A stretch of 64,000 nt of DNA from Gemmatimonadota bacterium (GTDB taxonomy: Bacteria > Gemmatimonadota > Gemmatimonadetes > Gemmatimonadales > GWC2-71-9). Position 1 is the first letter of the stretch; the number at the start of each line of letters is the position of its first letter. Location: the NCBI GenBank assembly GCA_046726475.1, contig JBKPAO010000123.1:18133-82132 (forward strand), given 5' to 3'. The translations under genes were made by a program, and so were the position numbers. Of the stretch, positions 1 through 64,000 are shown one piece after another. A model generated the notes under the pieces. The model worked only from the letters and a program-made list of their open reading frames with translations, was not told the origin of the DNA and ran no database searches.

Positions 1-214
1 CGGCCGGCGATTCCCCATTACTTCGGTTCGCGCCGGAGATGTACCGGGGACCCATACCCTCACGTACGAAGCGCCGCATGAGACGGTCGTCTTGCGGCAC
101 GTGACCCGGAGTCGCGATGTCTTCGCTGCTGGAGCCCTGGCGGCTGCGGAATGGCTCCCCGGGCACCATGGCGTCTTCACCTTCGAAGACATGCTGTTCG
201 AGGAGCAGCCGTGA
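1..214 (+). CDS. dapB: 4-hydroxy-tetrahydrodipicolinate reductase, 3' end (5' part lies outside the window)
   Basis: Frame 2 reads ...ITSVRAGDVPGTHTLTYEAPHETVVLRHVTRSRDVFAAGALAAAEWLPGHHGVFTFEDMLFEEQP*. This matches the conserved DapB C-terminus (VRAGD..GxH...A.WL). The TGA at 212-214 overlaps the GTG of dapA (GTGA). Confidence 0.85.
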   Translation, partial: GRRFPITSVRAGDVPGTHTLTYEAPHETVVLRHVTRSRDVFAAGALAAAEWLPGHHGVFTFEDMLFEEQP

Positions 215-1098
215 GCCGGCTGCAGGGGTGTGGCACCGCGCTAGTAACCCCGTTCACCGATCAGGGTCTGGTTGATTTCCCAGCACTTCGGGCTTTAGTC
301 GACTGGCAGATCGCCGAGGGAATCGACTTCCTGGTCGCCTGCGGATCCACCGGCGAGGCGCAGACCCTGAACGATGCTGAGCGAGAACGGGTCGTCGCGG
401 CAGTGGTGGAGGTGGCAGGAGGGCGAGTCCCGGTGATGGCAGGAGCTACCAGCAACGATACCTCGCGTGCGGTCGACGAGACCGAGCGCATGTGCCGGCT
501 CGGGGCGGACTACATACTCAGCGCGACCCCCTACTACAACAAACCAACCCAGGAAGGCCTCTACCGCCACTTTGTGGCGATTGCGGACGCCGCCACGAAA
601 CCAGTCTGCCTCTATAACGTGCCGGGCCGAACCTCCGTCAATCTTCGGCCGGAGCTCGCCCTTCGACTGGCGGCCCACCCCAACGTGATGGGCATCAAGG
701 AGGCGAGCGGGGACTTGAAGCAGATGATGGACATTCTGAGAGCGCGGCCAGACGACTTCACGCTCCTGTCAGGAGACGACTGGCTGACACTTCCCGCGCT
801 CAGTGCCGGGGGAGACGGTTTGATTTCCGTCGTGTCCAACGAAGTGCCCGCCGCCATGACCGCATTGGTTCACCTCCTGCTCTCCGGGAATCTGGAGAAC
901 GCCCGCGTCTGGCACTACCGATTGCTCCCCCTCATGGACGCCAATTTTCTGGAAACGAACCCGGCACCCTGCAAGGCTGCCCTCCATGCCATGGGACGGA
1001 TACAGAACGTCCTCCGGCTGCCGCTGGTGCCCGCCAGTGACGCCACCGCTGCGGCGCTCCGTGACGCACTTCGCCAGGCGGGAGTGTCAGGTGTCTGA
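211..1098 (+). CDS. dapA: 4-hydroxy-tetrahydrodipicolinate synthase
   Basis: GTALVTPFT...FLVACGSTGEAQTLNDAERERVV...YYNKPTQEGLYRHF...LYNVPGRT...GIKEASGD are typical DapA motifs. The ORF track starts at ATG 151, but GTG 211 overlaps the dapB stop and is the more likely start. Confidence 0.9.
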   Translation: MSRLQGCGTALVTPFTDQGLVDFPALRALVDWQIAEGIDFLVACGSTGEAQTLNDAERERVVAAVVEVAGGRVPVMAGATSNDTSRAVDETERMCRLGADYILSATPYYNKPTQEGLYRHFVAIADAATKPVCLYNVPGRTSVNLRPELALRLAAHPNVMGIKEASGDLKQMMDILRARPDDFTLLSGDDWLTLPALSAGGDGLISVVSNEVPAAMTALVHLLLSGNLENARVWHYRLLPLMDANFLETNPAPCKAALHAMGRIQNVLRLPLVPASDATAAALRDALRQAGVSGV

Positions 1099-2014
1099 GA
1101 GGAGGCGGGGAAGCGGGAAACCGGAGAAGCGAGCCGCGGCGCGGCGGGGCGACGGGAGACCAAAGACTACCGTCTCCATAGACGAGCTGCGCGCGGCCAT
1201 CGAGCGTTATGCTCGTGAGATCCCGCCCGGTGAGAAGCCAGCCGCACTCCAGGCGTTCCAGGCACTCAAGGCGGCGCTCAATGCCGGAAGAGTGCGTGCC
1301 GCCGATCGGGACGCTGAAGGTTTCTGGCGACCGAACCCATGGGTCAAGAGCGGAATCCTCCTCGGCTTTAAGCTGGGTAGGGTCGGTCCCGCGGCGGAGC
1401 GTGGAGCGTTCCCCTTCTTCGACAAGGATACTTTCCCGCTCCGTAGGTTCGGCCCCGGACACGGGGTCCGAATCGTACCGGGCGGGTCGGCGATTCGCGA
1501 TGGCAGCTACATCGCGCCGGGCGTCGTATGCATGCCTCCGATGTACATCAACACCGGGGCCTATGTCGGGGAAGGCACCATGGTGGATTCACACGCCCTG
1601 GTCGGATCCTGTGCCCAAATCGGCCGGAGGGTTCACCTCTCCGCCGGAGTTCAGATCGGCGGCGTGCTCGAGCCCGTTGGTGCTCTCCCCGTGATCATCG
1701 AAGATGACGTGCTGGTCGGCGGGAACTCCGGGGTATACGAGGGAACCATCGTGCGTGAACGGGCGGTCCTGGCTCCCGGTACCGTACTCTCAGCCGGCAC
1801 TGCGGTGTTCGATCTGGTGCGAGATCGAGTGTACCGCCGCAACGGCGACGAGCCCTTAGAAATTCCCGCTGGAGCCGTGGTAGTGCCGGGCACCCGGCCG
1901 GTAAAATCGGGATCCGGAACGGCCGCCGGCATTGCGCTCTATGCCCCGATCGTCGTGAAGTACCGGGATGAGAGGACAGATACCGCGGTCAAACTGGAAG
2001 AGCTGCTCAGGTAG
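1091..2014 (+). CDS. dapD: 2,3,4,5-tetrahydropyridine-2,6-dicarboxylate N-succinyltransferase
   Basis: The hexapeptide-repeat core (PPMYINTGAYVGEGTMVDSHALVGSCAQIGRRVHLSAGVQIGGVLEP...IIEDDVLVGGNSGVYEG) is DapD-like, as is the N-terminal helical domain. GTG 1091 overlaps the dapA stop (GTGTCTGA). No other start codon occurs before the conserved region. Confidence 0.85.
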   Translation: MSERRRGSGKPEKRAAARRGDGRPKTTVSIDELRAAIERYAREIPPGEKPAALQAFQALKAALNAGRVRAADRDAEGFWRPNPWVKSGILLGFKLGRVGPAAERGAFPFFDKDTFPLRRFGPGHGVRIVPGGSAIRDGSYIAPGVVCMPPMYINTGAYVGEGTMVDSHALVGSCAQIGRRVHLSAGVQIGGVLEPVGALPVIIEDDVLVGGNSGVYEGTIVRERAVLAPGTVLSAGTAVFDLVRDRVYRRNGDEPLEIPAGAVVVPGTRPVKSGSGTAAGIALYAPIVVKYRDERTDTAVKLEELLR

Positions 2015-2018
2015 CATC

Positions 2019-2108
2019 GTGAACAGTGAACAGTGAACGGTGAAAATGATGGACGGTAGAAGCCCTGTTCACTGTTCACTGTTCACTGTTTACTGATTTA
2101 CTGTTTAC
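2019..2108. repeat. Inverted pair of tandem heptamer arrays (GTGAACA family) forming a long hairpin
   Basis: Left arm 2019-2046 is GTGAACA GTGAACA GTGAACG GTGAAAA. The spacer is 19 nt. Right arm 2066-2108 is TGTTCAC x3, TGTTTAC, TGATTTAC, TGTTTAC. It sits between the dapD stop and the yjbQ-like start. Confidence 0.9.
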
Positions 2109-2122
2109 GCTTTGACACGAAG

Positions 2123-2545
2123 ATGACCACTCACACTCACTATCTCTGGTTCGAGACCAAGCGCCGCCAGGAGATCATCGACATCACCGACCAAGTCGCG
2201 GAGCAGGTCGAGGTCAGCGGTGTCCGCGAGGGTATCGTCCTGGTATCCGCCATGCACATCAGCGCCTCCGTCTTTGTCAACGACCACGAGTCTGGGCTGT
2301 GGCAGGACATCCTGAGATGGCTGGAAGAGACCATTGCTCCCTGGGACCCAGACCGATACCACCACAACGAGACCGGTGAGGATAACGCGGCAGCACATCT
2401 CCGAAGCCTCACGATCGGCCACGAGGTGATCGTTCCCATCACCGCCGGCAAGCTGGATTTCGGGCCCTGGCAACGGGTGTTTTACGGCGAGTGGGACGGC
2501 CAGCGGCGAAAGCGCGTCATAATCAAAGTGATGGGAGAGAGTTGA
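2123..2545 (+). CDS. YjbQ/UPF0047 family protein (secondary thiamine-phosphate synthase-like)
   Basis: 140 aa. The motifs ...IIDITDQV...GIVLVSAMHISASVFVNDHE.GL..D.....HN.TGEDNAAAHL...GHEVIVPITAGKLDFGPWQ.VFY.E.DG... are characteristic of UPF0047. Confidence 0.8.
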   Translation: MTTHTHYLWFETKRRQEIIDITDQVAEQVEVSGVREGIVLVSAMHISASVFVNDHESGLWQDILRWLEETIAPWDPDRYHHNETGEDNAAAHLRSLTIGHEVIVPITAGKLDFGPWQRVFYGEWDGQRRKRVIIKVMGES

Positions 2546-2605
2546 AAACGACGAAGGCCAGAGGAGCCACTGTAGCTCCCCTGGCCTCGCCGGTGTGCGT
2601 GACTC

Positions 2606-4450
2606 CTACTTGCCCAGAACCCGCCTTGCGGCGCTCACCTTCGGCGCATTCACGAAGCGGAACATTGCCTCGTGGGTGCTGCCGTCGGACAGAGTCAGCA
2701 CGAACTTCCGGCAAGTGCCTCCCCAGCCCGCGTTAGTCCTCCAGACATAGGTATAGCTGGAACCTAGAGACTGCAGGCCGCTGGTCGGGGCGATCATCGC
2801 TCGCACCACGTTTTGTGGAGCGTCCGCAGGACACGCTATCGGCATCGAGGTCGGCGAGTTTACCTGAAGCACCCGCAAGCCGCGATATCCACCGATTGAG
2901 AACTTGATCGGGATCGCGCTACCGGCCAATGCCGAGTTGAGGTACGGCATGTTCCTGACCGGCGCGTAGAAACCGATAAAGCTCATCGCGCCGGAGACGT
3001 TGATCGATACCGTCTTCGTCGCAGACGAGTAGTTCGGGTCACTGGGCGCGAATTGCACCGACAGAGACACGGTGCCGGCCGCGTCGAATGCCGTGCCCGC
3101 GGGAGGCGTGTAGGTAAAGCTGCCGCTCAGCGAAATCCCGCCAACACCAGTCGCGCTCGCGTTGAGCTGCGACGGCCCCAATGGGGTACCGGTCGACAGC
3201 GAGCTCGGCGTCCAATGGAGGTCAGGCAGAGCCTTGGCGATGGTGAAGGACTGGGACACATCCTCCCCCGGCTGATAGTTGTCGTTACCCGCCTGGTGCG
3301 CGGTAATGGTGCAGGCACCGGCACGAGTGATCGTGACGGTGCTGCCCAAGACGGTGCAATCGCCACTGGCGGTGAAGCTGACGGGCAGACCCGAGCTGGC
3401 CACCGCGCTGATGGAAAAGGCCGGCTGACCGTACACTTTGTCAGCCAGGGGGTCAAAGGTGATAGTCTGCGGCTGAGCGCTGCCCGCAGCGGTGCCACTG
3501 ACCCAGCGGGCTGCGTTGATATAGAGCTGCTTGATGTTGCTGTCGGTGAGCGTCGTCGGGTTGCGGAGCTCGCCGGCATCATCAAACGGATAGTTGGGCG
3601 CAAAGCTGAAGCTCACAACCTTGCCACTCCCGAACTGGCGAACCAGCACTCCAGGTGCTCCAGTGGAGAGCTGCATAAGGACGGTCGAGGGGTTGGCCGC
3701 GAACCCAACCTGCGGCCCGGCATCATTCGCGTCAGCGATGAAGGTGAAGCCGCCACTGAGACCCGCGAGTACCGGGTGTCCTTCCTGCCCGCTCACGGTC
3801 TGGTAGCTGATCTCGCACACGGCGCAGTTCTGCGCCGCGGCATCGGCACCGCCGCCGGCAGTCTGGAGAACCAGGTCCGCCATCAATGGGGTGAACTCGA
3901 CCCCGTTCCACTCGGCACCGATGTACCCACCGCCATTGGCCACGAAGTCGCTCAGCGCCTGCTGCGCGACATCGTTCAAGGTGCCGTCGTAACCTGCACC
4001 ATTCAAGTGGATGACGGCATCAAAGCCGGCCAGCACGGGGTTGGTCCCATCCCAGGTATACTCGGGAGCGGGCCGGACGGTGACCTGGAATCCAGCGTCG
4101 GTCAGAGTGTCCGCCAAAGCGTTGGTCGAGCCGACGTCGGCGTCAGCCAGAATCAGCAAGCTGGCGCCAGTGCCAGACACGCTACTAGCAGCGCCCAGGC
4201 TGAAGGCGACCCCGGACTTGGCCGTACGGCTCGAGCTGGCCATGAGGTCCACCAGCCGGGCCCCGTTTAGGAGTGGGCGCGGGTGTGCGCCGGTCGCGGC
4301 GGCGACCTGCTGCTGGGTAGAAGACATCGGCTCGGTTAGCTGATCGCTGCTGCACGCCATCGGCCCGAGCGTCAGGGCTAGTAAGAACGGCAGGAGGCGC
4401 CGACCCCGGCGACGGTGCGGGTGCACAGTGGTAGTACGTGGGCCGGTCAT
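2606..4450 (-). CDS. Secreted multi-domain protein: ThuA-like N-terminal domain, Ig-like middle repeats, PxKF-like C-terminal module
   Basis: The N-terminus has a signal or lipoprotein-like segment (LLPFLLALTLGPMACSS). LLILADAD...FDAVIHLNG...GGGYIGAEW resembles a ThuA/class-I amidotransferase-like fold. TITF...ACTITA...NYQPG resembles Ig-like repeats. The C-terminus carries an IPIKFSIGG motif. The domain names come from memory only. Confidence 0.6.
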   Translation of the reverse strand: MTGPRTTTVHPHRRRGRRLLPFLLALTLGPMACSSDQLTEPMSSTQQQVAAATGAHPRPLLNGARLVDLMASSSRTAKSGVAFSLGAASSVSGTGASLLILADADVGSTNALADTLTDAGFQVTVRPAPEYTWDGTNPVLAGFDAVIHLNGAGYDGTLNDVAQQALSDFVANGGGYIGAEWNGVEFTPLMADLVLQTAGGGADAAAQNCAVCEISYQTVSGQEGHPVLAGLSGGFTFIADANDAGPQVGFAANPSTVLMQLSTGAPGVLVRQFGSGKVVSFSFAPNYPFDDAGELRNPTTLTDSNIKQLYINAARWVSGTAAGSAQPQTITFDPLADKVYGQPAFSISAVASSGLPVSFTASGDCTVLGSTVTITRAGACTITAHQAGNDNYQPGEDVSQSFTIAKALPDLHWTPSSLSTGTPLGPSQLNASATGVGGISLSGSFTYTPPAGTAFDAAGTVSLSVQFAPSDPNYSSATKTVSINVSGAMSFIGFYAPVRNMPYLNSALAGSAIPIKFSIGGYRGLRVLQVNSPTSMPIACPADAPQNVVRAMIAPTSGLQSLGSSYTYVWRTNAGWGGTCRKFVLTLSDGSTHEAMFRFVNAPKVSAARRVLGK

Positions 4451-4643
4451 AATTTCCTCCAGTGCCGCGAAGGTGAGACTACGGTTAAGAGCCCTCTCGT
4501 TGGACGTGAACCTGTTCAGACTCCAGTGGACTTGGCGAAACGTGTTGTCTATCGGACTACCCTGGGTCCTGTACTAACCTGTTGATCGCCGCGGTGGGAC
4601 CAGACCAGCGTCCCGCCGACAGCTCCTTACTAACCAGCTCGCG

Positions 4644-6554
4644 CTAGTGCGACGCGCGTTTGCTGCTTGCTTTCTTAGCGGCCGCCGGAGCTTTCGCCAC
4701 CGTCGCGGCCTCAGGCGCTTCCAGCACGAACGTGGTGCGGGCATCGCTGCCCTTGACCGCAGCTACCAGCGTACGCCTGCCGACCTTCGATGCCGGCGTC
4801 CAGCGGGTGTGGGCTCGCCCACGCGTGTCGGTCATGACTCGCGCTGGGCTGACGGTACCGAACTTGGTACTGAACACCACCGGTTGATCCGCGACCGGGT
4901 TGCCGTACGCATCGGTCAGGTCCACGTCGAGCGACTGCACCGCCCGTTTCTCCATCCCCGGCTTCGGCGCCACGAACGCCAGATTGGCGGGGGCCGCTGC
5001 GCGGGCTCGGGCAACAATCTCGATCGGGCGGTCGACCCCTTCGACCTTGACCGTCAGGTGTTGTACACCAGCGGTGCGTCCCAGGGTCCAGACCACCATC
5101 GCCCGTCCAGCTGAGTCGGTCGTGACAACGCTGTCCGCCACGGTACCACTCGCCGGCTGGAGCGTGACCGGCACGCCAGGCACTTCGTTATCCGCTCGAT
5201 CCAGGACCCGGATCTCCACCGGGCGAAGCGCCGATCCGACCGCGCCTTCGTGCTTGGCATTGCCCACAACCGACGCCTTGGCCGGAGTGCCGGCGAGCGC
5301 GGTGGCGGCTACTGCGAAGCGTGGCACGGTGCGCGCGCTACCCACCTGGACGTACACCCGCTGCGTTCCGCTCTTGGGGCCCAGCGTCCAGCGAGCCCGC
5401 GCCTCTCCCAGTGAGTCGGTGCGAGCCTCCGACGCCAGCACGCTACCGTCATCAGTGGCCGACCACGCGACCGGAACGTCCACCAGGGCAACCCCACTGG
5501 TATCGGTCACCCGGACCGCCGCAGGTTGAGACAGGTTCTCACCGGCCGGGCCCTGCAAGCCCTCACTGACGACGGTTATCCTGGTATTCGCCGCCACCGG
5601 TTCCGCTTCAGCGGTGACCACCGTCGGCGTCGCGATTCCCTCAGCCACGACCGATAGAGTCTGCCGTCCCGGAAACCCACCGAGCGTCCACGAAGCCCGC
5701 GCGATACCCTGGGCGTCGGACGAATCCGCCAGCGGCTCGGCTCGGCCAGTGCCCTCTTCCAGGGCAAAGCGAACCGGCACTCCAGGGATCGGCCTGCCGC
5801 TGCGCGAGACCACCTGCACCGTGACCGGCTGCGACACCTTCCGTCCCGCCGGAGCCCGTTGTCCGTCTCCCGACAGAAGCGTCAGCGACGAGGCCACCGG
5901 GTACACCTCGACCGGCAGCTGAGCGACCATTTCATCCGCGGTCGCTGTGAACACCGTCCGGCCCGGCGCGATCGCCGTCACGTTGCCGATGCTGTCCACT
6001 GCCGCAATCGACGGATCCGCAGAGCGCCACCGAGTGGCGAAACCGCCGATCTCGTTTCCTCGGATGTCGACCACATGCGCTAACGTCCTGCCGCGGCCGC
6101 CCTCAGGAGTCCGGAACAGGGTGTCTCCCACGATTTGGAGCTCGGCCGGACGCTGCCGGACGAAGACGTGAGCTCGAGCCGCCTTGCCACCAATCGTGAC
6201 CATGATCGCCGTTGCCCCGCCACCCCGGGCAACGACGGTCCCGGCACTGTCGACCGTGGCCACCATCGTATCGGTGCTGTTCCACACCGTCGGGGCTCCG
6301 AGCAGCGCGTTCCCCCGCGCGTCGGTTGCGGTGACCGCCAACTGAATTGTGTCGCCAATCGCCGTCGCCGTATCCACCGTCGGTGAGATGCCGATCCACC
6401 GGACACTGGCCAGCGACCCGGTCGCTAACGAGTCCGCCTCGAACTTGGACTTGAGCGAGTGGGTGTACGACAGAATCGACACCAATCCCGCTCCGGCGGA
6501 GATAAAACCAGCACCCCAGCGCCAAGCATTGCTGATCAGGCCGTGGGGTCGCAT
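4644..6554 (-). CDS. Membrane-anchored surface protein with Big_2- and Big_1-type bacterial Ig-like repeats
   Basis: There is a TM anchor (WRWGAGFISAGAGLVSILSY) and Big_2-like units (IGDTIQLAVTATDARGN...VATVDSAGTVVA). At least 4 invasin-like units follow the pattern VPV.F....G.......TD..G.A...WTLG. ATG 6554 is preferred over the track start at 6749, which adds 65 non-membrane residues. Confidence 0.7.
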   Translation of the reverse strand: MRPHGLISNAWRWGAGFISAGAGLVSILSYTHSLKSKFEADSLATGSLASVRWIGISPTVDTATAIGDTIQLAVTATDARGNALLGAPTVWNSTDTMVATVDSAGTVVARGGGATAIMVTIGGKAARAHVFVRQRPAELQIVGDTLFRTPEGGRGRTLAHVVDIRGNEIGGFATRWRSADPSIAAVDSIGNVTAIAPGRTVFTATADEMVAQLPVEVYPVASSLTLLSGDGQRAPAGRKVSQPVTVQVVSRSGRPIPGVPVRFALEEGTGRAEPLADSSDAQGIARASWTLGGFPGRQTLSVVAEGIATPTVVTAEAEPVAANTRITVVSEGLQGPAGENLSQPAAVRVTDTSGVALVDVPVAWSATDDGSVLASEARTDSLGEARARWTLGPKSGTQRVYVQVGSARTVPRFAVAATALAGTPAKASVVGNAKHEGAVGSALRPVEIRVLDRADNEVPGVPVTLQPASGTVADSVVTTDSAGRAMVVWTLGRTAGVQHLTVKVEGVDRPIEIVARARAAAPANLAFVAPKPGMEKRAVQSLDVDLTDAYGNPVADQPVVFSTKFGTVSPARVMTDTRGRAHTRWTPASKVGRRTLVAAVKGSDARTTFVLEAPEAATVAKAPAAAKKASSKRASH

Positions 6555-6594
6555 GGTCTGAGGAAGTGGCTTGGCTCCGACTACCGGTGCAGGC

Positions 6595-7002
6595 TTACTC
6601 CATCCGGTCACAGAGCGGCACCCTTTCCTCTCCCGCCATTTCTCCATCTCCGTCCGTTTTGGGGAGCTCCGAGGCCGCCAGCGTTCCGACAAAGACCACG
6701 CAGCTGCGGCCCGGGCGCGCCCGGTGAGTTGCCTTGGCTCGCCAACCATTCGGCGTCATGCCGACAATCTGAATCTTCACGTCGGGGCCAGGATTGACCT
6801 GGAGCGCTTCAATCGTGCTCGCAAAGGCCGGGTGTGATGCCCGGTACTTATCCTGGGCCGCGACGACATTGCGCAACGAGTTCTTGAGGACCGACGCCGG
6901 AGTCGACTGCCACGACGCGGCCGCGTTCTGGGCCTCGGCGGCGATAGGCGTACCGAGACTCAGTCCGAGCACGAGGGTCGTCATGTATCGAGCTCGAGAC
7001 AT
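6595..7002 (-). CDS. Hypothetical secreted protein
   Basis: ATG 7002 is preceded by a GGGGGA RBS. The signal peptide is MSRARYMTTLVLGLSLGTPIAAEAQ. I recognise no family. Confidence 0.5.
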   Translation of the reverse strand: MSRARYMTTLVLGLSLGTPIAAEAQNAAASWQSTPASVLKNSLRNVVAAQDKYRASHPAFASTIEALQVNPGPDVKIQIVGMTPNGWRAKATHRARPGRSCVVFVGTLAASELPKTDGDGEMAGEERVPLCDRME

Positions 7003-7254
7003 CGTTCCCCCTGCTTTCGGGACCAGTGTCGGACGGTGGCGTAGCTTGAGCCGGTTCGTCCGTCCCTCATGTTCCGAAGGCCTTGAGGCACATCTATTTT
7101 CGGTAGAAAAGGGGAAACTCACAATTCATAGGATTGCGACAGCGTCAACAACTCAGGCAGGCAGAAAATTGCAGGGGGGAGCTGACGTCGGAATCGCTTA
7201 CGGCCCGAGCGTCTAGCTGATGCAATCGCTCGCAACCGAAGGTTGCAGCTGGCT

Positions 7255-8910
7255 CTACATCATTCGGTACTTCGGTCCACTACCACCTTCACGCGGGGTC
7301 CACCTCGGTCCCAACACATCGGTGGCTTTGCAATCGATGCAGTTCGGTGCGTTCACCCTGAGCTGATCGCCTACCCGCTCGTAGACCCCGGCCGGGCAGA
7401 CGTGGGAGTAGAAGTCGGCAACTTCCGGGGAAATATCAGGGCCGATCAGCAGATGAGAGGGGATGGTGTCGCGGGTCGCGTTACCGGACTTGAACACCGC
7501 GTCGAGCTTGCTGATGGTGAGGGAACTGTCCGACACCCCCGTGTGGCCTGCGTTGACGCTGCGGGGAACTTCGGCATCCCCCTGCATCCTGATTCTTCCT
7601 CCGGGAAAGCGGCCTCCCGTCACTGTCATCAACCCGGCCTTCATCCCTCCGAGCACAAATCCATCCTTGAATGCCAGTCGCATGTTGCGGGTGCGGTAGA
7701 GATCGTCGTTGAGGTAGCTTTCATTGACCATCCGATCGTACGACGCCAGGCCGTCGGCCTGGCTGCTGCCGGGCTTCAGCGTCGCGAATGCCGCCCGTGC
7801 CGCATAGATGCCGGACTGCATGGCATAATGAATCCCTTTGAGGGAGGGAACATCCACGAATCCCGCGGCGTCTCCCACCAGCAGGATTCCCTCGCCATAC
7901 CGTCGAGAAGGAAGGGAGTAATACCCCCCTTCGGGTATCGTCTTCGCGCCCCATTCCAATAACTGACCCCCTTCGAGCTGCTGCCGAAACAAGGGATGGA
8001 GCTTCATGCGCTGCAACAGCTCGTGCACGTCCAGGCTGGCATCGTGATAATCCAGGCCCACCACAAGTCCCAGGGCGACGTGTTTTGGCCCGAGCGGGTA
8101 CATGAAGCTTCCACCAAAGGCATCGGTTGGGAGCGGCCATCCCAGTGTATGCACCACGCGATCGAGAGGGTGCCTGGTCTCCCAGACCTCCTTCACTCCC
8201 AATGCGTACAGCTGAGGGTTGGCCGACTCGATCTGCTGCCACTCCAGGTACGCCTGCGAGAGGAGCCCTCGCGTTCCCTCAGCCAGGACTGTGATCCGCG
8301 CGGTGACATCGGTTGGTTCGGTGTAACCGCTGCCGGGACTTCCTCCCCGGTCCAGGCCGGCGGGCGCGGTACGAACGCCTCGCACGGTGTTGCCTTCCAC
8401 CAGCAATGCGTCGACCGGAAAGCCGGTGAAAGTGTTCACGCCGGCGGCCTCAGCGCGCTCACCCAGCCAGCGCACGATCTCGCAGAGTGAAGCAGTGAAG
8501 TAGTTCCGGTTGTGCATCGTGGGAGGGGTCGGGATCCGCTGGGACCTGCGCTCAGTCAAGAAATAAACTGCCTCCGACGTAACCGGCTGGCGAAACGGCA
8601 GATCCTCAGGCGCGACCTGGGGGAACAACTCCTGGAAGGCGCGTGGATTGACTACCGCCCCGGAGAGGCTGTGTTCACCCAGGCTTTCGGCTTTTTCCAA
8701 CACCGCAATATTGAGATCGGGCATGCTTCCACCCGCTTCCCGGTCGCGGCTGGCCAACCGAGTCAACTCGATGGCGCAGGCGAGGCCTGCCGGACCCGCG
8801 CCGACGATGAGCACGTCCATCTCGAGCGCTTCGGCGCCTGGTTCCTCACGCAGAATCAGCCGATCGAGCGGAAGGGGCGCTTGATGGCGGAGAGGGAGAA
8901 TGGTCGACAC
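7255..8910 (-). CDS. Electron-transfer flavoprotein:ubiquinone oxidoreductase (ETF-QO)
   Basis: FAD motif DVLIVGAGPAGLACAIEL. The C-terminal 4Fe-4S/ferredoxin-like tail is CPAGVYE...NAPNCIDCKATD...W.PREGG.GPKY. Length 551 aa. Confidence 0.9.
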   Translation of the reverse strand: MSTILPLRHQAPLPLDRLILREEPGAEALEMDVLIVGAGPAGLACAIELTRLASRDREAGGSMPDLNIAVLEKAESLGEHSLSGAVVNPRAFQELFPQVAPEDLPFRQPVTSEAVYFLTERRSQRIPTPPTMHNRNYFTASLCEIVRWLGERAEAAGVNTFTGFPVDALLVEGNTVRGVRTAPAGLDRGGSPGSGYTEPTDVTARITVLAEGTRGLLSQAYLEWQQIESANPQLYALGVKEVWETRHPLDRVVHTLGWPLPTDAFGGSFMYPLGPKHVALGLVVGLDYHDASLDVHELLQRMKLHPLFRQQLEGGQLLEWGAKTIPEGGYYSLPSRRYGEGILLVGDAAGFVDVPSLKGIHYAMQSGIYAARAAFATLKPGSSQADGLASYDRMVNESYLNDDLYRTRNMRLAFKDGFVLGGMKAGLMTVTGGRFPGGRIRMQGDAEVPRSVNAGHTGVSDSSLTISKLDAVFKSGNATRDTIPSHLLIGPDISPEVADFYSHVCPAGVYERVGDQLRVNAPNCIDCKATDVLGPRWTPREGGSGPKYRMM

Positions 8911-8968
8911 GGAATGTGCTCCTGGCTGGGATGAAGCGCGTCAAATATAACGGGGGCCCGGTTAGCCG

Positions 8969-9460
8969 ATGGATTTGAGTAAAGCCGCGCGGGATCCCTG
9001 GGTATGGGGACAGACGATTCTCATGCTGGTAATTCTACTGGCCGCGCCACTCCTGCCCCGCTATGTGAATCTCGGTGATGCTGACTTCTTACTGAACCGC
9101 GTTGATCCCGCATGGATCCGAGGGCTGGGTGCAATCCTCATCGCGGCAGGAGGAGGGATGCTGGCCTGGGGAGTCCGGTCGTTAGGACCGAGCCTCACTC
9201 CGGGCATTGAGCCGTTGCCAACGGGCCAGTTGATCACCACCGGGCCCTACGCTCACGTGCGCCACCCGATTTATGCCGGCGCGGTGCTGTTGCTGACTGG
9301 ATATGCCTTGAGCTGGAGCAACTGGACAATGGCCGTCCTGGTGGCTGTGGTGGCTCGCACGTATTTCGAAGCGAAAGCAAAGGCAGAAGAGAGGTGGCTG
9401 ATCCAACGCTTCCCTGAGTATCAGGGCTATATGCAGTACGTGCGACGGAGGGTTCTATGA
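8969..9460 (+). CDS. Isoprenylcysteine carboxyl / phospholipid methyltransferase family membrane protein
   Basis: Multi-TM protein with the GPYAHVRHPIYAGAVLLLTGYAL motif typical of the ICMT/PEMT family. Confidence 0.75.
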   Translation: MDLSKAARDPWVWGQTILMLVILLAAPLLPRYVNLGDADFLLNRVDPAWIRGLGAILIAAGGGMLAWGVRSLGPSLTPGIEPLPTGQLITTGPYAHVRHPIYAGAVLLLTGYALSWSNWTMAVLVAVVARTYFEAKAKAEERWLIQRFPEYQGYMQYVRRRVL

Positions 9461-9476
9461 TTCATTTGGGGCAGCT

Positions 9477-10466
9477 CTACTGTTGGCCCCGCGCCTTCTT
9501 TACTTCCGCCGTGAGACGAGGGAGAATCTCGAACAGGTCTCCCACGATGCCATAGTCGGCGACCTTGAAGATCGGTGCGTCCTTGTCCTTGTTGATCGCG
9601 ACGATCGTCTTTGCCGTGCGCATACCCGCAAGGTGCTGGATCGCTCCCGAGATGCCCACCGCGATGTACAAATCGGGGCTCACCAGACGTCCGGTCTGCC
9701 CGATCTGGTCGGTGGGCGGTCGCCAGCCATCGTCGGTCACCGCTCGAGTAGCGCCGACCGCCGCGTTACCGATGGCAGCTGCGAGCTCCTCTACCAGCTT
9801 GAAATTCTCCGGCGCACGTAGACCGCGACCTCCGCTCACGATGATGGGTGCCTCGCCGAGGTCGAGCTTGGTGGCGCTTCGCTGGGCGAGATCGGAGACG
9901 GTAACTCGGGCGGCAGCCGGGTCCATCGCGGGCTGAATCGACTCACTCCGGGCAGTGCGCGGATGCTCCTTCGGAGTCACGAACCCCGGACGAAGCGAGA
10001 GCAGCGCAGGTCTGCTGGTGAGGCGCAGCGTGGCGATCACCTTGCCGGTATACGCCGGATGCTGGACCACGGTAGCATCTTCTCCCAGCTCATAACCGGT
10101 GACATCGGAGGCGAGACTTACCCGGAGCCGGGCCGCGACTCGCGGTGCCAGATCCCGTCCCTGTGCCGATGCGGCAAAGAAGCCGGCCCGATATCGGGTG
10201 GATCTGAGTCGTTCGGCGACGGTCGCGGCAACTACCTCGGGGTTGTAACGATCGAGCTGGGGATGCTCGACGGCAACAATCACGTCCGCGCCGTGGCGAG
10301 CGAGCGCGTCCGCTCGCGCAGCGGTCCCGGGGGCCCCAAATACCATCGCGTGCACTTCACCTCCAGAGCCCGAGTCGGCCGCCTCGCGTGTGGCGGTGAC
10401 CGTCTCCAGCGCCACCTTGCGAAGCTCGCCACCTCGCGATTCGGCAAATGCCAGGATCGGATCCAT
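9477..10466 (-). CDS. etfA: Electron transfer flavoprotein subunit alpha
   Basis: The C-terminal FAD-binding signature is IVSGGRG....NF.L.EELA...A.VGA.RA..D.GW......[23 protein letters not shown]. Its ATG overlaps the etfB TAA by 1 nt. Confidence 0.92.
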
Positions 10467-11218
10467 TACAGCACCTTGGCTTCGGTCTGGAGGAGACGAA
10501 CCAGCTCGGGAACTGCGTCGGCGCCTTCCCCGATGATCCTTCCCGCCGGTCGTTCCGCCGGCAGCTCCAGCCTCTCGATCGTCAACTGAGACTTACCGAG
10601 CTGGGCGGGCTTCACCTCGAGTGGCTTCTTCTTGGCAGCCATGATCCCCTTGAGCGAGGCCAAACGGGGACGCGCGATGCCTTCATCGATAGTCAGCACC
10701 GCGGGCAGCGGGAACTCCACAGTTTCCGACGCGCCTTCGAGGTCCCGCCGAGCGGTGCCTCGGGTGCCCTGGATGTCGAGTTGGGAAATCGCGGTCACGC
10801 AGGGGAGCTCGAGCAGCTCGGCAGTCATGGGTCCGACGGTGCCGTGCGCCGTATCGGTGGCCATCCGGCCAAAGAGGATGAGATCGTATTTCCCGTCCCG
10901 GAGCTCCGCCGCAAGCGCCTCGGCAATCGCCAGCCCATCGACGGGGACTTGGTCGGCCTTCAGCTGTACCGCCCGGGTGGCCCCCATGGCCAAAGCCTTT
11001 CGTAGCGTCTCCTGCACACCATCCGGTCCCACAGAGAGGGCCACAACTTCACCCGGGCCCTGCTTTTCGTTGAGCTGGAGAGCAACCTCGAGCGCATAGC
11101 CGTCGAAATCGCCCATCTCGTACTTCATTCCGGCCTGCTCCAGAGATTTCTGGTCGGCCGCAATGGCAAACCTCATTTCCATATCGGGCACGCGCTTGAT
11201 GCAAACGGCGATCTTCAA
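10466..11218 (-). CDS. etfB: Electron transfer flavoprotein subunit beta
   Basis: MKIAVCIKRVPD...NP.D..ALE.AL.L.E...GEV.ALS.GP......LR.ALAMGA..A..L; 250 aa. Confidence 0.92.
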   Translation of the reverse strand: MKIAVCIKRVPDMEMRFAIAADQKSLEQAGMKYEMGDFDGYALEVALQLNEKQGPGEVVALSVGPDGVQETLRKALAMGATRAVQLKADQVPVDGLAIAEALAAELRDGKYDLILFGRMATDTAHGTVGPMTAELLELPCVTAISQLDIQGTRGTARRDLEGASETVEFPLPAVLTIDEGIARPRLASLKGIMAAKKKPLEVKPAQLGKSQLTIERLELPAERPAGRIIGEGADAVPELVRLLQTEAKVL

Positions 11219-11326
11219 TGTGTAGCTCCAAGAATCAAACCCGCGGCAAAGCTAGCCCTTCCCCGGACAGAAACGCAAACGAGGCCACCAGCGGTGGCCT
11301 CGCGCGCACGATATCACACTCAATCG

Positions 11327-12220
11327 TCAGCGGGTCCCGCCATCCCCGCGGCGATCCTTGAGCCCCGGACGATCGACTCTGCGCCGGTCGATCATCGCGC
11401 GCTCCACCCAGCCGTTGCCCATCGCGGTCCGTTGAGTGCTCGAGCCCGCCTGCGCTTGCTGCGCCATTCCCTGGGCCTGGTGCTGCGCCGCAGTGGCCGC
11501 GCGCTCCAGCTTCGGTCCTGCCTGTTGCACGTTCCGGCTGATCGACTCGAGTACCTGGGCCGCCCGATCCCGCCCGCCAAGGCCGAACGCGAGGCCGAAG
11601 GCGATGGATAGCGCACCGATTACACCGATCAGCAGCGTGTTGACCAGGGTGGTAGCGATGCCCAGCTGGTTCACGGCCACGATAATCGTGAATCCCCAAA
11701 TCGCTACTCGGGTCACGGCCGCGAGCATCTCGTGGTTGGTGAATCCCGCTTCGGCCGACGCCCCTCGGACCAGCTGGGACAGTGCCTTTGCGGCGAGACC
11801 GCCGATGACCAGTACCACGAGGGCAACTACCAGGTTCGGCAACCAGAGCAGCAGCTGCTGGAGCACGCTCGATACGGCCGGCAGTCCCAGCGTATCGAAT
11901 GCCACCACGAGGGTGATCAACCGTACGAACCACTTGACGATTCCGGCGATCACGCCTGCGGGGTCATCCTTAACACCCATCTTCTGGACGAAGTCGGCAA
12001 ACCCCGAGCGGCGGGCCAGTTCGTTGAACTTCACCGCATGCAACAAGGCCTGAACACCCCGAGCGAACAGCGACGAGATGATCCAACCGACAATAAGCAC
12101 GACGGCGAACCCGATAACGCGTGGGATCGCCGACAGAAGTGTGTTCAGTGCTCCTGCCAAAGACGCCTTGAAGGCGTCACCGGTGTCCTGCACCGGCACC
12201 GCGACGGTTGTAGCCTGCAT
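11327..12220 (-). CDS. Membrane protein with conserved-TM-helix repeats (mechanosensitive-channel-related family)
   Basis: Repeated units of the form IP.VIGFAVVLIVGWIIS...A / LPNLVVALVVLVIGGLAAKAL / LIGVIGALSIAFGLAFGLGG. The tail is Gln/Ala-rich. Confidence 0.6.
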   Translation of the reverse strand: MQATTVAVPVQDTGDAFKASLAGALNTLLSAIPRVIGFAVVLIVGWIISSLFARGVQALLHAVKFNELARRSGFADFVQKMGVKDDPAGVIAGIVKWFVRLITLVVAFDTLGLPAVSSVLQQLLLWLPNLVVALVVLVIGGLAAKALSQLVRGASAEAGFTNHEMLAAVTRVAIWGFTIIVAVNQLGIATTLVNTLLIGVIGALSIAFGLAFGLGGRDRAAQVLESISRNVQQAGPKLERAATAAQHQAQGMAQQAQAGSSTQRTAMGNGWVERAMIDRRRVDRPGLKDRRGDGGTR

Positions 12221-12312
12221 AAAGCCTCCACCCTTTAGCTTGACGAGACGGAACCCGGCAGACAGGATGGGGAGGTGAGGTGTGACGGTCGGTGACCAAG
12301 GTCACCCTGGAA

Positions 12313-14496
12313 TCAGTCCTGAGTGGCGCCGCCGAAGGCGCGCCGTACGATCAGCTTGAAGCTTCGTGCATTCAACGGGGTGAGAAACCGTTCCAGCTCT
12401 CCCGTCTGGCGGTTCTCGTTGAAGGTGCCGAAGATGGGGTGGTGAGAGTCGAATACGTTCGATACCACCGCTGAGATTTGCCAGCGGGCGCGACTGAACC
12501 CCAACCGCAGGTTGCCGACGAAATAGCCGCCGAGGGGCGTCGTCTCATTCGCCTCATCGCCACGGAGCCACTGCTTCCCGGTGTATCTCGCATCAGCCCC
12601 GAACTGAAGCCTGCCCGACAGCGCCAACAGTCCGCCGAATTTGATCTGATGGTCCGGCACCAGGGGCAACCGGTCACCAATGGCCACAGCATTAGAGCCG
12701 GCCAACGAAGCCCCGGTGAAGCTGCTGTCGGCTCTGATGCTGAAGATCTCCGCCGGGTCGCGGAACGTGGCGTTGGTGTAGGCATAGTTGGCATAGAGCG
12801 ACAGGCGTTCACTCGGAAGGACCTGGAGAGACAGCTCGATACCTTCGCGCCGAGTGTTCCCGATGTTGGCAAAGAAGCCTTCGAAGACAGCGTTCTCCGA
12901 CTGGATGAATGAAATGTCATCCCGGACATTGGTGCGGTACACCGAGGCATTGACGATCACTGGTCCGCGGACAACCTGTCCTCCCAGCTCGAACGTGGTG
13001 CCGACCACCGGGTCCAGCGGCGGGTCGTCGCCCAAGGCGAAGGGCAGTGGACAAGCCGCGGTCTCATCGGCGCAGGCCAGCTCCAGGATGGCTGGCGCCC
13101 GGAAGCTTTGTCCCACCGAGACGTACGCCGACGCACCGGGCGAGATCTCCCAGTTGATGCCGCCTCGTGGGCTCAGCCGGGTGAAGGTACTGGTCGTGTC
13201 GGTGCTGGGATCGAGTGCGTTGGAGAACGGGACGTGGATGTAATCGTACCTGAGCCCCCCCGAAAAGGTGACCTGGTCGATTCGCAGATCGGCCAGAGCA
13301 TATCCGGCAAGATCGTAGCTGGGGCTATGGACGTCGGTCGTAAGAGTGCTGCTGGAAGGAACCGTGGGAGTCTCCTCCAGCAGCTCGATGTGCACCCGGT
13401 TCGCGCCACCATCCGCGCCGAGCCGCAGAGAGAGGCTGCCGTTTTTTCGTGGCTTGGTCCAGCGCCAGTCGAGATTCCCGCCGAGGGTGCGGTTATTGGT
13501 GAAGGAGCGCACGTTGTTGTCGGGCGCTTGATTGACGTTGAACCGCTCGGCGTGGGTTCGCCGGATGTAGCCGGTGAAGGTCCCACGACTTTTACCGAGC
13601 GTAGTGTAGCCCGAGACCGATGCTTGCAGCTGATTCAGGTCTTCAAAATCGCCAATGGTGAAGTTGGTACTGGGGGAAGTCGCGAAAATGCTTTCGGGCA
13701 GGGAGCCGGCGGTTTCGGCTCGGGATTCGGCACCGAACGCCTGGAGACTGATTCCGCGCTCCGGTCCGCGCCGTCCCACATTCAGGAAGCCGTTGAGATT
13801 CTCGGCCCCTGTCGCCTGGCGCCACCCATCCTCATTCTCGTACCCACCCGCCAGATAGTAGTCCCAGCCGCCGTGACTTACTCCGTCCACCGAAGCTTCA
13901 CCGGAATACGACCCAAAGGAACCACCGGAGAGCTCGGCCTCCGCCTCCAGGGGTCCGCTGCCCCTTCGCGTGATCAGGTTGATTGCCCCGCCCAATGAGT
14001 TGGGCCCTAGCAGCGAGCCCGACCCGCTGAGGAGCTCTGCCCGTTGCACGTGCTCCATCGGAAGCAGGTCGAAATTGACCTCCGCCGCGTCGGGCTCGTT
14101 CTGACGCACCCCATCGAGAAACACCGATACACCGGGGGGGAGACCCACGACCGGACCCACATTGAAGCCGCGAGTGCTCAGGTTCAGCTTGAATGGAGAG
14201 CCGAGATCATCGTAGAGGGAAATCCCGGCCTGGCTCCCCAGGGCGTCGGCCAGCAGCCGCGGCTCCCAGGCCTCGATCGCCTGGCCGGTGACGGTGGAAA
14301 TCCTTGCGGGAATGCCCGATCCGATCACGGGGCCCGCCGTAGGAGCAATCGAGCTGGTAACCTCGATCGTCTTGAGTGTCGTCACCTTGGCGGTATCGGT
14401 CCGTGTGCTGTCGGTCTTCTGCCCCAGAAGCAGTGCAGGAACAGCCATGCCGATGGCAATTAGCCCGGGAATGCGAAGTAGTCTGTGATGGTTCAC
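12313..14496 (-). CDS. TonB-dependent outer-membrane receptor
   Basis: Plug-domain motifs (IEVTSS...G.S.....RG......V.LDGV..N) and a long beta-barrel ending in ...SFKLIVRRAF. GTG 14496 gives a signal-like N-terminus (VNHHRLLRIPGLIAIGMAVPALLLGQ). The track start at 14673 looks over-extended. Confidence 0.88.
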   Translation of the reverse strand: MNHHRLLRIPGLIAIGMAVPALLLGQKTDSTRTDTAKVTTLKTIEVTSSIAPTAGPVIGSGIPARISTVTGQAIEAWEPRLLADALGSQAGISLYDDLGSPFKLNLSTRGFNVGPVVGLPPGVSVFLDGVRQNEPDAAEVNFDLLPMEHVQRAELLSGSGSLLGPNSLGGAINLITRRGSGPLEAEAELSGGSFGSYSGEASVDGVSHGGWDYYLAGGYENEDGWRQATGAENLNGFLNVGRRGPERGISLQAFGAESRAETAGSLPESIFATSPSTNFTIGDFEDLNQLQASVSGYTTLGKSRGTFTGYIRRTHAERFNVNQAPDNNVRSFTNNRTLGGNLDWRWTKPRKNGSLSLRLGADGGANRVHIELLEETPTVPSSSTLTTDVHSPSYDLAGYALADLRIDQVTFSGGLRYDYIHVPFSNALDPSTDTTSTFTRLSPRGGINWEISPGASAYVSVGQSFRAPAILELACADETAACPLPFALGDDPPLDPVVGTTFELGGQVVRGPVIVNASVYRTNVRDDISFIQSENAVFEGFFANIGNTRREGIELSLQVLPSERLSLYANYAYTNATFRDPAEIFSIRADSSFTGASLAGSNAVAIGDRLPLVPDHQIKFGGLLALSGRLQFGADARYTGKQWLRGDEANETTPLGGYFVGNLRLGFSRARWQISAVVSNVFDSHHPIFGTFNENRQTGELERFLTPLNARSFKLIVRRAFGGATQD

Positions 14497-14621
14497 GGGA
14501 CTGGGTGACGTGCTTCGGTATGCAGGACCAGGATCAGCTTCACTCGCGAGCCGCAAGCTTCCATAAATAAAGCCCCCCGAAGAATGGCCAACGGAGGGCT
14601 GGATCAGGCGGTGGTCTGGAT

Positions 14622-14873
14622 TTACTGCCGGCCCACATCCAGAGCGGGACGCGTCCGATTGGCCTCCAGCCACCCAAAGATTTTTTCCTTGACCGACACG
14701 GCGGACTCACCCGGCTCCGCGCTGAAGCTGGTCAATGGTGCTCCGTCACGCAGCAGCTGCCAGGTCGGACCAGCAGCGGGTGTCGATTCCTCCCCGTGCT
14801 TCCGAACTGCATCGTACTCCTCGCCCTGCCACCACACCGTTACCCGGTTGGCCATGGGTGCTCCCTGAGTCAT
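14622..14873 (-). CDS. Hypothetical small protein
   Basis: The ORF sits in the gap between gcdH and the receptor. ATG 14873 is preceded by GGGGTGG, and ATG 14855 by AGGGAG. No family recognised. Confidence 0.35.
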   Translation of the reverse strand: MTQGAPMANRVTVWWQGEEYDAVRKHGEESTPAAGPTWQLLRDGAPLTSFSAEPGESAVSVKEKIFGWLEANRTRPALDVGRQ

Positions 14874-14922
14874 TTTACCACCCCAGGGTGGCACCAAAAG
14901 CGCCATCAGGCCGTGACGAACG

Positions 14923-16128
14923 TCACGTATAGGCGCCGTGTCCGGTGATCGCCTCCCCCACGATCAGCGAATGCATGTCGTGGGTGCCTTCGTAGGTATA
15001 TACCGACTCCAGGTTGGCCATGTGCCGCATGGAGTGATACTCGGCCAGGATGCCGTTGGCTCCCAGCAGCCGCCGGGCTTCCCGGGCGCACTCGCACGCC
15101 ATATTCACGTTATTGCGCTTGCAGAGCGAGACCTGATACGGTGTCATGGTCCCGGCATCTTTGAGCTTGCCGAGCTGCAGCGTCATGAACTGCGCCTTCG
15201 TGATTTCGGTTAGCATCTCCACCAGCCGAACCTGCTGGATCTGGGTGGCGGCGATCGGCTTGTCGAACATGATCCTGCTGCCTGCGTAGCGAAGCGCTTC
15301 ATCGTAGCACGCCATGGCCGCGCCGATGGCGCCCCAGGCGATCCCGTAACGTGCCTGGGTGAGACACATCAGGGGACTCTTGAGCCCGCCGGATTTGGGT
15401 AGCACGGCGTCCTTCGGTAGGTGCACGTCCTGCAGGTGGATCTCGCTGGTATCCGACGCCCGCAACGACAACTTCCCCTTTTGGTCCTTTCCGGTGTAGC
15501 CCTTGCTATCGGTCGGGACGATAAATCCGCGGATCGACTTGGGATCTGCAACCTCGCCGGTCTTGGCCCAGATGATAGCGACAGTCGCTTGCGAGCCGTT
15601 GGTGATCCACATTTTGGTGCCGTTAAGCACCCAGCCGTCTCTCGTCTCCCGGGCCGTTGTCACCATGCCGCCCGGATTGGATCCATAGTCCGGCTCAGTC
15701 AAACCGAAGCAGCCGATCTCCTGGCCGGATGCCAGCAGCGGAAGCCACTGCTGCTTCTGCTCGTCGCTGCCGAAGGCATAGATGGGATACATCACCAGCG
15801 CACCCTGCACCGATGCGAACGAGCGGATTCCGCTATCCCCCCGCTCCAGTTCCTGCATGATGAGCCCGTAGGCCACGTTGTTCAGGCCGGCGCAGCCGAA
15901 CTCTTCAGGCAAGTTGGCGCCGAACAGTCCCAGCTCCGCCATGCCGGGGGTCAATTGCTTGGGGAACTTCCCCTCGATGTATGCTTGCCCGATGACCGGA
16001 ATGAGGTTCTCGTCCACCCAGGTACGCACCGTGTCCCGCACGGCACGCTCTTCCTCGGAAAGGAGCGAATCGAAATTGAGAAAGTCGACCCCGGTGAATT
16101 GCGATGTTCCTGTGGCCGTCGCCATCAA
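14923..16128 (-). CDS. gcdH: Acyl-CoA dehydrogenase, glutaryl-CoA dehydrogenase-like
   Basis: GCFGLTEPDYGSNPGGM.T.A......W.LNG.K.WITNG and the C-terminal ...YEGT.D.H.LI.G..ITG. The overall length and motifs are GCDH-like. Confidence 0.85.
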   Translation of the reverse strand: MMATATGTSQFTGVDFLNFDSLLSEEERAVRDTVRTWVDENLIPVIGQAYIEGKFPKQLTPGMAELGLFGANLPEEFGCAGLNNVAYGLIMQELERGDSGIRSFASVQGALVMYPIYAFGSDEQKQQWLPLLASGQEIGCFGLTEPDYGSNPGGMVTTARETRDGWVLNGTKMWITNGSQATVAIIWAKTGEVADPKSIRGFIVPTDSKGYTGKDQKGKLSLRASDTSEIHLQDVHLPKDAVLPKSGGLKSPLMCLTQARYGIAWGAIGAAMACYDEALRYAGSRIMFDKPIAATQIQQVRLVEMLTEITKAQFMTLQLGKLKDAGTMTPYQVSLCKRNNVNMACECAREARRLLGANGILAEYHSMRHMANLESVYTYEGTHDMHSLIVGEAITGHGAYT

Positions 16129-16143
16129 TCCCTCGCGGAAAGG

Positions 16144-17244
16144 TCAGCCGTAAGATCGGTGAATATAACGATGGTACGCCTCGAGATGCCGGTTAATGGA
16201 CGGCTCGAATCCGTACCTGGTCGAGACATACGCGTGACCCTCATCGCCGCGGCGGCGCCAATCCCCGTTCATCAGGAGCCGGCGCAGCCCTCCCGCGAAA
16301 TCGTCGTTCTGAACCCGGTGACCGAACTTCGAGGCAAAGCCCTCTGGATCCACCCGGCTGAGGATCGCGCACTTGAATGCGGCGGCTTCCAAGAAGGAGC
16401 GGGGCAGGCCTTCTCGCAGTGCGGTATTGACCAGGATCCAACTCTGGGACAGAGTCTGCTCTACTCCGTCCGAGGAAAACTGGTCGACAAATCCCAGTAG
16501 CTCCAGATTACTCACCTTGGCGTATCGGCGCCGCAGCAGCTCGGTGCGGGCCGCTGTCCGGGCTTGCCCCAGCGCGATGAATCTCACATCGGGAAAGGCC
16601 TTGGCGAGCTCGAAGAAAATCTCTGGCCGTTTCCGCCGGTCCCACCGCCCCACGAAACAAACCGTAGGGTGCTCCGCCTTCTGCACCGGAATGCGGGAAG
16701 GACGGACGGGGGTAGGCAGAAAACCCGGCGGGGAGGACAGGCCATACTTCTTCTGGGCGATCGGACGGGAAAACTCGTTGGGGCAGAAGACCGCGTCCGC
16801 CGACCGAACCGCCTTCTTGACCAGCGGATTGTTCTCGTAGGGATAGGTCAGGACGGTGCGAAAGCTGCCGTCGAGAATCCACGATCGAAGCTCGATCAGC
16901 CAGTCTGCATGCACCCTGGTATCACGGCAGGTAACGAGATGGCTGCTCTCCGGCGCCGCCTTCATAGCCAGCCAAGTGCTGAGTGATGGCTCCTGCGAGT
17001 GGTACACGTCGGCTTGACATGCACGCAGCAGCTCGACCTGGGCGCCGAGCGCATGGGCTGGGGAGGAGAGTACGGTTACTCCATCGATGTTTTCCCGTTG
17101 GGGCTGGGCTCCTCGAGCGGGAGTGACCACGGTGATATCCAGGCCCCGTCGCGCCAGCTCCGTCGCGAGGACCCTGGTAGCACTCCCGTACCCGCCGAAT
17201 TTCCCCCACCCAAAGAACTCACTGACGATATAGCAGACCTTCAT
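16144..17244 (-). CDS. Glycosyltransferase family 4 (group 1)
   Basis: MKVCYIVSEFFGWGKFGGYGSATRVLATELARRG...; the C-terminal part has a GT1 fold (F.GR.D..K....F.ELA......F...G). ATG 17244 overlaps the upstream stop (ATGA). The track start at 17538 is over-extended. Confidence 0.8.
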   Translation of the reverse strand: MKVCYIVSEFFGWGKFGGYGSATRVLATELARRGLDITVVTPARGAQPQRENIDGVTVLSSPAHALGAQVELLRACQADVYHSQEPSLSTWLAMKAAPESSHLVTCRDTRVHADWLIELRSWILDGSFRTVLTYPYENNPLVKKAVRSADAVFCPNEFSRPIAQKKYGLSSPPGFLPTPVRPSRIPVQKAEHPTVCFVGRWDRRKRPEIFFELAKAFPDVRFIALGQARTAARTELLRRRYAKVSNLELLGFVDQFSSDGVEQTLSQSWILVNTALREGLPRSFLEAAAFKCAILSRVDPEGFASKFGHRVQNDDFAGGLRRLLMNGDWRRRGDEGHAYVSTRYGFEPSINRHLEAYHRYIHRSYG

Positions 17245-18404
17245 TCCGGGTTGGCGCGCTCCCGGATGACCCGCCGGTAGATGTCCTCCGCCAGTTCGGT
17301 CGATCTGCCCCAGTCGTGCTGATCCATGACCAGCCGCCTCGCGTTCTGGCCCAGCGCGCTGGCCAGCTCTGTGTTGCCCAGGAGAGTCAGCGCTCCCTCG
17401 GCGAAGCCATCCACGTCGCCGTCGGCCACCAGCCAACCAGTCTGACGGTGGCACACTCCTGGAGCCGAGCTCGCGAAGGAGATTACCGGCTTTCCCGCTG
17501 CCATGTAGTTGAGCAACTTGACCGGTATCCCGTCGCAATCCATCCTCGGATTGACCGCGACGGTAGCTCCCGCAAGCAGTCGAGGAATTTCGTCAAACTG
17601 CGCTCTTACCACCTCGATAGATCCCGCGACCCCGAGCTCCCGGGCCAAGGCATCGTAGTGTGCGAATGAGGATTCGGTGACGATCTTGAGCCGAACGTCG
17701 CTTCGGCGGTTCAAGACCTTCCGAAGCGCCTGCAACATGAGGTCGATTCCCTGATACGGCGCCAAATTTCCGGTAAAGATCAGGGTGGGACTCCCGTTGG
17801 TGACTTTCCCGCCGCCGTTCCCGTCCTCCAGGAAAAACTGCGACTCGACCCCGTTGGGAACCACCGAGACTTTATCGCTCCGGACTGCGCCCATCTGAAG
17901 CAGCCGCTCCCTGATCCGCTCGGTAACGGTGATCACGTGATCGGCCATCCCCGGCAGGCGACGGTCGAGTGCGGCTGCAATGCGCTGCTTGGCTCGAAGT
18001 GGCAGGCCCAGACTATAGAAAGGAAGCTCTGAGGTCAGGAGGGTGTGTGCGTCAAAGATGAGCGGGGTGCGAGACCAAAAACGAGCGGCGGCCGCCACCA
18101 ACAGACCCTCGAAGTGATGCGCGTGGATGATATCCACCCGGAATCTGCGGAGGACCTGCCACACCTTAAGCGCTAGTAAGGGATCCAGCAGGGCCAGTTT
18201 TATGTACGTTGGACCCGGAGACAGCTTGTGATAGGCACCGATTGAGGGAATGCGATGGACCGACAGCGTGGGGTTATCTTCAGCAGTGCCAAAGTGATAC
18301 GTGACGACATGAACCTGATGCCCGCGTGCGGCCATGCCTTCTGCCAGCCGGTGGATGCGAATCGGCGTTCCTCGGCGTGCCGGGTAGGGACAGGCTGCCA
18401 CCAT
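17241..18404 (-). CDS. Glycosyltransferase family 4 (group 1)
   Basis: PYPARRGTPIRIHRLAEGMAARGH.VHVVTY... plus a C-terminal GT1 domain (LIFTGNLAPYQGIDLMLQAL...; GIPVKLLNYMAAGKPVI). Confidence 0.8.
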   Translation of the reverse strand: MVAACPYPARRGTPIRIHRLAEGMAARGHQVHVVTYHFGTAEDNPTLSVHRIPSIGAYHKLSPGPTYIKLALLDPLLALKVWQVLRRFRVDIIHAHHFEGLLVAAAARFWSRTPLIFDAHTLLTSELPFYSLGLPLRAKQRIAAALDRRLPGMADHVITVTERIRERLLQMGAVRSDKVSVVPNGVESQFFLEDGNGGGKVTNGSPTLIFTGNLAPYQGIDLMLQALRKVLNRRSDVRLKIVTESSFAHYDALARELGVAGSIEVVRAQFDEIPRLLAGATVAVNPRMDCDGIPVKLLNYMAAGKPVISFASSAPGVCHRQTGWLVADGDVDGFAEGALTLLGNTELASALGQNARRLVMDQHDWGRSTELAEDIYRRVIRERANPE

Positions 18405-18474
18405 CGCGATGCTCAGCTTGGAGGCGAACCCGTTGTGTCCGTTGCTTATCCGGGGTGAGATCGTAGGAACTCCT

Positions 18475-18507
18475 CCACCCGCCCGAGGTCACACGATGGG
18501 TGGGCGG
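18475..18507 (-). terminator. Candidate hairpin downstream of the SprT-like gene
   Basis: CCACCCGCCC-N13-GGGTGGGCGG forms a 10-bp stem with one mismatch and one wobble. There is no clear U-tract. Confidence 0.3.
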
Positions 18508-18585
18508 ACCATCAGTCCGGCACGAGCACGGCATGCCACCACCTTACATATAGAGTATACCGGCGGCAAACACCGCGTACAGGGG

Positions 18586-19329
18586 TTACTGCGGTCCAAA
18601 TTCTTGGGCTGGGACGGGGACCTTCCGTTTGGCAGCGGGAATTACACCGACCTCGCGGGCCTTCGCGCGAAAAGTGGAACCGTGATCGACGTCCATGCCG
18701 GATTCCGCCTGCCACTGGTGCACCATCTCGTGAAGCAAGGTGTGCTCCACCTCCGACCAATCATGTCTACTGATGTGCCTCCGGCTGATGCCGATCTCTG
18801 TCGGTTTCCCGGTCTTCGCATCCACCGCCAGCTCACCCAGTCGGCTCTTCATCCGGCTCGAGAGACGGATAGGGATCTCGCCCAGACCCCCACTGAAATG
18901 GAGCTGGTTGAGGGCGCAGTGCAGGGCTTTCAGCCGCCGCAATAGTGCCAAGTCTCCCGGCCGCGTTCGTTCCCGGCGGATGGTCCGCCCCGGCGTCGCC
19001 ACATAGGAGGCGACGGGAAACTGCAGGAACTGCCGTTCAGCCGAACGCCGCCTGGGGCGTGGGACTCGGGGATTCAGGAATTGGATGATCGCGCGTAAGA
19101 CCTCATCAGGGGCAAAGGCGTACCCGCGATGAAGCCGAAGGGTGCGGCGGCTCAAACTGAGCATCACGGTACTATTGGAATGCGTCAGAATCCGGTCGAC
19201 CTGGGTCAGTCCGAGTCCCCGAAGTCGGGCCGGGAGCCAATCCTCGAAGAGAAAACACTGCTCCGCCCCCACCGATTCACGATGTCGCGCCTTCCCCGCT
19301 TCTCTGCTTCGCCGCTTCCCCGCCTTCAA
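18586..19329 (-). CDS. SprT-like zinc-metalloprotease domain protein
   Basis: An HEMVHQW zinc motif sits in an SprT-like context (...RLGE.......I.IS...........TLLHEMVH.W). The track start at 19329 is TTG and lies inside an octamer array. GTG 19272 is an alternative start that would leave the array intergenic. Confidence 0.7.
   Translation of the reverse strand: MKAGKRRSREAGKARHRESVGAEQCFLFEDWLPARLRGLGLTQVDRILTHSNSTVMLSLSRRTLRLHRGYAFAPDEVLRAIIQFLNPRVPRPRRRSAERQFLQFPVASYVATPGRTIRRERTRPGDLALLRRLKALHCALNQLHFSGGLGEIPIRLSSRMKSRLGELAVDAKTGKPTEIGISRRHISRHDWSEVEHTLLHEMVHQWQAESGMDVDHGSTFRAKAREVGVIPAAKRKVPVPAQEFGPQ
19291..19327. repeat. Tandem octamer array CTTCNCCG x4.5 (GGGGAAGC family, single arm)
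   Basis: CTTCCCCG CTTCTCTG CTTCGCCG CTTCCCCG CCTTC, located at the junction of the metallophosphoesterase stop and the SprT-like start. Confidence 0.85.
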
Positions 19330-20192
19330 AGTCCCTGATCTCCTCCAGCAACCGAGACCGCGACCTTGGGCGCGCCCTTGCGGGCAAATGAGAACTTGTC
19401 GGAGGGGATGAACTGCCGGTCCGCTGAGACCCAGCGAAAGTGCTGGATGTGAACCGAATCTGGATCGAGTGTAACCAGGTTGAACACCGATGGCCTGCCA
19501 CCCCGCTGGCGATAACTGTGAGTGCCCGAGGTGCTCACCGCGACCCCGCCTTCGATCTGGCCGGCGCCCTCGTAATGGTCGTGGCCGCAGAGGATGACGT
19601 CGGCACCGGTATCGACGAGACGCCGATGGGCTGAGCGCCAGCGCGCCAGACCCATCCGTCCAGTCCCGCCGGCCAGAACGTTGTGATGCACGACGAGAAC
19701 CTTTGCCAGCCTGGGCGGAGCCTGGGCGAAGATCTTCTTGACCCGGTTGGTCTCGGACCGGGGAAGATGACCCTTTACCGCAAGGTCCCGAAGATTCCAG
19801 GTGAGGGATCCGAAGGCCACGCCATAGCCGCTCACCGCCCCAACAATCATGGCGCCCGGTACCTCAAGCTGAGGCCGCAGCTCCCCGTAGTAGCGAAGGT
19901 ATTTGGCGTACTTTCGCTTCTCGCCCAGCAATCCGAATGGACTCTTCCACCACTCCACATCATGATTGCCGGGGGCGATGAGTGCCGGTGTCTTCATCCG
20001 CATGCGGTGGAGGAAAATGTGAGCCGCCTGGAACTCCCCGTGTCGGGCGCGCTGGCTCACGTCCCCAGAGATGACGATGGCTGTGGACTGGAGGGTAGGA
20101 AGGAACTCCTCGAGGGCCTCGATCTGCTGGAGGTCAGCATATCCTCCGAAGTGGAGGTCGGAAAGGTGGGCAATCGTGACGACTGAGGTCAT
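19326..20192 (-). CDS. Metallophosphoesterase (calcineurin-like)
   Basis: The motifs appear in the canonical order: AHLSDLHFG, ISGDVS, GNHD, VVHHN, GHDH. Confidence 0.85.
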   Translation of the reverse strand: MTSVVTIAHLSDLHFGGYADLQQIEALEEFLPTLQSTAIVISGDVSQRARHGEFQAAHIFLHRMRMKTPALIAPGNHDVEWWKSPFGLLGEKRKYAKYLRYYGELRPQLEVPGAMIVGAVSGYGVAFGSLTWNLRDLAVKGHLPRSETNRVKKIFAQAPPRLAKVLVVHHNVLAGGTGRMGLARWRSAHRRLVDTGADVILCGHDHYEGAGQIEGGVAVSTSGTHSYRQRGGRPSVFNLVTLDPDSVHIQHFRWVSADRQFIPSDKFSFARKGAPKVAVSVAGGDQGL

Positions 20193-20196
20193 GGCC

Positions 20197-21660
20197 TCAC
20201 CAAATGACTCTGATTCGGTAGGTCAGTACCGCCTCCCCTCGCGCTGGCACCCGAACTCGGAACCGGGTGATGGTTGACGATACCTTTTCGGGCGGTACCG
20301 AGCTCGAGACCACACTCCACTCGCCGGCCCGCTCCTCTTGAACGTCGATTGTCACCGCACTATCAGTCGCGTTCTTCAGGGTGACCCGGTAGTCGGCGGT
20401 CGCGACGGTATGCACACCACGCGACGCCGTACTATCCCGCCGGGTGACGTAGCTGGTTTGGACGCGTTTGGCGGTGAGATCGAACGCAGTCCCGGCATTC
20501 ATTCGTAGGTCGTTGCCAGCGGGAGTATGGTCCAGCGAGGCCTCGCCCACCAGCTGGAGACTGCCGGCGCTGTCCGCCAAATAGATGCGCGCCACGCCGC
20601 CGGGGAGCGGCCGATCTCCAAACTCGGTCTTGCGGGGGCGCTTGAGGGTGTAGGTCACCTCGACGGGTGGTTGGGTTTCCTCGCCCTGCTGCGGCAGAAA
20701 CCCCCAGTACGGGACATCACCGTGCACCACATAGGTTCGCTCGTACTTCGTCTGGGCCGGTTCAAACAGCGCCACCGAAGTGGTGAGCCCCGGGAGGAGC
20801 GTGCTGCGTCCCGGCAGTGAGTATAAGTGAAACTCACCGACCCGCTGCTCGGTCGCGACGTCGCTCATGGCCATCTCGGCCGCCACCCGGGCTTCCTTTC
20901 GCATCAGCGGCCGGGGCGGACCGGGAGGAGGCTGCGCCTGGCCGACCGATCCGGCGAGGAGCTGAATTTCCGCGTTCTCTGCCCGGAGGGATTCGGACGC
21001 TAACACCGCCATACCGGTAACTCGCGCGTTCTGCCGATCCAACAGCACCACCTGATAACTCGCCTGCCAGGAAGCGCCCGTTGTGAAATAACCCAGCCGG
21101 ATCTGATCCTGAGCTCGCGCGCTGCGCACCCCAAGGGCAACGGTCGGGTCCACCACTACCACGTCACTCGGGTAGAGGGCAAGTCCAGGGGGGGTGAAGC
21201 TGATCCGCCCGTCGGGGAGTTGCAGCCGCAGCGGATCGACCCCGAGCACCAGCGCGCTGACGGTGTCCCTCGGATCGGAAAGCCGGAACACCAAGCGCTT
21301 GCCTACCGATCGGCGGAGAACACTCGCCTCGTCGACCGCACCATCGTACGACACGCGTTGCAAGTCGATCGACGAATCCAGCGAAAAGATGCTGGCCGGA
21401 TCCAGCGCTCCCATGGCAAGACGTTGGGTTGAGCTCCCCTTTGGGATATTCGTGGTAACCGTCCGGCGTACCAGTACCCTCCCATCGTTGTAGATCGTGA
21501 GGGAGGTCTGGGCCAGAAGCGGGGAAGCGGGGAAGCAGGGAAGCGGGAAAGCCGCCGCCAGCAGAATCGCTGTCAGTCGCAGCTCTTTCCCGCATTCCCA
21601 CTTTCCCGCAGCCCCGCCCCGCTTCCCTGCTTCCCCGCTTCCCCGCTTCCCGTCTGTCAT
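20197..21660 (-). CDS. DUF4139-like secreted protein
   Basis: LTIYNDGRVLVRR...; the long beta-rich body resembles the DUF4139/TIGR02231 family. The N-terminal 50 codons, including the signal-like LTAILLAAAFPLPCFPASPLLAQ, are encoded by a repeat element (see findings). Confidence 0.65.
   Translation of the reverse strand: MTDGKRGSGEAGKRGGAAGKWECGKELRLTAILLAAAFPLPCFPASPLLAQTSLTIYNDGRVLVRRTVTTNIPKGSSTQRLAMGALDPASIFSLDSSIDLQRVSYDGAVDEASVLRRSVGKRLVFRLSDPRDTVSALVLGVDPLRLQLPDGRISFTPPGLALYPSDVVVVDPTVALGVRSARAQDQIRLGYFTTGASWQASYQVVLLDRQNARVTGMAVLASESLRAENAEIQLLAGSVGQAQPPPGPPRPLMRKEARVAAEMAMSDVATEQRVGEFHLYSLPGRSTLLPGLTTSVALFEPAQTKYERTYVVHGDVPYWGFLPQQGEETQPPVEVTYTLKRPRKTEFGDRPLPGGVARIYLADSAGSLQLVGEASLDHTPAGNDLRMNAGTAFDLTAKRVQTSYVTRRDSTASRGVHTVATADYRVTLKNATDSAVTIDVQEERAGEWSVVSSSVPPEKVSSTITRFRVRVPARGEAVLTYRIRVIW
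21516..21652. repeat. Inverted GGGGAAGC arrays containing a perfect 29-nt inverted repeat
   Basis: 21516-21544 (GAAGCGGGGAAGCGGGGAAGCAGGGAAGC) is the exact reverse complement of 21621-21649. The two copies are 76 nt apart, with further degenerate units flanking them. Confidence 0.9.
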
Positions 21661-21947
21661 TTCAAATACTCCATCCCGATCGCGGTCGCGATCCGCCGGA
21701 CGATGATGTACGTGGCCAGCACGGCGATTGCCCCATAGAACCGTGCCATCGGGGTGGCAGGCACCCGAAGGATGACGTATCCCGCCATGAGAACCGTTGC
21801 GGCGAGGGAGATGCGGTTGGCCAGCCTTCTTGCACGGCCTTTTCTCTCAGCAAGGCAGTCCGGGCAGAGCGCACCCCACCCCAGCCCTCGGATTCTGCGC
21901 CCGCAGCGAACGCAGGGAACCTCAGGCAGCCCGCTGAGCGACGGCAT
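21657..21947 (-). CDS. Small zinc-ribbon plus two-TM membrane protein (hypothetical)
   Basis: CVRCGRR...CPDC (a CxxC...CxxC pair) followed by two hydrophobic helices. It overlaps the 3' end of the dehydrogenase gene by 26 nt. Confidence 0.45.
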
Positions 21948-22938
21948 TGCCGAACTCCTGGGTCGTGGCCGTCCCGCCGAGGTCGCGAGTGCGAATCCCG
22001 TCGCGAACGATGGTGGTGATGATCGCGTTGCGAATCCGCTCCGCGCGGTCGAGCTCGCCCAGATGATCCAGCATCATAGCAGCCGCGAACATCTGAGCCG
22101 ACGGATTGGCGATGCCTTTGCCTGCGATGTCGGGCGCGCTGCCATGCACCGCCTCGAAGATGGCGGCCTTGGTCCCGATGTTGGCTCCAGGCGCGAGACC
22201 GAGCCCTCCGACCAGGCCTGACACCTCGTCGCTCAGGATGTCCCCGAACATGTTGGTGGTCACCATGACATCGAACTGCTCGGGCCGGAGCACCAGCTGC
22301 ATCGCGGTGTTGTCGACGATCATGTCATTGGACTCGACCCGTCCCGCATACTCCTGAGCTACTGCGCGGCCCACTTCGAGGAACAGTCCGCTGACCATTT
22401 TGAGAATGTTGGCCTTATGGACGATGGTGACCTTCCTCCGGCCGTGCTTCAACGCGTATTCGAAGGCATACCGAATGATCCGCTCGCACCCGCGGCGGGT
22501 CACGATGGCCATCGACTCCCCTACTGCGCGGGGATCGTCGCCGATGGCGACGAAATGCTCGACCCCGATGTAAAGGCCTTCGAGGTTTTCCCGCACCAGG
22601 ACGATGTCTACGTTTTCGAACCTGCCGCCCGGAATGATGGTGCGGGCGGGCCGAATGTTGGCGAACAACTCGAACTCTTTCCGAAGGCCAACGTTGACCG
22701 AGCGAAAGCCGGTCCCGACTGGGGTGGTGAGTGGCCCTTTCAAGGCGAGGGCGTTCTTGCGGATGCTATCGACGGTGGCGTCCGGGAGCGGCGTGCCGGT
22801 TGCATCGACCGCCGCCATGCCGGCCAGCTCCTCATCCCAATTGAACCGCACCCCGGTCGCCTTCAGCACCTTCATTGTTTCGGCAGTTATCTCGGGCCCA
22901 ATACCGTCCCCAGGGATGAGCGTCACATCGTATGTCAT
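21922..22938 (-). CDS. Isocitrate/isopropylmalate dehydrogenase family protein, NAD-IDH / homoisocitrate-DH-like
   Basis: [17 protein letters not shown]..., ...LKGPLTTP...RS.NV.LR...LFAN.RP..., [23 protein letters not shown]...[22 protein letters not shown] 22938 overlaps the upstream stop (ATGA). Confidence 0.85.
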
Positions 22939-23603
22939 GGTCCGGCGGTGGTCGGAAGTACCGCTGCCATCGCGGCACCGAGCGCTTGGTCGAGCGAGCG
23001 TCCCCGCCCGTACGCTACCGACCGCCACAAGACTTTCCCGTTGCGCGCGTCAGCCAACACCAAGGTGAGATCGGCGCGTATCTGACCATCGGCCTCGGGT
23101 CCAAAGCCGAGTGAAGCGGGAACCAGAGCCATTCGCCCGTCAGTGAGCGCCACCAAACCCCGCAGCGACGACCGCAGCGGATCGGGAATCTTGGTGAGTC
23201 CGGGGGAGCGAAGGACCGCCTGCCCCATCTGATCGGGGTCTTCGACGAACCCCGCCGACCGCCGGGCGATCTTTCGGAGCTGGGGAGGAAGCACCCAATT
23301 CACCTCCGGGCTTCGAGTGCGGAATCCCTCGCTGATCAGCGAGTCGGCCCGCGAGAGCGCGGCCCGATGTTCTCGGTAGGGAGCGTAGACGGAGTCGGAC
23401 TCAAGAGACGGATCGGCAACCACAAGGGTCAGCGGAAGGACCGCGATGGTTTGCCCCGCCAGCTGCGGGGTCGGCAGAGCCGCCACCGGCGGCAGCGGCT
23501 TGAGTTCGGGCTTGGGATCATTTTGGGCCTGGGCTCGGCAGGCGAACAGCGCCAGGACCCCCACGCACAGCGTGGGCGAAGGTCTTCGGATGATGGAAGG
23601 CAT
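22935..23603 (-). CDS. Hypothetical secreted protein
   Basis: Signal peptide (PTLCVGVLALFACRAQAQ). No family recognised. It is translationally coupled to the dehydrogenase gene. Confidence 0.5.
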   Translation of the reverse strand: MPSIIRRPSPTLCVGVLALFACRAQAQNDPKPELKPLPPVAALPTPQLAGQTIAVLPLTLVVADPSLESDSVYAPYREHRAALSRADSLISEGFRTRSPEVNWVLPPQLRKIARRSAGFVEDPDQMGQAVLRSPGLTKIPDPLRSSLRGLVALTDGRMALVPASLGFGPEADGQIRADLTLVLADARNGKVLWRSVAYGRGRSLDQALGAAMAAVLPTTAGP

Positions 23604-23626
23604 GCAAAAACGTAAACGGGAAGGCG

Positions 23627-23719
23627 GTAAACAGTAAACAGTGAACAGTAAAACAGTGAACCAGCGAGCGTGAACGGGGCAGCTCGCTCACTGTTCACTC
23701 TTCACTGTTCACTGTTCAC
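23627..23719. repeat. Inverted pair of tandem heptamer arrays (GTAAACA/GTGAACA family) with a central hairpin
   Basis: Left arm: GTAAACA GTAAACA GTGAACA GTAAAACA GTGAACC. Centre: AGCGAGC-N12-GCTCGCT. Right arm: CAC TGTTCAC TCTTCAC TGTTCAC TGTTCAC. The unit is the same as at 2019-2108. The element sits just downstream of the SDR gene stop. Confidence 0.9.
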
Positions 23720-23723
23720 GCTC

Positions 23724-24590
23724 TCACTCTAAGGAAAGGCCTCCGTCCACGACGATCGTCTGTCCGGTAATGTGCCGGGCGGAGTCGGAGCAAAGGAAAG
23801 AGATGACATGGGCCACGTCATCCGGTTCAGCCACGCGCCCGAGAACCGAGCTCTTCTGCGCCCGTTCGATTACTTCCGAGGGGAGCATGGCCATGCGCTC
23901 GGTCCGGATAAAGCCGGGCGCGACCGCATTGACGTTGACACTGGCTGGACCGAGCTCCACTGCGGCTGCGCGGGTAAGACCCTGGAGGGCAGCCTTGCTC
24001 GCGGCATAGTTCGCGACGCCGAAACCCGGCCGGTCCGCTTGATGGGCGCTTACGCTGACGATCTTGCCGTAGTGCTGCGAGCGAAAGATCGGCGCGACGG
24101 CGCGGATGCAATTGAAGGCGCCGGTCACATTGGTATCGAGGACGTCGCCCCACGCCTCCCGCGAGAGTCGCCAGAGTGCCCCATCGTTCGCGATCCCTGC
24201 GTTGTTGATGAGGAAGTGGACCCCGCCGAGCCTCTGCTTGGTTTCACCGACGAACTGCTCCACCGCCTCCCGGTCGCGGACGTCGCAGCGGCGGGCGTAG
24301 ACCTGGATGCCCATGGCGCTGAGCGCGGTCTCGGTGAGAAGCGCCTGCTCGCTCACATCCCGTCCCGGCATGTTGACGAAGCAGAAGGCGACGTGACACC
24401 CCAGCCGGCCGAACTCGATCGATATGTGCCTGCCGAGTCCGGTGGCTCCGCCGGTCACGATGGCAACTTTGCCGCGCCAGCCCTTGGTGAGCGGCTGCGG
24501 GCGAGGTTCCTCGAGAGCGGCACCAGCCCCTTCCGGTGCCTCGTACTCCCACGAGGGCCGGTGACCGAAGCCGAATGATGGCAATGGCAT
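23724..24590 (-). CDS. SDR family oxidoreductase (FabG-like)
   Basis: TGGATGLG cofactor motif, NNAG, and a YxxxK-type motif (YAASKAAL). The ~40 aa N-terminal extension makes the start uncertain. Confidence 0.8.
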   Translation of the reverse strand: MPLPSFGFGHRPSWEYEAPEGAGAALEEPRPQPLTKGWRGKVAIVTGGATGLGRHISIEFGRLGCHVAFCFVNMPGRDVSEQALLTETALSAMGIQVYARRCDVRDREAVEQFVGETKQRLGGVHFLINNAGIANDGALWRLSREAWGDVLDTNVTGAFNCIRAVAPIFRSQHYGKIVSVSAHQADRPGFGVANYAASKAALQGLTRAAAVELGPASVNVNAVAPGFIRTERMAMLPSEVIERAQKSSVLGRVAEPDDVAHVISFLCSDSARHITGQTIVVDGGLSLE

Positions 24591-24662
24591 GGAATCCGAA
24601 GGTACGAGGCGAATTAGGGAGTGGCAAGGTCGGGAAAGTCAGCGGTCGCGTCCTCCTCTGCC

Positions 24663-24697
24663 CTCTCACCTCTCACCTCTTACCTCTTACCTTTCGG
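24663..24697. repeat. Tandem heptamer array CTCTYAC x4-5
   Basis: CTCTCAC CTCTCAC CTCTTAC CTCTTAC CTTTCGG, immediately upstream of the cstA ATG. A degenerate complementary stretch (GGTACGAGGCGAAT...) lies at about 24601-24640. Confidence 0.8.
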
Positions 24698-24699
24698 CC

Positions 24700-26737
<2,038 letters not shown>

Positions 26738-26739
<2 letters not shown>

Positions 26740-26840
26740 GCGGAAAGAGCGGAAGTTGCGGAAGGAGCGGACTGAACTTGGACGAGGGTTCGCTGCGTCA
26801 GTGCCTGCCGCCCGTTCCGCTCTTTCCGCCTTTTCCGCCC
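26738..26840. repeat. Inverted GAGCGGAA-type arrays between cstA and the ybdD-like gene
   Basis: Left arm 26738-26771 is GAGCGGAAAGAGCGGAAGTTGCGGAAGGAGCGGA. Right arm 26815-26840 is TTCCGCTCTTTCCGCCTTTTCCGCCC. The spacer is about 43 nt. Confidence 0.8.
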
Positions 26841-27019
26841 ACAGTCTCGTACATTCGTTCCTATTCTGGCTCCGCCGAATCGCCGGAATGCCCGATTATG
26901 AGGCCCATATCGAGCATCTGCGACGGTGTCATCCGGATTACCCCATTCCCACCGAACGACAGTACTTCGAGCAGTTCCTCGAGTCACGCTACCACGATGG
27001 ACCGACTCGCTGCTGCTGA
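26801..27019 (+). CDS. ybdD: YbdD/YjiX family small protein (CstA-associated)
   Basis: The C-terminal part GMPDYEAHIEHLRRCHPDYPIPTERQYFEQFLESRYHDGPTRCC* parallels E. coli YbdD (..GMPDYDNYVEHMR..HPD..PMTYEEFF.ERQ.ARYGG...RCC). The start is uncertain: GTG 26801, ATG 26888, or the track's 26714. Confidence 0.7.
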   Translation: MPAARSALSAFSAHSLVHSFLFWLRRIAGMPDYEAHIEHLRRCHPDYPIPTERQYFEQFLESRYHDGPTRCC

Positions 27020-27040
27020 GCCGGGTCGCGACACTTTTCC

Positions 27041-27069
27041 TTGACACCCGTCGATCCCCGCCGTAGGCT
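27041..27069 (+). promoter_or_regulatory. Candidate sigma70-type promoter for the TPR lipoprotein gene
   Basis: TTGACA (27041-27046), a 17-nt spacer, then TAGGCT (27064-27069), about 90 nt upstream of ATG 27161. Pattern match only. Confidence 0.3.
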
Positions 27070-27160
27070 AGCACTCTAATCGCCCCAACAAGCCTGTGAT
27101 CCGCTGCCGTGGTGCCGTTGGCATCGCGGGGTTTTGTCGCTTTTATCCCAGGAGGTCCTA

Positions 27161-28708
27161 ATGGAAAGTGCACTCACTTTGCGTGCCTGGCTCACGGCGT
27201 GTGGTGTGGTCTCGATCCTTGCCGGCTGTGACCGACCCAAAGCGGATGCGGCCAAGGAAACAGGCGCGGTCGTGCAGGACAGCAGCATGGACCAGAGCGC
27301 CAGCAGCACAGCGAACAAGGGCAAGATCCCTCTCACCACGAAGTCGGACGAGGCCAAGAAGCTCTATGCCGAGGGTCTCGCTCAGTTCGATCAGGTCCGG
27401 GTTCACGATGCCCATCAGAAATTCAAGCAGGCGGCTGCCAAGGATCCGAAGTTCGCCATGGCGCATTACCAGCTCGCGTTGACCTCCCCTTCGAACAAGG
27501 AGGCGCAGGTCCATGTGAAGCACGCGGTAGATCTCGCCGGGACCGCTTCAGAGGGAGAGCGGTTGGCAATCCTTGGTCTTCAGGCAGGCTTCAACGCCGA
27601 TCCCGCCAAGTCGCTCGAGTATGCTCAGGAAGCAGTTCAGAAGTATCCCGAGGACGAACGCGCCAGACTGAATCTCGGCTTTGGGTATGCCGGTCGGCAG
27701 GACTATCAGAAAGCGGTGGACGAGCTGAACAAGGCGATCGAGCTCGACCCGAATTTCTCCCCGGCTTATAACGCCCTGGGATATGCCTATCGCCCGATGG
27801 GCAACTACCCGGAGGCGGAGAAGGCGTTCAAGAAGTACATCGAGCTGGTTCCTAACGATCCCAACCCGTATGACTCCTATGCCGAACTGCTGATGAAGAC
27901 CGGGCGATTCGACGAGTCCATTGCACAGTACCGCAAGGCACTCGCCATCGATCCTCACTTCAGCAACTCGCATTACGGCATAGCCAGTAATCTGATGTTC
28001 CAGGGTAAGCACGACCAAGCCCTAGCCGAGGCGCAGAAACTGACCGCCGCCGCCCAGAACGACGGCGATCGTCGTCTCGCCTTCTTCACTCGAATGGTCG
28101 TGTATGCCGATCAGGGGAAGACCGACCTGGCGCAGAAAGAAATGGAGAAACAGTACGCACTCGACTCAAAAATCAACGACCCTGCTCAGATGGCAGGGGA
28201 CGCGCAGGCAATCGGGTTGATTCTGTTGGCGGCCGGCAAGGTCGATGAGGCCGGGAAGCGCTTCCAGCAGGCCCGGGACCTGCAGGTGAACTCCAGTCTC
28301 CCGCAAGAAGCAAAAGACGATGCGGTGCTCGGCTATCACTACGACCTCGGACGCCTAGCCCTGGCCAAGCAGGACTTAGCGAAGGCAAAGTCGGAGGCTG
28401 CGGAGTACCTCAAGGGAGCGGAAGCCAAGAAGAATGATTTCCGCATCCGGCAGGGGCACGAGCTCGCCGGGACCGTTGCTTCGGCAGAGAAGAACTACGA
28501 CGAGGCGATCAAGGAGCTGGAGCAGGCCAACCAGCAGGATCCCTATGTGCTATATGTCCTGGCCCTGGCGTATCAGGGTAAGGGCGACACTGCCAAGGCT
28601 AAGGAGACGTTCAAGCAGGCGGCCGAATCGTACACCCTGCCGACCCTGAACTACGCCCTGATCAGGGCGAAGGCGAAGCAGCAGGCAGGTTCTCAACCCA
28701 CGTCGTAA
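27161..28708 (+). CDS. TPR-repeat lipoprotein
   Basis: AGGAGG lies 5 nt upstream of ATG 27161. Lipobox SILAGC. There are multiple TPR units (A...Y.LA......A...A...A..LDP.F..AY..LG.AY). Confidence 0.8.
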   Translation: MESALTLRAWLTACGVVSILAGCDRPKADAAKETGAVVQDSSMDQSASSTANKGKIPLTTKSDEAKKLYAEGLAQFDQVRVHDAHQKFKQAAAKDPKFAMAHYQLALTSPSNKEAQVHVKHAVDLAGTASEGERLAILGLQAGFNADPAKSLEYAQEAVQKYPEDERARLNLGFGYAGRQDYQKAVDELNKAIELDPNFSPAYNALGYAYRPMGNYPEAEKAFKKYIELVPNDPNPYDSYAELLMKTGRFDESIAQYRKALAIDPHFSNSHYGIASNLMFQGKHDQALAEAQKLTAAAQNDGDRRLAFFTRMVVYADQGKTDLAQKEMEKQYALDSKINDPAQMAGDAQAIGLILLAAGKVDEAGKRFQQARDLQVNSSLPQEAKDDAVLGYHYDLGRLALAKQDLAKAKSEAAEYLKGAEAKKNDFRIRQGHELAGTVASAEKNYDEAIKELEQANQQDPYVLYVLALAYQGKGDTAKAKETFKQAAESYTLPTLNYALIRAKAKQQAGSQPTS

Positions 28709-29582
28709 GCCATTTGCCGGTCCGCGAGATCACCGCGGAGCTGTCGTTGGCCAGAAAGTCGTAGCCCCCCCGGGCGAGGCTGGAGTCGGCGTAAATGCCT
28801 CGCCTGCGGGCTTCCTCCCTGGCGCCATCCAGCGCCTGAAGACTCTCCCGGGTTCCGATCCACAGTAGCCCATCGGACGCGCGAACGGCGTAACGCTTGG
28901 GAATCCCGAAGCTGTCGGGTGCCACGTACACCCGGGTGAGCAGTGGGATCAGCTTCGGATCGGTGAAATAGGAGAGCAACGTCAGATATCGGACCCGGAA
29001 CTCCTCCGAGTCGGCGCTGCGGAATCTCGCCACCACCGAATCGGCAGCACCAGCATCCAACCGCCCGAGCACCCAGGCGTCGCCGTGGTCGTAGTGCTTC
29101 TTGGGAACGCGGCTCAGGATGTCAGCTAGCACCGAGGAGTCCCCCGAGACCCCCCGTCGCCGCTCCAGAAGGATGGCGTGCAGTGAGGGAAGCACGTCGT
29201 CCGCGGTGAGCCCGGGATTCGCCGGGAATGGTGGGAAGGGAGCCTGCGCCAGATGGCGCTCCATCCTGGCCGCACTGTCCGCGTAAGCCTTGCTTCTCAG
29301 CTCCGCAAGACGAGTGAGCGCCACCAGGCCCGAATTCCAGTCCCCGGTTCCTCGTAGCGACAACCGGGCCAGACGCCAGAGATGGCGCGGTGACTTTGAT
29401 CGAAGGATGGCGGCCATCGAATCGGCCCGAGGGGTGCCTGCCTGCAACGCCTCGTGCAGCTCGGAGTAGGTCGCCCGCGCCGAATCGCCTACTCGGACCT
29501 GTACCTGGGCTCCGACGGAAGACGCAGAGACGCTGAGCGCGGCCAACAGAAGGCCCGAGGAACGCAGCGGCCCGATGCTCAG
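28662..29582 (-). CDS. Hypothetical secreted protein
   Basis: Signal-like segment LLLAALSVSASSVGAQ. No family recognised. The start is uncertain: the track's 29657 would overlap the MFS gene by 79 nt, and CTG 29582 is one alternative. The 3' end overlaps the convergent TPR gene by 47 nt. Confidence 0.4.
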   Translation of the reverse strand: MSIGPLRSSGLLLAALSVSASSVGAQVQVRVGDSARATYSELHEALQAGTPRADSMAAILRSKSPRHLWRLARLSLRGTGDWNSGLVALTRLAELRSKAYADSAARMERHLAQAPFPPFPANPGLTADDVLPSLHAILLERRRGVSGDSSVLADILSRVPKKHYDHGDAWVLGRLDAGAADSVVARFRSADSEEFRVRYLTLLSYFTDPKLIPLLTRVYVAPDSFGIPKRYAVRASDGLLWIGTRESLQALDGAREEARRRGIYADSSLARGGYDFLANDSSAVISRTGKWLTTWVENLPAASPSP

Positions 29583-30829
29583 GAGACTCCCCCCTGGCCC
29601 TGTGACACCATCGTCCACAACACCACCGCCGCCACCATCCCACCCGCGGACACCCAAAGCGCACCCGGTCCGCCGGTCGATTGGTAGAGCGCGCCGAAGA
29701 TCAGCCCGGCCGGGAGCGCCGCCGCTCCGGTCAGCGCGTGGTATACACCAAATCCCCGGCCGGTGCGAACCGGTGCCAGGTGAGCCACCATCGCCCGCTC
29801 TCCTGATTCCGTGAGTCCGGCCACCAGTCCGAGGAGCAGAAACAGGGCGATGGCGGTCCCTGGTCCGACCGCACGGCCCAGACCATAAGCAACCAACGCG
29901 AATACTAGCCCTCCCGCAGCAACGACCTGACGCGGACCCAGCCGATCGGAAAGCCAGCCACCGGGATAGGAGGTCGCGCTTCGGACCACATGCAGGCCCG
30001 CCCAGATCAGCGGCACCAGTGCAACGGCAACTCCACGATCCTGCAGCCTGAGGATGAGAAGCGTCTCCGGCAGCCGGAAGAAGGCGAGTGCCGTAAGCGC
30101 GATAATGGGTGCCCAGAATGCCGCCCGTCTAGAGTCTAGGGTCGAGGGTCGAGGGGCTCTGTTGTGCAACTCCTTATCGGTGGCCCTCGGCACAGCTTCG
30201 ACTTTTGACTTTTGACTCTTGACTCTTAGCACGACCACCAGCACCACGAAGGCGACCAACCCTGGAATCACGCTCCAACCGATCACCTTCCTCACGTCGG
30301 CGCCTTCACGTAGAAGCCACCAGGCAGCCAACGATCCGACCACTGCACCGAAGTGGTCGGCCCCGCGATGAAAGCCGAATGCCCGTCCCCTCGCCTCTGG
30401 AGGGGTGACTTCAGCGATCAGCGCATCGCGGGGAGGAGTACGGAGACCCTTTCCCACTCGATCGATTACCCGGAAACCGACCACCTGCCAGGCCGCGTTG
30501 GCGACGGCTATCAGGGGCCGGACCAGGATGGCAGTGGCATAACCGCCCAGGATCAGTGGTCGACGCCAGCCCGGCCGGTCCGCGAGCCTTCCGCTGAGCC
30601 ACTTGAGCACTGACGAGGTCAGCTCCGAGGCGCCGTCCAGAGCCCCCAGAAGGAGCGCCCCCCCACCCAGGGTTCGGGTGACATATGCCGGGAGGAGAGG
30701 ATAGACCATCTCGCTGGCGAAGTCGTTGAAAAGCGAGACCAGTGACAGGCCCTTGACTGTCGGAGGAACCCCGGCTGCCGCTTCCGGGGCGCGAGTCGAG
30801 GTCGCGGGAGGGTTCTTAACTTGGGACAT
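29579..30829 (-). CDS. MFS transporter
   Basis: 6+6 TM layout, with a D-R-x-G-R-R-like loop (LADRPGWRRP) and a second-half motif (WLSDRLGPR). The central loop is encoded by heptamer arrays (see findings). Confidence 0.85.
   Translation of the reverse strand: MSQVKNPPATSTRAPEAAAGVPPTVKGLSLVSLFNDFASEMVYPLLPAYVTRTLGGGALLLGALDGASELTSSVLKWLSGRLADRPGWRRPLILGGYATAILVRPLIAVANAAWQVVGFRVIDRVGKGLRTPPRDALIAEVTPPEARGRAFGFHRGADHFGAVVGSLAAWWLLREGADVRKVIGWSVIPGLVAFVVLVVVLRVKSQKSKVEAVPRATDKELHNRAPRPSTLDSRRAAFWAPIIALTALAFFRLPETLLILRLQDRGVAVALVPLIWAGLHVVRSATSYPGGWLSDRLGPRQVVAAGGLVFALVAYGLGRAVGPGTAIALFLLLGLVAGLTESGERAMVAHLAPVRTGRGFGVYHALTGAAALPAGLIFGALYQSTGGPGALWVSAGGMVAAVVLWTMVSQGQGGVS
30127..30227. repeat. 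Two tandem heptamer arrays (GTCTAGA/GTCGAGG x4 and GACTYTT x4) inside the MFS ORF
   Basis: 30127-30154 is GTCTAGA GTCTAGG GTCGAGG GTCGAGG. 30200-30227 is GACTTTT GACTTTT GACTCTT GACTCTT. The spacer is 45 nt. Confidence 0.9.
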
Positions 30830-30909
30830 GGGCTGAATGTAGCTCTACCCCGTCGATCCGGTGTGCCGGGGCGCACGACCCCGTTTCCGTCGAGGTATAT
30901 CTTTGCCCC

Positions 30910-31941
30910 ATGCATGCCGAGCCGGCCCGTTTCCACGAATCCAATCTCTGGTCAACGCCCATTCGGGACCTGGGGCTGACCCTCGAGGGAACCCGGCTGG
31001 AGCCGATTCTGGCCGAATTCATGGAGGAGGTGCGGCAGGTCGGGATCACCAGAGTGCGCCCCCGATTCTATCTCTCTACCGAATGGGGCGTTCCCTTCGA
31101 AACTATCGCGATCGCGATCCCCTTCTACCTAGCTCGCCCAGACCTTACCGCACTGCACGCCGAGCGGGTTGGGCATGTGGAGGGGTTCGATCGGGCAGAT
31201 ATCCTGAGGTATCTGCGGCATGAGATGGGGCATGTCGTCAACTACGCTTACCGGCTGTACGACCAGGAGGAGTGGGTCAAACAGTTCGGCTCCATCACCC
31301 AGCCCTATTCCGAGGAGTATCGACCCGAGCCGTTCAGCCGTCGCTATGTCCGGCACCTCCCGGGGTGGTACGCTCAGAAGCATCCGGACGAAGACTGGTC
31401 CGAGACATTTGCCGTGTGGATGACGCCGGGACTCGACTGGCGGGCGGAATACGGCGGCTGGCCGATTGCTCACACAAAGCTTACATACTGCAGCCGAATC
31501 ATGGCCGCGTTGCGAGACCGGGACCCCGAGGTCACGAACAGCGAGCTCGATGAGGACGTCGGCGAGATCGAATATTCGTTGGATCAATACTACGGGAGAG
31601 CGGCGGACTCATCGGGCGAGCTCCCACCGGGCCTCGACGGCGCCCTTCGAGCGATCTTCGACGACCTCGGCGGGACCGAAGGAGCCCAGCGCAACGAGCC
31701 GCTCCGGCCGGCGGCCGCGCTGATCCGACGGCTCGAGCCGGAGCTCATGGCCAACATTTTTCGGTGGACGGGACATTTCCCCGAGCGGACCCGGGTGCTT
31801 TTGCGCTATCTGGCCGAACGGGCAGCGCAGCTGGGGCAAGGCTATCCCCCTAACCGAGAAGATTCGGCGATCATGGCGCTGACGACCTTGGTGACGGGGC
31901 TGGCGATGAATCACGTGCAGCGGGGAAGCTATTTGCCGTAA
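30910..31941 (+). CDS. Putative zinc metallopeptidase (Peptidase_Mx-like)
   Basis: HEMGH zinc motif in the context LRYLRHEMGHVVNYAY, plus the conserved N-terminus (...L.L.LEGT.LE..I..F..E....GI....P.FYLS.EWGVP). Family assignment is from memory (PF15887-like). Confidence 0.65.
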   Translation: MHAEPARFHESNLWSTPIRDLGLTLEGTRLEPILAEFMEEVRQVGITRVRPRFYLSTEWGVPFETIAIAIPFYLARPDLTALHAERVGHVEGFDRADILRYLRHEMGHVVNYAYRLYDQEEWVKQFGSITQPYSEEYRPEPFSRRYVRHLPGWYAQKHPDEDWSETFAVWMTPGLDWRAEYGGWPIAHTKLTYCSRIMAALRDRDPEVTNSELDEDVGEIEYSLDQYYGRAADSSGELPPGLDGALRAIFDDLGGTEGAQRNEPLRPAAALIRRLEPELMANIFRWTGHFPERTRVLLRYLAERAAQLGQGYPPNREDSAIMALTTLVTGLAMNHVQRGSYLP

Positions 31942-31965
31942 GGAAGGTGGAGCAGGCGGAGAGGC

Positions 31966-32946
31966 TTATTTCTTATATCGCTCCAGGGCCAGCTCGATGA
32001 TTCGTTCGATAAGCTTGGGATACTCAATTCCGGCGGCCGCCGCCGACATGGCGAACTCGCTGGAGCGCTCCAGGTAGCAACTGGCGTTGACCTCAAGCAC
32101 ATAGATATCGCCAGTGTCGGTTAGCCGGAGATCCACCCGCCCGTAATCCCTCACCCGCAGCGCCCGATAGGCGTCGACGGCAACCTTCTGCAGGCGAGCC
32201 CGCAGCTCGTCCGGCAGGTTGGCCAGAACCGACTTGGTCCCCTTGTACTCTTTGCTGCGCTCGTCCCACTTGGCCTTGCTGTCGAGCACCTTGGGAGCGC
32301 CCTCCGGAAAGCCGGTGAAATCTACCTCGACTGGCGGAAGCGCCTTGGGCTGCGAATTCCCCAGCACTCCCACGTAGAACTCGCGGCCCTCGATGTATTC
32401 CTCGGCCAGCGCGGAGTCGTTGAGCTCCTTCCGGATGGCGTTTACCCGCTCCATCAGCGCCACCGCATCGTGTACCAGCGACTTGCCCCCTATGCCGATC
32501 GAGGAGTCGGAGCGAAGCGGTTTGACGAACAGCGGCATCCGCAGATTTCCCCCGGTCTCGAACGCCTGCTGCCGGGAGAACACCGCGAAGCGGGGATACA
32601 GGATGTCCTCGAACGCGAGCAGCTTCTTAGTGAGTCCCTTGTCCTGGCTGAGATAGAGCTCGCCGGGCCCGCTGCCGGTGTACTTGAGACCGAGAAGATC
32701 CAGCAGTCCCGCCACCGGGATGTCGCCGAAGACGTTCTCGCTGAACATCTCCATCAGATTGAATACCAGGTCGGGGCGGCGGCGGGAAAGCCCGGCGATG
32801 AGCCGCTTGACGTCACCATGGACGCCAAGAATCGAGACTCGGTGGCCCAGACTCCGGAGCGCGCGCCCGACCTGGGGAACGACTGCCTCGTAGTCCTTGG
32901 AGTTTTCGTCTTCGCTGTCGAGGTAGGTCAGGACGGTGATTTTCAT
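31966..32946 (-). CDS. ATP-grasp ligase, D-alanine--D-alanine-ligase-like family
   Basis: MKITVLTYL...; ..DK..TK.LL......P.F.......; PLFVKP...DSS.GI; AEEYIEGREF.VG.LGN; RDYGRVD.RL...G..YVLEVN. ATG 32946 overlaps the DUF885 stop (ATGA). Confidence 0.85.
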   Translation of the reverse strand: MKITVLTYLDSEDENSKDYEAVVPQVGRALRSLGHRVSILGVHGDVKRLIAGLSRRRPDLVFNLMEMFSENVFGDIPVAGLLDLLGLKYTGSGPGELYLSQDKGLTKKLLAFEDILYPRFAVFSRQQAFETGGNLRMPLFVKPLRSDSSIGIGGKSLVHDAVALMERVNAIRKELNDSALAEEYIEGREFYVGVLGNSQPKALPPVEVDFTGFPEGAPKVLDSKAKWDERSKEYKGTKSVLANLPDELRARLQKVAVDAYRALRVRDYGRVDLRLTDTGDIYVLEVNASCYLERSSEFAMSAAAAGIEYPKLIERIIELALERYKK

Positions 32947-34556
32947 GATGACTCCGCCAGATCCATCCCCCATCGCGCGAGAGCCACCGGCATCCCGCCG
33001 TAGCTCAGAAGGTCTTCGTGGAACCGCCTCAGGCTGGCATCGGGCCCCCGCCGCGAGAGGTACGCCTCGCGCAGGCTCAGGACCTCACGCCGTCCCACCG
33101 CGTAGCACAGTTGATACGTCGGCATGGCGCAGTATCGGCGGACCTCGGCCTCGGCGTTCCGGCGGTCGATGGGCAGATGCTCGACCAGGTAGTCGGTTGC
33201 TTCCGAAGGGCTCATGCCTCCGGTATGCAGGCCGACATCGAGCAGCACCCGGATCGCACGCCACAGCAGATTGACGAGCTGGAACAGTCGGGTTTGGTCG
33301 CTTTGATAATAGCCAACCTCAGCCATCATCTGCTCGCAGTAGAGCGCCCACCCCTCCACCATGATCGGACTCCAGATGTGACGGCGCACCTCAGATCCGA
33401 GTCCCTCCATCGTGAGAATGTGGAGATGGTGGCCGGGATAGACTTCGTGAGCGATCAGGACCTGGATTCCGTGGCGTGAGTGCCCCCGCCGCTGCTCGGC
33501 AAAGGCATCCGGCGGTAGCCTCGGATCCGGCGTGGTCACGTAGAACTTGCCGGTTCGCTCGGGCAGGTACACGGGAGGTGGCTCGTAAGCGGCGAAGGGA
33601 ATCAAGCTGGCCAAATACGCGGGAGTCGGAACGACCTCGACTGGGCCCTCCGGGATCTCGAACAGATCGTGTTCGGCGAGAAAGCGACCGGCGCGCCCGA
33701 CTTCCTCACCGTAGACGCCGAGCAGCTGCTCCGGCGTCGGTGAATCCTCCCGGAGCTCGTCTACCAGTTCGCGCCATGGCTTCGAGCTCAGCCGTTTCGC
33801 CAGGCTGCTGATCTGGCCGGTTACCTCTTCCTGGAGGCGCAATCCGTAGCGCCGGAGCTCCGTCGGGCTGGCCGCTAAGGCATGTTCGTGCTGCAGCCGC
33901 CGGATGAACTCTTTTTCGCCGATCGCAAAGGCCTGGGGATCGGGGTTCGGCTCGACCTCGTCACGCAAGGCTGCGCCGAACCCGACCAGTGCGCGGAGTG
34001 CCGCCTCACCCGCCTGCTGCAGCTGCTGGCCTAAACCCGGTGCGGCGCTGCCGAAGACTTTTACGACCTGCGTGATCAGCTCACCCCCCGCGCCCAGCAT
34101 TCCCAGAGCAGTGTCCGCGAACACGGATGCAGGGTAGTCAATGGTGGCACGCGCGGCGTCGAGGAAGACCGGAGCCGCTTCCAGACGCGAGACCACGGCG
34201 GATGCCCGGCTCGCTCGGTCGTCCTCGCTCCGTGTCAGCAGCGAGTACAAAGCTTGAAGGAGATGGGTCAGCCAGAGCGTTGGATTACGAACGTACGGCT
34301 GCTCGTGCTCCAGTCGATCCACTGTGCTGCGGATCTCTCCCAGCAATGCAGTGCGCTCGATCTCGCTCTGGACATCGGGCGGGTCCAGCTCTTCGATAGC
34401 ATTTGCCACCGAACGGAGCGCGGAGACGTGCGCTCGCGTGGTCTCCGCGTCGAAGCTTCCGAGTCTGCCGTCTTCGGCAACCAATCCTGCGGCGCTCGCC
34501 GCAGCGGGATCGAAATGATATTTGAGGTCCAGATACGATCGGCAGAGGTCGTCCAC
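32943..34556 (-). CDS. DUF885 family protein (metallopeptidase-like HExxPGHH)
   Basis: 537 aa with IAHEVYPGHHLH and the C-terminal EV.RY...P.YQL.Y..G, both typical of DUF885. Confidence 0.75.
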   Translation of the reverse strand: MDDLCRSYLDLKYHFDPAAASAAGLVAEDGRLGSFDAETTRAHVSALRSVANAIEELDPPDVQSEIERTALLGEIRSTVDRLEHEQPYVRNPTLWLTHLLQALYSLLTRSEDDRASRASAVVSRLEAAPVFLDAARATIDYPASVFADTALGMLGAGGELITQVVKVFGSAAPGLGQQLQQAGEAALRALVGFGAALRDEVEPNPDPQAFAIGEKEFIRRLQHEHALAASPTELRRYGLRLQEEVTGQISSLAKRLSSKPWRELVDELREDSPTPEQLLGVYGEEVGRAGRFLAEHDLFEIPEGPVEVVPTPAYLASLIPFAAYEPPPVYLPERTGKFYVTTPDPRLPPDAFAEQRRGHSRHGIQVLIAHEVYPGHHLHILTMEGLGSEVRRHIWSPIMVEGWALYCEQMMAEVGYYQSDQTRLFQLVNLLWRAIRVLLDVGLHTGGMSPSEATDYLVEHLPIDRRNAEAEVRRYCAMPTYQLCYAVGRREVLSLREAYLSRRGPDASLRRFHEDLLSYGGMPVALARWGMDLAESS

Positions 34557-34588
34557 CGATGTCGCGGAGGTCTGAGACGGGGAGTGGC

Positions 34589-35599
34589 TCAGAGCTCACC
34601 CCGTTTACCGTCAGGAGCAAACCCATCGACTGTCAACTCAGAGTTATCTGCCAGGCTGGCGCTCCCCCGGAATCCGTCCAGTACGACGCTGTTGCCGAGT
34701 AACGATTCATTCAGCGCGACTCGGTTCAGCTTAGTGTCGCGACCAATGATCGAGTTGCGGATACGACTCTCCGTCACCCGAGTCCCCTGCTCCAGCGATA
34801 CGTTGGGGCCGATCTCACTCCGCTCGATAGTCACTCCATCCTCGATGTACACCGGATCGTGGATGGTAACGCCGGGAAAGTCCCGCCGGCGCGCTGCGCC
34901 CTTCCGCAGAAGAATCTCGTTGGTCTGCAGCAAGGTGTCGAGCTTGCCGCAGTCGTACCAGCCACCTACCTCTGCTGTCAAGATGCGCTTGCCGTGATCG
35001 ATCATCCACTGGAACGCGTCGGTCAGGTACCACTCTCCCTTGTTCGCCGGGCTGGCGAGCACGTGATCGATGCCCTTCCACAGACTGTCGACCGCGCGAA
35101 TGTAGTACAGGCCGATATTGGCGAGCTTCGAGATGGGCGTCGAAGGCTTCTCGACGATCCGCGTCATGTATCCCTGCGCGTCGGTGACGACGACTCCGAA
35201 ACGCTGATAGTCCTCCACCTCCTTGGCCCAGATAATCCCGTCAGCGTCGGTCCGGTTGATGAGAGTGAGGTCCGCCTCGAATACCGTGTCTACAAAGATG
35301 ATCAACACCGGCTCCTTCACGTAGGGGCGCGCGAGGTTGATCGCGCCGGCGGTGCCGTCCTGCACTTTCTGCTCGATAAAGCGAGACGGGATTCGATAGT
35401 GGGCTCGGGTAAACTCTTCGACCTGCTCCTTCAGATGACCGGTGATGAAGATCAGCTCGGTCACGTCGAGCCCTTTCAGCCGGTCCATCACCCAATCCAT
35501 CACCGGGCGACCTGCCACCTTCAGTAGCGGCTTGGGAACCAGGTGGGTATGCGGCCTCAGCCGGGTGCCTTTCCCGGCCAGCGGAATGATTACTTGCAT
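34589..35599 (-). CDS. Sugar-phosphate nucleotidyltransferase with a C-terminal left-handed beta-helix
   Basis: IIPLAGKGTRLRP.T...PKPLL.VAG.P......DRL is an NTP-transferase motif. The C-terminal part has hexapeptide-like repeats. Confidence 0.8.
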   Translation of the reverse strand: MQVIIPLAGKGTRLRPHTHLVPKPLLKVAGRPVMDWVMDRLKGLDVTELIFITGHLKEQVEEFTRAHYRIPSRFIEQKVQDGTAGAINLARPYVKEPVLIIFVDTVFEADLTLINRTDADGIIWAKEVEDYQRFGVVVTDAQGYMTRIVEKPSTPISKLANIGLYYIRAVDSLWKGIDHVLASPANKGEWYLTDAFQWMIDHGKRILTAEVGGWYDCGKLDTLLQTNEILLRKGAARRRDFPGVTIHDPVYIEDGVTIERSEIGPNVSLEQGTRVTESRIRNSIIGRDTKLNRVALNESLLGNSVVLDGFRGSASLADNSELTVDGFAPDGKRGEL

Positions 35600-35600
35600 C

Positions 35601-35951
35601 TCATCCTCTTCCGTAGCGGTCCTGGAGACGCACCAAATCGTCCAACTCAGGAGTACTGGCCTCGAGTACGTCGCTATCCGCCACCGCCTCGATCTGATGA
35701 ATCATCTTGGGGGGAATGTGCACCGTCTCGCCTGCCTTGAACGAGCGCGTTGTCTGGGTGTCGCCGCTTCCAGTTCGAAGGATGAGCTCGCCCGCGAGCA
35801 CGTGCATCGTTTCGTCCTTGAAGTTGTGATACTGGAGGCTGAGCACATGGCCGGCCTTCACGTGGAGAATCTTCCCCACATAGCGATCGGTGCGGGCCCA
35901 GATCAGCTCATAGCCCCATGGCTTGTCTACTCGATATGGCACGTCGGGCAC
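35601..35951 (-). CDS. Cupin domain protein (mannose-6-phosphate-isomerase type II C-terminal-like)
   Basis: KPWGYE.IWA......GKILHVKAG..LSLQYH..K.ET..VL.GE. The stop lies 1 nt from the downstream nucleotidyltransferase start. Confidence 0.75.
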   Translation of the reverse strand: MPDVPYRVDKPWGYELIWARTDRYVGKILHVKAGHVLSLQYHNFKDETMHVLAGELILRTGSGDTQTTRSFKAGETVHIPPKMIHQIEAVADSDVLEASTPELDDLVRLQDRYGRG

Positions 35952-35991
35952 TCAGTCTCCTGCGTCGGAGGTTTATCCTCGGCGGGAATAT

Positions 35992-36113
35992 GGCGGGGAA
36001 GCGGGGAAGCGGGAAGCAAGACACTCATATCGTGGTGCGGAATGACAGGCGAGTCGCGTCGCTTCCGTACCGAAGCGCTCGAGTCCTCGTCTAGTTCCGC
36101 ACTTCCCCGCTTC
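35992..36113. repeat. GGGGAAGC arrays in inverted orientation (degenerate right arm)
   Basis: Left arm 35992-36020 is GGCGGGGAAGCGGGGAAGCGGGAAGCAAG. Right arm 36100-36113 is CACTTCCCCGCTTC. There is an internal GCTTCCGTACCGAAGC hairpin. The right arm abuts the TAG of the M1 peptidase gene. Confidence 0.75.
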
Positions 36114-39100
36114 TAAAACTCCGGCTCGAAACTGAACACCCACCGGAACTCGAACTTGTCATCACCGGGAGCCTGGTCCCGAGCCAGCTCGGGGCGACTG
36201 ATGTATAGTGGGAAATCGATTCGGGTCATGAATTCGGTGTCGCCGATGCGGTGCTCGGCGCGAAGGCCGAAACCGACATCGCCGAGGAACCGCACAGGGC
36301 CATCGGGGGGGGCCTGGCTCATTCCACCAATGCCGTGCGAGAGATCGGTAAAGAGTGCGGCACTCACCCGCCTGAACAGATGAGCGGACGGTTGGGTGAG
36401 GAGAGTGTGCTCCAGCTCGAGGTTGAAAGCGACGATCGCCGCGGTGGAAAGATGGGGATCAACCCCGCGAACCCCGGCGCCCCCCGGGGCCTGGTAATTG
36501 AAGTCGTCGCCGACCAGCAGGGCGCCGCGGGAGCGAAGGAATGGATTGTATAACTGGTCCAATGGGTCGGAGCCTTGAAAGTAGACCTGCCTTTGTTTAG
36601 CCGCGTCCTGGCTCCCTACCCCAGCGCCCAGGTATGCCCGAGCGCCGAACCCGAGCCCATGGCCTAGATCGCGGCGGCCGGTTGCCTCGATAAACCCGCG
36701 AAAGTAGAACGGGCTCAGGTCGGGCCGGCCGCTGGCGGCGAGGCCCTGCCGATTGTAGGCCAGCCCAGCGCCGAGCGAGCTCCGGGCGCTGAGCTGCCAT
36801 TTGCCGCTTTGGTTGGTCACGCCGTTCCCCAGTTGCAGCTCGACGATGCCAACATCGTCGTAGAAGCCGGGATCCAGGTAGCGAAGGTCGTCGGTGGCGA
36901 CCCACAAGAGACTCACCCGGCGAGTGCGTTCCGGCCCGAAGCTCAGATGGTCACGTCGCGACCATTCGATCGTCGCAGCGGCCCCATAGCGACCCTCAAT
37001 CTTGAAGGCATCGAACGTCTGGGAGAGGTTGGGCGCTCGAAGGAAGACCGGATTGCGGGCGCGGAGAAAGAAGTCGGTATCCTTGACATCGTCGTCCGCG
37101 CCCCAGCCGGTACTCCGACTGAGGAGTGCCTGGTTCTCCTCGAAGCGTCCCAGATAATCGCTCCGACTCCGTATTCCGATGGTGACCCCCCCGGCATCGT
37201 TGTACCACACAGTCGGCTGCAGGCCGACGGTCAGCTGGTCGCGCCGGGAACGGGTAGAGAAGTACGGATGGAAGTAGAAGTCGGTGCCCGGAGGAGAAAG
37301 CAGTCTGCTCGGCGACCAACCCAGCCGCTTCCGGTTGTTGAGCACGTTCCAATCATGGGTTCGAAGCCGCGGGTCCAGCACCACTTCCATCGGTTTGCTC
37401 TCGGTGACCAACTCGACCCACTCGCGCTCCGCCGAACCGTCCGCGCGTACAAGCGCGGTGTCTCGGGCGGCGACCACAGCGACTTCCACCGGGATCCGCC
37501 CTTCCGCCTTCCGCACAACCTCGACTCGGGTCGTCCAACCCTGCCCCGCTCTTCCGCTGTCCCGCTGCTCCGCCGCACTATCCACCTTCTCCGTCCGCAC
37601 TCTCCCCACCGCGTAGTCATATAGCATCGTCGAATGCAGCCACTGGGCGAAGAAGGTGCCCAGTTCCCGGTGGGACACCTCCTCGGCGACCTCCCGAAAT
37701 GCCGCCTCATCCACGTGCTTCAGCTTCCAACGCTGGTAGAACGTCTGGAGAATCCGATACATCGTGCCGGAGCCGACGATGTAACGGAGCTGCATAAAGA
37801 ACAGCTCGCCCCGGGTGTAAATCGCCGTGTTATACGAGTTGAAGTCGCGATAGGCTTCGCCGCGCAGGCTGGGAGGCTCGGAGTAGCCGTCGATGTCCAG
37901 CTGAAGAATTCCCGTTTCGATCGCTTGGTAGGCCGGGGGCCGTCCCATCACCTCCCAGAACCAGTCGGTCTGAAAACTGGTGAAGCCCTCGTCCAGCCAG
38001 CCCTCCTTCCACTCGTTGTTCGCCAGAATTCCCATGGTGTAATTGTGACCCAGCTCATGCACGATCAGCCCCTGATCGGCCGAACCGTTCATGATCATCA
38101 TGGGAAACTCGGTGCCGCCTCCCTCGATGCGATGGACATTGGTGATCTGCGGCCAGGCGAACGGCCCGAACAGCTGATCCAGCCAGGTGAGCGCCGTCTC
38201 GGTTCGTTGAACTGCGAACCCGTTGCCCCAGGTTACTTCGTCGCCCGGCTGATACAGTACGTGCACCGCCACGTTACCGAAGTGTCCGCCTTCGTAGCGG
38301 TACTGCGGGTTCAACGAGAGCGCGAAGTGGTGAACGTCTTCGGCATACCAGCGGATCCGCTTTCGCCCGGGGCCTGCGCCAGCGCAGTCGGAGACCGGGG
38401 TCCGCGCGCCATAAAAGTCTCGCTGGTACTCGACCTTCTTGGACTGATCCTGGTTTGCCCGTTCCCATCCGGGATCGCCACAGACCGGTACGCCGGTGGC
38501 GCCGATCACCTGGTCCTGCGGCACGTCGAGATCGACGAGGAACGAAGCGAACTCGCCGTAGAACTCTCCCGCCGGATATAGCGGGTGCTCCTCCCACCCG
38601 TAGCGGTCGTACACCACGACCTTGGGATACCACTGAGCGAAGTCGAACCGGCGTCCCTGCCGCCCTTGCCGCCGCGGTGTGGTGGAGGGCCGGGCATCCC
38701 AGGCGAGATCCGCCGAGATCGAGTCGCCGGGAGCCAGGGGATGGGGCAGGATAAAGCGCACGATCGTGCTGTCCGGCGCAAAGGGATAGATCGCCTGCAC
38801 CTGCGTCCCACCGATCCGGACCTGGCGCACGTGGTTGTAAGCGAAATCCGGATCCTTTAGGTCATTGAAGCGGCGGCGGCCCTCGACGGAGTCGGCATCG
38901 GCCCAGCGTGAGCCGGGCCGGAACGCATTGAGATAGAGATGGAGAGAGAAGGTCGTCAGCGTGTCGGGAGAGCGGTTGACGTAGTGAATCCTCTCGGTTC
39001 CGCTCAGCACCCCGCGGGACTCGTCCAGTCGCGCCGAGATCTCATACGCGACCTGCTGTTGCCAATAGCCGGTGGGATTGGAGCTGGTCTGCTGCACCAG

Positions 39101-39121
39101 CAGGAGCAACCCGACGATCAC
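36113..39121 (-). CDS. M1-family zinc metallopeptidase fused to a large C-terminal beta-barrel-like domain
   Basis: HELGHNY...WLDEGFTSF is the gluzincin HExxH-18-E motif within an aminopeptidase-N-like N-terminal half. The ~450 aa C-terminal half is Gly/aromatic-rich with alternating beta-pattern and ends ...FEFRWVFSFEPEF (terminal Phe). The start is GTG 39121, the first start codon after an in-frame TAA. Confidence 0.8.
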   Translation of the reverse strand: MIVGLLLLVQQTSSNPTGYWQQQVAYEISARLDESRGVLSGTERIHYVNRSPDTLTTFSLHLYLNAFRPGSRWADADSVEGRRRFNDLKDPDFAYNHVRQVRIGGTQVQAIYPFAPDSTIVRFILPHPLAPGDSISADLAWDARPSTTPRRQGRQGRRFDFAQWYPKVVVYDRYGWEEHPLYPAGEFYGEFASFLVDLDVPQDQVIGATGVPVCGDPGWERANQDQSKKVEYQRDFYGARTPVSDCAGAGPGRKRIRWYAEDVHHFALSLNPQYRYEGGHFGNVAVHVLYQPGDEVTWGNGFAVQRTETALTWLDQLFGPFAWPQITNVHRIEGGGTEFPMMIMNGSADQGLIVHELGHNYTMGILANNEWKEGWLDEGFTSFQTDWFWEVMGRPPAYQAIETGILQLDIDGYSEPPSLRGEAYRDFNSYNTAIYTRGELFFMQLRYIVGSGTMYRILQTFYQRWKLKHVDEAAFREVAEEVSHRELGTFFAQWLHSTMLYDYAVGRVRTEKVDSAAEQRDSGRAGQGWTTRVEVVRKAEGRIPVEVAVVAARDTALVRADGSAEREWVELVTESKPMEVVLDPRLRTHDWNVLNNRKRLGWSPSRLLSPPGTDFYFHPYFSTRSRRDQLTVGLQPTVWYNDAGGVTIGIRSRSDYLGRFEENQALLSRSTGWGADDDVKDTDFFLRARNPVFLRAPNLSQTFDAFKIEGRYGAAATIEWSRRDHLSFGPERTRRVSLLWVATDDLRYLDPGFYDDVGIVELQLGNGVTNQSGKWQLSARSSLGAGLAYNRQGLAASGRPDLSPFYFRGFIEATGRRDLGHGLGFGARAYLGAGVGSQDAAKQRQVYFQGSDPLDQLYNPFLRSRGALLVGDDFNYQAPGGAGVRGVDPHLSTAAIVAFNLELEHTLLTQPSAHLFRRVSAALFTDLSHGIGGMSQAPPDGPVRFLGDVGFGLRAEHRIGDTEFMTRIDFPLYISRPELARDQAPGDDKFEFRWVFSFEPEF

Positions 39122-39271
39122 GCGGGCGCTTGAAGTCGGGTGTTGCTGGAAGCATTACACATCGGTCGGAAACATAGGTGCCGACTGGAGAATTTGGCAC
39201 CATCGCGCGCGGCTCGGATTCAACACGGTGCCGCCTGCCGCAGTAGCGTTGGCCTCGAGCTCAGCCGGAAA

Positions 39272-39773
39272 TCAATTGATCAAACGATGGCAGATACCTA
39301 TCTCTCGCTGCGGGTTCATCTGGTGTGGGCCACCAAGAATCGAAGACCCTGGCTCGATCCGGAATGGAGGCCCAGGCTATACGCGTACGCGGCAGCGGTG
39401 ATCGCCCGGCGGGGCGGAGAGCTTTTTACCGCCGGAGGTACGCGCGATCACATTCATCTCTACTTGGAGCCTCCCATCACTCTGGCATTGGCTGATCTGG
39501 TCACGAGCATCAAGGCGACCACGTCCAAGTGGATCCATGACAGCTTCCCACATCGGCGCGATTTCCGGTGGCAGCATGGCTATGGCGCATTCAGCGTCAC
39601 GCCGTTTGACGACGCGTACATCCGGGATTACATCCGCAACCAGGAGCTGCACCATAAGGACAATCGCTTTGCCGGGGAATACCGTAACATTCTCGACCGC
39701 CACGGGGTCACGTATGATCCTGCCCACATCTCGGATTGAACGCCAAATTCATTGAACCGCTTTGATCGATTGA
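39272..39773 (+). mobile_element. Compact IS200-like unit: a Y1 transposase gene bracketed by a 13-nt imperfect inverted repeat
   Basis: TCAATTGATCAAA (39272-39284) pairs with TTTGATCGATTGA (39761-39773, reverse complement TCAATCGATCAAA; 12/13 match). GC looks locally lower. No tnpB is present. Confidence 0.45.
39287..39739 (+). CDS. tnpA: IS200/IS605-family Y1 (HUH) transposase-like protein, solitary (RAYT-like)
   Basis: LRVHLVWATKNRRPWL, the HUH motif DHIHLYL, and the catalytic-Tyr helix IRDYIRNQ (compare IS608 TnpA KQYIENQ). 150 aa from ATG 39287. Confidence 0.85.
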   Translation: MADTYLSLRVHLVWATKNRRPWLDPEWRPRLYAYAAAVIARRGGELFTAGGTRDHIHLYLEPPITLALADLVTSIKATTSKWIHDSFPHRRDFRWQHGYGAFSVTPFDDAYIRDYIRNQELHHKDNRFAGEYRNILDRHGVTYDPAHISD

Positions 39774-39807
39774 ACCAAGTCGACGCGCACGGCGCATTCG
39801 ATCACAA

Positions 39808-39833
39808 AAGGGCCACCCGCGAGGGTGGCCCTT
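39808..39833 (-). terminator. Rho-independent terminator after atpH
   Basis: The minus-strand RNA reads AAGGGCCACCC-UCGC-GGGUGGCCCUU followed by UUGUGAU. The stem is 11 bp and lies 58 nt downstream of the atpH stop. Confidence 0.75.
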
Positions 39834-39891
39834 GGATGACATCCGATATGTTTGCGATGAGACGCGAAGCGTCGCGCGTGCGTACCGTCGC

Positions 39892-40425
39892 CTACGATAC
39901 CAATTGCCGGCGGAGCTTCGTCATTCGCCGCCGCACCGAGCCGTCCAGTACACGCTCGCCCACCCGCACGACCGCACCACCGAGAATCTCCGGATCCACC
40001 GCGAACGCGGGAATCACCTGCTTCCCGAGCTGCCGGCTGAGCAAATCCTGGATGGTTCGCTTCAATTTTTCGTCCGGGGTCCTCGCCAAGGTCACACCCG
40101 CCCGCACCCGGTCGAGCTTTCGATCCAGCAGGTTCAGGTATTCCGTAGCAACCTCCCGCAGCAGCTGTTGCCGGCCACGCTTCACCATAGCTTGGAGGAA
40201 TAGCCCGAACTCACGAGGCGCTTCCCGCAGCGCGCCACCCAGGATCCTTGCCTTCTCCGTCTTTGGAACCTTGGGTGACATAAGCACCGCCTGCACTCGC
40301 GGTGTCTGCTCCACCGCCGCTGCGACCGCGTCGAGCAGGTCCACGTACCGTTCGGTGTTCCCGCTGCGCTCGCCGAGCTGAAATAGCGCTTCCGCGTAAT
40401 TGCGGGCGATCGTTTCGTTTCTCAA
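39892..40425 (-). CDS. atpH: F-type ATP synthase subunit delta (OSCP)
   Basis: The N-terminus IARNYAEALF.L......... is typical of OSCP. 177 aa, positioned after atpF, with a 4-nt overlap. Confidence 0.88.
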   Translation of the reverse strand: MRNETIARNYAEALFQLGERSGNTERYVDLLDAVAAAVEQTPRVQAVLMSPKVPKTEKARILGGALREAPREFGLFLQAMVKRGRQQLLREVATEYLNLLDRKLDRVRAGVTLARTPDEKLKRTIQDLLSRQLGKQVIPAFAVDPEILGGAVVRVGERVLDGSVRRRMTKLRRQLVS

Positions 40426-40961
40426 TGCTGCGCGCCCAGGCCGGAGAGATATTCCTGGACGATCCTGCGATCGTTCTCCGAGTTGAGCCGCTCGCTGATC
40501 AGCTTGCTGGCCGCCGCCAGTGAAAGGTCAACCGCCTCACGCCGGAGCTCGACCACCGCCCGCTCGCGCTCCAACTGGATGTCGCGCCGGGCCCGCTCCA
40601 GGAGCTCCTCCTGTTCCTGCCGGGTCTTCTCCATTGCGAGTGCCCGCTCCTTTTCCGCCGCAGCGCGAGCCTCCGCGAGTAATGCGTGGGCCGATGCTCT
40701 GCCTTCAGCCAGCAGTTTCTCATGTCGCGCCAGCAGCTCCGCCGCCTCTCGTCGATTCCGCTCCGCCTCGGCCAGCTGCTCCTCTAGCGCGCGCTCCCGG
40801 GCCTCGACCGCACCGAGTACCGCCGGCCAGGCGAACTTTCTTAGGATGACGAGCAGTGCCACGAAGACGACGACGGTCCAGATCATCAGCCCAGGCTCGA
40901 CCGAGAGCGGACCGCGGGCCGCGGGCTCCTGCATGAGGGCAAAGGTGACGAACAGTGACAT
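40422..40961 (-). CDS. atpF: F-type ATP synthase subunit b
   Basis: A single N-terminal TM segment followed by a long charged coiled coil (EARERALEEQLAEAERNRREAAELLA...). Supported by its position in the operon. Confidence 0.88.
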   Translation of the reverse strand: MSLFVTFALMQEPAARGPLSVEPGLMIWTVVVFVALLVILRKFAWPAVLGAVEARERALEEQLAEAERNRREAAELLARHEKLLAEGRASAHALLAEARAAAEKERALAMEKTRQEQEELLERARRDIQLERERAVVELRREAVDLSLAAASKLISERLNSENDRRIVQEYLSGLGAQH

Positions 40962-40971
40962 GGTGACTCCA

Positions 40972-41049
40972 GTCTAGAGTCTAGGGTCTAGAGTCATTGG
41001 ATGCGGTATACATCCCGATCCCGCAGACTCTCGACCCTGGACCCTGGAC
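40972..41049. repeat. Inverted heptamer arrays (GTCTAGA family) forming a hairpin between atpE and atpF
   Basis: Left arm: GTCTAGA GTCTAGG GTCTAGA GTC. Right arm: GAC TCTCGAC CCTGGAC CCTGGAC. 20 of 24 positions are Watson-Crick. The 30-nt spacer contains GGATG-N7-CATCC. Confidence 0.9.
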
Positions 41050-41052
41050 GAT

Positions 41053-41331
41053 CTAAAACGTGATCTTGCTCTGAATGAGAAATCCAATAACCGCCACGAA
41101 CAGTGCAACGCCTTCGATCAGTGCCGCCGCGATGATCATGGCGGTCTGAATCCTTGCCGTGGCATCGGGCTGGCGGGCGATACCCTCGGTCGCCGAGCCA
41201 CCGATACGACCGATACCGATGCCGGCGCCCAGCACGGCGAGTCCAGCAGCCAGACCGGCGCCGATGAGACCGTAGCCTTTGCCGGCGGTCGCCGCGGCGG
41301 TTTCCTGAAGCAGAGCGAGCATGGACAGCAT
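41053..41331 (-). CDS. atpE: F-type ATP synthase subunit c
   Basis: GLIGAGLAAGLAVLGAGIGIGRIGGSATEGIARQPDA......AMIIAAALIEGVALFVAVIGFL is a canonical c-subunit hairpin. The start is ATG 41331 or 41322. Confidence 0.92.
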   Translation of the reverse strand: MLSMLALLQETAAATAGKGYGLIGAGLAAGLAVLGAGIGIGRIGGSATEGIARQPDATARIQTAMIIAAALIEGVALFVAVIGFLIQSKITF

Positions 41332-41551
41332 GTGTGAACTCCATAGCGTGTGCGGGAGACCCGAAATCTCTCTGCGCTCGCCATGCATCGCCGGTCTCCC
41401 AAACCGGATTTGCCCTGGCTACCCGCCATCGTCCCAACCCTCGAGTCGGAACAGCGGGCTTCGTCCGCCATTCGGCGGAGTACTCTAGTTCGGCCGGCAG
41501 GAGCGCCCTAGCGACCGAAAGGTTCTGCTTCCTTGCTGCGTTGTTGCCCCG

Positions 41552-42550
41552 CTAGTGTTCCGCCCTCATCAACCCAATGAACACTGCCGTCAGCAGGGTG
41601 AACACGAACGCCTGCAGAAACGCCACGAAGACCTCGAGCAACATGACGCCGGTGGCGAGCAGCGATGCGCCGACTCCCACCAAGTAGCTTTGGAATAGAA
41701 ACGTCAGGCCGAGCAGCGCCAGCACCAACACGTGACCCGAAGTCATGTTGGCGAAGAGTCGCACCGCCAGTGCGAACGGCTTGGCCAGCTTGCCGATGAT
41801 CTCGATCGGGGTCATGACCACCAGCAAGAGCACCTTGAGAAGGGTCCCACCCACGCCGCCCGGCAAGCCAGGGGGAAGGTAGAAGATGGTCTTCATATAG
41901 CCCTTGAATCCCAGGGCCCGCATGCCGGTCACTTCGATGACCAGAAATGCGATGAGCGCGAGCGCTGCGGTCACTGCGATGTTGCTGGTCGCGGTGGCAC
42001 CCCAGGGCAAAAGCCCCAGCAGGTTCATCGCGAGAATGAAGAAGAACACCGTCAGCAGGAAGGGGGCATAGCCTTCGCCGTGATGCCCGACATTAGGAAG
42101 GACCACTTCCTGCCGGACCCAGAGCGCCATGGCTTCCATCGCTCCGGCAAATCCCATGGGCGGCCGACCTCGAGCCTGGGCTCGAGCGATCGCCCGGCCG
42201 CTGGGAATGAAAACCAGGGCGACCAGGGCGGCAGCCAACAGCATGTAGACGAGATGGCGGGTGGGCGAGAGGTCGAGATAGCGCGGCTGCCCCTCGGCAT
42301 CGGTCCCCAGCCTGATCTTCCAGTTCTCGGGCAGGTGAATGACCCCGAACGGCGTCTCTACCTCGTGCGCGTCTCCTATATGGTGGGCGATGTCGATCTG
42401 GTTTTGGTTCGCCTCGTGCTGGTTGTTGGGTGCAACCACCTCACGTCCAACCTCGTGGGCCGGTTCCTGAGCCGATACCGAACCGCTGAGACCCCCACTG
42501 GCAAGTGCCAACGCGCCTATTGTCATTATCCTGCTGAATCGCTGCCTCAT
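41552..42550 (-). CDS. atpB: F-type ATP synthase subunit a
   Basis: The conserved C-terminal part is LAVRLFANMTSGH.....L. ATG 42550 overlaps the atpI-like stop (ATGA). There is a long N-terminal extension with a signal-like segment. Confidence 0.9.
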   Translation of the reverse strand: MRQRFSRIMTIGALALASGGLSGSVSAQEPAHEVGREVVAPNNQHEANQNQIDIAHHIGDAHEVETPFGVIHLPENWKIRLGTDAEGQPRYLDLSPTRHLVYMLLAAALVALVFIPSGRAIARAQARGRPPMGFAGAMEAMALWVRQEVVLPNVGHHGEGYAPFLLTVFFFILAMNLLGLLPWGATATSNIAVTAALALIAFLVIEVTGMRALGFKGYMKTIFYLPPGLPGGVGGTLLKVLLLVVMTPIEIIGKLAKPFALAVRLFANMTSGHVLVLALLGLTFLFQSYLVGVGASLLATGVMLLEVFVAFLQAFVFTLLTAVFIGLMRAEH

Positions 42551-42912
42551 CCCTTGTCCCTGGAATGTTTTCGCACCGCCGTGACTGCCTCCACCAGCAG
42601 CAGCGCCAAGAGCGTCACCACTAATGTGAGGAGCATTGACCCGCTGTCCCACCGGTAGACCGGAGCAAGGATCAGTGCTGCAGCGGCCACGATCAGAAGC
42701 CTGATGAGCATCCCCCCGACCCATGCGAACTGGAACCGCTCGGTCCCAATACTCCGTAGCGTCCACCAGCCGAGTGGAGCCTGGACCAGAAGTCCAGCGA
42801 CCACGCCGGCGGCGATCTCCTGGCGAAAACGGGGTGGGGCGAAAACCATCACGAACGCACCGAGGACGGCAACCGCCAGGAGTCCGATCACATACTGGCG
42901 AGAGGCGGTCAC
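42547..42912 (-). CDS. atpI: ATP synthase protein I-like membrane protein
   Basis: Four hydrophobic segments, positioned immediately upstream of atpB. GTG 42912 overlaps the atpZ stop (GTGA). Confidence 0.6.
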   Translation of the reverse strand: MTASRQYVIGLLAVAVLGAFVMVFAPPRFRQEIAAGVVAGLLVQAPLGWWTLRSIGTERFQFAWVGGMLIRLLIVAAAALILAPVYRWDSGSMLLTLVVTLLALLLVEAVTAVRKHSRDKG

Positions 42913-43172
42913 TCGCCCCCATCCTTTCGTCCTAGTGACCGTATCAGCCAATACATGGTACCGCCAAAACCCAGGAACGCTGCCACCACCGTAAGCACTC
43001 CACCGGTGCCCAGCTTCCGGTCGGCCCATTGGCCGATCCAGACGAAGACCAGCAGGCTGACCGCGAGCTGGACGCCGAGACCGGCGTACTTCATCGCACC
43101 CGGCGCCCGTTTGCCGGGCCCTTCGGGGGTGTTCACGGGCGCTAACCTATCCGCTTGTGAAAAGTTTCGCAA
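42909..43172 (-). CDS. atpZ: AtpZ/AtpI family small membrane protein (ATPase_gene1-like)
   Basis: MKYAGLGVQLAVSLLVFVWIGQWADRKLGTGGVLTVVAAFLGFGGTMYWLIR is typical of the family. The start may be ATG 43094 rather than 43172. Confidence 0.7.
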   Translation of the reverse strand: MRNFSQADRLAPVNTPEGPGKRAPGAMKYAGLGVQLAVSLLVFVWIGQWADRKLGTGGVLTVVAAFLGFGGTMYWLIRSLGRKDGGE

Positions 43173-43173
43173 T

Positions 43174-43383
43174 GTCAGATGTCGGTCGTCTGACGTCAGT
43201 CATCAGTCACCAGTCGCCAGTGTCGGTTTGGCTCCCGAGTGGTGGTCCTAGTTTCCAACAGCTCGCTGGCCTGCCGGATGGCGAACACCGAGACGCTCGA
43301 ACCATCCGGACTGCCGGATCAACCCAGCTGACGGATATAACGACTGCAGACTGACGATTGATGACTGACCTCTGACGACTGAC
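43174..43383. repeat. Inverted CAGTCAC / GACTGAC heptamer arrays flanking a ~115-nt spacer
   Basis: Left arm 43174-43226 is ...GTCTGAC GTCAGTCAT CAGTCAC CAGTCGC CAGTGTC. Right arm 43342-43383 is GACTGCA GACTGAC GATTGAT GACTGAC CTCTGAC GACTGAC. The spacer contains the hairpin CCGGATGG-N20-CCATCCGG (43274-43309). Confidence 0.85.
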
Positions 43384-43444
43384 CCCAACTAGCATCCGCC
43401 TCCCGACCCGGGTAAATCTCAGCCATGAATCCGAGAATGCACCC

Positions 43445-44458
43445 ATGACCGCCACCCAAGCGGCGCCGCATGACGACGTCCAGCAGCTGGAACGCCTGGT
43501 CGGTGCCGTTACTCGGCTCAAGAGCCAGGTTGCGCAGCGCATCGTCGGGCAGGAAGACGTGGTAGACGGGATTCTCACCGCGGTACTTGCCGGCGGCCAC
43601 GCGCTGCTCATCGGCGTTCCCGGCCTGGCCAAAACGCTCATGGTCCAGACGGTGGCAGAGGCGCTCGACCTCAGCTTCAACCGGGTGCAGTTCACCCCCG
43701 ATCTCATGCCGAGTGACATCACAGGGACCGAGATCATCGAGGAGGATCTGACCACCGGCCGGCGCGCCTTTCGCTTCGTACAGGGTCCGATTTTCGCCAA
43801 CGTCGTGCTCGCCGACGAGATCAACCGCACGCCGCCAAAGACTCAAGCCGCGCTGCTCCAGGCGATGCAGGAGCATCAGGTTACCGCCGCCGGCACGACC
43901 TACCGGTTGCCCGACCCTTTTTTCGTGCTCGCGACCCAGAACCCCATCGAGCAAGAGGGTACCTACCCGCTGCCCGAGGCGCAGCTCGACCGCTTCATGC
44001 TGGAGCTCCGGGTGAGCTACCCCAGCAAGCAGGAAGAGGAAGCGATCGTCGAGCAGACTACCGGTACCAGCCGCGCAGGGTTGCATCCCGTCCTCGACGC
44101 GGCATCGGTGCTTTCAATGCAGTCGTTGGTGCGACGGATCCCGGTCTCGCGAGGACTGATCCGGGCAGCGGTCACCCTGGCCCGGATGACTCGGCCGGGC
44201 GACGGCGATGCACCTGGGTTCATCAAGGAATATGTGGAATGGGGCGCCGGACCGCGCGCGTCACAGTACCTGGTACTCGGCGCCAAAGCGCGCGCCGCGA
44301 TCGCCGGGCGTCCCATGGCCGACCTTGAGGACGTGCGCGGCGTCGCTGCCTCGGTTCTACGCCACCGGCTGGTCACTAACTTCGCCGCCGAAGCAGCCGA
44401 CCGTACCAGTGACGATCTGGTGCGCGAGCTGATGGGGGGGAAGGGATGGTTGGGGTAA
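43445..44458 (+). CDS. MoxR-family AAA+ ATPase
   Basis: IVGQEDVVDGILTAVLAGGHALLIGVPGLAKT.....A.AL.L.F.R.QFTPDLMPSDITG, LADEINR.PPKTQ.ALL.AM.E..V. Confidence 0.9.
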   Translation: MTATQAAPHDDVQQLERLVGAVTRLKSQVAQRIVGQEDVVDGILTAVLAGGHALLIGVPGLAKTLMVQTVAEALDLSFNRVQFTPDLMPSDITGTEIIEEDLTTGRRAFRFVQGPIFANVVLADEINRTPPKTQAALLQAMQEHQVTAAGTTYRLPDPFFVLATQNPIEQEGTYPLPEAQLDRFMLELRVSYPSKQEEEAIVEQTTGTSRAGLHPVLDAASVLSMQSLVRRIPVSRGLIRAAVTLARMTRPGDGDAPGFIKEYVEWGAGPRASQYLVLGAKARAAIAGRPMADLEDVRGVAASVLRHRLVTNFAAEAADRTSDDLVRELMGGKGWLG

Positions 44459-44638
44459 GCGGGGAAGCGGGACCGAGGATCAATAGATCATCAGTAAAGA
44501 AAGAAGCCCGGCCAACTTGACCGGGCTTCTCGATTGTTCTGAGCACATTCCTCGGCTCGCGGTAAGGCGGTTCGTTCACTGATCTGACATCTAGACCGCC
44601 CAACCAACTATTTCCCCGCTTTCCGCTTCCCCGCTTAC
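44455..44638. repeat. Perfect 16-nt inverted repeat (GTAAGCGGGGAAGCGG; GGGGAAGC family) bracketing a bidirectional terminator
   Basis: 44455-44470 is the exact reverse complement of 44623-44638. Each arm contains the TAA stop of one of the two convergent genes. Confidence 0.9.
44503..44529. terminator. Bidirectional rho-independent terminator between the moxR-like and lipoprotein genes
   Basis: GAAGCCCGG-N9-CCGGGCTTC. The minus-strand RNA is followed by UUUCUUUACU, and the plus-strand RNA by UCGAUUGUUCU. Confidence 0.65.
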
Positions 44639-45738
44639 GCCGGCTGCGAGAAAAACGCTCCGACCGGTGCCAGCATCTGATCGAACGCAATGAACGCGGC
44701 GGCCTGCAGCTGGAAGACGCCGTCTAGCGCGACCAGCTCGTCATCCGAAAGCGGCGTTCCGTCGGCGCGGGTAATCGTCGTGGTGGTGCCGTTGGTTGTG
44801 ATCGTCGCGAAGGCAGTGCCGTTGATCCGGACGTTGAGGGTGCCGCTAGTCTCCGCGAACTGTCCGGTCATCGTCACCGTGCCGTTGGGACCGCGCATCG
44901 AGAGATTGATGTTGATCGGGCTGTCCGGCACGCTCACATCGGCCACGCTCACCGTCAGGCTGATCGAGACGTCGCGATCCGGCATAGTGAGCGAGTAGGT
45001 CAGCGTCAGACCGGCGGTGACCGTGATGGTGGACTGGAGATTGATGTTGGCCTGGGTGACACCGTCGGTGACGTACCCAATCACGGTGACCCGGCCGCTG
45101 GTCGCGCCGCTGCTGGCGCTCACGGTGTAGTCGATGTAGGTCGTCGACCCCGATATCACCTGCACTCGTGCCGCCTGGGTGGTTCCGACGCTCACATCGG
45201 TGATGTCCACGTGGCCGGTTTCGACCAGCGGTTCCACCGGCAGATATGTCACCGGATCTACCGCGTACAGCAGGAAGCGCACGCCATTGGATGGGGCGCC
45301 GGTGATGTCCGAAGCGACATAGCTCCCGGTGCCGATGTCATAGACGAAGGTCTTCCCCGCGACTGCTGTCGGGACCCCCATCATCGAAGCGCTCAGCCCG
45401 TCGCGGTCCTTCTTGATGAGTGTCGCCGCCAGCCGCCGCGCTGCGCGAGCCGCCGCCACCCTGATGCCTTGGGCTCCGCCGCCCCGCACATCGATCGCGA
45501 CCGCCGAGGTCGAGATGATGGGTGCACCGCCTAGCGCCGCATCGAACATCAGGCTGAACGTTGAAAAGCTGGCGAAGGCCGGGGAGGCGAATGTCGAATT
45601 CATCGCCTCGAGGTCGGTCGAGGTACCATTGGGATTGAATGGCGCGTCAGGACTCGACTCACTGCCGCAGCCTGTCAGGGTAAGAGAGACCAGCGCCACC
45701 GCCACGACAGATCGCTTGGCGAATTGCAGCACACGCAT
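44635..45738 (-). CDS. Hypothetical lipoprotein
   Basis: GGAGG lies 9 nt upstream of ATG 45738. The signal peptide plus lipobox is MRVLQFAKRSVVAVALVSLTLTGC. The body is Thr/Val-rich and beta-type. No family recognised. Confidence 0.6.
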   Translation of the reverse strand: MRVLQFAKRSVVAVALVSLTLTGCGSESSPDAPFNPNGTSTDLEAMNSTFASPAFASFSTFSLMFDAALGGAPIISTSAVAIDVRGGGAQGIRVAAARAARRLAATLIKKDRDGLSASMMGVPTAVAGKTFVYDIGTGSYVASDITGAPSNGVRFLLYAVDPVTYLPVEPLVETGHVDITDVSVGTTQAARVQVISGSTTYIDYTVSASSGATSGRVTVIGYVTDGVTQANINLQSTITVTAGLTLTYSLTMPDRDVSISLTVSVADVSVPDSPININLSMRGPNGTVTMTGQFAETSGTLNVRINGTAFATITTNGTTTTITRADGTPLSDDELVALDGVFQLQAAAFIAFDQMLAPVGAFFSQPA

Positions 45739-45922
45739 GGGTTCCGCCTCCATCCTCAGGAGCCAGTTGAGGCAGTCCGGTCGTCGGACTACCGGTCGAA
45801 AGCCGTCAAACGGGGGATTTGAGCGCTTTTCGGGGGTGCCGCAGGCCACCGCGGAAGCGGCGGCCCAGGACTGATGCGGGATAAGGCAACGGCTATGCCA
45901 AAAGCTGCAGGTACGTGAGTTG

Positions 45923-46109
45923 GAAGCTGGGAGCTAGGAGCTAGGACCTGGGAGCCGGGAGGTGGGCGCTGCTGGGAGCTGAGCTGAGCTGAACGTTACC
46001 TGCCTGGCGTCGAGCAGCTTCCGAATGTCGAAAGGAAGACGGGATCGCTCGATGGCCTCGCTCCCGACTCCTAGCTCCTAGCTCCCAGCTCCTGACTCCT
46101 ATCCTCCAC
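45923..46109. repeat. Inverted GGAGCTA / CTCCTAG heptamer arrays
   Basis: Left arm 45923-45993 is GAAGCTG GGAGCTA GGAGCTA GGACCTG GGAGCCG GGAGGTG ... GGAGCTGAGCTGAGCTG. Right arm 46061-46109 is CTCCCGA CTCCTAG CTCCTAG CTCCCAG CTCCTGA CTCCTAT CCTCCAC. Confidence 0.9.
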
Positions 46110-46220
46110 GGGTAACCCCGCAGCCTGCCAGGCGGCCCAGCCGCCCACCAGGGCACGCGCCTTGGGCCAGCCTGCCGCTCGAAGCTCTCGCGCCACCCGG
46201 GCGCTTGTGGCTTCGTCCTT
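46071..46220 (-). other. In-frame continuation of the rhodanese domain beyond the TGA at 46221-46223 (49 codons plus TAG)
   Basis: Same frame as the antiporter ORF. It reads KDEATSARVARELRAAGWPKARALVGGWAAWQAAGLPVEDRSQELGARS*, which is the expected second half of a rhodanese fold (..A..L...G......L.GG..AW...G.PVE). Confidence 0.7.
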
Positions 46221-47678
46221 TCACGCACAGTAGAGCACTACCGTCGCGTGGTGGTCGAGACCCAGCTCCCTGGCTCGACGGACGGCGTCCTCCGGCGGAA
46301 GCCGAATCGCGCCGGCAGCCTTGAGATTGTCGGCGGCGTGGCTCCGCTCGGTGCGCACGTCGGCCAGAATCACTGGCTCGCCCGAGTCGCGGAGTTGCTG
46401 TAGCTCGCCGAGCGTGATGCGCTCGGGGACCCGGACATCGGGATCCGGCTGAGTCGTGACCGGAGCGGCGCTAATCTCCGTTGCTTCAGTGAGCGAGCCC
46501 TCGGTCTTACTGAGGAACAGGGCGATCCCGGTGCCGTGGAGCGCCACCGAAAGCAGTACCACCAGACTGGTGATCGCGAAGAGTCGGTCGCTGCCCTGCA
46601 CGCCGGCGAACACCGGCAGCAGGATCAGCAGCAGCGAGCTGAGCCCTCGCGGACCCCCGATCCAGGCGATGATCCGGCGAGTGCGCACGTCGAAGCCCTC
46701 GCGCGCCAGCACCGGCAGCAGCACCACGGACCGCATGACCAGCGCGACCAGGGCAAAGAGCAGCGTGCGCCCGTCGGCGACGTTGACCCCCCTCCAGATG
46801 AGCCCGGCGCCGAACGCGACGAAGGTGAACAGCAGAAACATCTCGGCGGTGGCCTGACCATAGTCGAGGAAGCAGTCGCACAGCTCCACGTCCAGCTTGG
46901 CAATGACCACGCCCGCCGCGAATGCAGCCAGGAACCCGCTTCCGCCCACCGACTCGGCCGCGGCATAGGCAGTGAACGCGACGCCGAGCGCGTAGAGCGA
47001 TTCGTAGTCGCGCCGGACCCCGATCCGCTTTCGCACCTGCTCCAACAGAGTTATCGCGACGAAACCGGCGAGGGCGCCGAGTCCTGGACCGAGCAGGAAG
47101 AGTCCCACCGCATGGCGGCTGAATTCTGAAGCGCCGTCGCTGGTAGTCAGCCCTAGGATGCTCAACACGATGATCGGCAACAGCACCACGTCGTTGATCC
47201 CGCCCTCCAGGCGGAGCCCCTCGCGCACCGCGGGCGGGAGACTGGACCGCCGGATCAGATTCCGGAGCATCACCGGATCGGTCGAGGCCAGCGCCGCCCC
47301 GAGCATGGTGGCGTGGAGGGGTTGGAGACCGAGCAGCAGCCACGCAGCCACCCCGATGAGCACGGCCGGGATCAGTGTCCCCGGACCCAGGATCAAGAGC
47401 AGCAATCGCCGTGGCCGCCTGATCTCTCTCAGATCCATGGCGATGGCATCGGTGAACAGAACCAGCACCAGACCGAGCGTCGCGATCCACTCGAGCGTGG
47501 GCGACCCGAGTGTGAGGTTTACGAGGTTGAGCCCGGCGGGGCCGAGCACTGCGCCGAGCAGCAGGAAGATGGCGACTTGGGGAACTCCGGTGCGCTCGAT
47601 CAGCCCGGAGAGGAGTGACGAGACCAGGATGACGATCCCGATCAGCGCGAGTGCGGAGGCGAGCGATTCGGGAGACAT
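46221..47678 (-). CDS. CPA1-family cation/proton antiporter with a C-terminal rhodanese domain (ORF as delimited by the in-frame TGA)
   Basis: The N-terminal ~400 aa is a Na+/H+-exchanger-type membrane domain (...TGVPQVAIFLLLGAVLGP..., ATDPV...). The C-terminus ILADVRTE.....L.AAGAIRLP...........HHATVVLYCA stops exactly in the rhodanese active-site loop. Confidence 0.85.
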   Translation of the reverse strand: MSPESLASALALIGIVILVSSLLSGLIERTGVPQVAIFLLLGAVLGPAGLNLVNLTLGSPTLEWIATLGLVLVLFTDAIAMDLREIRRPRRLLLLILGPGTLIPAVLIGVAAWLLLGLQPLHATMLGAALASTDPVMLRNLIRRSSLPPAVREGLRLEGGINDVVLLPIIVLSILGLTTSDGASEFSRHAVGLFLLGPGLGALAGFVAITLLEQVRKRIGVRRDYESLYALGVAFTAYAAAESVGGSGFLAAFAAGVVIAKLDVELCDCFLDYGQATAEMFLLFTFVAFGAGLIWRGVNVADGRTLLFALVALVMRSVVLLPVLAREGFDVRTRRIIAWIGGPRGLSSLLLILLPVFAGVQGSDRLFAITSLVVLLSVALHGTGIALFLSKTEGSLTEATEISAAPVTTQPDPDVRVPERITLGELQQLRDSGEPVILADVRTERSHAADNLKAAGAIRLPPEDAVRRARELGLDHHATVVLYCA

Positions 47679-47692
47679 GCGGGAAGTATGTC

Positions 47693-47719
47693 GGAGCTAA
47701 GAGCTAGGAGCTAGGAGCC
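47693..47719. repeat. Tandem GGAGCTA heptamer array (single arm)
   Basis: GGAGCTAA GAGCTAG GAGCTAG GAGCC, followed by the palindrome ATGACT-CCTC-AGTCAT. It lies in the divergent region between the two antiporter genes. Confidence 0.85.
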
Positions 47720-47775
47720 AACAGCGATGACTCCTCAGTCATTGCGGGGCCGTGAGCGGTCCGCTAACCTCGCGC

Positions 47776-49254
47776 ATGACCCACGAACCGGAAGCTACCG
47801 CTCTTCTCCTCGCCACTTGCGGCCTGCTCCTCGGCGTCAGCGTCGTCTTCAGCCGAGCCTCGCAGCGAACCGGCATTCCAATCGCGCTCTTGTTCATCGT
47901 GGTTGGGATGCTCGCCGGCTCCGAAGGTGTGGGCCGCATTGCCTTCGACGACTACCGATTCGCCTTTCGGCTGGGGACCGTTGCCCTAGCGCTGATTCTG
48001 TTCGATGGCGGACTCAACACTCCCCTGCAGACCGTACGAAAGGCGGCGGCTCCCGCCGGTGTGCTCGCCACCGTCGGCGTGGCCGGTACCGCCGTGCTGG
48101 TCGCCGTCGTCGCGCACGCCCTGGGGCTGAGCTGGCCCGAGGCGCTCCTTCTCGGAGCGGTGGTCTCATCCACCGATGCCGCCGCCGTCTTCGCTGTGCT
48201 TCGGGGCAGCGGTCTCCAGCTCAAGCGCCGGGTCGGGGTCACGCTCGAGGTCGAATCCGGCATCAACGATCCGGTCGCCGTCATCCTCACCACGACACTG
48301 ACTCAGAACTTGCTCTCCCCCGGGGCGGCATCAGGAATCCGGATCGTGATCGAAGTCCTGGTCCAGCTTCTGGTCGGGACCGTGGTGGGCATTGCGATCG
48401 GCCACGGTGGACGGCAGCTCCTCGCCCGGTTGAGTCTCCGGACGGGCGGCCTCTATCCCGTCGTGAGCCTGGCGCTGGCGCTATTTGCCTTCGGAGCCGG
48501 CACGCTGCTGCACGGAAGCGGCTTCCTCGCAGTGTATCTCGCGGGCCTGGTGCTCGGAAACGGCCCGCTACCGTATCACACCGGGCTTCTCCGGGTGCAC
48601 GACGCGCTCGCCTGGCTCAGCCAGGTCGGGATGTTTCTCATACTCGGTCTCCTGGTGTATCCCTCCCGCCTACTCGACGTGGCCTGGATTGGACTCGGCA
48701 TTGCGGCGCTGCTCGCCTTCTTCATCCGACCGCTGGTCGTGGCGTTTTGTCTCCTGCCGTTTCGCTATCCTTGGAACGAGGTGTTCTACATAGGGTGGGT
48801 AGGACTCCGCGGTGCGGTGCCGATCGTGCTGGCGACGTTCCCCGTGCTGGCGGGCGCTCCCGGCGCGGATCGACTCTTCGACTTGGTCTTCTTCATCGTG
48901 GTCGCGACCGCCCTGGTTCCCGGCGCCACGGTTGCGTGGGTGACCCGAAGGCTCGGTCTTCAGAGCAAGCAGCCGCCAGCCCCCCAGCCGGTGCTGGCGA
49001 TCGAGTCGCGCCAGCCGCTCCAGGGCGAGCTCATGTCCTTCTATATAGATGAAGCGCTGGTAGTGGCAGGGATGGCGGTGGAGGAGCTGTCGCTGCCGGA
49101 GGGCGCGGCGGTGACGCTGATTGTGCGGCACAATCGTCTACTGCCACCGATAGCAGGAACCGCGCTCGAACCGGGCGATCACGTCCACCTGATCGCACAG
49201 CCGGAAGACCGCGGGTTCATTCAACTGATGTTCGGAAGGCCCGAGGAGGAATAG
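47776..49254 (+). CDS. nhaP2: K+/H+ antiporter NhaP2-like (CPA1) with a C-terminal TrkA-C domain
   Basis: ...SRASQRTGIPIALLFIVVGMLAGSEGVG.I.FDDY......G..AL..ILF.GGL.T, and the C-terminal part EL.LPEGA.V.LI.R......P...T.LE.GD.V.L. The start is ATG 47776, or GTG 47752 as in the track. Confidence 0.85.
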   Translation: MTHEPEATALLLATCGLLLGVSVVFSRASQRTGIPIALLFIVVGMLAGSEGVGRIAFDDYRFAFRLGTVALALILFDGGLNTPLQTVRKAAAPAGVLATVGVAGTAVLVAVVAHALGLSWPEALLLGAVVSSTDAAAVFAVLRGSGLQLKRRVGVTLEVESGINDPVAVILTTTLTQNLLSPGAASGIRIVIEVLVQLLVGTVVGIAIGHGGRQLLARLSLRTGGLYPVVSLALALFAFGAGTLLHGSGFLAVYLAGLVLGNGPLPYHTGLLRVHDALAWLSQVGMFLILGLLVYPSRLLDVAWIGLGIAALLAFFIRPLVVAFCLLPFRYPWNEVFYIGWVGLRGAVPIVLATFPVLAGAPGADRLFDLVFFIVVATALVPGATVAWVTRRLGLQSKQPPAPQPVLAIESRQPLQGELMSFYIDEALVVAGMAVEELSLPEGAAVTLIVRHNRLLPPIAGTALEPGDHVHLIAQPEDRGFIQLMFGRPEEE

Positions 49255-49276
49255 TTCGTCTTCCACTGGAGGACCG

Positions 49277-49690
49277 ATGAAAATTCACCGTTCTCTGCTG
49301 GCAATCATGGTCTTCAATGTTCTGCTCCTCTTGATCTCGGTGAATTGGACTGGCGCCGTCGCGGCGCGAGGGGTCGCACCGGTGCTCCGGGGGCGTGGGC
49401 TCGAGATCGTGGATGAGAGAGGCCGAGTTCGCGCCAGCATAACCATCTTGCCGGCTGACTCAACCGCGAAGATGCCGGATGGCACAACCGGGTATCCTGA
49501 GACGGTCCTACTCCGGCTGATCACGTCGGAAGGGCGACCCAACGTGAAGATCGGGACTGGTGCGAAAGGCGCCGGAATGCTTATCGCCGGCGAAGACGAC
49601 CCGACCTACGTTCAGATTCTCGCGGAAGGTCCCAGAACGACGCTGAAATTGAGCGACAAAGACGGACGGGTACGCGTTCTCAGGCCGTAG
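49277..49690 (+). CDS. Hypothetical membrane-anchored/secreted protein
   Basis: A GGAGGA RBS precedes ATG 49277. The N-terminal TM segment is LLAIMVFNVLLLLISV. No family recognised. Confidence 0.5.
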   Translation: MKIHRSLLAIMVFNVLLLLISVNWTGAVAARGVAPVLRGRGLEIVDERGRVRASITILPADSTAKMPDGTTGYPETVLLRLITSEGRPNVKIGTGAKGAGMLIAGEDDPTYVQILAEGPRTTLKLSDKDGRVRVLRP

Positions 49691-49727
49691 TTAGTCGGAG
49701 CCGGCCTTCATTGAGGCACTCCGCCCT

Positions 49728-50225
49728 CTACGGTGCCGCGGTCACGAAGGGATCCAGGAAAGCAGAGCGGACTGCGGGCTCCTCCTGCAGCCGATCGATC
49801 ATGCCCTTCAGCCGGCTCAATTCCCCGCTTTCGAGGACTTGAACCGCGTAGAACCCGTCGGCCGATCCTGCCGGCATGCGCCACCCTCCAACTACCCGTC
49901 CGCAGACCGCCGCCACCGCCCGCCCGCGATCCGACGCGCTCGAGCCCGGCCGAAACCGCACCGCGATGACGTGCTTTCGATAGGTGTTGGACCGGCTGCT
50001 GTCATCCGAGAACCACCGGGGCACCGTGTCCGGCGGGAGCGATGGCACCTCCGCCCGGGCACAGGAATCAGCGGGACTCACTCCACCCTCGCTCTCCGAC
50101 GTCACCGAGGACGGAGCAAAGGCCTGGAGGGCAAGCACGAGAGCCAGGGGAGCAACGGTTACCATGCGTCGAATCAGGACGACGCCAGAATTGTGGCCGG
50201 GTGCAGCCAGCAGTCGGTTAATCAT
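49728..50225 (-). CDS. Hypothetical secreted protein
   Basis: Signal-like segment MVTVAPLALVLALQAFA. The start is uncertain (ATG 50225, 50165, or the track's 50321). Confidence 0.4.
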   Translation of the reverse strand: MINRLLAAPGHNSGVVLIRRMVTVAPLALVLALQAFAPSSVTSESEGGVSPADSCARAEVPSLPPDTVPRWFSDDSSRSNTYRKHVIAVRFRPGSSASDRGRAVAAVCGRVVGGWRMPAGSADGFYAVQVLESGELSRLKGMIDRLQEEPAVRSAFLDPFVTAAP

Positions 50226-50481
50226 CGAGCGTTTCGGCTGTAGGAGAGGAGGCGAGAATCTAACGTGAGACCCTTCAACTGGCCACGGGATTGCGCTTTC
50301 CCCGGATGCAATGCTCTGCACATCTATTTCTGCGGCCCTTGGGAATGCAGGATGCGTTCGGCAATCTCTCTTGCGCGTGCCATGGTGAGTCTCGTCCGTT
50401 GGTCAACCGCAAGCGGATGCTCGGTGGGTTCTAGCCACTCGAAGCCAAAGAGGTGAGTCAGGCTGCTATGGTCGAGGGGCT

Positions 50482-52611
50482 TCAGTGGGTCGCCCGAGTC
50501 AGGCCCAGCTGCGCGGCAACGAAGGCCCACACGTCGGTCCACTCCGCGATGGCGCCCGATGCCGAGGCGTAGCCGTGGCTCGCGTCACTGGCCACTCGCA
50601 GCAGAACCGGCCGGTCGCAGCCCTGCGCCGCCTGCAACGTGGCTGCGAACTTGTATGCGTGGCTCGGCACCACCCGATCGTCGTGGTCGCCGGTGAGGAG
50701 CAGCGTCGCCGGATAACAGACTCCCGCCCGTACGTGCTGCAGTGGTGAGTACGCCCGTAGCCAGCGGAAGGCGACGGGATCGTCGGGGGAGCCGTATTCC
50801 GGTATCCAGCCTGCCCCCACCGTGAATTTGTGAAACCGCAGCATGTCGTAGTGACCCGCGTTCGCCACCGCGACGGCGAACAGATCGGGACGCTGGGTCA
50901 GCACGGCACCGATGAGCAGGCCGCCGTTAGAATGGCCGTAGATCGCGAGCCGCCGGGGAGAGGTGTAGCCCTCGTGAACCAGGTACTCGGCCGCAGCAAT
51001 GAAGTCGTCGAAGCTCTGCTGCTTCCGCGCGAGGCTACCGGCCAGGTGCCACGCCTCCCCGTACTCACCGCCACCACGGATGTTGGCCACCGCATAGATC
51101 CCGCCCGCCTCGAGCAACCACGGTACTTGCGACTCATAGCTTGGCTGCTGCACGCTACCGAACCCACCGTAGCCGGTGAGCATCACGGGATGGGTTCCGT
51201 CGAGCTGGAGTCCCTTCCGCGCGGTGATGAACATCGGCACCCGAGTGCCGTCATTCGACCGGTAGAACACCTGGCGGGTCTCGTACCCCGCGGGATCGAA
51301 CGAAACATGAGGAGGCTGGAACGGCACGGTCACGCCGCTCCTGAGATCGTCGTAGAAGACAGTGGTCGGCGTGAGGAAGGAAGTAAATGCGTAGAGCAGC
51401 TCCGGTGCCGAGGCTCGGCCGTTGAGCGGCCACTCCACCGCACCGAGGCTGGGCAGCCGCACCTCGCCCAGGGGCCGGCCGTCCAGCGTGAACCGGCGCA
51501 GCCGGCTGGTGACGTCCACGAGATAATGGAGGGCGAGGCCATGTCCCGCGACGGTGGCGGTCTCGATCACGTCCTTGCCTTCCGGGATCACCGGGCGGGC
51601 GCGGGCTCGCGAGCCGTCCGTTAGGGTGAGGGCAACGACGCGCCCACGCGGCGCGTCCAGGTCGGTGAGCACGTAGAGGGTGTCGCCCACCGTACCCAGC
51701 GGCGTATGCCCGGCCTCGCGATTGCCGAGCAGTGGCACCAGCGGCGCTGCGAGATTGGGCGAGCGGGGTTGCCCGAGATCCATGGCGTACATCCACGAGG
51801 CGGCACCGCGCTCCGCCACGGCCAACGCCCAGCGTCCGTCGTCGCTCAGCATGCAGTAGAGCCAGCGATAGTTGTCGGTCCACCGGCGCAGCAGGGTATC
51901 CGCCGACTGCGGCCGGCCGAGCCGGTGGTACCAGAGTTGCTTTTCCACTCGCGCTGCGTCCGCTGTCGCGCCCGGTTGGGCCGCAGGCGGCCGCATATAG
52001 AAGAAGCCGCCCCCATCGAAGGTCCAGCATGCGTTGCTCCAGGTGCCGCGGACCACGTCCGCCCGGTCGCGGCCCGTGCTCAGGTCGCGCACGTGCGTCT
52101 CGCCCGCGTCGGCGCCACCGGGCGAAGTCGAATAGGAGAGCCAACGTCCATCGGGGGAGACCGCGAAGTCGCTCACCGCGGTCGAGCCGTGCGCCGAAAT
52201 TTTCTGGGGGTCGAGCACAACCACCGGCGGTGCACCGATCCCACGTCGGGAGTAGAGCACCGACTGCGGTCGGCCGCCCGGGTTCTCCAGGTAAAAGAGG
52301 CGGCCGGCTTCCCGCCACGGAACTTCGGTGCGGCTGGAACTCCACAGCGACTCTAGACGCCGCCCGATGGCGTCGCGTCCGGGCAGGCGATCGAGCCGCT
52401 CGCGCGTGAGCCGACTCTGGGACTCGATCCATGCTTTGGTCGCTGGATCGTCGAGCCGCTCGAGCCAGCGGTAGGGATCGGCGACCTTGATACCGTGGTA
52501 GTCGGCAACGACGGTGTCACGCCGGGTGGCGGGATAGCCCGGCGACTGAGCGACGGCCGCGGATCGTATTGGAATTGCGAGGAGCACCAGCGAGGTGATG
52601 GCGAAACGCAC
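50482..52611 (-). CDS. Prolyl oligopeptidase (S9A family), secreted
   Basis: The N-terminus YHG..V.DPYRWLE...DP....W...Q, a beta-propeller middle, and a catalytic domain with GHSNGGLL (Ser nucleophile), ...GDHDDRV and ...HG. A signal peptide is present. Confidence 0.9.
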   Translation of the reverse strand: MRFAITSLVLLAIPIRSAAVAQSPGYPATRRDTVVADYHGIKVADPYRWLERLDDPATKAWIESQSRLTRERLDRLPGRDAIGRRLESLWSSSRTEVPWREAGRLFYLENPGGRPQSVLYSRRGIGAPPVVVLDPQKISAHGSTAVSDFAVSPDGRWLSYSTSPGGADAGETHVRDLSTGRDRADVVRGTWSNACWTFDGGGFFYMRPPAAQPGATADAARVEKQLWYHRLGRPQSADTLLRRWTDNYRWLYCMLSDDGRWALAVAERGAASWMYAMDLGQPRSPNLAAPLVPLLGNREAGHTPLGTVGDTLYVLTDLDAPRGRVVALTLTDGSRARARPVIPEGKDVIETATVAGHGLALHYLVDVTSRLRRFTLDGRPLGEVRLPSLGAVEWPLNGRASAPELLYAFTSFLTPTTVFYDDLRSGVTVPFQPPHVSFDPAGYETRQVFYRSNDGTRVPMFITARKGLQLDGTHPVMLTGYGGFGSVQQPSYESQVPWLLEAGGIYAVANIRGGGEYGEAWHLAGSLARKQQSFDDFIAAAEYLVHEGYTSPRRLAIYGHSNGGLLIGAVLTQRPDLFAVAVANAGHYDMLRFHKFTVGAGWIPEYGSPDDPVAFRWLRAYSPLQHVRAGVCYPATLLLTGDHDDRVVPSHAYKFAATLQAAQGCDRPVLLRVASDASHGYASASGAIAEWTDVWAFVAAQLGLTRATH

Positions 52612-53034
52612 CTAGGGTGTGCCCTCATCGGTGAGCACCCGGATCCCGGGAGTGGAGCCGAGCACCTGCCACACCCGACGACGCAACCGGGTAAGCGCCT
52701 CCTTGTTCGGCTTGTGGAACAGTCGCTTGACCACATTGAGTCCGGGATCGTAGGCGACCGACACCGACCATTCCGCCGGCTCTTCTGTAGGGCCCTCGCC
52801 GCAGAATGACAGCGCGACCCAGAACGGGTCCTGGCCATGCGTTGCCCAGAAACCCCAGCCGTAATCCTCCTGGATCGGTTGGGAGAGCTCGAAGCCGGCG
52901 CCGGATAGGTCGGCGACTTGTTCCTTCAACCAGAGAGCGAAGTCTTCGCCGAAACAGCACGGGTTGATGAAATGTGGTTTCACCTCTCGATGCTCGAAGA
53001 GATCGGTTTCCACGGCCATTGATTCGATATCCAT
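52612..53034 (-). CDS. Hypothetical protein
   Basis: 140 aa, acidic and Trp-rich, abutting the prolyl oligopeptidase start with no gap. No family recognised. Confidence 0.45.
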   Translation of the reverse strand: MDIESMAVETDLFEHREVKPHFINPCCFGEDFALWLKEQVADLSGAGFELSQPIQEDYGWGFWATHGQDPFWVALSFCGEGPTEEPAEWSVSVAYDPGLNVVKRLFHKPNKEALTRLRRRVWQVLGSTPGIRVLTDEGTP

Positions 53035-53050
53035 CGTATCAGCCTGGCAG

Positions 53051-53335
53051 TTACAGCCGCGAGGCTCGGGAGAGACTTACTACGGCCGCAACCAGCAGGA
53101 TCAAGAGCACGGGATAGATGAGCAGAAGGTCGATTCGAATGTTGCACTCCCCGCTGCAGAGCCAGCGCTGCTGCATACCCGTTTCGTAAACAAAATAGAG
53201 CAGCCAGAGGATTCCGATTCCTATCGCCGCGCGGCGGCGCGTGCGCCGTCCCAGCACCAGCAGGAATCCGCCGATCACCGCCGCCAGAAACGGGTACGCG
53301 ATGAAGATTGCCATCACGCTCAGGAGCCGATCCAC
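53051..53335 (-). CDS. Hypothetical small membrane protein
   Basis: Three hydrophobic segments. The start is GTG 53335 or ATG 53314. Confidence 0.4.
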   Translation of the reverse strand: MDRLLSVMAIFIAYPFLAAVIGGFLLVLGRRTRRRAAIGIGILWLLYFVYETGMQQRWLCSGECNIRIDLLLIYPVLLILLVAAVVSLSRASRL

Positions 53336-53492
53336 AGCGGACCTCTCCCCTATCGCTGGTTAGCGGTCATTCGAGGGGCGATTCCAGAGGTCTACTGGAG
53401 CCACCCTTACCCACCAGACGGTGCCCGCCGCGTCCTGGAAGCAGAGATGCGATCCCGAGCACCGGCCGGTATCGCACCGAAGCTTGAACGAC

Positions 53493-54518
53493 TCACGGTT
53501 TGAGCACTGTCCACTCGATCTCGTTGAGCAGGTTGCCGACTGATTCCGCAGAGTCGCTGGTGTACGCAAAGCACCCTGGCCCACCATCGGCCGTCACGCC
53601 CTCCAGCCGGCCCACCGTTTCCCGCACCCAGCTGTCCTCGGTGAACGAGCGCCGAAGACAGAAGCGAACCCGGTAGGGCTTGTCCATCTTGAGCGGATGC
53701 AGCTCGCCGGCCTTGACTCGCCGGACGGCGCGGGCCGCAGACTGGCGCAGTAGCCGGTGTACGGTGGCGGGCGGGAGCACTGCGGCCGCCGAACGGGAGA
53801 ACGCTGTCTTGACGGTGACCGTCTCCAGCGGACCCAGCATCTCCCGGGTCTCCGCCGCCAACACGTCGTCACCGCTCGCGAGCGCCATCGGTACTCCCAT
53901 CTCGCCGCCGATGAACCCGGCGATCCCCGCCTCGTTGAGCGGCTTCCCGTTCACCGTAAACGAGTCGAAGGCGAAGTTGTGCGAGATGACGCTGGGACTC
54001 CCCGCGTTCGCGTGCGCGCCGACGATCATCATCGCGTCCACCATCGGGTTCAGTCCGGTGGACATCACGATCGGTTTCGGATAACCGCGGATCAGGATCG
54101 CTTCCGAATCGAGTTTGTCCACCAGAATGTTGCGGAACAGAGTGCCACCGTGCCCCTCATTGACGATGAACTGCGTCGCTCCCGCGCTCCGGGCTCCGGC
54201 GATGAGCGCGTTCACCTCATCAGTCAGCTCCACGCGGAACCGCTCGTGCTGGGGCGACCCGCCTCGGCTCACCGGCCGCATCTCGGTCTGATTCCGCACC
54301 GCCCCGGCCAGCCCCTCCATATCGGCGATGATGTAGACACTGAAGCCACCGCGCTGCATGTCCTGCTCCAGCTTTTGTCGGGCCAGCTGATACTCGGTCA
54401 CCCCAAAAGCCGCTGCGGGCGGCGTAGTGTCCCGAGGCGTGGTGTCGCGCGTTGCCTGGCCTTGCGCCCGACCGGGGAGCAGCAGGAGGAGTGTGGCGAC
54501 GAAGAGCAGGCGGCTCAT
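53493..54518 (-). CDS. M55-family peptidase (DppA/D-aminopeptidase-like), with signal peptide
   Basis: SVYIIADMEGLAGAV...EVNA.I.GAR.AGA..F.VNEGHGG.....N.....L......L.RGYPKP...M.G......A...VGAHA.AG. ATG 54518 overlaps the paralog's stop (ATGA). Confidence 0.8.
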   Translation of the reverse strand: MSRLLFVATLLLLLPGRAQGQATRDTTPRDTTPPAAAFGVTEYQLARQKLEQDMQRGGFSVYIIADMEGLAGAVRNQTEMRPVSRGGSPQHERFRVELTDEVNALIAGARSAGATQFIVNEGHGGTLFRNILVDKLDSEAILIRGYPKPIVMSTGLNPMVDAMMIVGAHANAGSPSVISHNFAFDSFTVNGKPLNEAGIAGFIGGEMGVPMALASGDDVLAAETREMLGPLETVTVKTAFSRSAAAVLPPATVHRLLRQSAARAVRRVKAGELHPLKMDKPYRVRFCLRRSFTEDSWVRETVGRLEGVTADGGPGCFAYTSDSAESVGNLLNEIEWTVLKP

Positions 54519-55501
54519 CGCAGCACGGCCTCTTCGATGGCGTCGAGCAGCCAACCCATCTGACGTGCGCTGTCGGTGACGTAGCGGAAGCCGCGGTCCC
54601 CAGTCGGCTCGAGCTTGAACTCCTGGAGGGCGGAAACCGCCTTTACGATGCTGTCCGGATACGTCTTACGCAGCTTGAACTCGACCCGGTAGGGCCCCTC
54701 CATGGTGAACGGCTTGAAGTCTCCGCGGCGCTCTCGGCGAACCGCCTCCGCCGCGCCGGCCTGCAGCATCCGCCGCACCTTCGCGGGGCTGTAGGTGATG
54801 GCGGCACTCCGGCCCACCGCGCGCTTGGTCACAATTGCGACGAAGCCGTTGGGGACCATCTTCTTGGTTTCGGCGATCAGGACATCGTCCCCACTTACCA
54901 GCGAGACCGAGACCCCCAGCTCACCGGCGATGAGTGCGTTGATGCCGACTTCGTTGAGCGGCTTGCCGTTAACAGTGAACGAATCGAAGGCGAAGTTGTG
55001 CGCCAGCACTCCCAGGCTCCCGGCGTTGGCGTGTGCTCCCGTGAACATCAGCGTCCCGAAGCTGCTGTCGATCCCAGTGACCATCACCAGCGGCTTGGGA
55101 AAACCGCGCACCAGGATCGCCGAGCTGTCCAGCTGCCAGGGGAGCACGTTGGCAAAGAGGTTGCCGCCGTGGCCCTCGTTCACCACGAAGCTCCGGGCAC
55201 CGGCCAGGCGAGCCCCGCGAATGGTCGCGTTCACCTCCTGAGTGAGCAGCATGCGGAAGCGGTCCCAGTAGTCCGGGCTGGTGAGCTCCTTGTAACGCTC
55301 GCCCTCGTTCCCGGCGATCACCTCGTGGATGTCCACCGCGCTCCCCATTCCTTCCATATCGGGTACGATGAACACCCGGAACCCCGCCTCGTGCGGGATC
55401 TGCTTGTCGCGGAACGGCGCGGAGGACGGCGGTGGCGCCGGCGTTTGGGCCTGCAGCCCCGACGCGAGGCATAGGAGCGTGGGTAGGACGATCGATCTCA
55501 T
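54515..55501 (-). CDS. M55-family peptidase (DppA/D-aminopeptidase-like) paralog, with signal peptide
   Basis: RVFIVPDMEGMGSAV..., VNEGHGGNLF, GFPKPLVMVTG, TGAHANAG. It has the same motif order as its neighbour. Confidence 0.8.
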   Translation of the reverse strand: MRSIVLPTLLCLASGLQAQTPAPPPSSAPFRDKQIPHEAGFRVFIVPDMEGMGSAVDIHEVIAGNEGERYKELTSPDYWDRFRMLLTQEVNATIRGARLAGARSFVVNEGHGGNLFANVLPWQLDSSAILVRGFPKPLVMVTGIDSSFGTLMFTGAHANAGSLGVLAHNFAFDSFTVNGKPLNEVGINALIAGELGVSVSLVSGDDVLIAETKKMVPNGFVAIVTKRAVGRSAAITYSPAKVRRMLQAGAAEAVRRERRGDFKPFTMEGPYRVEFKLRKTYPDSIVKAVSALQEFKLEPTGDRGFRYVTDSARQMGWLLDAIEEAVLR

Positions 55502-55526
55502 CAGGTCTCCCTGGGCTTTCGAGTTC

Positions 55527-56969
55527 TCAACTCTCGCTGAGCACCAACAGCTTGAGTTCGGTCATCTCCTCGATGGCGTAGCGAACGCCCTCGCGCCCCT
55601 GCCCCGATTCCTTGACTCCACCGTAAGGCGCGTGGTCCACCCGGAAGCCGGGTACGTCGTTCACCACCAGCCCGCCCACCTCGAGTCGCTCGAAGGTGCG
55701 GAGAATAATTCGCATGTCGTTGGTAAAGAGTCCCGCCTGAATGCCGTAGCGCGAATCATTCACCGCGGCTACTGCCGCGTCGAAATCGGCATAGGGACGG
55801 ACCGTGGTCACTGGCGCGAAGATCTCCTCGCAGTTGACGCGCATGCCGCCGGTGGTGTCGAGCAAAACCGTAGGCTGGAGGATCGCGCCGTCCCGCCGGC
55901 CACCGGTAGCGACCCGCGCCCCGGCTGTGACCGCCTCGCCGATCCACTCCTCCGCCCGCACGGCGTTCGCCTGGTCGATCATTGGGCCCACGTCGGTCGT
56001 CTCGGACATTGGGTCACCGGTGCGGAGGGCCCCCACCGCCGTCACGAACCGCTCGGTGAACCGCGGGTACATCGACTGGTGGGCCAGAATCCGTTGGGTC
56101 GAGATGCACGACTGGCCGGCATAGAGATACCCGCCGGCCACGCAGCGCCGCACGGCGTGTTCCAGATCGGCATCCGGTTCGATTATCACGGCCGCGTTGC
56201 CGCCCAGCTCGAGAGTCACGCGCTTGGTGGGTGCCCGACTCCGGATGGCCCACCCGGCGCGGGCTGAGCCGGTGAAGGTGATCATCCGGACGCGGGGGTC
56301 GTCGATCAGCGGAGCCGCGACCTCGTTGCTGCAAAGCAGGATGGAGAGCGCGCCCGCCGGATAGCCGCTTTCGCGGACGATCTCGCCGAGCAGCAAAGTT
56401 GCGAGCGGGTCCTGCGGCGGCACTTTGAGCACCATGGTGGCGCCGCAGGCGATAGCGGGCGCCAGCTTATGGGCGGCGAGCAGGACGGGAAAGTTGAACG
56501 GGATGATTGCCGAGATCGGCGAGAGTGGAAACCGGCGGGTGAGACCCCAGCGCCGCTCGCCATGGGGCTGAAGGTCCATGGGGATCATGTCTCCGCCCAT
56601 CCGCACCGCCTCCTCAGCACCCTGCCGGAACACGAAGACCGCGCGGTCGATCTCGGTTCGCGCCAGCGCGAGAGGCTTCCCTGCCTCGGCGGCGAGGAGA
56701 CGGGCCAACGACTCGCGATGCTGCGCCACGCCGACGCCGATCCGGTCGAGCACGGCGGCCCGGGCGTGCGAGGGGAGGGCTGCAGCTGCGGGCGCTGCAG
56801 TGACTGCGGCATCGAGCGCGGCCGCGACATCGACGAGACTGGCCAGCTCCGCCCGACCGATCAAGTCCCCCGAGTAGGGGCTTCGGATCTCCACCAACTC
56901 TCCACCAGTCCTGAGCTCACCGCCCAGCAGAAATGGATAGGTGCGGCTCTCAAGCGTGGCAGCGGTCAT
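55527..56969 (-). CDS. NAD(P)-dependent aldehyde dehydrogenase family protein
   Basis: VTLELGGNA, ...GQSCIS... (catalytic Cys), EEIFAPV, and the C-terminal GG.K.SG.GREG. ATG 56969; the track start at 57089 is over-extended. Confidence 0.88.
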   Translation of the reverse strand: MTAATLESRTYPFLLGGELRTGGELVEIRSPYSGDLIGRAELASLVDVAAALDAAVTAAPAAAALPSHARAAVLDRIGVGVAQHRESLARLLAAEAGKPLALARTEIDRAVFVFRQGAEEAVRMGGDMIPMDLQPHGERRWGLTRRFPLSPISAIIPFNFPVLLAAHKLAPAIACGATMVLKVPPQDPLATLLLGEIVRESGYPAGALSILLCSNEVAAPLIDDPRVRMITFTGSARAGWAIRSRAPTKRVTLELGGNAAVIIEPDADLEHAVRRCVAGGYLYAGQSCISTQRILAHQSMYPRFTERFVTAVGALRTGDPMSETTDVGPMIDQANAVRAEEWIGEAVTAGARVATGGRRDGAILQPTVLLDTTGGMRVNCEEIFAPVTTVRPYADFDAAVAAVNDSRYGIQAGLFTNDMRIILRTFERLEVGGLVVNDVPGFRVDHAPYGGVKESGQGREGVRYAIEEMTELKLLVLSES

Positions 56970-57141
56970 GAGGGATCCGGGGCTTACGGTGTTACGACCG
57001 GTTACGACGGTCTCAAGTGTAACTATCGGCGGGGCAGCGGGGCAGCGGGCGGGCGGCGGGCCACTCGCGAAGGTCGCTTGACGACCCATGGCATTGCCCT
57101 AGTATTGGCCGAACAGGCCCGGCGCCTGGAAGGAGGTCACC

Positions 57142-57654
57142 CTGACTCGTCGCCCACTATTCGCCGACATTTTGGTTGCCGGTTTGATCGTTGGCACCGT
57201 GCATTGCACGCCGGCACCGAAGAAGGCCAGTAACGTAACTTCATCAGCCCAAGACACCTCCCAACCCGCAGACACCTCCCGGCCCGCACCCAGTGGTCTC
57301 GGCGGCACGTCGTGGCGACTGGTGAAGTTCCAGAGCAGCGACGGGACCATCCTCAAGCCGGACGACAAGTCGAAGTACACGATCGCATTCGAGCCCGATG
57401 GCCGGCTGGGCGCGCGGATCGACTGTAATCGTGGAAGAGGTACCTGGAAGTCTTCCGGACCGCCTCAACTCGAGTTCGGTCCGCTCGCGCTCACCCGCAT
57501 GATGTGCCCGCCCGGATCGCTCCACGATCGGATCGTCAAGCAGTTGCCCTATGTGCGCTCGTACGTGCTCAAGGACGGCCACCTGTTTCTATCGCTGATG
57601 GCCGACGGTGGCATCTTCGAGTTCGAGCCCACCGCCAGCGAGCAGCGACGTTGA
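57142..57654 (+). CDS. META-domain (HslJ-like) lipoprotein
   Basis: GTSWRLVKF.........PDD..KYTI.F..DGRL....DCNR..G.W........L.FGPLA.TRMMC is the META/DUF306 pattern. AGGAGG lies 5 nt upstream of CTG 57142. The track start is TTG 57172. Confidence 0.7.
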   Translation: MTRRPLFADILVAGLIVGTVHCTPAPKKASNVTSSAQDTSQPADTSRPAPSGLGGTSWRLVKFQSSDGTILKPDDKSKYTIAFEPDGRLGARIDCNRGRGTWKSSGPPQLEFGPLALTRMMCPPGSLHDRIVKQLPYVRSYVLKDGHLFLSLMADGGIFEFEPTASEQRR

Positions 57655-57702
57655 TGGCCTGCTCCATGGGCTCTTCCTTATATCAGCCGCCCGCCTGTCC
57701 GC

Positions 57703-58665
57703 TTACCGGAGATATGGCGCCACGTTGCTCGCGACTGTCTCAAACTCACGCTGAGTAAGCGGAAGTCTGCGGAACGCCGCCCACGCCTCCCTTGGCCGGA
57801 GATTGTCGCCGGCGGCGGCATCCGAGCCATACAGGATTCGGTCGACGCCGGCCTGACGGATCCGTTTCGTCACCAGCGCTGCTTGCCCGGGGGTGATATT
57901 GCGGTCCACGATGCCAGCGACGTCGAACCAGAGCCGGCGGGTGCGCGGATCCTTCTTCTCTACTGCCTCGGCCAGCACCGCCATCGCACTGTCGGCCGGC
58001 GGGTCGTCATAGCCGGGCCCGCTACCCGCCAGATGCGCGACCTGCACCGCCACGTCGGGAGCCGCCGGTAGCAGTTCCTCCAGAAACGCGCGGGCCTGTA
58101 CCGGTCCGTAGGGGCGCTTCTTCGAGATCGACGCTCGGAGGTGCACCACGATCGCCATACGGTGCTGGTTCGCCGCCCGAAAGACTCGGCGGAGCTGCTC
58201 GACGTGCGCCGGGTTCTCCAGCCGCACGTCCGAGTTGCCGAAGTGGAGCTTGATGCCGCCCTTGAGCCTGGGATCCTTCGCGCAGCGCTCAAGCTCCTTT
58301 AGCGCGTATTCCTTCAGCGGATTGAAGCCGCAGAACGCTCGCAACCGGTCGGGATACTCTGCCACCTGGGCCGCAATCCAGTCGTTCTCAGCCCGAACCT
58401 TGGCGTACTCGTCTTCGACCGTGCGCGATGGGCTCCCGTAGATGTAAGCGACCGATAGCACCAGTGCCCGACGAATGCCGGCCGAATCGAGCAGCTGCAC
58501 GACATCATGCGCCATGATGGGCGGCTGAGTGTGGGTAGTATCCAGTAGCGCCACCATGGCTGGGCTGAACAGATGCTGATGGTGATCGGCGACTGGAGCG
58601 ACCTGTCCGGCTGCTGGAAAGGTGCAGACTATGAGCATCATCAACGGGAGGGTATGCCGGTTCAC
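57703..58665 (-). CDS. Amidohydrolase-family (TIM-barrel metal hydrolase) protein, secreted
   Basis: ADHHQHLFSP (HxH metal motif near the N-terminus), ...VVHL..., ...HLAG.G, ...YGSD. GTG 58665 gives a signal peptide. Confidence 0.65.
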   Translation of the reverse strand: MNRHTLPLMMLIVCTFPAAGQVAPVADHHQHLFSPAMVALLDTTHTQPPIMAHDVVQLLDSAGIRRALVLSVAYIYGSPSRTVEDEYAKVRAENDWIAAQVAEYPDRLRAFCGFNPLKEYALKELERCAKDPRLKGGIKLHFGNSDVRLENPAHVEQLRRVFRAANQHRMAIVVHLRASISKKRPYGPVQARAFLEELLPAAPDVAVQVAHLAGSGPGYDDPPADSAMAVLAEAVEKKDPRTRRLWFDVAGIVDRNITPGQAALVTKRIRQAGVDRILYGSDAAAGDNLRPREAWAAFRRLPLTQREFETVASNVAPYLR

Positions 58666-58778
58666 GCAACCTCGGGCAGTGAGGGAGTCCTCGATATCCG
58701 ATCTGGACCGGTATGAGATAGGACCGACGGTAATATGGTTCAAGGAGTCTCGCCTACTCGGAAAGCAAATCGGCAACT

Positions 58779-59750
58779 GTGCAGAACGGTAAACCCAGCG
58801 ATCACTATGACGGCCGCCGCTTCTTCAATCCTAGCGGCGCGAACGGCCAGCCGTTCTGGAAGGTACCCGCCCTGCTGCTCACGCCACGAACCCGGTGGCC
58901 GGCGCTGGTTCCGGTAGACCCGCGGCGGCCCCCCACTCCCCGACCGGACGAGGTGATCGTCACCTTCATCGGCCATGCCACGTTTCTAATTCAGGCTGGC
59001 GCAACCAGCGTATTGATCGATCCGGTGTACTCCCAGAGGGCGAGCCCGGTCTCGTTCGCAGGACCACGCCGCGCTCGGGAGCCAGGCGTACGATTCGACG
59101 ATCTGCCCACCATCTCCCTCGTGCTCTTGAGTCACAACCACTACGATCACTGCGACCTCGGTACGTTGCGGCAACTCGAGCGCCGCTTTCATCCGAGGGT
59201 CGTGACACCGCTGGGCAACGGCCGTCTGCTCCGGACGTCGGGTGTCGAACGGGTTGAGGAGATCGACTGGTGGGAGACCGCGAGCGCCGCACCGCTGCCG
59301 ATCATGCTGACCCCCGCCCAACACTTCTCGGCGCGGCACATGTTCGATCGAAACCGAGCGTTGTGGGGTGGATTTCTGATCGAGATCGGTGGGCGCCGAA
59401 TACTCTTCGCCGGAGATACCGGTTATGGCCCCCATTTCCAGGAGATCGCCGCTCGGCTAGGTCCGGTCGATCTCGCCTTTCTTCCGATCGGGGCCTACGA
59501 GCCGCGCTGGTTCATGAGAGACATTCATATGAACCCGGCGGAAGCAGTGCAGGCACACCTCGACCTCGCGGCGCGGCAGAGCATCGCCATGCACTTCGGC
59601 ACCTTTCAGTTGACACCGGAGGGAATCGACGACCCGTCTCGGGAACTGGCGACTGCCTTGCGCGATCGCGCTGTGCCGGCGGAGCAATTTCGGATCTTGG
59701 ACGCCGGCGAGTCGTTCAGCCTCCCGAATCCTGACCGACTGACCGACTGA
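58779..59750 (+). CDS. MBL-fold metallo-hydrolase (NAPE-PLD-like)
   Basis: ...GRRFFNP..., TFIGHATFLIQ..G...L.DPV.S, LLSHNHYDHCD. GTG start. The last 6 codons are encoded by the CTGACCGA array. Confidence 0.8.
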   Translation: MQNGKPSDHYDGRRFFNPSGANGQPFWKVPALLLTPRTRWPALVPVDPRRPPTPRPDEVIVTFIGHATFLIQAGATSVLIDPVYSQRASPVSFAGPRRAREPGVRFDDLPTISLVLLSHNHYDHCDLGTLRQLERRFHPRVVTPLGNGRLLRTSGVERVEEIDWWETASAAPLPIMLTPAQHFSARHMFDRNRALWGGFLIEIGGRRILFAGDTGYGPHFQEIAARLGPVDLAFLPIGAYEPRWFMRDIHMNPAEAVQAHLDLAARQSIAMHFGTFQLTPEGIDDPSRELATALRDRAVPAEQFRILDAGESFSLPNPDRLTD

Positions 59751-59754
59751 CCGA
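59731..59754. repeat. Tandem octamer array CTGACCGA x3
   Basis: CTGACCGA CTGACCGA CTGACCGA. The TGA stop of the MBL gene is the TGA of the third unit. Confidence 0.85.
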
Positions 59755-59799
59755 CGAAGGACTTGCGGGTTCGCGCGACGCCAGCAATTCGTCCAAGAC

Positions 59800-60279
59800 T
59801 CATCGAGAATTCCTTAGTGTGGCTCGACGCTCATAGTGACTCCGGTCGCCGGCACGCCACGGTCGAGGTTCTCGCCGGCGTGATCGCCAGAGGAGACCTG
59901 TCCCGACACTGGCCGCTCCGGCCGCTGCGGTGAGTAAAACGGCGGAGATGCTGCCGCCTCTCATACCCAGCCCGACTGCCGTAAGCAGCAGACTCGCCCC
60001 AAACGCTCCGACACCCGCTTCCCAGAGATGGCAGCGTGGCGCGCGGCGCCAGCCCCGCCCCACCTCCCAGGCGAGGAGGCTTCCGGGCAAGGCGAGCCAC
60101 CAAGGGCTCGGGTGGGACCGGCTACCGAAGGCTGCGATCAACAAGACCGCAACCAGGGCAGCAACCAAAAGGGTTATCGGACGGCGAAGCTGATCGATCC
60201 AGGCCCGCCGCAGATCACGGGCGAGGAGGAGCACCGCGCCAAGAGCGAGGATCAGTTCAGTGCCTGTCTGCAGCGTCAT
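59800..60279 (-). CDS. Hypothetical membrane protein
   Basis: Four or five hydrophobic segments and an Arg-rich tail. No family recognised. Confidence 0.45.
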   Translation of the reverse strand: MTLQTGTELILALGAVLLLARDLRRAWIDQLRRPITLLVAALVAVLLIAAFGSRSHPSPWWLALPGSLLAWEVGRGWRRAPRCHLWEAGVGAFGASLLLTAVGLGMRGGSISAVLLTAAAGAASVGTGLLWRSRRREPRPWRAGDRSHYERRATLRNSR

Positions 60280-60385
60280 GCGATCTCAATCAGCTGGGTC
60301 AGGTCGAATTGCCGAGCGCGGCGGGGATCTCCGTTTACTTACGATCTCGTCGAGTCCGGCAACGCGCTAGGGTGGTGTAGGACCC

Positions 60386-60844
60386 TCACCCAGATCGACG
60401 AAGCCGCGTCAGCACCCGATCCAGCGCAGCCGCGAACCTCTGTTTGGCCCGACCGTCGTAGGGTGGCGGACCACCGGTGACGACTCCTGCAATGCGCGCC
60501 TGCTCCATGAAGTCTCGGACCGACAGCCGTTCGCCGATCGTCTCGTCGGTATGCTCCTCGCCCCGGGGATCCAGCACCGCCACCGCTCTGGGGACCAGTA
60601 GCGCGGCCAACGGCACGTCCTGGGTCACCACCAGATCTCCGGCGCTCGCATGGGTCGCAATGTACTGATCCGCGACATCCGGCCCACCATCGACCCGCAC
60701 CGCACTCACCAGGGGATTGCCCGGCGGCGTCTGCAGCCGCTGGTTCGCGACCAGCACAGTCTCGATCGCCAGGCGTTTCGCTGCCCGGAACACCAGCTCC
60801 TTCACATCCCTCGGTGCCGCGTCGGCGTCAATCCAGATCTTCAG
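60386..60844 (-). CDS. yaiI: YaiI/YqxD family protein (UPF0178/DUF188)
   Basis: Reading upstream of the track start gives L-KIWIDADAAPRDVKELVFRAAKRL.I...LVAN, the canonical UPF0178 N-terminus. The only start codon after the in-frame TGA is CTG 60844. The track's start at 60805 is an internal GTG. Confidence 0.75.
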   Translation of the reverse strand: MKIWIDADAAPRDVKELVFRAAKRLAIETVLVANQRLQTPPGNPLVSAVRVDGGPDVADQYIATHASAGDLVVTQDVPLAALLVPRAVAVLDPRGEEHTDETIGERLSVRDFMEQARIAGVVTGGPPPYDGRAKQRFAAALDRVLTRLRRSG

Positions 60845-60884
60845 CTGGGATTGCTCCGAGAGTCATGAGCTGGCGGATGCACAG

Positions 60885-61541
60885 TCAAAACCTGACGAGG
60901 TACGCGATATCGGCCAGCGGGCTGATGGTGCACTCTCCCACGAGACTACGTAGTCGAGCCTCGGAGAAATGCTCGGACCGAAAGCCGGCTTCCGTCTCGA
61001 GGTAGTCCGGGGTCTCATCAGACACATCGTGGCCCAAGCGCCGATACCATTCTCGCCGAGCAGGCACCGAGGCCGCCGAATAGACCGACAGGAGCCGAGT
61101 GCCCGGTTGGGGAGCCAGCCGCCGCATCTCTGCCAGGACGCCGCTCTTATCGCTCATGGTTCCCCAGGTGTTCGTGACGCACATAGCGAGATCAAAGTCG
61201 GCCACGAGGGGAATCGCGGTGGCATCCCCGGCAACGAAGTGGAGGACGCGACCTCCGGCGTGGCGCTGTGCCTGGGCGACATAGCTTCGCTCGTAATCCA
61301 CCCCCACACCCAAGCGAAGGCGCTCAGCCAGCAGGTGCAGATGACGTCCGGTGCCGCAGCCGACATCGATGACCCGCATGCCTTCCCTGATGGCATTCCT
61401 GATCACATCGAGCTCGGCGCGCAGGAAAGCCTGGATGGCGGCAGGCTGAGTCGCCGGGTCGAGCGCCCGGTTCAGTAACCCAGCGGCATAGACCTCGTCG
61501 TTGGACACACAGAGCTCCGGGTCGAACGATTTACGTCTCAA
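60885..61541 (-). CDS. Class I SAM-dependent methyltransferase
   Basis: VIDVGCGTGRH (motif I) and LHFVAGDA (motif II region). TTG start, so the start is uncertain. Confidence 0.75.
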   Translation of the reverse strand: MRRKSFDPELCVSNDEVYAAGLLNRALDPATQPAAIQAFLRAELDVIRNAIREGMRVIDVGCGTGRHLHLLAERLRLGVGVDYERSYVAQAQRHAGGRVLHFVAGDATAIPLVADFDLAMCVTNTWGTMSDKSGVLAEMRRLAPQPGTRLLSVYSAASVPARREWYRRLGHDVSDETPDYLETEAGFRSEHFSEARLRSLVGECTISPLADIAYLVRF

Positions 61542-61625
61542 TCTGTACTAAGAAACCGTGTTCGGCACTCCTTTGCCGCAGGCCGGCATCGTCCACAATT
61601 CCTGCGGGGGTCATGAAATTCCGGA

Positions 61626-61967
61626 TCAGTGGGTGACGCGAAGGGTCGTGAAGAAACCCAAATAGACCATGCCCATTCCTATCACCATATAGATCAGGGT
61701 GGCTCCGGAGTCGCCGAGGATCCTTCGGAGAAACCGGGCCTTCGGGTGTTCCCAGAACCACCACGGGCGCCACCAGGTGCCGCCCATCGTCAGGAAACCG
61801 GCGACAATGAGGAAGACCCGGTCAAACTGGACGTGCAGAATCCGGGCGAGCCCCCAGCTACCGGCCAGCAGTGCGAGAATTACCCCCAGGTACACCTTGA
61901 GGGTATAGCTCCTACTCCGATGGTTCCGCTCCCCAGACTCACGCGACAATTGTTCAGCCTCCTGCAA
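61626..61967 (-). CDS. Hypothetical small membrane protein
   Basis: Three hydrophobic segments and a WWRPWWFWEHP motif. The start is TTG 61967 or GTG 61895. Confidence 0.4.
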   Translation of the reverse strand: MQEAEQLSRESGERNHRSRSYTLKVYLGVILALLAGSWGLARILHVQFDRVFLIVAGFLTMGGTWWRPWWFWEHPKARFLRRILGDSGATLIYMVIGMGMVYLGFFTTLRVTH

Positions 61968-62146
61968 ACCCCCAAGATGCTAACAACCGGACCCGCAACT
62001 CCCCAACGTAGTGCTGCTTAGACCGTCGGCAATCGAACACGGAATTGTGACATTGAGACGTTCCCATCCGAGACATTCGAGGTTGCCCGAAGCTGTCCGG
62101 CTTCCAATATTGCTGGCCGCCACCTCGTCACAGCAGGGAGGTTAAC

Positions 62147-62629
62147 ATGGCCAAGAAGGCGCAAGCGGTTCCTAAGGATTATCATACGGTCACCCCCAGC
62201 ATCGTGGTTGCCGGGGCAGCCAGAGCCATCGACTTCTATAGAAAGGCGTTTGGGGCTGAAGAACGAATGCGGTTCCCCGGCCCGGATGGCCTGATCATGC
62301 ACGCAGAGATCCGGATCGGAGACTCGGTCGTCATGCTCATGGACGAGATGCCGGAACAGGGCGGCAGGAGCCCGAAATCGTACGGTGGCACGCCGGTCGC
62401 CTTCTTCGTGTATGGGGAGAACGTGGACGCGGCTTGGAAGCGTGCGGTCGACGCGGGCGCCAAGCAGATCATGCCCCTCGCCGACCAGTTCTGGGGCGAT
62501 CGCACCGGCTGTCTTGAGGATCCGTTCGGCCACCGCTGGTGGCTGGCGCAACACATCGAGGACCTGACGCCGGAGGAGCTGCAGAAACGTAGCGAGGCGT
62601 TTTTCTCGCAGATGCAGCCAGTTTCGTAA
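62147..62629 (+). CDS. VOC (glyoxalase/bleomycin-resistance fold) family protein, PhnB-like
   Basis: VTPSIVV.GA..AIDFY..AFGAEE..R...PDG.I.HAE.RIGDS.VML.DE..........G.......YV..VDA...RA..AGA........DQFWGDR.G...DPFGH.W. Confidence 0.8.
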   Translation: MAKKAQAVPKDYHTVTPSIVVAGAARAIDFYRKAFGAEERMRFPGPDGLIMHAEIRIGDSVVMLMDEMPEQGGRSPKSYGGTPVAFFVYGENVDAAWKRAVDAGAKQIMPLADQFWGDRTGCLEDPFGHRWWLAQHIEDLTPEELQKRSEAFFSQMQPVS

Positions 62630-62655
62630 ACTCCATCGTCATCAGCGATCGTACG

Positions 62656-62692
62656 ACGAGCTCACCAAAGCATCGGTGAGCTCGTTTTCTTT
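62656..62692 (+). terminator. Rho-independent terminator after the VOC gene
   Basis: ACGAGCTCACC-AAAGCATC-GGTGAGCTCGT followed by TTTCTTT. The perfect 11-bp stem lies 27 nt after the stop. Confidence 0.85.
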
Positions 62693-62773
62693 GACCTGAA
62701 CCAGGTGAGCCGCATGCGCCGCTCAGGACGCTCGATCAGAGATGGCTACACAGTACGCATCAGCCGCCCGGTA

Positions 62774-63001
62774 CTACTGATCGTGCACGAAGAACGTGAT
62801 CACCATCGACACGACCATCGTGACGGCTAGGAGTCCGATGGCGCCAAACACTCCGGTCAGAATTCCCCTGAGCCAGCCCTGCTCCAGTCCCCGTGTCATT
62901 CCGAGCGCCGCTCCGCCCAGCAATGCAAGCAAGAAGAGGGTCCATGCGATCCGGTGAGGCAGCGCGAGAGGATAGAAGGTGTATGGAATCGTGAGGTCCA
63001 T
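62774..63001 (-). CDS. Hypothetical small two-TM membrane protein
   Basis: ATG 63001 (MDLTIPYTFYPLALPHRIAWTLFLLALLGGAAL...). No family recognised. Confidence 0.4.
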   Translation of the reverse strand: MDLTIPYTFYPLALPHRIAWTLFLLALLGGAALGMTRGLEQGWLRGILTGVFGAIGLLAVTMVVSMVITFFVHDQ

Positions 63002-63402
63002 TGATGTTCGTGTGAAGGGCCTATCAGGTTCCAGCCGCCGGAACTGTTGTGATCTCCCGAGAGCTAAGAGCCGTACCGCCGACCTCATGAGAATCAGGCA
63101 TGATTTGGGCGTGGTCGCCCGATGCCGGTTCGTTTACTACATCGGAAAGGGTCCGGTGGTAAGAAGCTCGGTATCTGGCGGGTACCTGCAGCGGGTGGCC
63201 CCCCCCCGGCTCACTGTATCGTTCGATGACCCGTCACGCTACGTGATGCGGCCCTGGTTGGAGGTGAACGGAAACCGGATGTGCTTCACTCGGGCCGACC
63301 CACAGAGCGACGTCTGGATGACGGAGGTGTCGGGGGCGAGGTAAGCTGAGAGATCCCTTCGCGGAGCTCAGCAGTGAAGGATGACGCCGGCTCTAGCCGG
63401 CT

Positions 63403-64000
63403 CTACTTATCCGTACCCTCCCGCTCCAGCGCCTCGAGCTCGGTGCGCACCTGTGCCACCTGCCGTTGCAGCCGCGGCTCTGCCCCGGAGCGAAGCGCGA
63501 GATAGCGCCGATACGCCCGGATCGCCCCCTCACGGTCGCCGTTCAAGGCGGCAAGCCGGCCTTCCTCCCGATGGTACGTCACGTAGTAAGGATTCGGAAA
63601 CAGATCCCACACGCGCCGGCGGATCGCAGCCAGCGCCCGGGGCAGGTCGCCTTGCTCCTCGTACAACCTGCTGGCGATCAGGTTGCCGGCCAGGATGAAA
63701 GCCGGAATGAAGCTCCCATTGACCAGCGCCGAGTCGAGCTGAGCCAGCAGCATGGGCGCCTCGGGTGAGCGTCGCTTGGCGGCAAGCTGTGCTCCAAGTA
63801 ACAGGCCGTACGACCGGGTGATCTCGCGAAGCCAGGCGCTGTCGGGTGGCACCCTCGCGGCCTCGAGATCCGCGATTGCACGCTGAGCCAGGTCCAGCCG
63901 GCCGCGATCAAGCGCCCACTGGCCGGCCGCGTAGCGACCTGCTGCCGATGCAGGCTCTGCGGTGAGCGGAGCTCCAATCCTGTTTGCGAGAACGGTGCCG
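63403..64000 (-). CDS. TPR-like repeat protein, C-terminal part (ORF open to the window edge)
   Basis: The frame stays open from 63999 down to the stop at 63403. It reads ...GRYAAGQWALDRGRLDLAQRAIADLEAAR...GDREGAIRAYRRYLALRSGAEP, which is TPR-like. The track's M at 63852 is an internal GTG. Confidence 0.55.
   Translation of the reverse strand, partial: GTVLANRIGAPLTAEPASAAGRYAAGQWALDRGRLDLAQRAIADLEAARVPPDSAWLREITRSYGLLLGAQLAAKRRSPEAPMLLAQLDSALVNGSFIPAFILAGNLIASRLYEEQGDLPRALAAIRRRVWDLFPNPYYVTYHREEGRLAALNGDREGAIRAYRRYLALRSGAEPRLQRQVAQVRTELEALEREGTDK

Follow-up and report, generated by a model that had tools for sequence, protein, structure and literature searches.

Tandem 7-8-nt repeat arrays and their inverted pairs at gene boundaries of an uncultured Gemmatimonadales bacterium

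Hairpins that follow the 3' ends of genes or lie inside operons are typically intrinsic (often bidirectional) terminators or stabiliser stem-loops. The classic dispersed hairpin is the REP/BIME of E. coli, whose REP unit is one conserved palindrome associated with a RAYT transposase. Intergenic arrays of the heptamer GGGAATC were described in the GC-rich genomes of Xanthomonas, where each genome has 70-75 inverted pairs in convergent orientation (Rehm et al. 2015, PLoS One, PMC4692102). The G-rich strand is either the coding strand, at most 50 bp past a stop codon that it sometimes overlaps, or the non-coding strand immediately ahead of a start codon. Gaps between divergent ORFs are depleted of arrays, and array length, but not the type (single or pair), differs among close relatives. 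The counterpart in Nostoc PCC 7120 is built from GGGGA(C/T)T repeats, for which inverted pairing is rare (PMC4692102). The STRR sequences of heterocystous cyanobacteria, as summarized there for Calothrix PCC 7601 (ref. 39 in PMC4692102), comprise several dispersed families of tandem heptamers. In marine Beggiatoaceae, arrays of 2-6 copies of TAACTGA occupy intergenic DNA just upstream of start codons in AT-richer genomes; this single unit occurs at many unrelated loci per genome, in 169 direct sets and one indirect set, with no known dispersal mechanism (MacGregor 2015, PMC4679880). According to the accounts in PMC4679880 and PMC4692102, Mrazek, Guo and Shah (2007, PNAS) defined a statistical class of long simple-sequence repeats with 5-11-nt units, heptanucleotides being the commonest, which are concentrated in the large, GC-rich genomes of non-pathogens and for which polymerase slippage was the proposed source. 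Burkholderia, Actinobacteria and Xanthomonas are among the richest genomes (per PMC4679880).

The arrays reported here lie in a 64-kb stretch of DNA (the window) from an uncultured Gemmatimonadales lineage, a soil bacterium. With units of 7-8 nt, they belong to the long simple-sequence repeats, which were known before from Xanthomonas, cyanobacteria and other large genomes. The initial annotation was aware of no description of such a system in this kind of GC-rich genome, a suggestion of novelty that the GGGAATC arrays and inverted pairs of Xanthomonas (PMC4692102) overturn. Dispersed short tandem units over-represented in non-coding DNA are common to the window, Xanthomonas and Nostoc; with Xanthomonas the window further shares the convergent inverted pairs, the GC-rich host, the strand and position rules, the depletion in divergent gaps and the variation in length. 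Xanthomonas has one dominant G-quadruplex-capable unit with four copies preferred, whereas at least five unrelated unit families occur here per 64 kb. What is new is the phylum (Gemmatimonadota), the density of about 3 arrays per 10 kb, the several unit families per genome, with 7-mers and 8-mers mixed, and the inability of most of these families to form G-quadruplexes. The positional equivalence with plain hairpins described below is not reported for Xanthomonas. The cyanobacterial STRR, which the initial annotation had named as the closest analogue, are a fair one, although phylum, base composition and unit sequences differ from what is summarized for them, and inverted pairing is the main form here. 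The TAACTGA arrays resemble those of the window in unit length, copy number, intergenic occurrence beside coding starts and the use of one unit at many unrelated loci of a genome, and differ in being almost all direct and of a single unit. The Mrazek repeats are a statistical class as related in the later papers, whereas the window arrays have a described architecture. The arrays are neither CRISPR nor REP/BIME, as had been stated; their stems consist of tandem units, unlike the single palindrome of REP.

The window was searched with Tandem Repeats Finder (TRF), and every locus in the initial annotation was also read directly and found where it had been placed (Table 1). The window has 26 non-overlapping arrays (period 6-10, at least 2.8 copies), compared with a mean of 1.06 in 50 dinucleotide-preserving shuffles under the same criteria. 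Four TRF rows (1244, 36636, 37541 and 40907) are probably coding low complexity of the ordinary kind. An assembly artefact was rejected because 80 relatives, megabase-size contigs included, carry arrays of like kind and close strains differ by whole units. The megabase-size contigs hold 62 arrays in 436 kb, and the arrays of the window itself recur in three NCBI MAGs and in several contigs from JGI, ENA and Logan.

Table 1. Repeat loci of the window. The arms paired are given in brackets after the class; signs denote strands.
Positions	Class	Left or only array	Between arms	Right array	Gene context	Predicted fold
2019-2108	inverted pair (2019/2065)	(GTGAACA) x3.7, 2019-2044	spacer 20 nt	(CTGTTCA/CTGTTTA) x5.7, 2065-2108	between stop 2012-2014 and start 2123, co-directional + genes	-47 kcal/mol, z -8.4
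19291-19327	unpaired, no reverse-complement partner	CTTCCCCG-like x4; sense (-) strand reads GGGGAAGC			junction of two co-directional - genes	
21516-21652	inverted pair (21516/21617)	(GAAGCGGG) x4.6, 21516-21552	degenerate array, 21585-21607	(CCCCGCTT) x4.4, 21617-21651	within first 50 codons of ORF 20197-21660 (-)	-86 and -103 kcal/mol
23627-23730	inverted pair (23627/23688)	(GTAAACA/GTGAACA) x4.9, 23627-23661		(TCACTGT/TCACTCT) x6, 23688-23730	between convergent genes; stop codon 23724-23726 within a unit	
24662-24697	unpaired	(CCTCTCA/CCTCTTA) x4.4			divergent gap, directly upstream of probable CstA start codon (ATG at 24700)	
26738-26840	inverted pair (26738/26808), 8-9-nt unit	(GAGCGGAAG) x3.8, 26738-26771		(CCGCYCTTT) x3.7, 26808-26840	first unit overlaps CstA stop codon TGA 26737-26739	
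30127-30155	unpaired	(GTCTAGA/GTCGAGG) x4			MFS transporter ORF 29579-30829 (-), central loop	
30200-30227	unpaired	(GACTTTT/GACTCTT) x4			MFS transporter ORF 29579-30829 (-), central loop	
35992-36113	inverted pair (35993/36095)	(GCGGGGAA) x3.2, 35993-36017		CTTCCCCG remnant, 36095-36113	remnant adjoins stop codon 36113-36115 of 1002-aa - gene	
40971-41049	inverted pair (40971/41026)	(AGTCTAG) x3.6, 40971-40995		(GACYCTS) x3, 41026-41049	atpE-atpF intercistronic gap, atp operon (-)	
43174-43383	inverted pair (43197/43343)	(CAGTCAY), ~43174-43226	spacer ~120 nt	(ACGACTG/GACTGAC) x6, 43340-43383	divergent gap, atpI-like gene / MoxR gene	
44453-44638	inverted pair (44457/44612)	(GGGGAAGC) x2.4, 44453-44471	hairpin of next row	(TTCCCCGC) x3.2, 44612-44636	arms contain stop codons of both convergent genes, 44456-44458 and 44635-44637, each within a unit	
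44501-44531	canonical terminator-type hairpin				nested in spacer of 44453-44638	14-bp stem
45917-46109	inverted pair (45917/46060)	(GGAGCTR/GAGCTGG) x7.9, 45917-45993		(CTCCTAG/AGCTCCC) x4.9, 46056-46109	between co-directional - genes	-109 kcal/mol
47693-47719	unpaired				divergent gap; pyrimidine-rich on sense strand of neighbouring gene	
57029-57061	short array, missed by initial annotation	(GCGGGGCA) x2.6			near start of - gene 55527-57089	
59731-59755	unpaired, perfect	(CTGACCGA) x3.1			final codons and in-frame stop TGA (59748-59750, within a unit) of gene 58779-59750 (+)	

Reverse-complement matches within 300 nt of the arrays were compared with those at 200 random places. Nine loci are inverted pairs with spacers of 23-141 nt (Table 1 gives 20 nt between the array ends at 2019-2108), and the match of each is far above that at random places. 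The usual architecture is a purine-rich arm, a spacer and a complementary pyrimidine-rich arm (a convergent inverted pair); the pair at 43174-43383 is the only one in the window without a purine-rich 5' arm. Because the arms are complementary, either strand can form an imperfect hairpin, whose stem would measure from roughly 20 bp to more than 80 bp. All nine pairs fold as long hairpins on both strands (z from -3.8 to -9.9), as the initial annotation had predicted. Its scheme of array, spacer and complementary array applies to most loci (9 of 15), but to call it constant was an overstatement, since the other six have no partner array.

In position, polarity and genomic context the array pairs match plain hairpins. 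Contexts were counted in the window and 80 relatives using crude gene calls, which class about 90% of the sequence as coding. The array pairs were nevertheless found at gene boundaries in 61 of 68 cases, in agreement with the placement first proposed, and occupy 20 of 218 convergent, 35 of 632 co-directional and 6 of 242 divergent gaps. Plain perfect hairpins (n = 70) follow a similar distribution, with 38 of them in convergent and 5 in divergent gaps. Of the array pairs, 56 have a purine-rich and 6 a pyrimidine-rich 5' arm; the plain hairpins have the same polarity (38 vs 8), and their flanks are A-rich on the 5' side and T-rich on the 3' side as in bidirectional terminators. The pairs share with intrinsic terminators the purine-rich 5' arm and the pyrimidine-rich 3' arm (71% pyrimidine), and the arrays at 44453-44638 enclose a canonical terminator, bordered by A-rich sequence on the 5' side and T-rich sequence on the 3' side, that is kept in many relatives. 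The pairs differ in their far longer stems made of tandem units, and only 2 of 64 have at least six T in the 10 nt past the 3' arm. The other 62 have no U-tract, and the pairs are therefore not canonical intrinsic terminators. In co-directional pairs, 44 G:U and 36 A:C mismatches were counted on the sense strand; this pattern is not specific to RNA, and the complementarity could be maintained at the DNA level.

Stop codons lie within a unit at five places in the window (Table 1); at three others they adjoin an array or are at most about 11 nt away from it (2012-2014, 23613-23615 and 36113-36115). The remark that stop codons are often part of a unit was an overstatement, since 17 were observed and 13.8 are expected from unit composition, which is no enrichment. 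Three arrays had appeared to lie inside ORFs. This is supported for 30127-30227, which encodes the central loop of the transporter, and for 21516-21652, the N-terminus of a 487-aa ORF that the JGI gene call gives at the same length; the array at 59731-59755 also covers the last codons and stop of its gene. The locus at 21516-21652 is identical across six assemblies, four of which break in its spacer. Beside 24662-24697, the Pfam CstA match starts at residue 69 of the long ORF. Six convergent gaps of the window are without arrays, and five of these have other structure: a terminator-like hairpin at 2554-2588, perfect inverted repeats at 39808-39833 and 62656-62685, and stable predicted folds only at 49691-49727 and 63345-63402 (z -3.5 and -2.6, respectively). 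No structure was seen in the gap at 57655-57702.

A hairpin occupies the atpE-atpF gap of nearly all relatives, as a plain GC stem in L012, L016, L017, L020, L030 and L034 and as a structure built from arrays in the window and in L008, L011, L015, L019, L021-L024, L033, L065 and L078, where at least 10 unrelated units are used. In L014 the stem consists of GCCGGCT x2.5 and appears nascent. At the 3' end of the MoxR gene, a conserved canonical terminator is flanked by arrays whose units differ among relatives. Both arms differ jointly between species (GGGGAAGC/GCTTCCCC in the window and GGGGCAGC/GCTGCCCC in L011). A GAGCTAG pair is present in L019 at the position matching 45917-46109.

Close strains differ in copy number by whole units, the polymorphism that the initial annotation had proposed to look for. 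The arm at 2065 is short of exactly one CTGTTCA unit in the MAG contig L090, and the arms at 44455 and 44612 each have one extra unit in contigs L005 and L006. At 35992-36113 one arm has 2-5 units and the other 3-4 among strains. The 3' arm of this locus (22 of 23 positions) and its outer flank are conserved, while the highly divergent spacer between the arms is 51-64% identical; the flanking gene varies by 10-14% at third codon positions.

On balance, we regard it as probable that the array pairs are slippage-built long stems of putative terminator-type or intercistronic RNA hairpins. They would act as stem-loops at transcript ends or between cistrons and do the putative job of ordinary terminator-type hairpins, stopping or attenuating transcription and shielding the 3' end of the upstream mRNA against exonucleases. 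An example may be the hairpin that follows atpE, a gene with a product required in many copies; the atp operon needs read-through here, and termination would thus be partial at most. The stems may have been lengthened or rebuilt in place through slippage of whole units, in both arms, during replication. Tandem arms would pair in any register, so that a unit gained in either arm requires no exact compensating mutation. The unit sequence could drift freely as long as the arms remain complementary, which would explain the differing units at orthologous sites. The Xanthomonas and Nostoc repeats follow the same rules (PMC4692102), which is counted in favour. The hairpin role leaves the six unpaired and the two coding loci of the window unaccounted for, and slippage with free drift fails to explain the sharing of units within genomes described below.

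Rather unlikely, in our estimate, is a neutral origin, in which slippage and template switching within the hairpin expand sequence at or near existing hairpins and in slack intergenic DNA. The arrays would then be mutational debris without function that persists because it is harmless. The fast shifts of copy number between strains, the differing units at orthologous sites, the many unpaired arrays, the absence of a G:U over A:C bias and the filling of gaps up to and into stop codons and tolerant coding loops are all consistent with such an origin, as is the proposal of Mrazek et al. (2007), as cited in the later papers, that polymerase slippage favours 7-nt units. The 56:6 arm polarity, however, demands a strand-symmetric directional force. 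The conserved 3' arm and outer flank at 35992-36113 beside a divergent spacer, the unit repertoire specific to each genome and the retention of the atpE-atpF hairpin across relatives whatever its sequence also argue against this origin.

Loci of the same period share a unit in 25-48% of cases within a genome, at every distance up to 64 kb, and in 4.8% between genomes; every genome has its own small unit set, common to otherwise unrelated loci. The spacers of unit-sharing loci are no more similar than shuffles, and hence the unit itself is what is shared. Such a repertoire could mirror the specificity of a trans-acting factor that binds tandem units multivalently, either as RNA (S1-, Csp- or CsrA-like) or as DNA (a nucleoid protein). 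The purine-rich sense strand of 24 of 32 co-directional unpaired arrays would fit, and binders of this kind were suggested for the TAACTGA repeats (MacGregor 2015, PMC4679880). We nevertheless consider this improbable: at least five unrelated unit families in 64 kb would require several factors, the units change among species with MoxR proteins that are 88-93% identical, solitary unit copies outside arrays are not enriched, and no candidate factor was found.

It has also been suggested for the Xanthomonas and Nostoc repeats that a G-quadruplex or R-loop forms, and here a G-rich arm on the non-template strand would pause RNA polymerase past the stop codon. GGGAATC repeats fold as a G-quadruplex in vitro (Rehm et al. 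2015, PMC4692102), runs of G occur in the GGGGAAGC family, four of them in its largest array (21516-21552), and G-rich or purine-rich arms directly follow stop codons on the sense strand. Most units of the window, however, are without a GGG run (GTGAACA, GTAAACA, GGAGCTA, GTCTAGA, GACTGAC, CTGACCGA and CCTCTCA), quadruplex folding in pairs would face competition from the duplex with the complementary arm, and four-unit arrays are not preferred in the length distribution of the window census, which together make this explanation very improbable.

Least credible of all is a miniature mobile element (MITE-like or REPIN-like) of array, spacer and array inserting at new sites, for although an identical unit recurs at dispersed loci of one genome and the inverted ends resemble terminal inverted repeats, no target-site duplication was seen, the spacers of unit-sharing loci are unrelated, orthologous sites keep the inner terminator while the flanking arrays differ, copy numbers are unequal between arms and change by single units between strains, and the stem in L014 suggests duplication in place.

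Tandem arrays were identified using Tandem Repeats Finder (TRF) with a filter for period 6-10, at least 2.8 copies, and no overlap. This procedure yielded 26 arrays in the 64-kb window, which has a G+C content of 62-66%, whereas fifty dinucleotide-preserving shuffles gave 1.06 on average and at most 5. A TRF array is present at every locus listed in the initial annotation, and the main ones were confirmed by direct reading of the sequence. Pairing was assessed by aligning the reverse complement of each array to 300 nt on each side, with 200 random places as the control. A partner far above the controls was detected at nine loci, with spacers of 23-141 nt between the 5' and 3' arms. The long imperfect hairpins that had been predicted are obtained for all nine pairs on both strands, with values of -44 to -109 kcal/mol and z scores of -3.8 to -9.9. 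The paired architecture had been described as constant; most of the loci are indeed paired, but six arrays at five loci are not. Rfam and tRNA scans of the window gave no match, and no Rfam family corresponds to the arrays. The positions of these features are collected in the table.

Repeat arrays, array-free convergent gaps, and strain-level differences in the window
Feature	Position	Observation
Inverted pair	2019/2065	reverse-complement partner
Inverted pair	21516/21617	reverse-complement partner
Inverted pair	23627/23688	reverse-complement partner
Inverted pair	26738/26808	reverse-complement partner
Inverted pair	35993/36095	reverse-complement partner
Inverted pair	40971/41026	reverse-complement partner
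Inverted pair	43197/43343	reverse-complement partner
Inverted pair	44457/44612	reverse-complement partner
Inverted pair	45917/46060	reverse-complement partner
Unpaired array	19291	
Unpaired array	24662	
Unpaired array	30127	
Unpaired array	30200	
Unpaired array	47693	
Unpaired array	59731	
Convergent gap without array	2554-2588	terminator-like hairpin
Convergent gap without array	39808-39833	perfect inverted repeat
Convergent gap without array	62656-62685	perfect inverted repeat
Convergent gap without array	49691-49727	stable predicted fold only, z -3.5
Convergent gap without array	63345-63402	stable predicted fold only, z -2.6
Convergent gap without array	57655-57702	no structure
Strain difference	2065-2093	MAG contig L090: exactly one CTGTTCA unit fewer; remaining 129 aligned bases identical
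Strain difference	44455/44612	contigs L005 and L006 (98% identical overall): one extra unit in each arm
Strain difference	44455/44612	contig L007: one extra unit, 3' arm only
Strain difference	43340-43383	contig L007: 9 nt missing at this site
Strain difference	35992-36113	one arm of 2, 3, or 4-5 units, other arm of 3 or 4, by strain

By exact protein matching, the window was traced to three near-identical MAGs in NCBI (GCA_046744465.1, GCA_046724575.1, and GCA_046729435.1), with 99.9% identity over 40445-50678, and several contigs from JGI, ENA, and Logan match as well. Species-representative genomes were scanned for the MoxR-type ATPase (43445-44458), which provided 80 loci from relatives. 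Nearly all of these are labeled Gemmatimonadales or Gemmatimonadota, the MoxR protein identities are 73-93%, and many are on contigs of 0.2-3.7 Mb. Arrays occur throughout these loci, where periods 7 and 8 dominate (142 and 92 arrays, respectively). At gene boundaries, the relatives carry 1.1-1.8 arrays per 10 kb versus 3.0 in the window, and 62 arrays are found in 436 kb of megabase-size contigs. The arrays are therefore real and not artifacts of assembly, being present in several assemblies and in the megabase-size contigs of relatives. Four independent short-read contigs (L103, L104, L105, and L107) stop within the spacer (21553-21616) of the pair at 21516-21652; it is the arrays that break assemblies, and not assemblies that make arrays. 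Inverted arrays appear to be systematic break points in the assemblies of this lineage. In practical terms, short-read assemblies of these abundant soil bacteria break at inverted arrays, and over-long ORF calls swallow them. The trait is patchy within Gemmatimonadales, since no 7- or 8-nt arrays were found in the first 50 kb of plasmid 1 from Gemmatirosa kalamazoonensis (NZ_CP007129, 1-50000; L108), a cultured member of the same order. The only repeats in that segment have periods that are mostly multiples of three and are of the coding type. Zero arrays were found in 13-21 kb of the relatives L045, L061, and L062.

The gene calls were made with a crude GC3-based caller, by which ~90% of all sequence is coding. 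Despite this high coding fraction, 61 of the 68 inverted pairs in the window and relatives are located at gene boundaries, as the initial annotation had proposed. Pairs occupy 20 of 218 convergent gaps (9.2%), 35 of 632 co-directional gaps (5.5%), and 6 of 242 divergent gaps (2.5%). Of the 34 gaps between genes that measure 35 nt or more in the window, 13 contain an array. Stop codons fall within a unit at 23724-26, 26737-39, 44456-58, 44635-37, and 59748-50, and they abut an array or are no more than ~11 nt away at 2012-14, 23613-15, and 36113-15. The suggestion that stop codons are often part of a unit is borne out at the first five of these sites but not as an enrichment over unit composition. 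A sense-strand stop codon is found in 17 of 54 5'-arm units versus 13.8 expected from letter-shuffled units, and stop codons were rejected as the reason for the units. The TAA stop codon of a small ORF (23367-23615) lies within a lone GTAAACG copy (23613-23619), 7 nt ahead of the GTAAACA array; this solitary copy may be a decayed or seed unit. The array at 24662 is probably upstream of the true start codon of CstA, since the Pfam match starts only at residue 69 of the long ORF.

Of the 68 pairs, 56 have a purine-rich 5' arm, 6 a pyrimidine-rich one, and 6 a neutral one. The composition of the 5' arms is 45% G and 24% A, and that of the 3' arms is 46% C and 25% T. Because an inverted repeat is identical on both strands, this polarity holds for transcripts arriving from either side. 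For unpaired 7/8-mer arrays in co-directional gaps, the sense strand is purine-rich in 24 versus 8 cases. The comparison set consisted of seventy plain perfect hairpins with stems of at least 9 bp from the same intergenic regions, outside the arrays. Their 5' arms are purine-rich in 38 and pyrimidine-rich in 8, with flanks that are A-rich on the 5' side (0.38 A vs 0.11 T) and T-rich on the 3' side (0.31 T vs 0.14 A). Convergent gaps hold 38 of the seventy and divergent gaps only 5. This pattern is the signature of bidirectional intrinsic terminators. Since the plain hairpins carry this signature with the same polarity as the pairs, the latter share a terminator-type polarity and context.

The pair at 40971-41049 fills the gap of the atp operon (40962-41052) between atpE (c subunit) and atpF (b subunit). 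The same gap was located in the relatives by tblastn and then folded, and a stable hairpin is present in nearly all of them. The hairpin is a plain GC stem in L012, L016, L017, L020, L030, and L034. The stem in L014 holds 2.5 copies of GCCGGCT, which looks like a nascent array. Inverted 7-8-nt arrays form the hairpin in the window and in L008, L011, L015, L019, L021-L024, L033, L065, and L078, reaching 187 nt in L023. The units at this site are largely unrelated (for example, GGGTCYA, GTCTCAG, GGGAGCT, GGTCTTT, GGCTGAA, GACGGGAA, GGTGAGC, and GACGGCGA). In many of L008-L025, atpE is flanked on both sides by hairpins or arrays, in the atpB-atpE and atpE-atpF gaps; no repeat was found in the atpB-atpE gap of the window (41389-41551), whereas in many relatives arrays are present ahead of atpE.

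A canonical terminator (A-tract, GC stem, T-tract) is found at the convergent 3' end of MoxR in many relatives. Arrays of differing units flank or abut this terminator in the window and in L008, L009, L011, L014, L018, L033, and L039. In the MoxR 3' region of the window, the site that most resembles a terminator is the inner hairpin (44501-44531), which agrees with the canonical definition of an intrinsic terminator. Both arms have changed together at this location, from GGGGAAGC/GCTTCCCC in the window to GGGGCAGC/GCTGCCCC in L011. Array hairpins and plain hairpins can occupy the same site interchangeably, and their swapping after atpE constitutes a natural experiment. The swap after atpE, the flanked terminators, the terminator polarity, and units that are mostly not of the G-quadruplex type together argue that the general role is that of a transcript-end hairpin and not a quadruplex.

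The best explanation, toward which we lean slightly, is that the pairs are built by slippage and act as transcript-end or intercistronic RNA stem-loops. Slippage of whole units during replication, in both arms of a hairpin, would generate the pairs where they now lie, and the unit sequence would drift freely while the arms match. Because tandem arms pair in any register, their length could grow without exact compensating changes. The stem-loops would cause partial or full termination and would shield the 3' end of the upstream mRNA from exonucleases, and the hairpin after atpE would favor the subunit that is needed in many copies. A pyrimidine-rich RNA 3' arm forms a weak RNA:DNA hybrid, as known from hybrid stability. 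The purine-rich 5' arm would strip the 3' arm from this hybrid and thereby bring about termination; the arm polarity fits these mechanics. The designation as slippage-type simple-sequence repeats of a known class is much safer than that as functional RNA hairpins. What supports the candidate role in transcript ends or between cistrons is position, polarity, and comparative equivalence.

Copy-number polymorphism was confirmed as whole-unit differences between strains at four loci (table). The cupin protein is identical in all of the strains compared at 35992-36113. The spacer of this pair (36018-36094 in the window) was compared with those of L093, L094, L096, L097, and L099, and identity between strains is 51-64%. 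It is 86-90% for third codon positions in the adjacent cupin gene (10-14% differ) and 96-100% for the outer flank, and the 3' arm is identical at 22 of 23 positions.

Units were scored as shared when they have the same period and no more than one mismatch in any rotation or on either strand. Units of same-period loci are shared in 40% of within-locus comparisons versus 4.8% between genomes. Within the window, GGGGAAGC occurs at four loci, and GTGAACA/GTAAACA, GGAGCTA, GTCTAGA-like, and GACTGAC-like units occur at two loci each. Orthologous sites in other species have different units; families that cross species are GGAGCTA (window, L008, and L019) and GCGGGGCA (L011 and L019). Such genome-specific units and the fast divergence of the spacer are not predicted by slippage with free drift, which leaves room for a homogenizing or trans-acting process. 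An undiscovered copying or homogenizing process, by which a small set of 7-8-nt units peculiar to each genome is distributed over unrelated hairpin sites and the micro-arrays evolve in concert, is improbable. It could take the form of gene conversion between loci, of an activity that adds units from a template, or of trans-acting binders that co-evolve. If true, it would account for unit sharing of 25-48% within a genome versus 4.8% between genomes, for both arms switching unit together between species, and for conserved arms around a spacer whose divergence outpaces that of third codon positions. Such a process would bear, too, on the dispersal of the STRR-type, GGGAATC, and TAACTGA repeats. 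Local spread of units was rejected, since sharing remains at 25-48% without decay from 0.4 to 64 kb. An origin of the units from abundant genomic oligomers was also rejected, as solitary k-mer occurrences match the Markov expectation with no over-representation.

The favored reading of the pairs as transcript-end stem-loops does not make them canonical terminators, in which a U-tract comes straight after a GC-rich stem-loop. The hairpin is present in the pairs, but only 2 of 64 are followed by a T-run (6 or more T within 10 nt). A perfect inner hairpin is found in only 5 of 64 spacers, and the counts of terminator patterns in the window equal those of shuffles; canonical terminators were rejected as a general explanation on these grounds. 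An RNA-specific wobble signature gave no signal among the mismatches of sense-strand arms (44 G:U vs 36 A:C), so nothing indicates that pairing is maintained in RNA rather than in DNA. Five of the six convergent gaps without arrays in the window are structured and one is bare. GC hairpins with a long stem and a T-rich tail appear at other gene ends (2554-2588, 11279-11303, and 27107-27129), and canonical terminator-like sites therefore coexist with array hairpins. Matches to the sigma-70 promoter consensus in window positions 1-60000 numbered 1, 0, and 1, relative to 3.3, 3.4, and 2.3 expected from shuffles; the promoters of this lineage probably follow another consensus.

The published system nearest to this one is that of Rehm et al. 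2015 (PMC4692102), who reported arrays of GGGAATC in two Xanthomonas species, X. campestris and X. axonopodis, and of GGGGA(C/T)T in Nostoc. Those arrays contain 2-26 units, occur across the genome, and are over-represented in non-coding DNA; pairs "with convergent orientation" number 70 and 75 in two Xanthomonas genomes. The G-rich strand is the coding strand at 0-50 bp from a stop codon, overlaps included, or alternatively the non-coding strand immediately ahead of an ORF. The arrays are under-represented between divergent ORFs, their length varies between the two Xanthomonas species with the single or paired type kept, and their function was left unresolved (PMC4692102). The window shares with this class the tandem ~7-nt units in two to tens of copies at many loci per genome, the non-coding bias with divergent depletion, and the copy-number variation between close relatives. 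It also shares the convergent pairs with the purine-rich strand on the coding strand just 3' of the stop codon (56 vs 6 for pairs; 24 vs 8 for unpaired arrays). The Xanthomonas arrays are built from one GGGNATC-type G-quadruplex unit with a four-copy preference, whereas several unrelated units, mostly without G-runs, are used here. The window arrays are the same kind of system in another sequence family. The contention that no such system had been described in a GC-rich genome is incorrect, since the Xanthomonas arrays precede it.

As relayed in PMC4692102 and PMC4679880, Mrazek et al. 2007 found that heptanucleotides rank first in abundance among long simple-sequence repeats, with Burkholderia, Actinobacteria, and Xanthomonas among the richest genomes, and proposed polymerase slippage as the source. 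TAACTGA arrays without an evident dispersal mechanism were described in Beggiatoaceae by MacGregor 2015 (PMC4679880). No description of such arrays for Gemmatimonadota was found in full-text literature searches. What is new here is the phylum, the multiple units that are mostly not G-quadruplex-capable, and the comparative evidence of array hairpins replacing transcript-end hairpins, within a real, dense, and well-structured repeat system of a known class. Dispersed repeats of the heptamer type have been known since 1990 in cyanobacteria and from 2007-2015 in GC-rich proteobacteria; to our knowledge, neither their function nor their way of spreading has been established. The STRR repeats differ in being hosted by heterocystous cyanobacteria and not by Gemmatimonadales, and CCCCAGT, TTGGTCA, and CAACAGT, which we take to be STRR heptamers, are not among the units found here.

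REP, BIME, and REPIN elements consist of one conserved imperfect palindrome of 20-40 nt that is repeated in the genome and associated with a RAYT transposase. The arrays are not of this type, as had been stated at the outset, because they have no conserved core, the spacers of unit-sharing loci are unrelated, and tandem units make up the stems. The idea of a mobile element built on a conserved core was rejected because the similarity of spacers between loci with a common unit is no better than that of shuffles. MITEs have terminal inverted repeats, a conserved core, target-site duplications, and filled and empty sites; they were rejected, as the cores here are unrelated, orthologous sites have differing arrays around a conserved inner terminator, and no target-site duplications were seen. 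CRISPR repeats are 23-47 nt long with unique spacers of similar length between them and are likewise excluded, since the 7-9-nt units here run head to tail with nothing in between.

Three arrays had been placed inside ORFs, and two loci, 30127-30227 and 21516-21652, do lie within predicted coding sequence. The first contains two unrelated direct heptamer arrays, which code for the cytoplasmic loop in the middle of an MFS transporter (minus-strand ORF 29579-30829). The Pfam MFS_1 match covers residues 28-268, the translation runs from a transmembrane segment through the loop to a transmembrane segment, and the gene is called at 416 aa in the three near-identical MAGs. The gain or loss of one unit here would shift the reading frame. 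The second locus falls within codons 1-50 of a minus-strand ORF of 487 aa, which begins with an ATG that shares the sequence ATGA with the stop codon of the preceding ORF; a JGI gene call gives the same length. The arms encode GKRGSGEAGKRGG and FPLPCFPASPLLA ahead of QTSLTIYNDG, and the two segments together resemble a signal peptide, with a charged and a hydrophobic part. Should this ORF be genuine, its first 50 codons would be covered by a hairpin of about -100 kcal/mol. The pair is the same in all six assemblies except for one spacer SNP, and phase variation of the in-ORF arrays was rejected because no variation was seen among the few near-identical assemblies. Additional C-rich or G-rich 8-mer runs that were absent from the initial annotation are TCCGCCCT and CTGCCCCG (37495-37573), which are coding and inside ORF 36113-39121, and GCGGGGCA (57029-57061), which is close to a gene start and has the same unit as in L011 and L019.

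What the first reader, a model, noticed from the sequence alone, without database searches (positions are those of the whole stretch)
46071..46300. In-frame TGA inside the rhodanese active-site loop of a cation/proton antiporter: candidate selenocysteine, readthrough or fresh pseudogene
The antiporter ORF ends ...HHATVVLYCA-TGA (46221-46223). The same frame then continues for 49 codons as KDEATSARVARELRAAGWPKARALVGGWAAWQAAGLPVEDRS..., reaching a TAG at 46071-46073. That continuation is exactly the missing second half of a rhodanese domain.

The stop therefore falls two residues after the conserved YC, within the catalytic loop. From memory, many rhodanese domains carry a C-x-C-P-x-E-A-(S/T)-S-A loop here. 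If so, the UGA aligns with the second Cys, which is the classic Cys/Sec signature. Rhodanese-type sulfurtransferases have been listed among prokaryotic selenoprotein families.

A small hairpin (GCCAC-N10-GUGGC, 46192-46211) starts 9 nt after the UGA and could be a SECIS-like element, but it is weak evidence. The alternatives are a very recent nonsense mutation or a sequencing error.
Basis: partly seen in the sequence, partly recalled or inferred. Interest (0 to 1): 0.68.

Follow-up and report, generated by a model that had tools for sequence, protein, structure and literature searches.

The report
Selenocysteine codon in antiporter-rhodanese fusion
The "stop" inside this membrane ion-exchanger gene is almost certainly a selenocysteine codon, conserved with its RNA signal in at least 80 bacterial species, so the databases list the protein 50 residues too short.

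Summary
An NhaP-type cation/proton antiporter ORF (window 47678-46224, minus strand) meets a TGA at 46221-46223. The same frame then runs 49 more codons and completes a rhodanese domain.

The selenocysteine reading is strongly supported:
- In 80 of 80 related species genomes from several phyla, the aligned codon is TGA. The gene's real terminator varies (36 TAG, 33 TGA, 11 TAA).
- The downstream codons evolve like coding sequence.
- A 5-bp hairpin 17-31 nt after the UGA (window 46190-46204) pairs in 79 of 79 distinct sequences, with compensatory changes. It meets the published bacterial SECIS constraints.
- More distant homologues carry Cys at this position (C-x-C-P-[ND]-[ED]-x-T-S).
- The domain hits NCBIfam NF041203, "rhodanese_LYCAU, rhodanese-related (seleno)protein". 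That family's C-x-U motif is already catalogued.

The Sec-rhodanese domain is therefore known. Its fusion to a CPA1 antiporter, and its dominance in soil Gemmatimonadales, is absent from the selenoprotein reviews I read.

Three points remain open: the Sec machinery could not be checked in the source genome, which of C484 or U486 is the canonical catalytic residue is unresolved, and the function of the tail is inferred.

The parts
46071..47678 (-). Full selenoprotein gene: 535 codons including UGA486, plus the terminal TAG at 46071-46073. It encodes a CPA1/NhaP antiporter fused to a C-terminal rhodanese domain.
   Evidence: Translation. Pfam on the joined product. tblastn matches spanning residues 1 to about 529 in 80 loci.
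46509..47624 (-). Na+/H+ exchanger (CPA1, NhaP-type) transmembrane domain, residues 19-390.
   Evidence: PF00999, E 2.8e-42, profile positions 2-374 of 375. The best NCBIfam hits are potassium/proton antiporter models, all below their cutoffs.
46119..46412 (-). Rhodanese domain, residues 423-520, interrupted by the UGA.
   Evidence: PF00581, E 4e-10, full-length profile match only when the two halves are joined. NF041203 rhodanese_LYCAU scores 87-91 bits.
46221..46223 (-). UGA codon 486, the inferred selenocysteine.
   Evidence: TGA in 80 of 80 related loci. Cys in more distant homologues. TGT in the Cys-form locus L082.
46227..46229 (-). Cys484 codon (TGT), the partner residue of the C-A-U motif.
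   Evidence: Invariant Cys in all 81 sequences, which read [YF]C[AT]*. Invariant column C69 of alignment A2.
46190..46204 (-). Core SECIS hairpin GCGCC-CGGGU-GGCGC: a 5-bp helix with a 5-nt apical loop. The helix spans nt 17-31 after the UGA, and 21 nt separate the UGA from the loop.
   Evidence: Predicted independently by RNAalifold. Paired in 100% of 79 distinct sequences, with GC->AU in 10 and CG->UA in 4, and never broken. Loop is C-G-[G/U]-G-[U/C]. Hairpin alone folds at -7.6 kcal/mol.
46181..46214 (-). Possible extended SECIS: lower stem GAAGC/GCUUC plus the C17-G37 and 18-36 pairs. Support is weaker.
   Evidence: 12-pair structure is 84.5% paired. Pair 18-36 switches between C-G (9 sequences) and G-C (8), mostly through third-codon-position changes. 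The lower stem is broken in 21-33 of 79 sequences. MFE of the 34-nt element is -14.4 kcal/mol in the window.
46060..46099 (-). (GGAGCTA)n heptamer repeat overlapping the last codons and the stop of the gene. It is probably not part of the Sec mechanism.
   Evidence: The C-terminal tail SQELGARS is encoded by the repeat and is not conserved among relatives.

Best explanation
The gene at window 47678-46071 (minus strand) encodes a 535-residue selenoprotein. It is an NhaP-type (CPA1) monovalent cation/proton antiporter whose C-terminal tail is a rhodanese domain with a Cys484-Ala-Sec486 motif in an active-site loop two residues longer than usual. The tail is cytoplasmic by family topology.

UGA486 is recoded co-translationally as selenocysteine. 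SelB carrying Sec-tRNA(Sec) is recruited by a small SECIS hairpin inside the coding sequence (GCGCC-CGGGU-GGCGC, 17-31 nt after the UGA). Translation then continues for 49 codons and completes the rhodanese fold.

**Shown:**
- the conserved UGA
- the coding constraint downstream
- the conserved and covarying hairpin
- the Cys/Sec pair with homologues
- the relationship to the curated LYCAU rhodanese selenoprotein family

**Inferred from established bacterial Sec biology:**
- the involvement of SelB, SelA, SelD and tRNA-Sec

**Inferred, weakly, from domain logic:** the C-x-U rhodanese tail acts as a redox-, persulfide- or selenium-reactive regulatory module, for example through a reversible Cys-S-Se-Sec selenenylsulfide. 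It would tune the attached antiporter in the way the TrkA_C/RCK tail does on the divergently encoded paralogue at 47752-49254. The alternative is a membrane-tethered sulfur/selenium transferase.
For: - **Conserved TGA.** It is the aligned codon in 80 of 80 GTDB species-representative loci. By record title these are mostly Gemmatimonadales, plus Pyrinomonadaceae, Syntrophobacteraceae and other delta proteobacteria, Binatia, Planctomycetota, Verrucomicrobiia, Nitrospinota, Eisenbacteria and the isolate Thermosporothrix hazakensis ATCC BAA-1881.
- **Ordinary stop usage elsewhere.** The true terminator of the same gene is TAG in 36 loci, TGA in 33 and TAA in 11, at variable positions 41-57 codons downstream. 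UGA is therefore an ordinary stop in these genomes, and only this UGA is fixed.
- **Truncated database entries.** About 56 database proteins at 55-84% identity to the query end at, or (a few frameshifted entries) are disrupted around...LYC[AT], which shows systematic truncation by gene callers. The identical 485-aa call exists in GCA_046744465.1.
- **Coding constraint downstream.** Variability by codon position at codons +13 to +40 is 0.16/0.15/0.42. Upstream of the UGA it is 0.21/0.15/0.38. In codons +1 to +12 the third-position variability drops to 0.155, as expected for an overlapping RNA structure.
- **SECIS hairpin.** RNAalifold finds exactly one helix. It is 100% paired, with 14 compensatory cells at 2 pairs; 0 of 500 shuffles reach the observed values, and slid controls give 20-75% pairing.
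- **Published bSECIS constraints** (PMC13188914 Fig. 2), all met:
  - apical loop 3-9 nt: here 5 nt
  - upper stem at least 4 bp: here 5 bp
  - G in the first two loop positions followed by G or U: here C-G-[G/U]
  - 16-37 nt from UGA to the loop: here 21 nt
  - MFE at or below -7.5 kcal/mol: the core is -7.6, and the 34-nt element passes in 77 of 81 sequences
- **Cys homologues.** An exhaustive search with the 49-aa tail finds homologues with Cys at the U position, including antiporter fusions P0084, P0127, P0129, P0138 and P0160. The Cys-form locus L082 has TGT there, and only 3 of the 5 helix pairs can form.
- **Known family.** NF041203 "rhodanese_LYCAU, rhodanese-related (seleno)protein" hits at E 4e-26. 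The rhodanese C-x-U selenoprotein form is listed in two reviews.
Against: - No tRNA-Sec, selA, selB or selD was found in the 64-kb window or in the 80 fetched loci. This is expected by chance, but it means the Sec machinery of the source genome is unverified.
- The selA/selB/selD probes were E. coli sequences written from memory.
- The literature library yielded no report of Sec use in Gemmatimonadota.
- The NF041203 score (87-91 bits) is below the curated cutoff of 115, so by NCBI's own criterion the domain is a relative of that family and not an equivalog.
- The window's 67-nt region does not fold better than shuffles (z = 0.34). The hairpin's support comes from conservation and covariation, not from thermodynamics.
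- The compensatory changes probably represent only a few independent events.
- There is no protein-level evidence.
- The regulatory role of the tail is pure inference.
Confidence: 0.93

Rival explanations
1. The UGA is a genuine conserved stop. The functional product would be the 485-aa antiporter with half a rhodanese domain, and the downstream conservation would belong to something else, such as a separately translated small ORF or a regulatory RNA.
For: Gene callers uniformly stop there. A 41-aa GTG-initiated ORF exists in the same frame at 46071..46196, and small ORF calls of this kind appear in the protein library, for example P0064, P0079 and P0095.
Against: - The two halves form one complete Pfam rhodanese domain only when joined.
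- Cys-form homologues are continuous proteins.
- Conservation starts at the first codon after the UGA (K/P-D/N-E-A-T-S), upstream of any internal start.
- The stop identity is fixed as TGA in 80 of 80 loci, while the real terminator drifts among all three stop codons.
- Half a rhodanese fold would not be stable.
Confidence: 0.03
2. The UGA is read through by SECIS-independent near-cognate decoding (Trp, Cys or Arg), or by a stop-codon reassignment, not as selenocysteine.
For: The Sec machinery was not verified in the source genome. One homologue has Trp at this position (P0130, C-A-W).
Against: - UGA serves as the normal terminator of the same gene in 33 of 80 relatives and of many genes in the window, so there is no reassignment.
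- A conserved hairpin with bSECIS geometry and covariation lies at the canonical distance.
- The aligned residue in homologues is overwhelmingly Cys.
- The domain matches a curated selenoprotein family.
Confidence: 0.03
3. The TGA is a recent nonsense mutation or a sequencing or assembly error in this particular genome, that is, a fresh pseudogene.
For: None beyond the bare in-frame stop.
Against: The same TGA is present in 80 independent assemblies from several phyla, in an isolate genome, and in an independent NCBI assembly encoding the identical 485-aa ORF.
Confidence: 0.005

Closest known systems
[quoted passage not shown]
   Same: - It has the same local motif L-Y-C-A-U, and Sec sits two residues after the conserved Cys in a rhodanese fold.
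- The window's domain aligns to profile positions 21-126 of 126 at E 4e-26.
- It is listed as a predicted selenoprotein family in PMC13188914 and PMC9312934.
   Different: - The model describes a stand-alone protein of about 126 aa. Here the domain is the C-terminal tail of a 13-TM-class CPA1 antiporter.
- The first 20 model positions are absent.
- The score (87-91 bits) is below the curated cutoff of 115.
- Several stand-alone Cys relatives appear, by eye, to have hydrophobic signal-peptide-like N-termini, for example P0080, P0161 and P0170. No predictor was run. The fusion tail is expected to be cytoplasmic.
Cys-form NhaP-rhodanese fusions (C-x-C-P-[ND]-[ED]-x-T-S loop)
   Same: - They share the domain architecture and loop length.
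- The second Cys aligns with the UGA (P0084, P0127, P0129, P0138, P0160).
   Different: - They carry TGT/TGC instead of TGA.
- The one DNA example examined lacks the intact SECIS helix.
- They were rarer than the Sec form among close relatives: none of the best 80 genome loci is a Cys form.
NhaP2/CvrA-type K+/H+ antiporters with a C-terminal TrkA_C (RCK_C) regulatory domain, and glutathione-gated KefC (CPA2)
   Same: - Each is a cation/proton antiporter core with a soluble C-terminal regulatory domain.
- A paralogue of exactly this type is encoded divergently next door (47752-49254; PF00999 plus TrkA_C) and is syntenic in about 36 Gemmatimonadales loci.
- KefC is a precedent for thiol- or electrophile-gated cation/proton exchange (own knowledge).
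   Different: - The tail here is a rhodanese domain with Cys-x-Sec, not an RCK/KTN nucleotide-binding domain.
- No evidence of gating was obtained.
- Identity between the two paralogues' membrane domains is only about 27-28%.
Other Sec-containing transport proteins: cation-transporting P-type ATPase (UxxC), YeeE/YedE, SO_0444 Cu/Zn efflux transporter and putative mercuric transport protein
   Same: They are predicted selenoproteins that are membrane transporters or transporter subunits (PMC13188914).
   Different: - None is a CPA-family secondary antiporter.
- In those proteins Sec is thought to be a metal ligand in the transport path, whereas here Sec is in an appended soluble domain.

Membership tests
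Bacterial selenoprotein gene (SelB/SECIS-dependent UGA recoding) | In-frame UGA conserved among orthologues, with a conserved in-frame coding continuation | tested here: met
   80 of 80 loci have TGA. The third-position excess downstream (0.42 against 0.16 and 0.15) equals that of the upstream coding sequence.
Bacterial selenoprotein gene (SelB/SECIS-dependent UGA recoding) | Cys-containing homologues with Cys aligned to the UGA (Cys/Sec pair) | tested here: met
   C-x-C homologues, including antiporter fusions. TGT at the aligned codon in L082.
Bacterial selenoprotein gene (SelB/SECIS-dependent UGA recoding) | bSECIS stem-loop immediately 3' of the UGA: 3-9 nt loop, at least 4-bp stem, G in the first two loop positions, 16-37 nt spacing, MFE at or below -7.5 kcal/mol | tested here: met
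   5-nt loop C-G-[G/U]-G-[U/C], 5-bp stem, 21-nt spacing, core MFE -7.6 kcal/mol. Constraints taken from PMC13188914 Fig. 2. The stem shows compensatory changes and is never broken.
Bacterial selenoprotein gene (SelB/SECIS-dependent UGA recoding) | Genome encodes tRNA-Sec (selC), SelA, SelB and SelD | not testable with these tools
   None was found in the window or in the 80 loci. Absence here is uninformative.
Bacterial selenoprotein gene (SelB/SECIS-dependent UGA recoding) | Selenium actually incorporated at the UGA position | not testable with these tools
   This requires 75Se labelling or mass spectrometry.
NCBIfam NF041203 rhodanese_LYCAU (rhodanese-related (seleno)protein, equivalog) | L-Y-C-A-U motif in a rhodanese domain | tested here: met
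   The window reads V-V-L-Y-C-A-U. Relatives read [YF]-C-[AT]-U.
NCBIfam NF041203 rhodanese_LYCAU (rhodanese-related (seleno)protein, equivalog) | Whole-protein score at or above the curated cutoff of 115 bits, with a full-length match to the 126-position model | tested here: not met
   The score is 87.1 bits for the whole protein and 91.2 bits for the domain alone, covering model positions 21-126. It is a related domain in a different architecture, not an equivalog.
Pfam PF00581 Rhodanese | Domain score above the gathering threshold, with a full-length match | tested here: met
   40.5 bits against a threshold of 22.2, profile positions 2-102 of 102, but only for the joined product.
Catalytically canonical rhodanese sulfurtransferase | Six-residue active-site loop beginning with the catalytic Cys (C-x4-[RST]) | tested here: inconclusive
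   The loop is two residues longer than in solved rhodaneses. Sequence and profile alignments place either C484 or U486 on the catalytic Cys, depending on the target: 6mxv domain 1 against domain 2, and YnjE. No structure could be predicted for the joined sequence under the tool restrictions.
CPA1 / NhaP-type cation:proton antiporter (PF00999) | Full-length Na_H_Exchanger transmembrane domain | tested here: met
   145.4 bits, profile positions 2-374 of 375. No NCBIfam equivalog cutoff is reached, so ion specificity (K+ or Na+) is undetermined.

The most novel reading that the evidence does not exclude
This is a selenium- and redox-gated ion exchanger. The Cys484-x-Sec486 pair in the rhodanese tail would form a reversible selenenylsulfide, or carry a persulfide or perselenide, and so switch cation/proton antiport on or off. 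Oxidant, sulfane-sulfur or selenium status would thereby be coupled to cytoplasmic pH and K+/Na+ homeostasis.

In addition, selenium supply would set the ratio of the full-length 535-aa protein to the truncated 485-aa antiporter. It would be the first Sec-dependent CPA antiporter. It would also show that soil Gemmatimonadales, Pyrinomonadaceae and others carry a Sec-decoding trait that current annotation hides.
Probability: 0.3. Interest if true: 0.7.

Novelty: new variant of a known kind. Interest (0 to 1): 0.48.

Why it matters
- **Annotation.** Every database protein I retrieved for this family is cut at ...LYCA. A widespread soil-bacterial membrane protein is therefore mis-annotated as truncated and its Sec residue is invisible. 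The fix is simple, and it flags the carriers as Sec-decoding organisms.
- **Selenoproteome.** The most recent review table I read (May 2026, PMC13188914) lists several Sec-containing transporters and five rhodanese forms. It lists no cation/proton antiporter and does not mention Gemmatimonadota. Within what I could read, this architecture and this taxon extend the catalogue.
- **Biology.** A Cys-x-Sec rhodanese domain hard-wired to an ion exchanger suggests that redox, sulfur or selenium status is linked to ion and pH homeostasis. That link is testable because a cultured carrier exists (Thermosporothrix hazakensis ATCC BAA-1881, locus L067).
- **Methods.** The element is a clean example of a minimal bacterial SECIS, a 5-bp helix with a 5-nt loop. 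Its covariation shows up as coupled amino-acid changes: TSARVA becomes TSTRVV or TSVRVT.

Tried and rejected
- **Rfam and ARAGORN on the window.** There were no hits. No tRNA-Sec or curated SECIS family is present, which is uninformative for a 64-kb piece.
- **ARAGORN on the 80 loci.** Only ordinary tRNAs were found.
- **tblastn for Sec machinery.** I probed the window and the loci with E. coli SelD, SelA and SelB sequences written from memory, and found nothing at E <= 1e-3. This cannot test the genome.
- **Submitting the joined or stop-containing sequence.** For the same reason the joined rhodanese domain could not go to structure prediction, and C484 versus U486 as the canonical catalytic residue stays unresolved.
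- **Sequence and profile alignment to solved rhodaneses.** The placement of the two-residue insertion was contradictory.
I rejected it as the SECIS because it shows no covariation and one pair is broken in 17 of 79 sequences.
- **The extended lower stem GAAGC/GCUUC.** It is present in the window but broken in 21-33 of 79 sequences, so I kept it only as "possible".
- **Single-sequence folding.** The energy is not better than shuffles (z = 0.34). Thermodynamics alone would not have found the element.
- **Screen for other in-frame-TGA genes in the window.** I tested the coding signature of the extensions and found no convincing second candidate.
- **Literature searches.** Searches for an antiporter selenoprotein, for NhaP-rhodanese fusions and for Sec in Gemmatimonadota found nothing relevant.
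- **Crude hydropathy and positive-inside analysis.** It was too ambiguous to fix the topology. The cytoplasmic location of the tail rests on CPA1 family knowledge.
Full report
**1. The observation**

An ATG-initiated ORF runs from 47678 to a TGA at 46221-46223. It is 485 codons long and ends ...DHHATVVLYCA. The same frame continues for 49 sense codons (KDEATSARVARELRAAGWPKARALVGGWAAWQAAGLPVEDRSQELGARS) to a TAG at 46071-46073.

With a placeholder Cys at the stop, the 535-aa product gives two Pfam matches:
- a complete Na_H_Exchanger domain at residues 19-390 (E 2.8e-42)
- a complete Rhodanese domain at residues 423-520, profile positions 2-102 of 102 (E 4e-10)

The TGA therefore lies inside one domain, two residues after the conserved Y-C.

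**2. Is it more than chance or error?**

A search of 5.8 billion proteins with the joined rhodanese region returned about 56 close homologues at 55-84% identity to the query. The intact ones cover only about 57-59% of the query and end at ...LYC[AT]. A few frameshifted entries, such as P0052, P0053 and P0056, are disrupted around the same point.

A scan of one genome per GTDB species found 144 relatives and kept the best 80.
- tblastn runs through the stop in all 80, and the aligned codon is TGA in 80 of 80.
- By record title the carriers are mostly Gemmatimonadales. They also include Pyrinomonadaceae, Syntrophobacteraceae and other delta proteobacteria, Binatia, Planctomycetota, Verrucomicrobiia, Nitrospinota, Eisenbacteria and the cultured Thermosporothrix hazakensis ATCC BAA-1881.
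- The real terminator of the same gene is TAG in 36 loci, TGA in 33 and TAA in 11, at 41-57 codons downstream.

UGA is therefore a normal stop in these genomes, and only this one UGA is frozen.

Column variability by codon position supports translation of the downstream part.

| Region | Position 1 | Position 2 | Position 3 |
|---|---|---|---|
| 10 codons upstream of the UGA | 0.21 | 0.15 | 0.38 |
| Codons +13 to +40 | 0.16 | 0.15 | 0.42 |

The downstream part evolves as translated sequence under purifying selection. A recent nonsense mutation, an assembly error or a genuine terminator are all excluded.

**3. The recoding signal**

In the first 12 codons after the UGA, third-position variability falls to 0.155. 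This points to a constraint on the RNA itself.

RNAalifold on 79 distinct sequences predicts exactly one helix, at alignment columns 20-24 and 30-34. In the window this is GCGCC-CGGGU-GGCGC at 46190-46204.

Pair counts for this helix:
- 100% of cells are paired.
- Two pairs show compensatory changes: G-C to A-U in 10 sequences and C-G to U-A in 4.
- No sequence has a broken pair.
- 0 of 500 shuffles reach the observed covariation score.
- Slid controls give only 20-75% pairing.

The compensatory changes appear at the protein level as coupled substitutions: TSARVA becomes TSTRVV or TSVRVT.

The element meets all four constraints of the published bacterial SECIS consensus (PMC13188914 Fig. 2).

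| Constraint | Required | Observed |
|---|---|---|
| Apical loop | 3-9 nt | 5 nt |
| Upper stem | 4-16 bp | 5 bp |
| G in the first two loop positions, followed by G or U | yes | C-G-[G/U]-G-[U/C] |
| Distance from UGA to loop | 16-37 nt | 21 nt |
| MFE | at or below -7.5 kcal/mol | -7.6 for the core; the 34-nt element passes in 77 of 81 sequences |

A lower extension is only partly conserved. It consists of C17-G37, a pair at 18-36 that swaps between C-G and G-C mostly through third-codon-position changes, and the stem GAAGC/GCUUC.

It has no compensatory change, and one of its pairs is broken in 17 of 79 sequences. It is not the conserved element.

Single-sequence folding energy is unremarkable (z = 0.34). 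The case rests on comparative evidence.

**4. The Cys/Sec pair**

An exhaustive HMMER search of 1.84 billion representatives with the 49-aa tail recovered continuous homologues. Their loop reads [FY]-C-[AST]-C-P-[ND]-[ED]-x-T-S. They include antiporter-rhodanese fusions (P0084, P0127, P0129, P0138, P0160) and stand-alone proteins.

A few divergent members have W, G, E, S or D at that position.

For one Cys-form fusion I obtained DNA (L082). The codon is TGT, and only 3 of the 5 SECIS helix pairs can form.

**5. Comparison with what is known**

NCBIfam contains NF041203, "rhodanese_LYCAU, rhodanese-related (seleno)protein". The window's domain, which reads V-V-L-Y-C-A-U, hits it at E 4e-26 over model positions 21-126 of 126. 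The score is 87-91 bits, below the curated equivalog cutoff of 115.

Two reviews list this as a predicted selenoprotein family with a C-x-U motif. [quoted passage not shown] The Sec-rhodanese domain is therefore known.

What I could not find anywhere in the literature library:
- its fusion to a CPA1 antiporter
- any cation/proton antiporter among Sec-containing transporters
- any mention of Gemmatimonadota in this context

This covers. The absence is limited to the open-access and bioRxiv library.

Public annotation truncates the protein. The identical 485-aa call is in GCA_046744465.1.

**6. Mechanism**

*Shown.* A conserved UGA, a conserved and covarying SECIS-type hairpin at the canonical distance, a coding continuation, Cys homologues and kinship to a curated selenoprotein family.

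*Inferred from established bacterial Sec biology.* SelB with GTP and Sec-tRNA(Sec) binds the hairpin while the ribosome is at UGA486 and inserts Sec. When selenium or SelB is limiting, termination would give the 485-aa protein with half a rhodanese domain.

*Not resolved.* Whether C484 or U486 occupies the canonical catalytic position.
- The active-site loop is two residues longer than in solved rhodaneses.
- Alignments place the insertion inconsistently.
- Counting back from the following helix favours U486. Counting forward from the beta-strand and its Y-C favours C484, which is also the residue more often retained in divergent homologues.
- Either way, the two residues are separated by one Ala in the loop. 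They are plausible partners for a selenenylsulfide or for a persulfide/perselenide relay.

*Inferred weakly.* The tail is cytoplasmic. This rests on CPA1 topology, because my crude hydropathy analysis was inconclusive. The tail would act as a redox-, sulfur- or selenium-responsive regulator of the exchanger.

It occupies the place of the TrkA_C domain on the divergently transcribed NhaP2-type paralogue at 47752-49254. That gene pair is syntenic in about 36 Gemmatimonadales loci. Glutathione-gated KefC is a functional precedent (own knowledge). A membrane-tethered transferase role is equally open.

**7. What remains untested**

The Sec machinery of the source genome is unverified. No tRNA-Sec, selA, selB or selD lies in the window or in the 80 loci. 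The collection scan that could have addressed this had already been used. A closed carrier genome lacking these genes would refute the interpretation.

**8. Verdict**

The finding is real, and the selenocysteine interpretation is supported (confidence about 0.93). It is a new architectural variant of a known selenoprotein domain, not a new kind of system.

It matters mainly as a systematic annotation error in abundant soil bacteria, and as a testable lead to redox- or selenium-linked control of an ion exchanger.

Interest is 0.48.

Noticed in passing
window 45923-45955 (+), 46060-46099 (-), 47693-47725 (+): Tandem heptamer repeats (GGAGCTA)n occur only at three places in the 64-kb window, all flanking this gene: 10 matches against 0.01 expected. 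One lies in the divergent promoter/5' region. One overlaps the last codons and the stop, so it encodes the non-conserved tail SQELGARS. The third lies about 105 nt further downstream in inverted orientation, so the 3' pair could form a long hairpin. The 5' copy is complementary to the copy at the 3' end of the mRNA. Similar repeats, often as inverted pairs just after the stop or upstream of the start, occur in 12 of the 80 related loci and occasionally elsewhere in those loci. A Y1_Tnp (IS200/RAYT-like) gene lies at about window 39287-39739 (mapped from L081). These may be REP-like elements; their function is unknown.
   Followed up: partly
window 47752-49254 (+): A second NhaP-type antiporter (500 aa; PF00999 plus a weak TrkA_C hit) is transcribed divergently from the selenoprotein gene, 74 bp away. 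The pair is syntenic in about 36 Gemmatimonadales loci but not in the other phyla. The two membrane domains are only about 27-28% identical.
   Followed up: partly
window 46221-47678 (-), and GCA_046744465.1 contig JBKPFV010000204.1 (L081 9150-10607): Public gene calls stop at the UGA. The identical 485-aa product is on record in an NCBI assembly, and the roughly 56 homologous database proteins end at, or are disrupted around, ...LYC[AT]. The C-terminal 41-51 residues are either missing or called as separate tiny ORFs such as P0064, P0079 and P0095.
   Followed up: yes
L067 (Thermosporothrix hazakensis ATCC BAA-1881, NZ_QKUF01000012.1), match 10001-11665: A cultured Chloroflexota isolate carries the same antiporter-rhodanese gene, with TGA (..PYCT*PNEETSARVA..) and the GCGCC-CGUGU-GGCGC hairpin. 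It offers an experimental system for 75Se labelling.
   Followed up: no
window 44635-45849 (-) and 43445-44458 (+): Downstream neighbours conserved in synteny within Gemmatimonadales are a 404-aa protein with no Pfam hit (34-70% identical in about 39 loci) and a MoxR-type AAA+ ATPase (77-95% identical in 30 loci). An F-type ATP synthase operon follows, with atpI-like, A, C, B and OSCP genes at about window 39892-43172 (mapped from L081).
   Followed up: partly
L082-L084 (Logan contigs, sample series ERR112759xx): The Cys-form fusion P0182/P0127 (304 aa) looks 5'-truncated. Antiporter-like sequence (...LIRRRMGVRRD) continues upstream in another frame, which suggests a frameshift or an assembly error in those contigs. 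A rubredoxin-reductase-like gene (Pyr_redox_2 plus Rbx_binding) lies upstream.
   Followed up: no
P0130: One stand-alone homologue has Trp (C-A-W-P-Q-E-A-T-S) at the Sec/Cys position. TGG is one mutation away from TGA, so this is possibly a Sec-to-Trp loss or a miscalled base.
   Followed up: no
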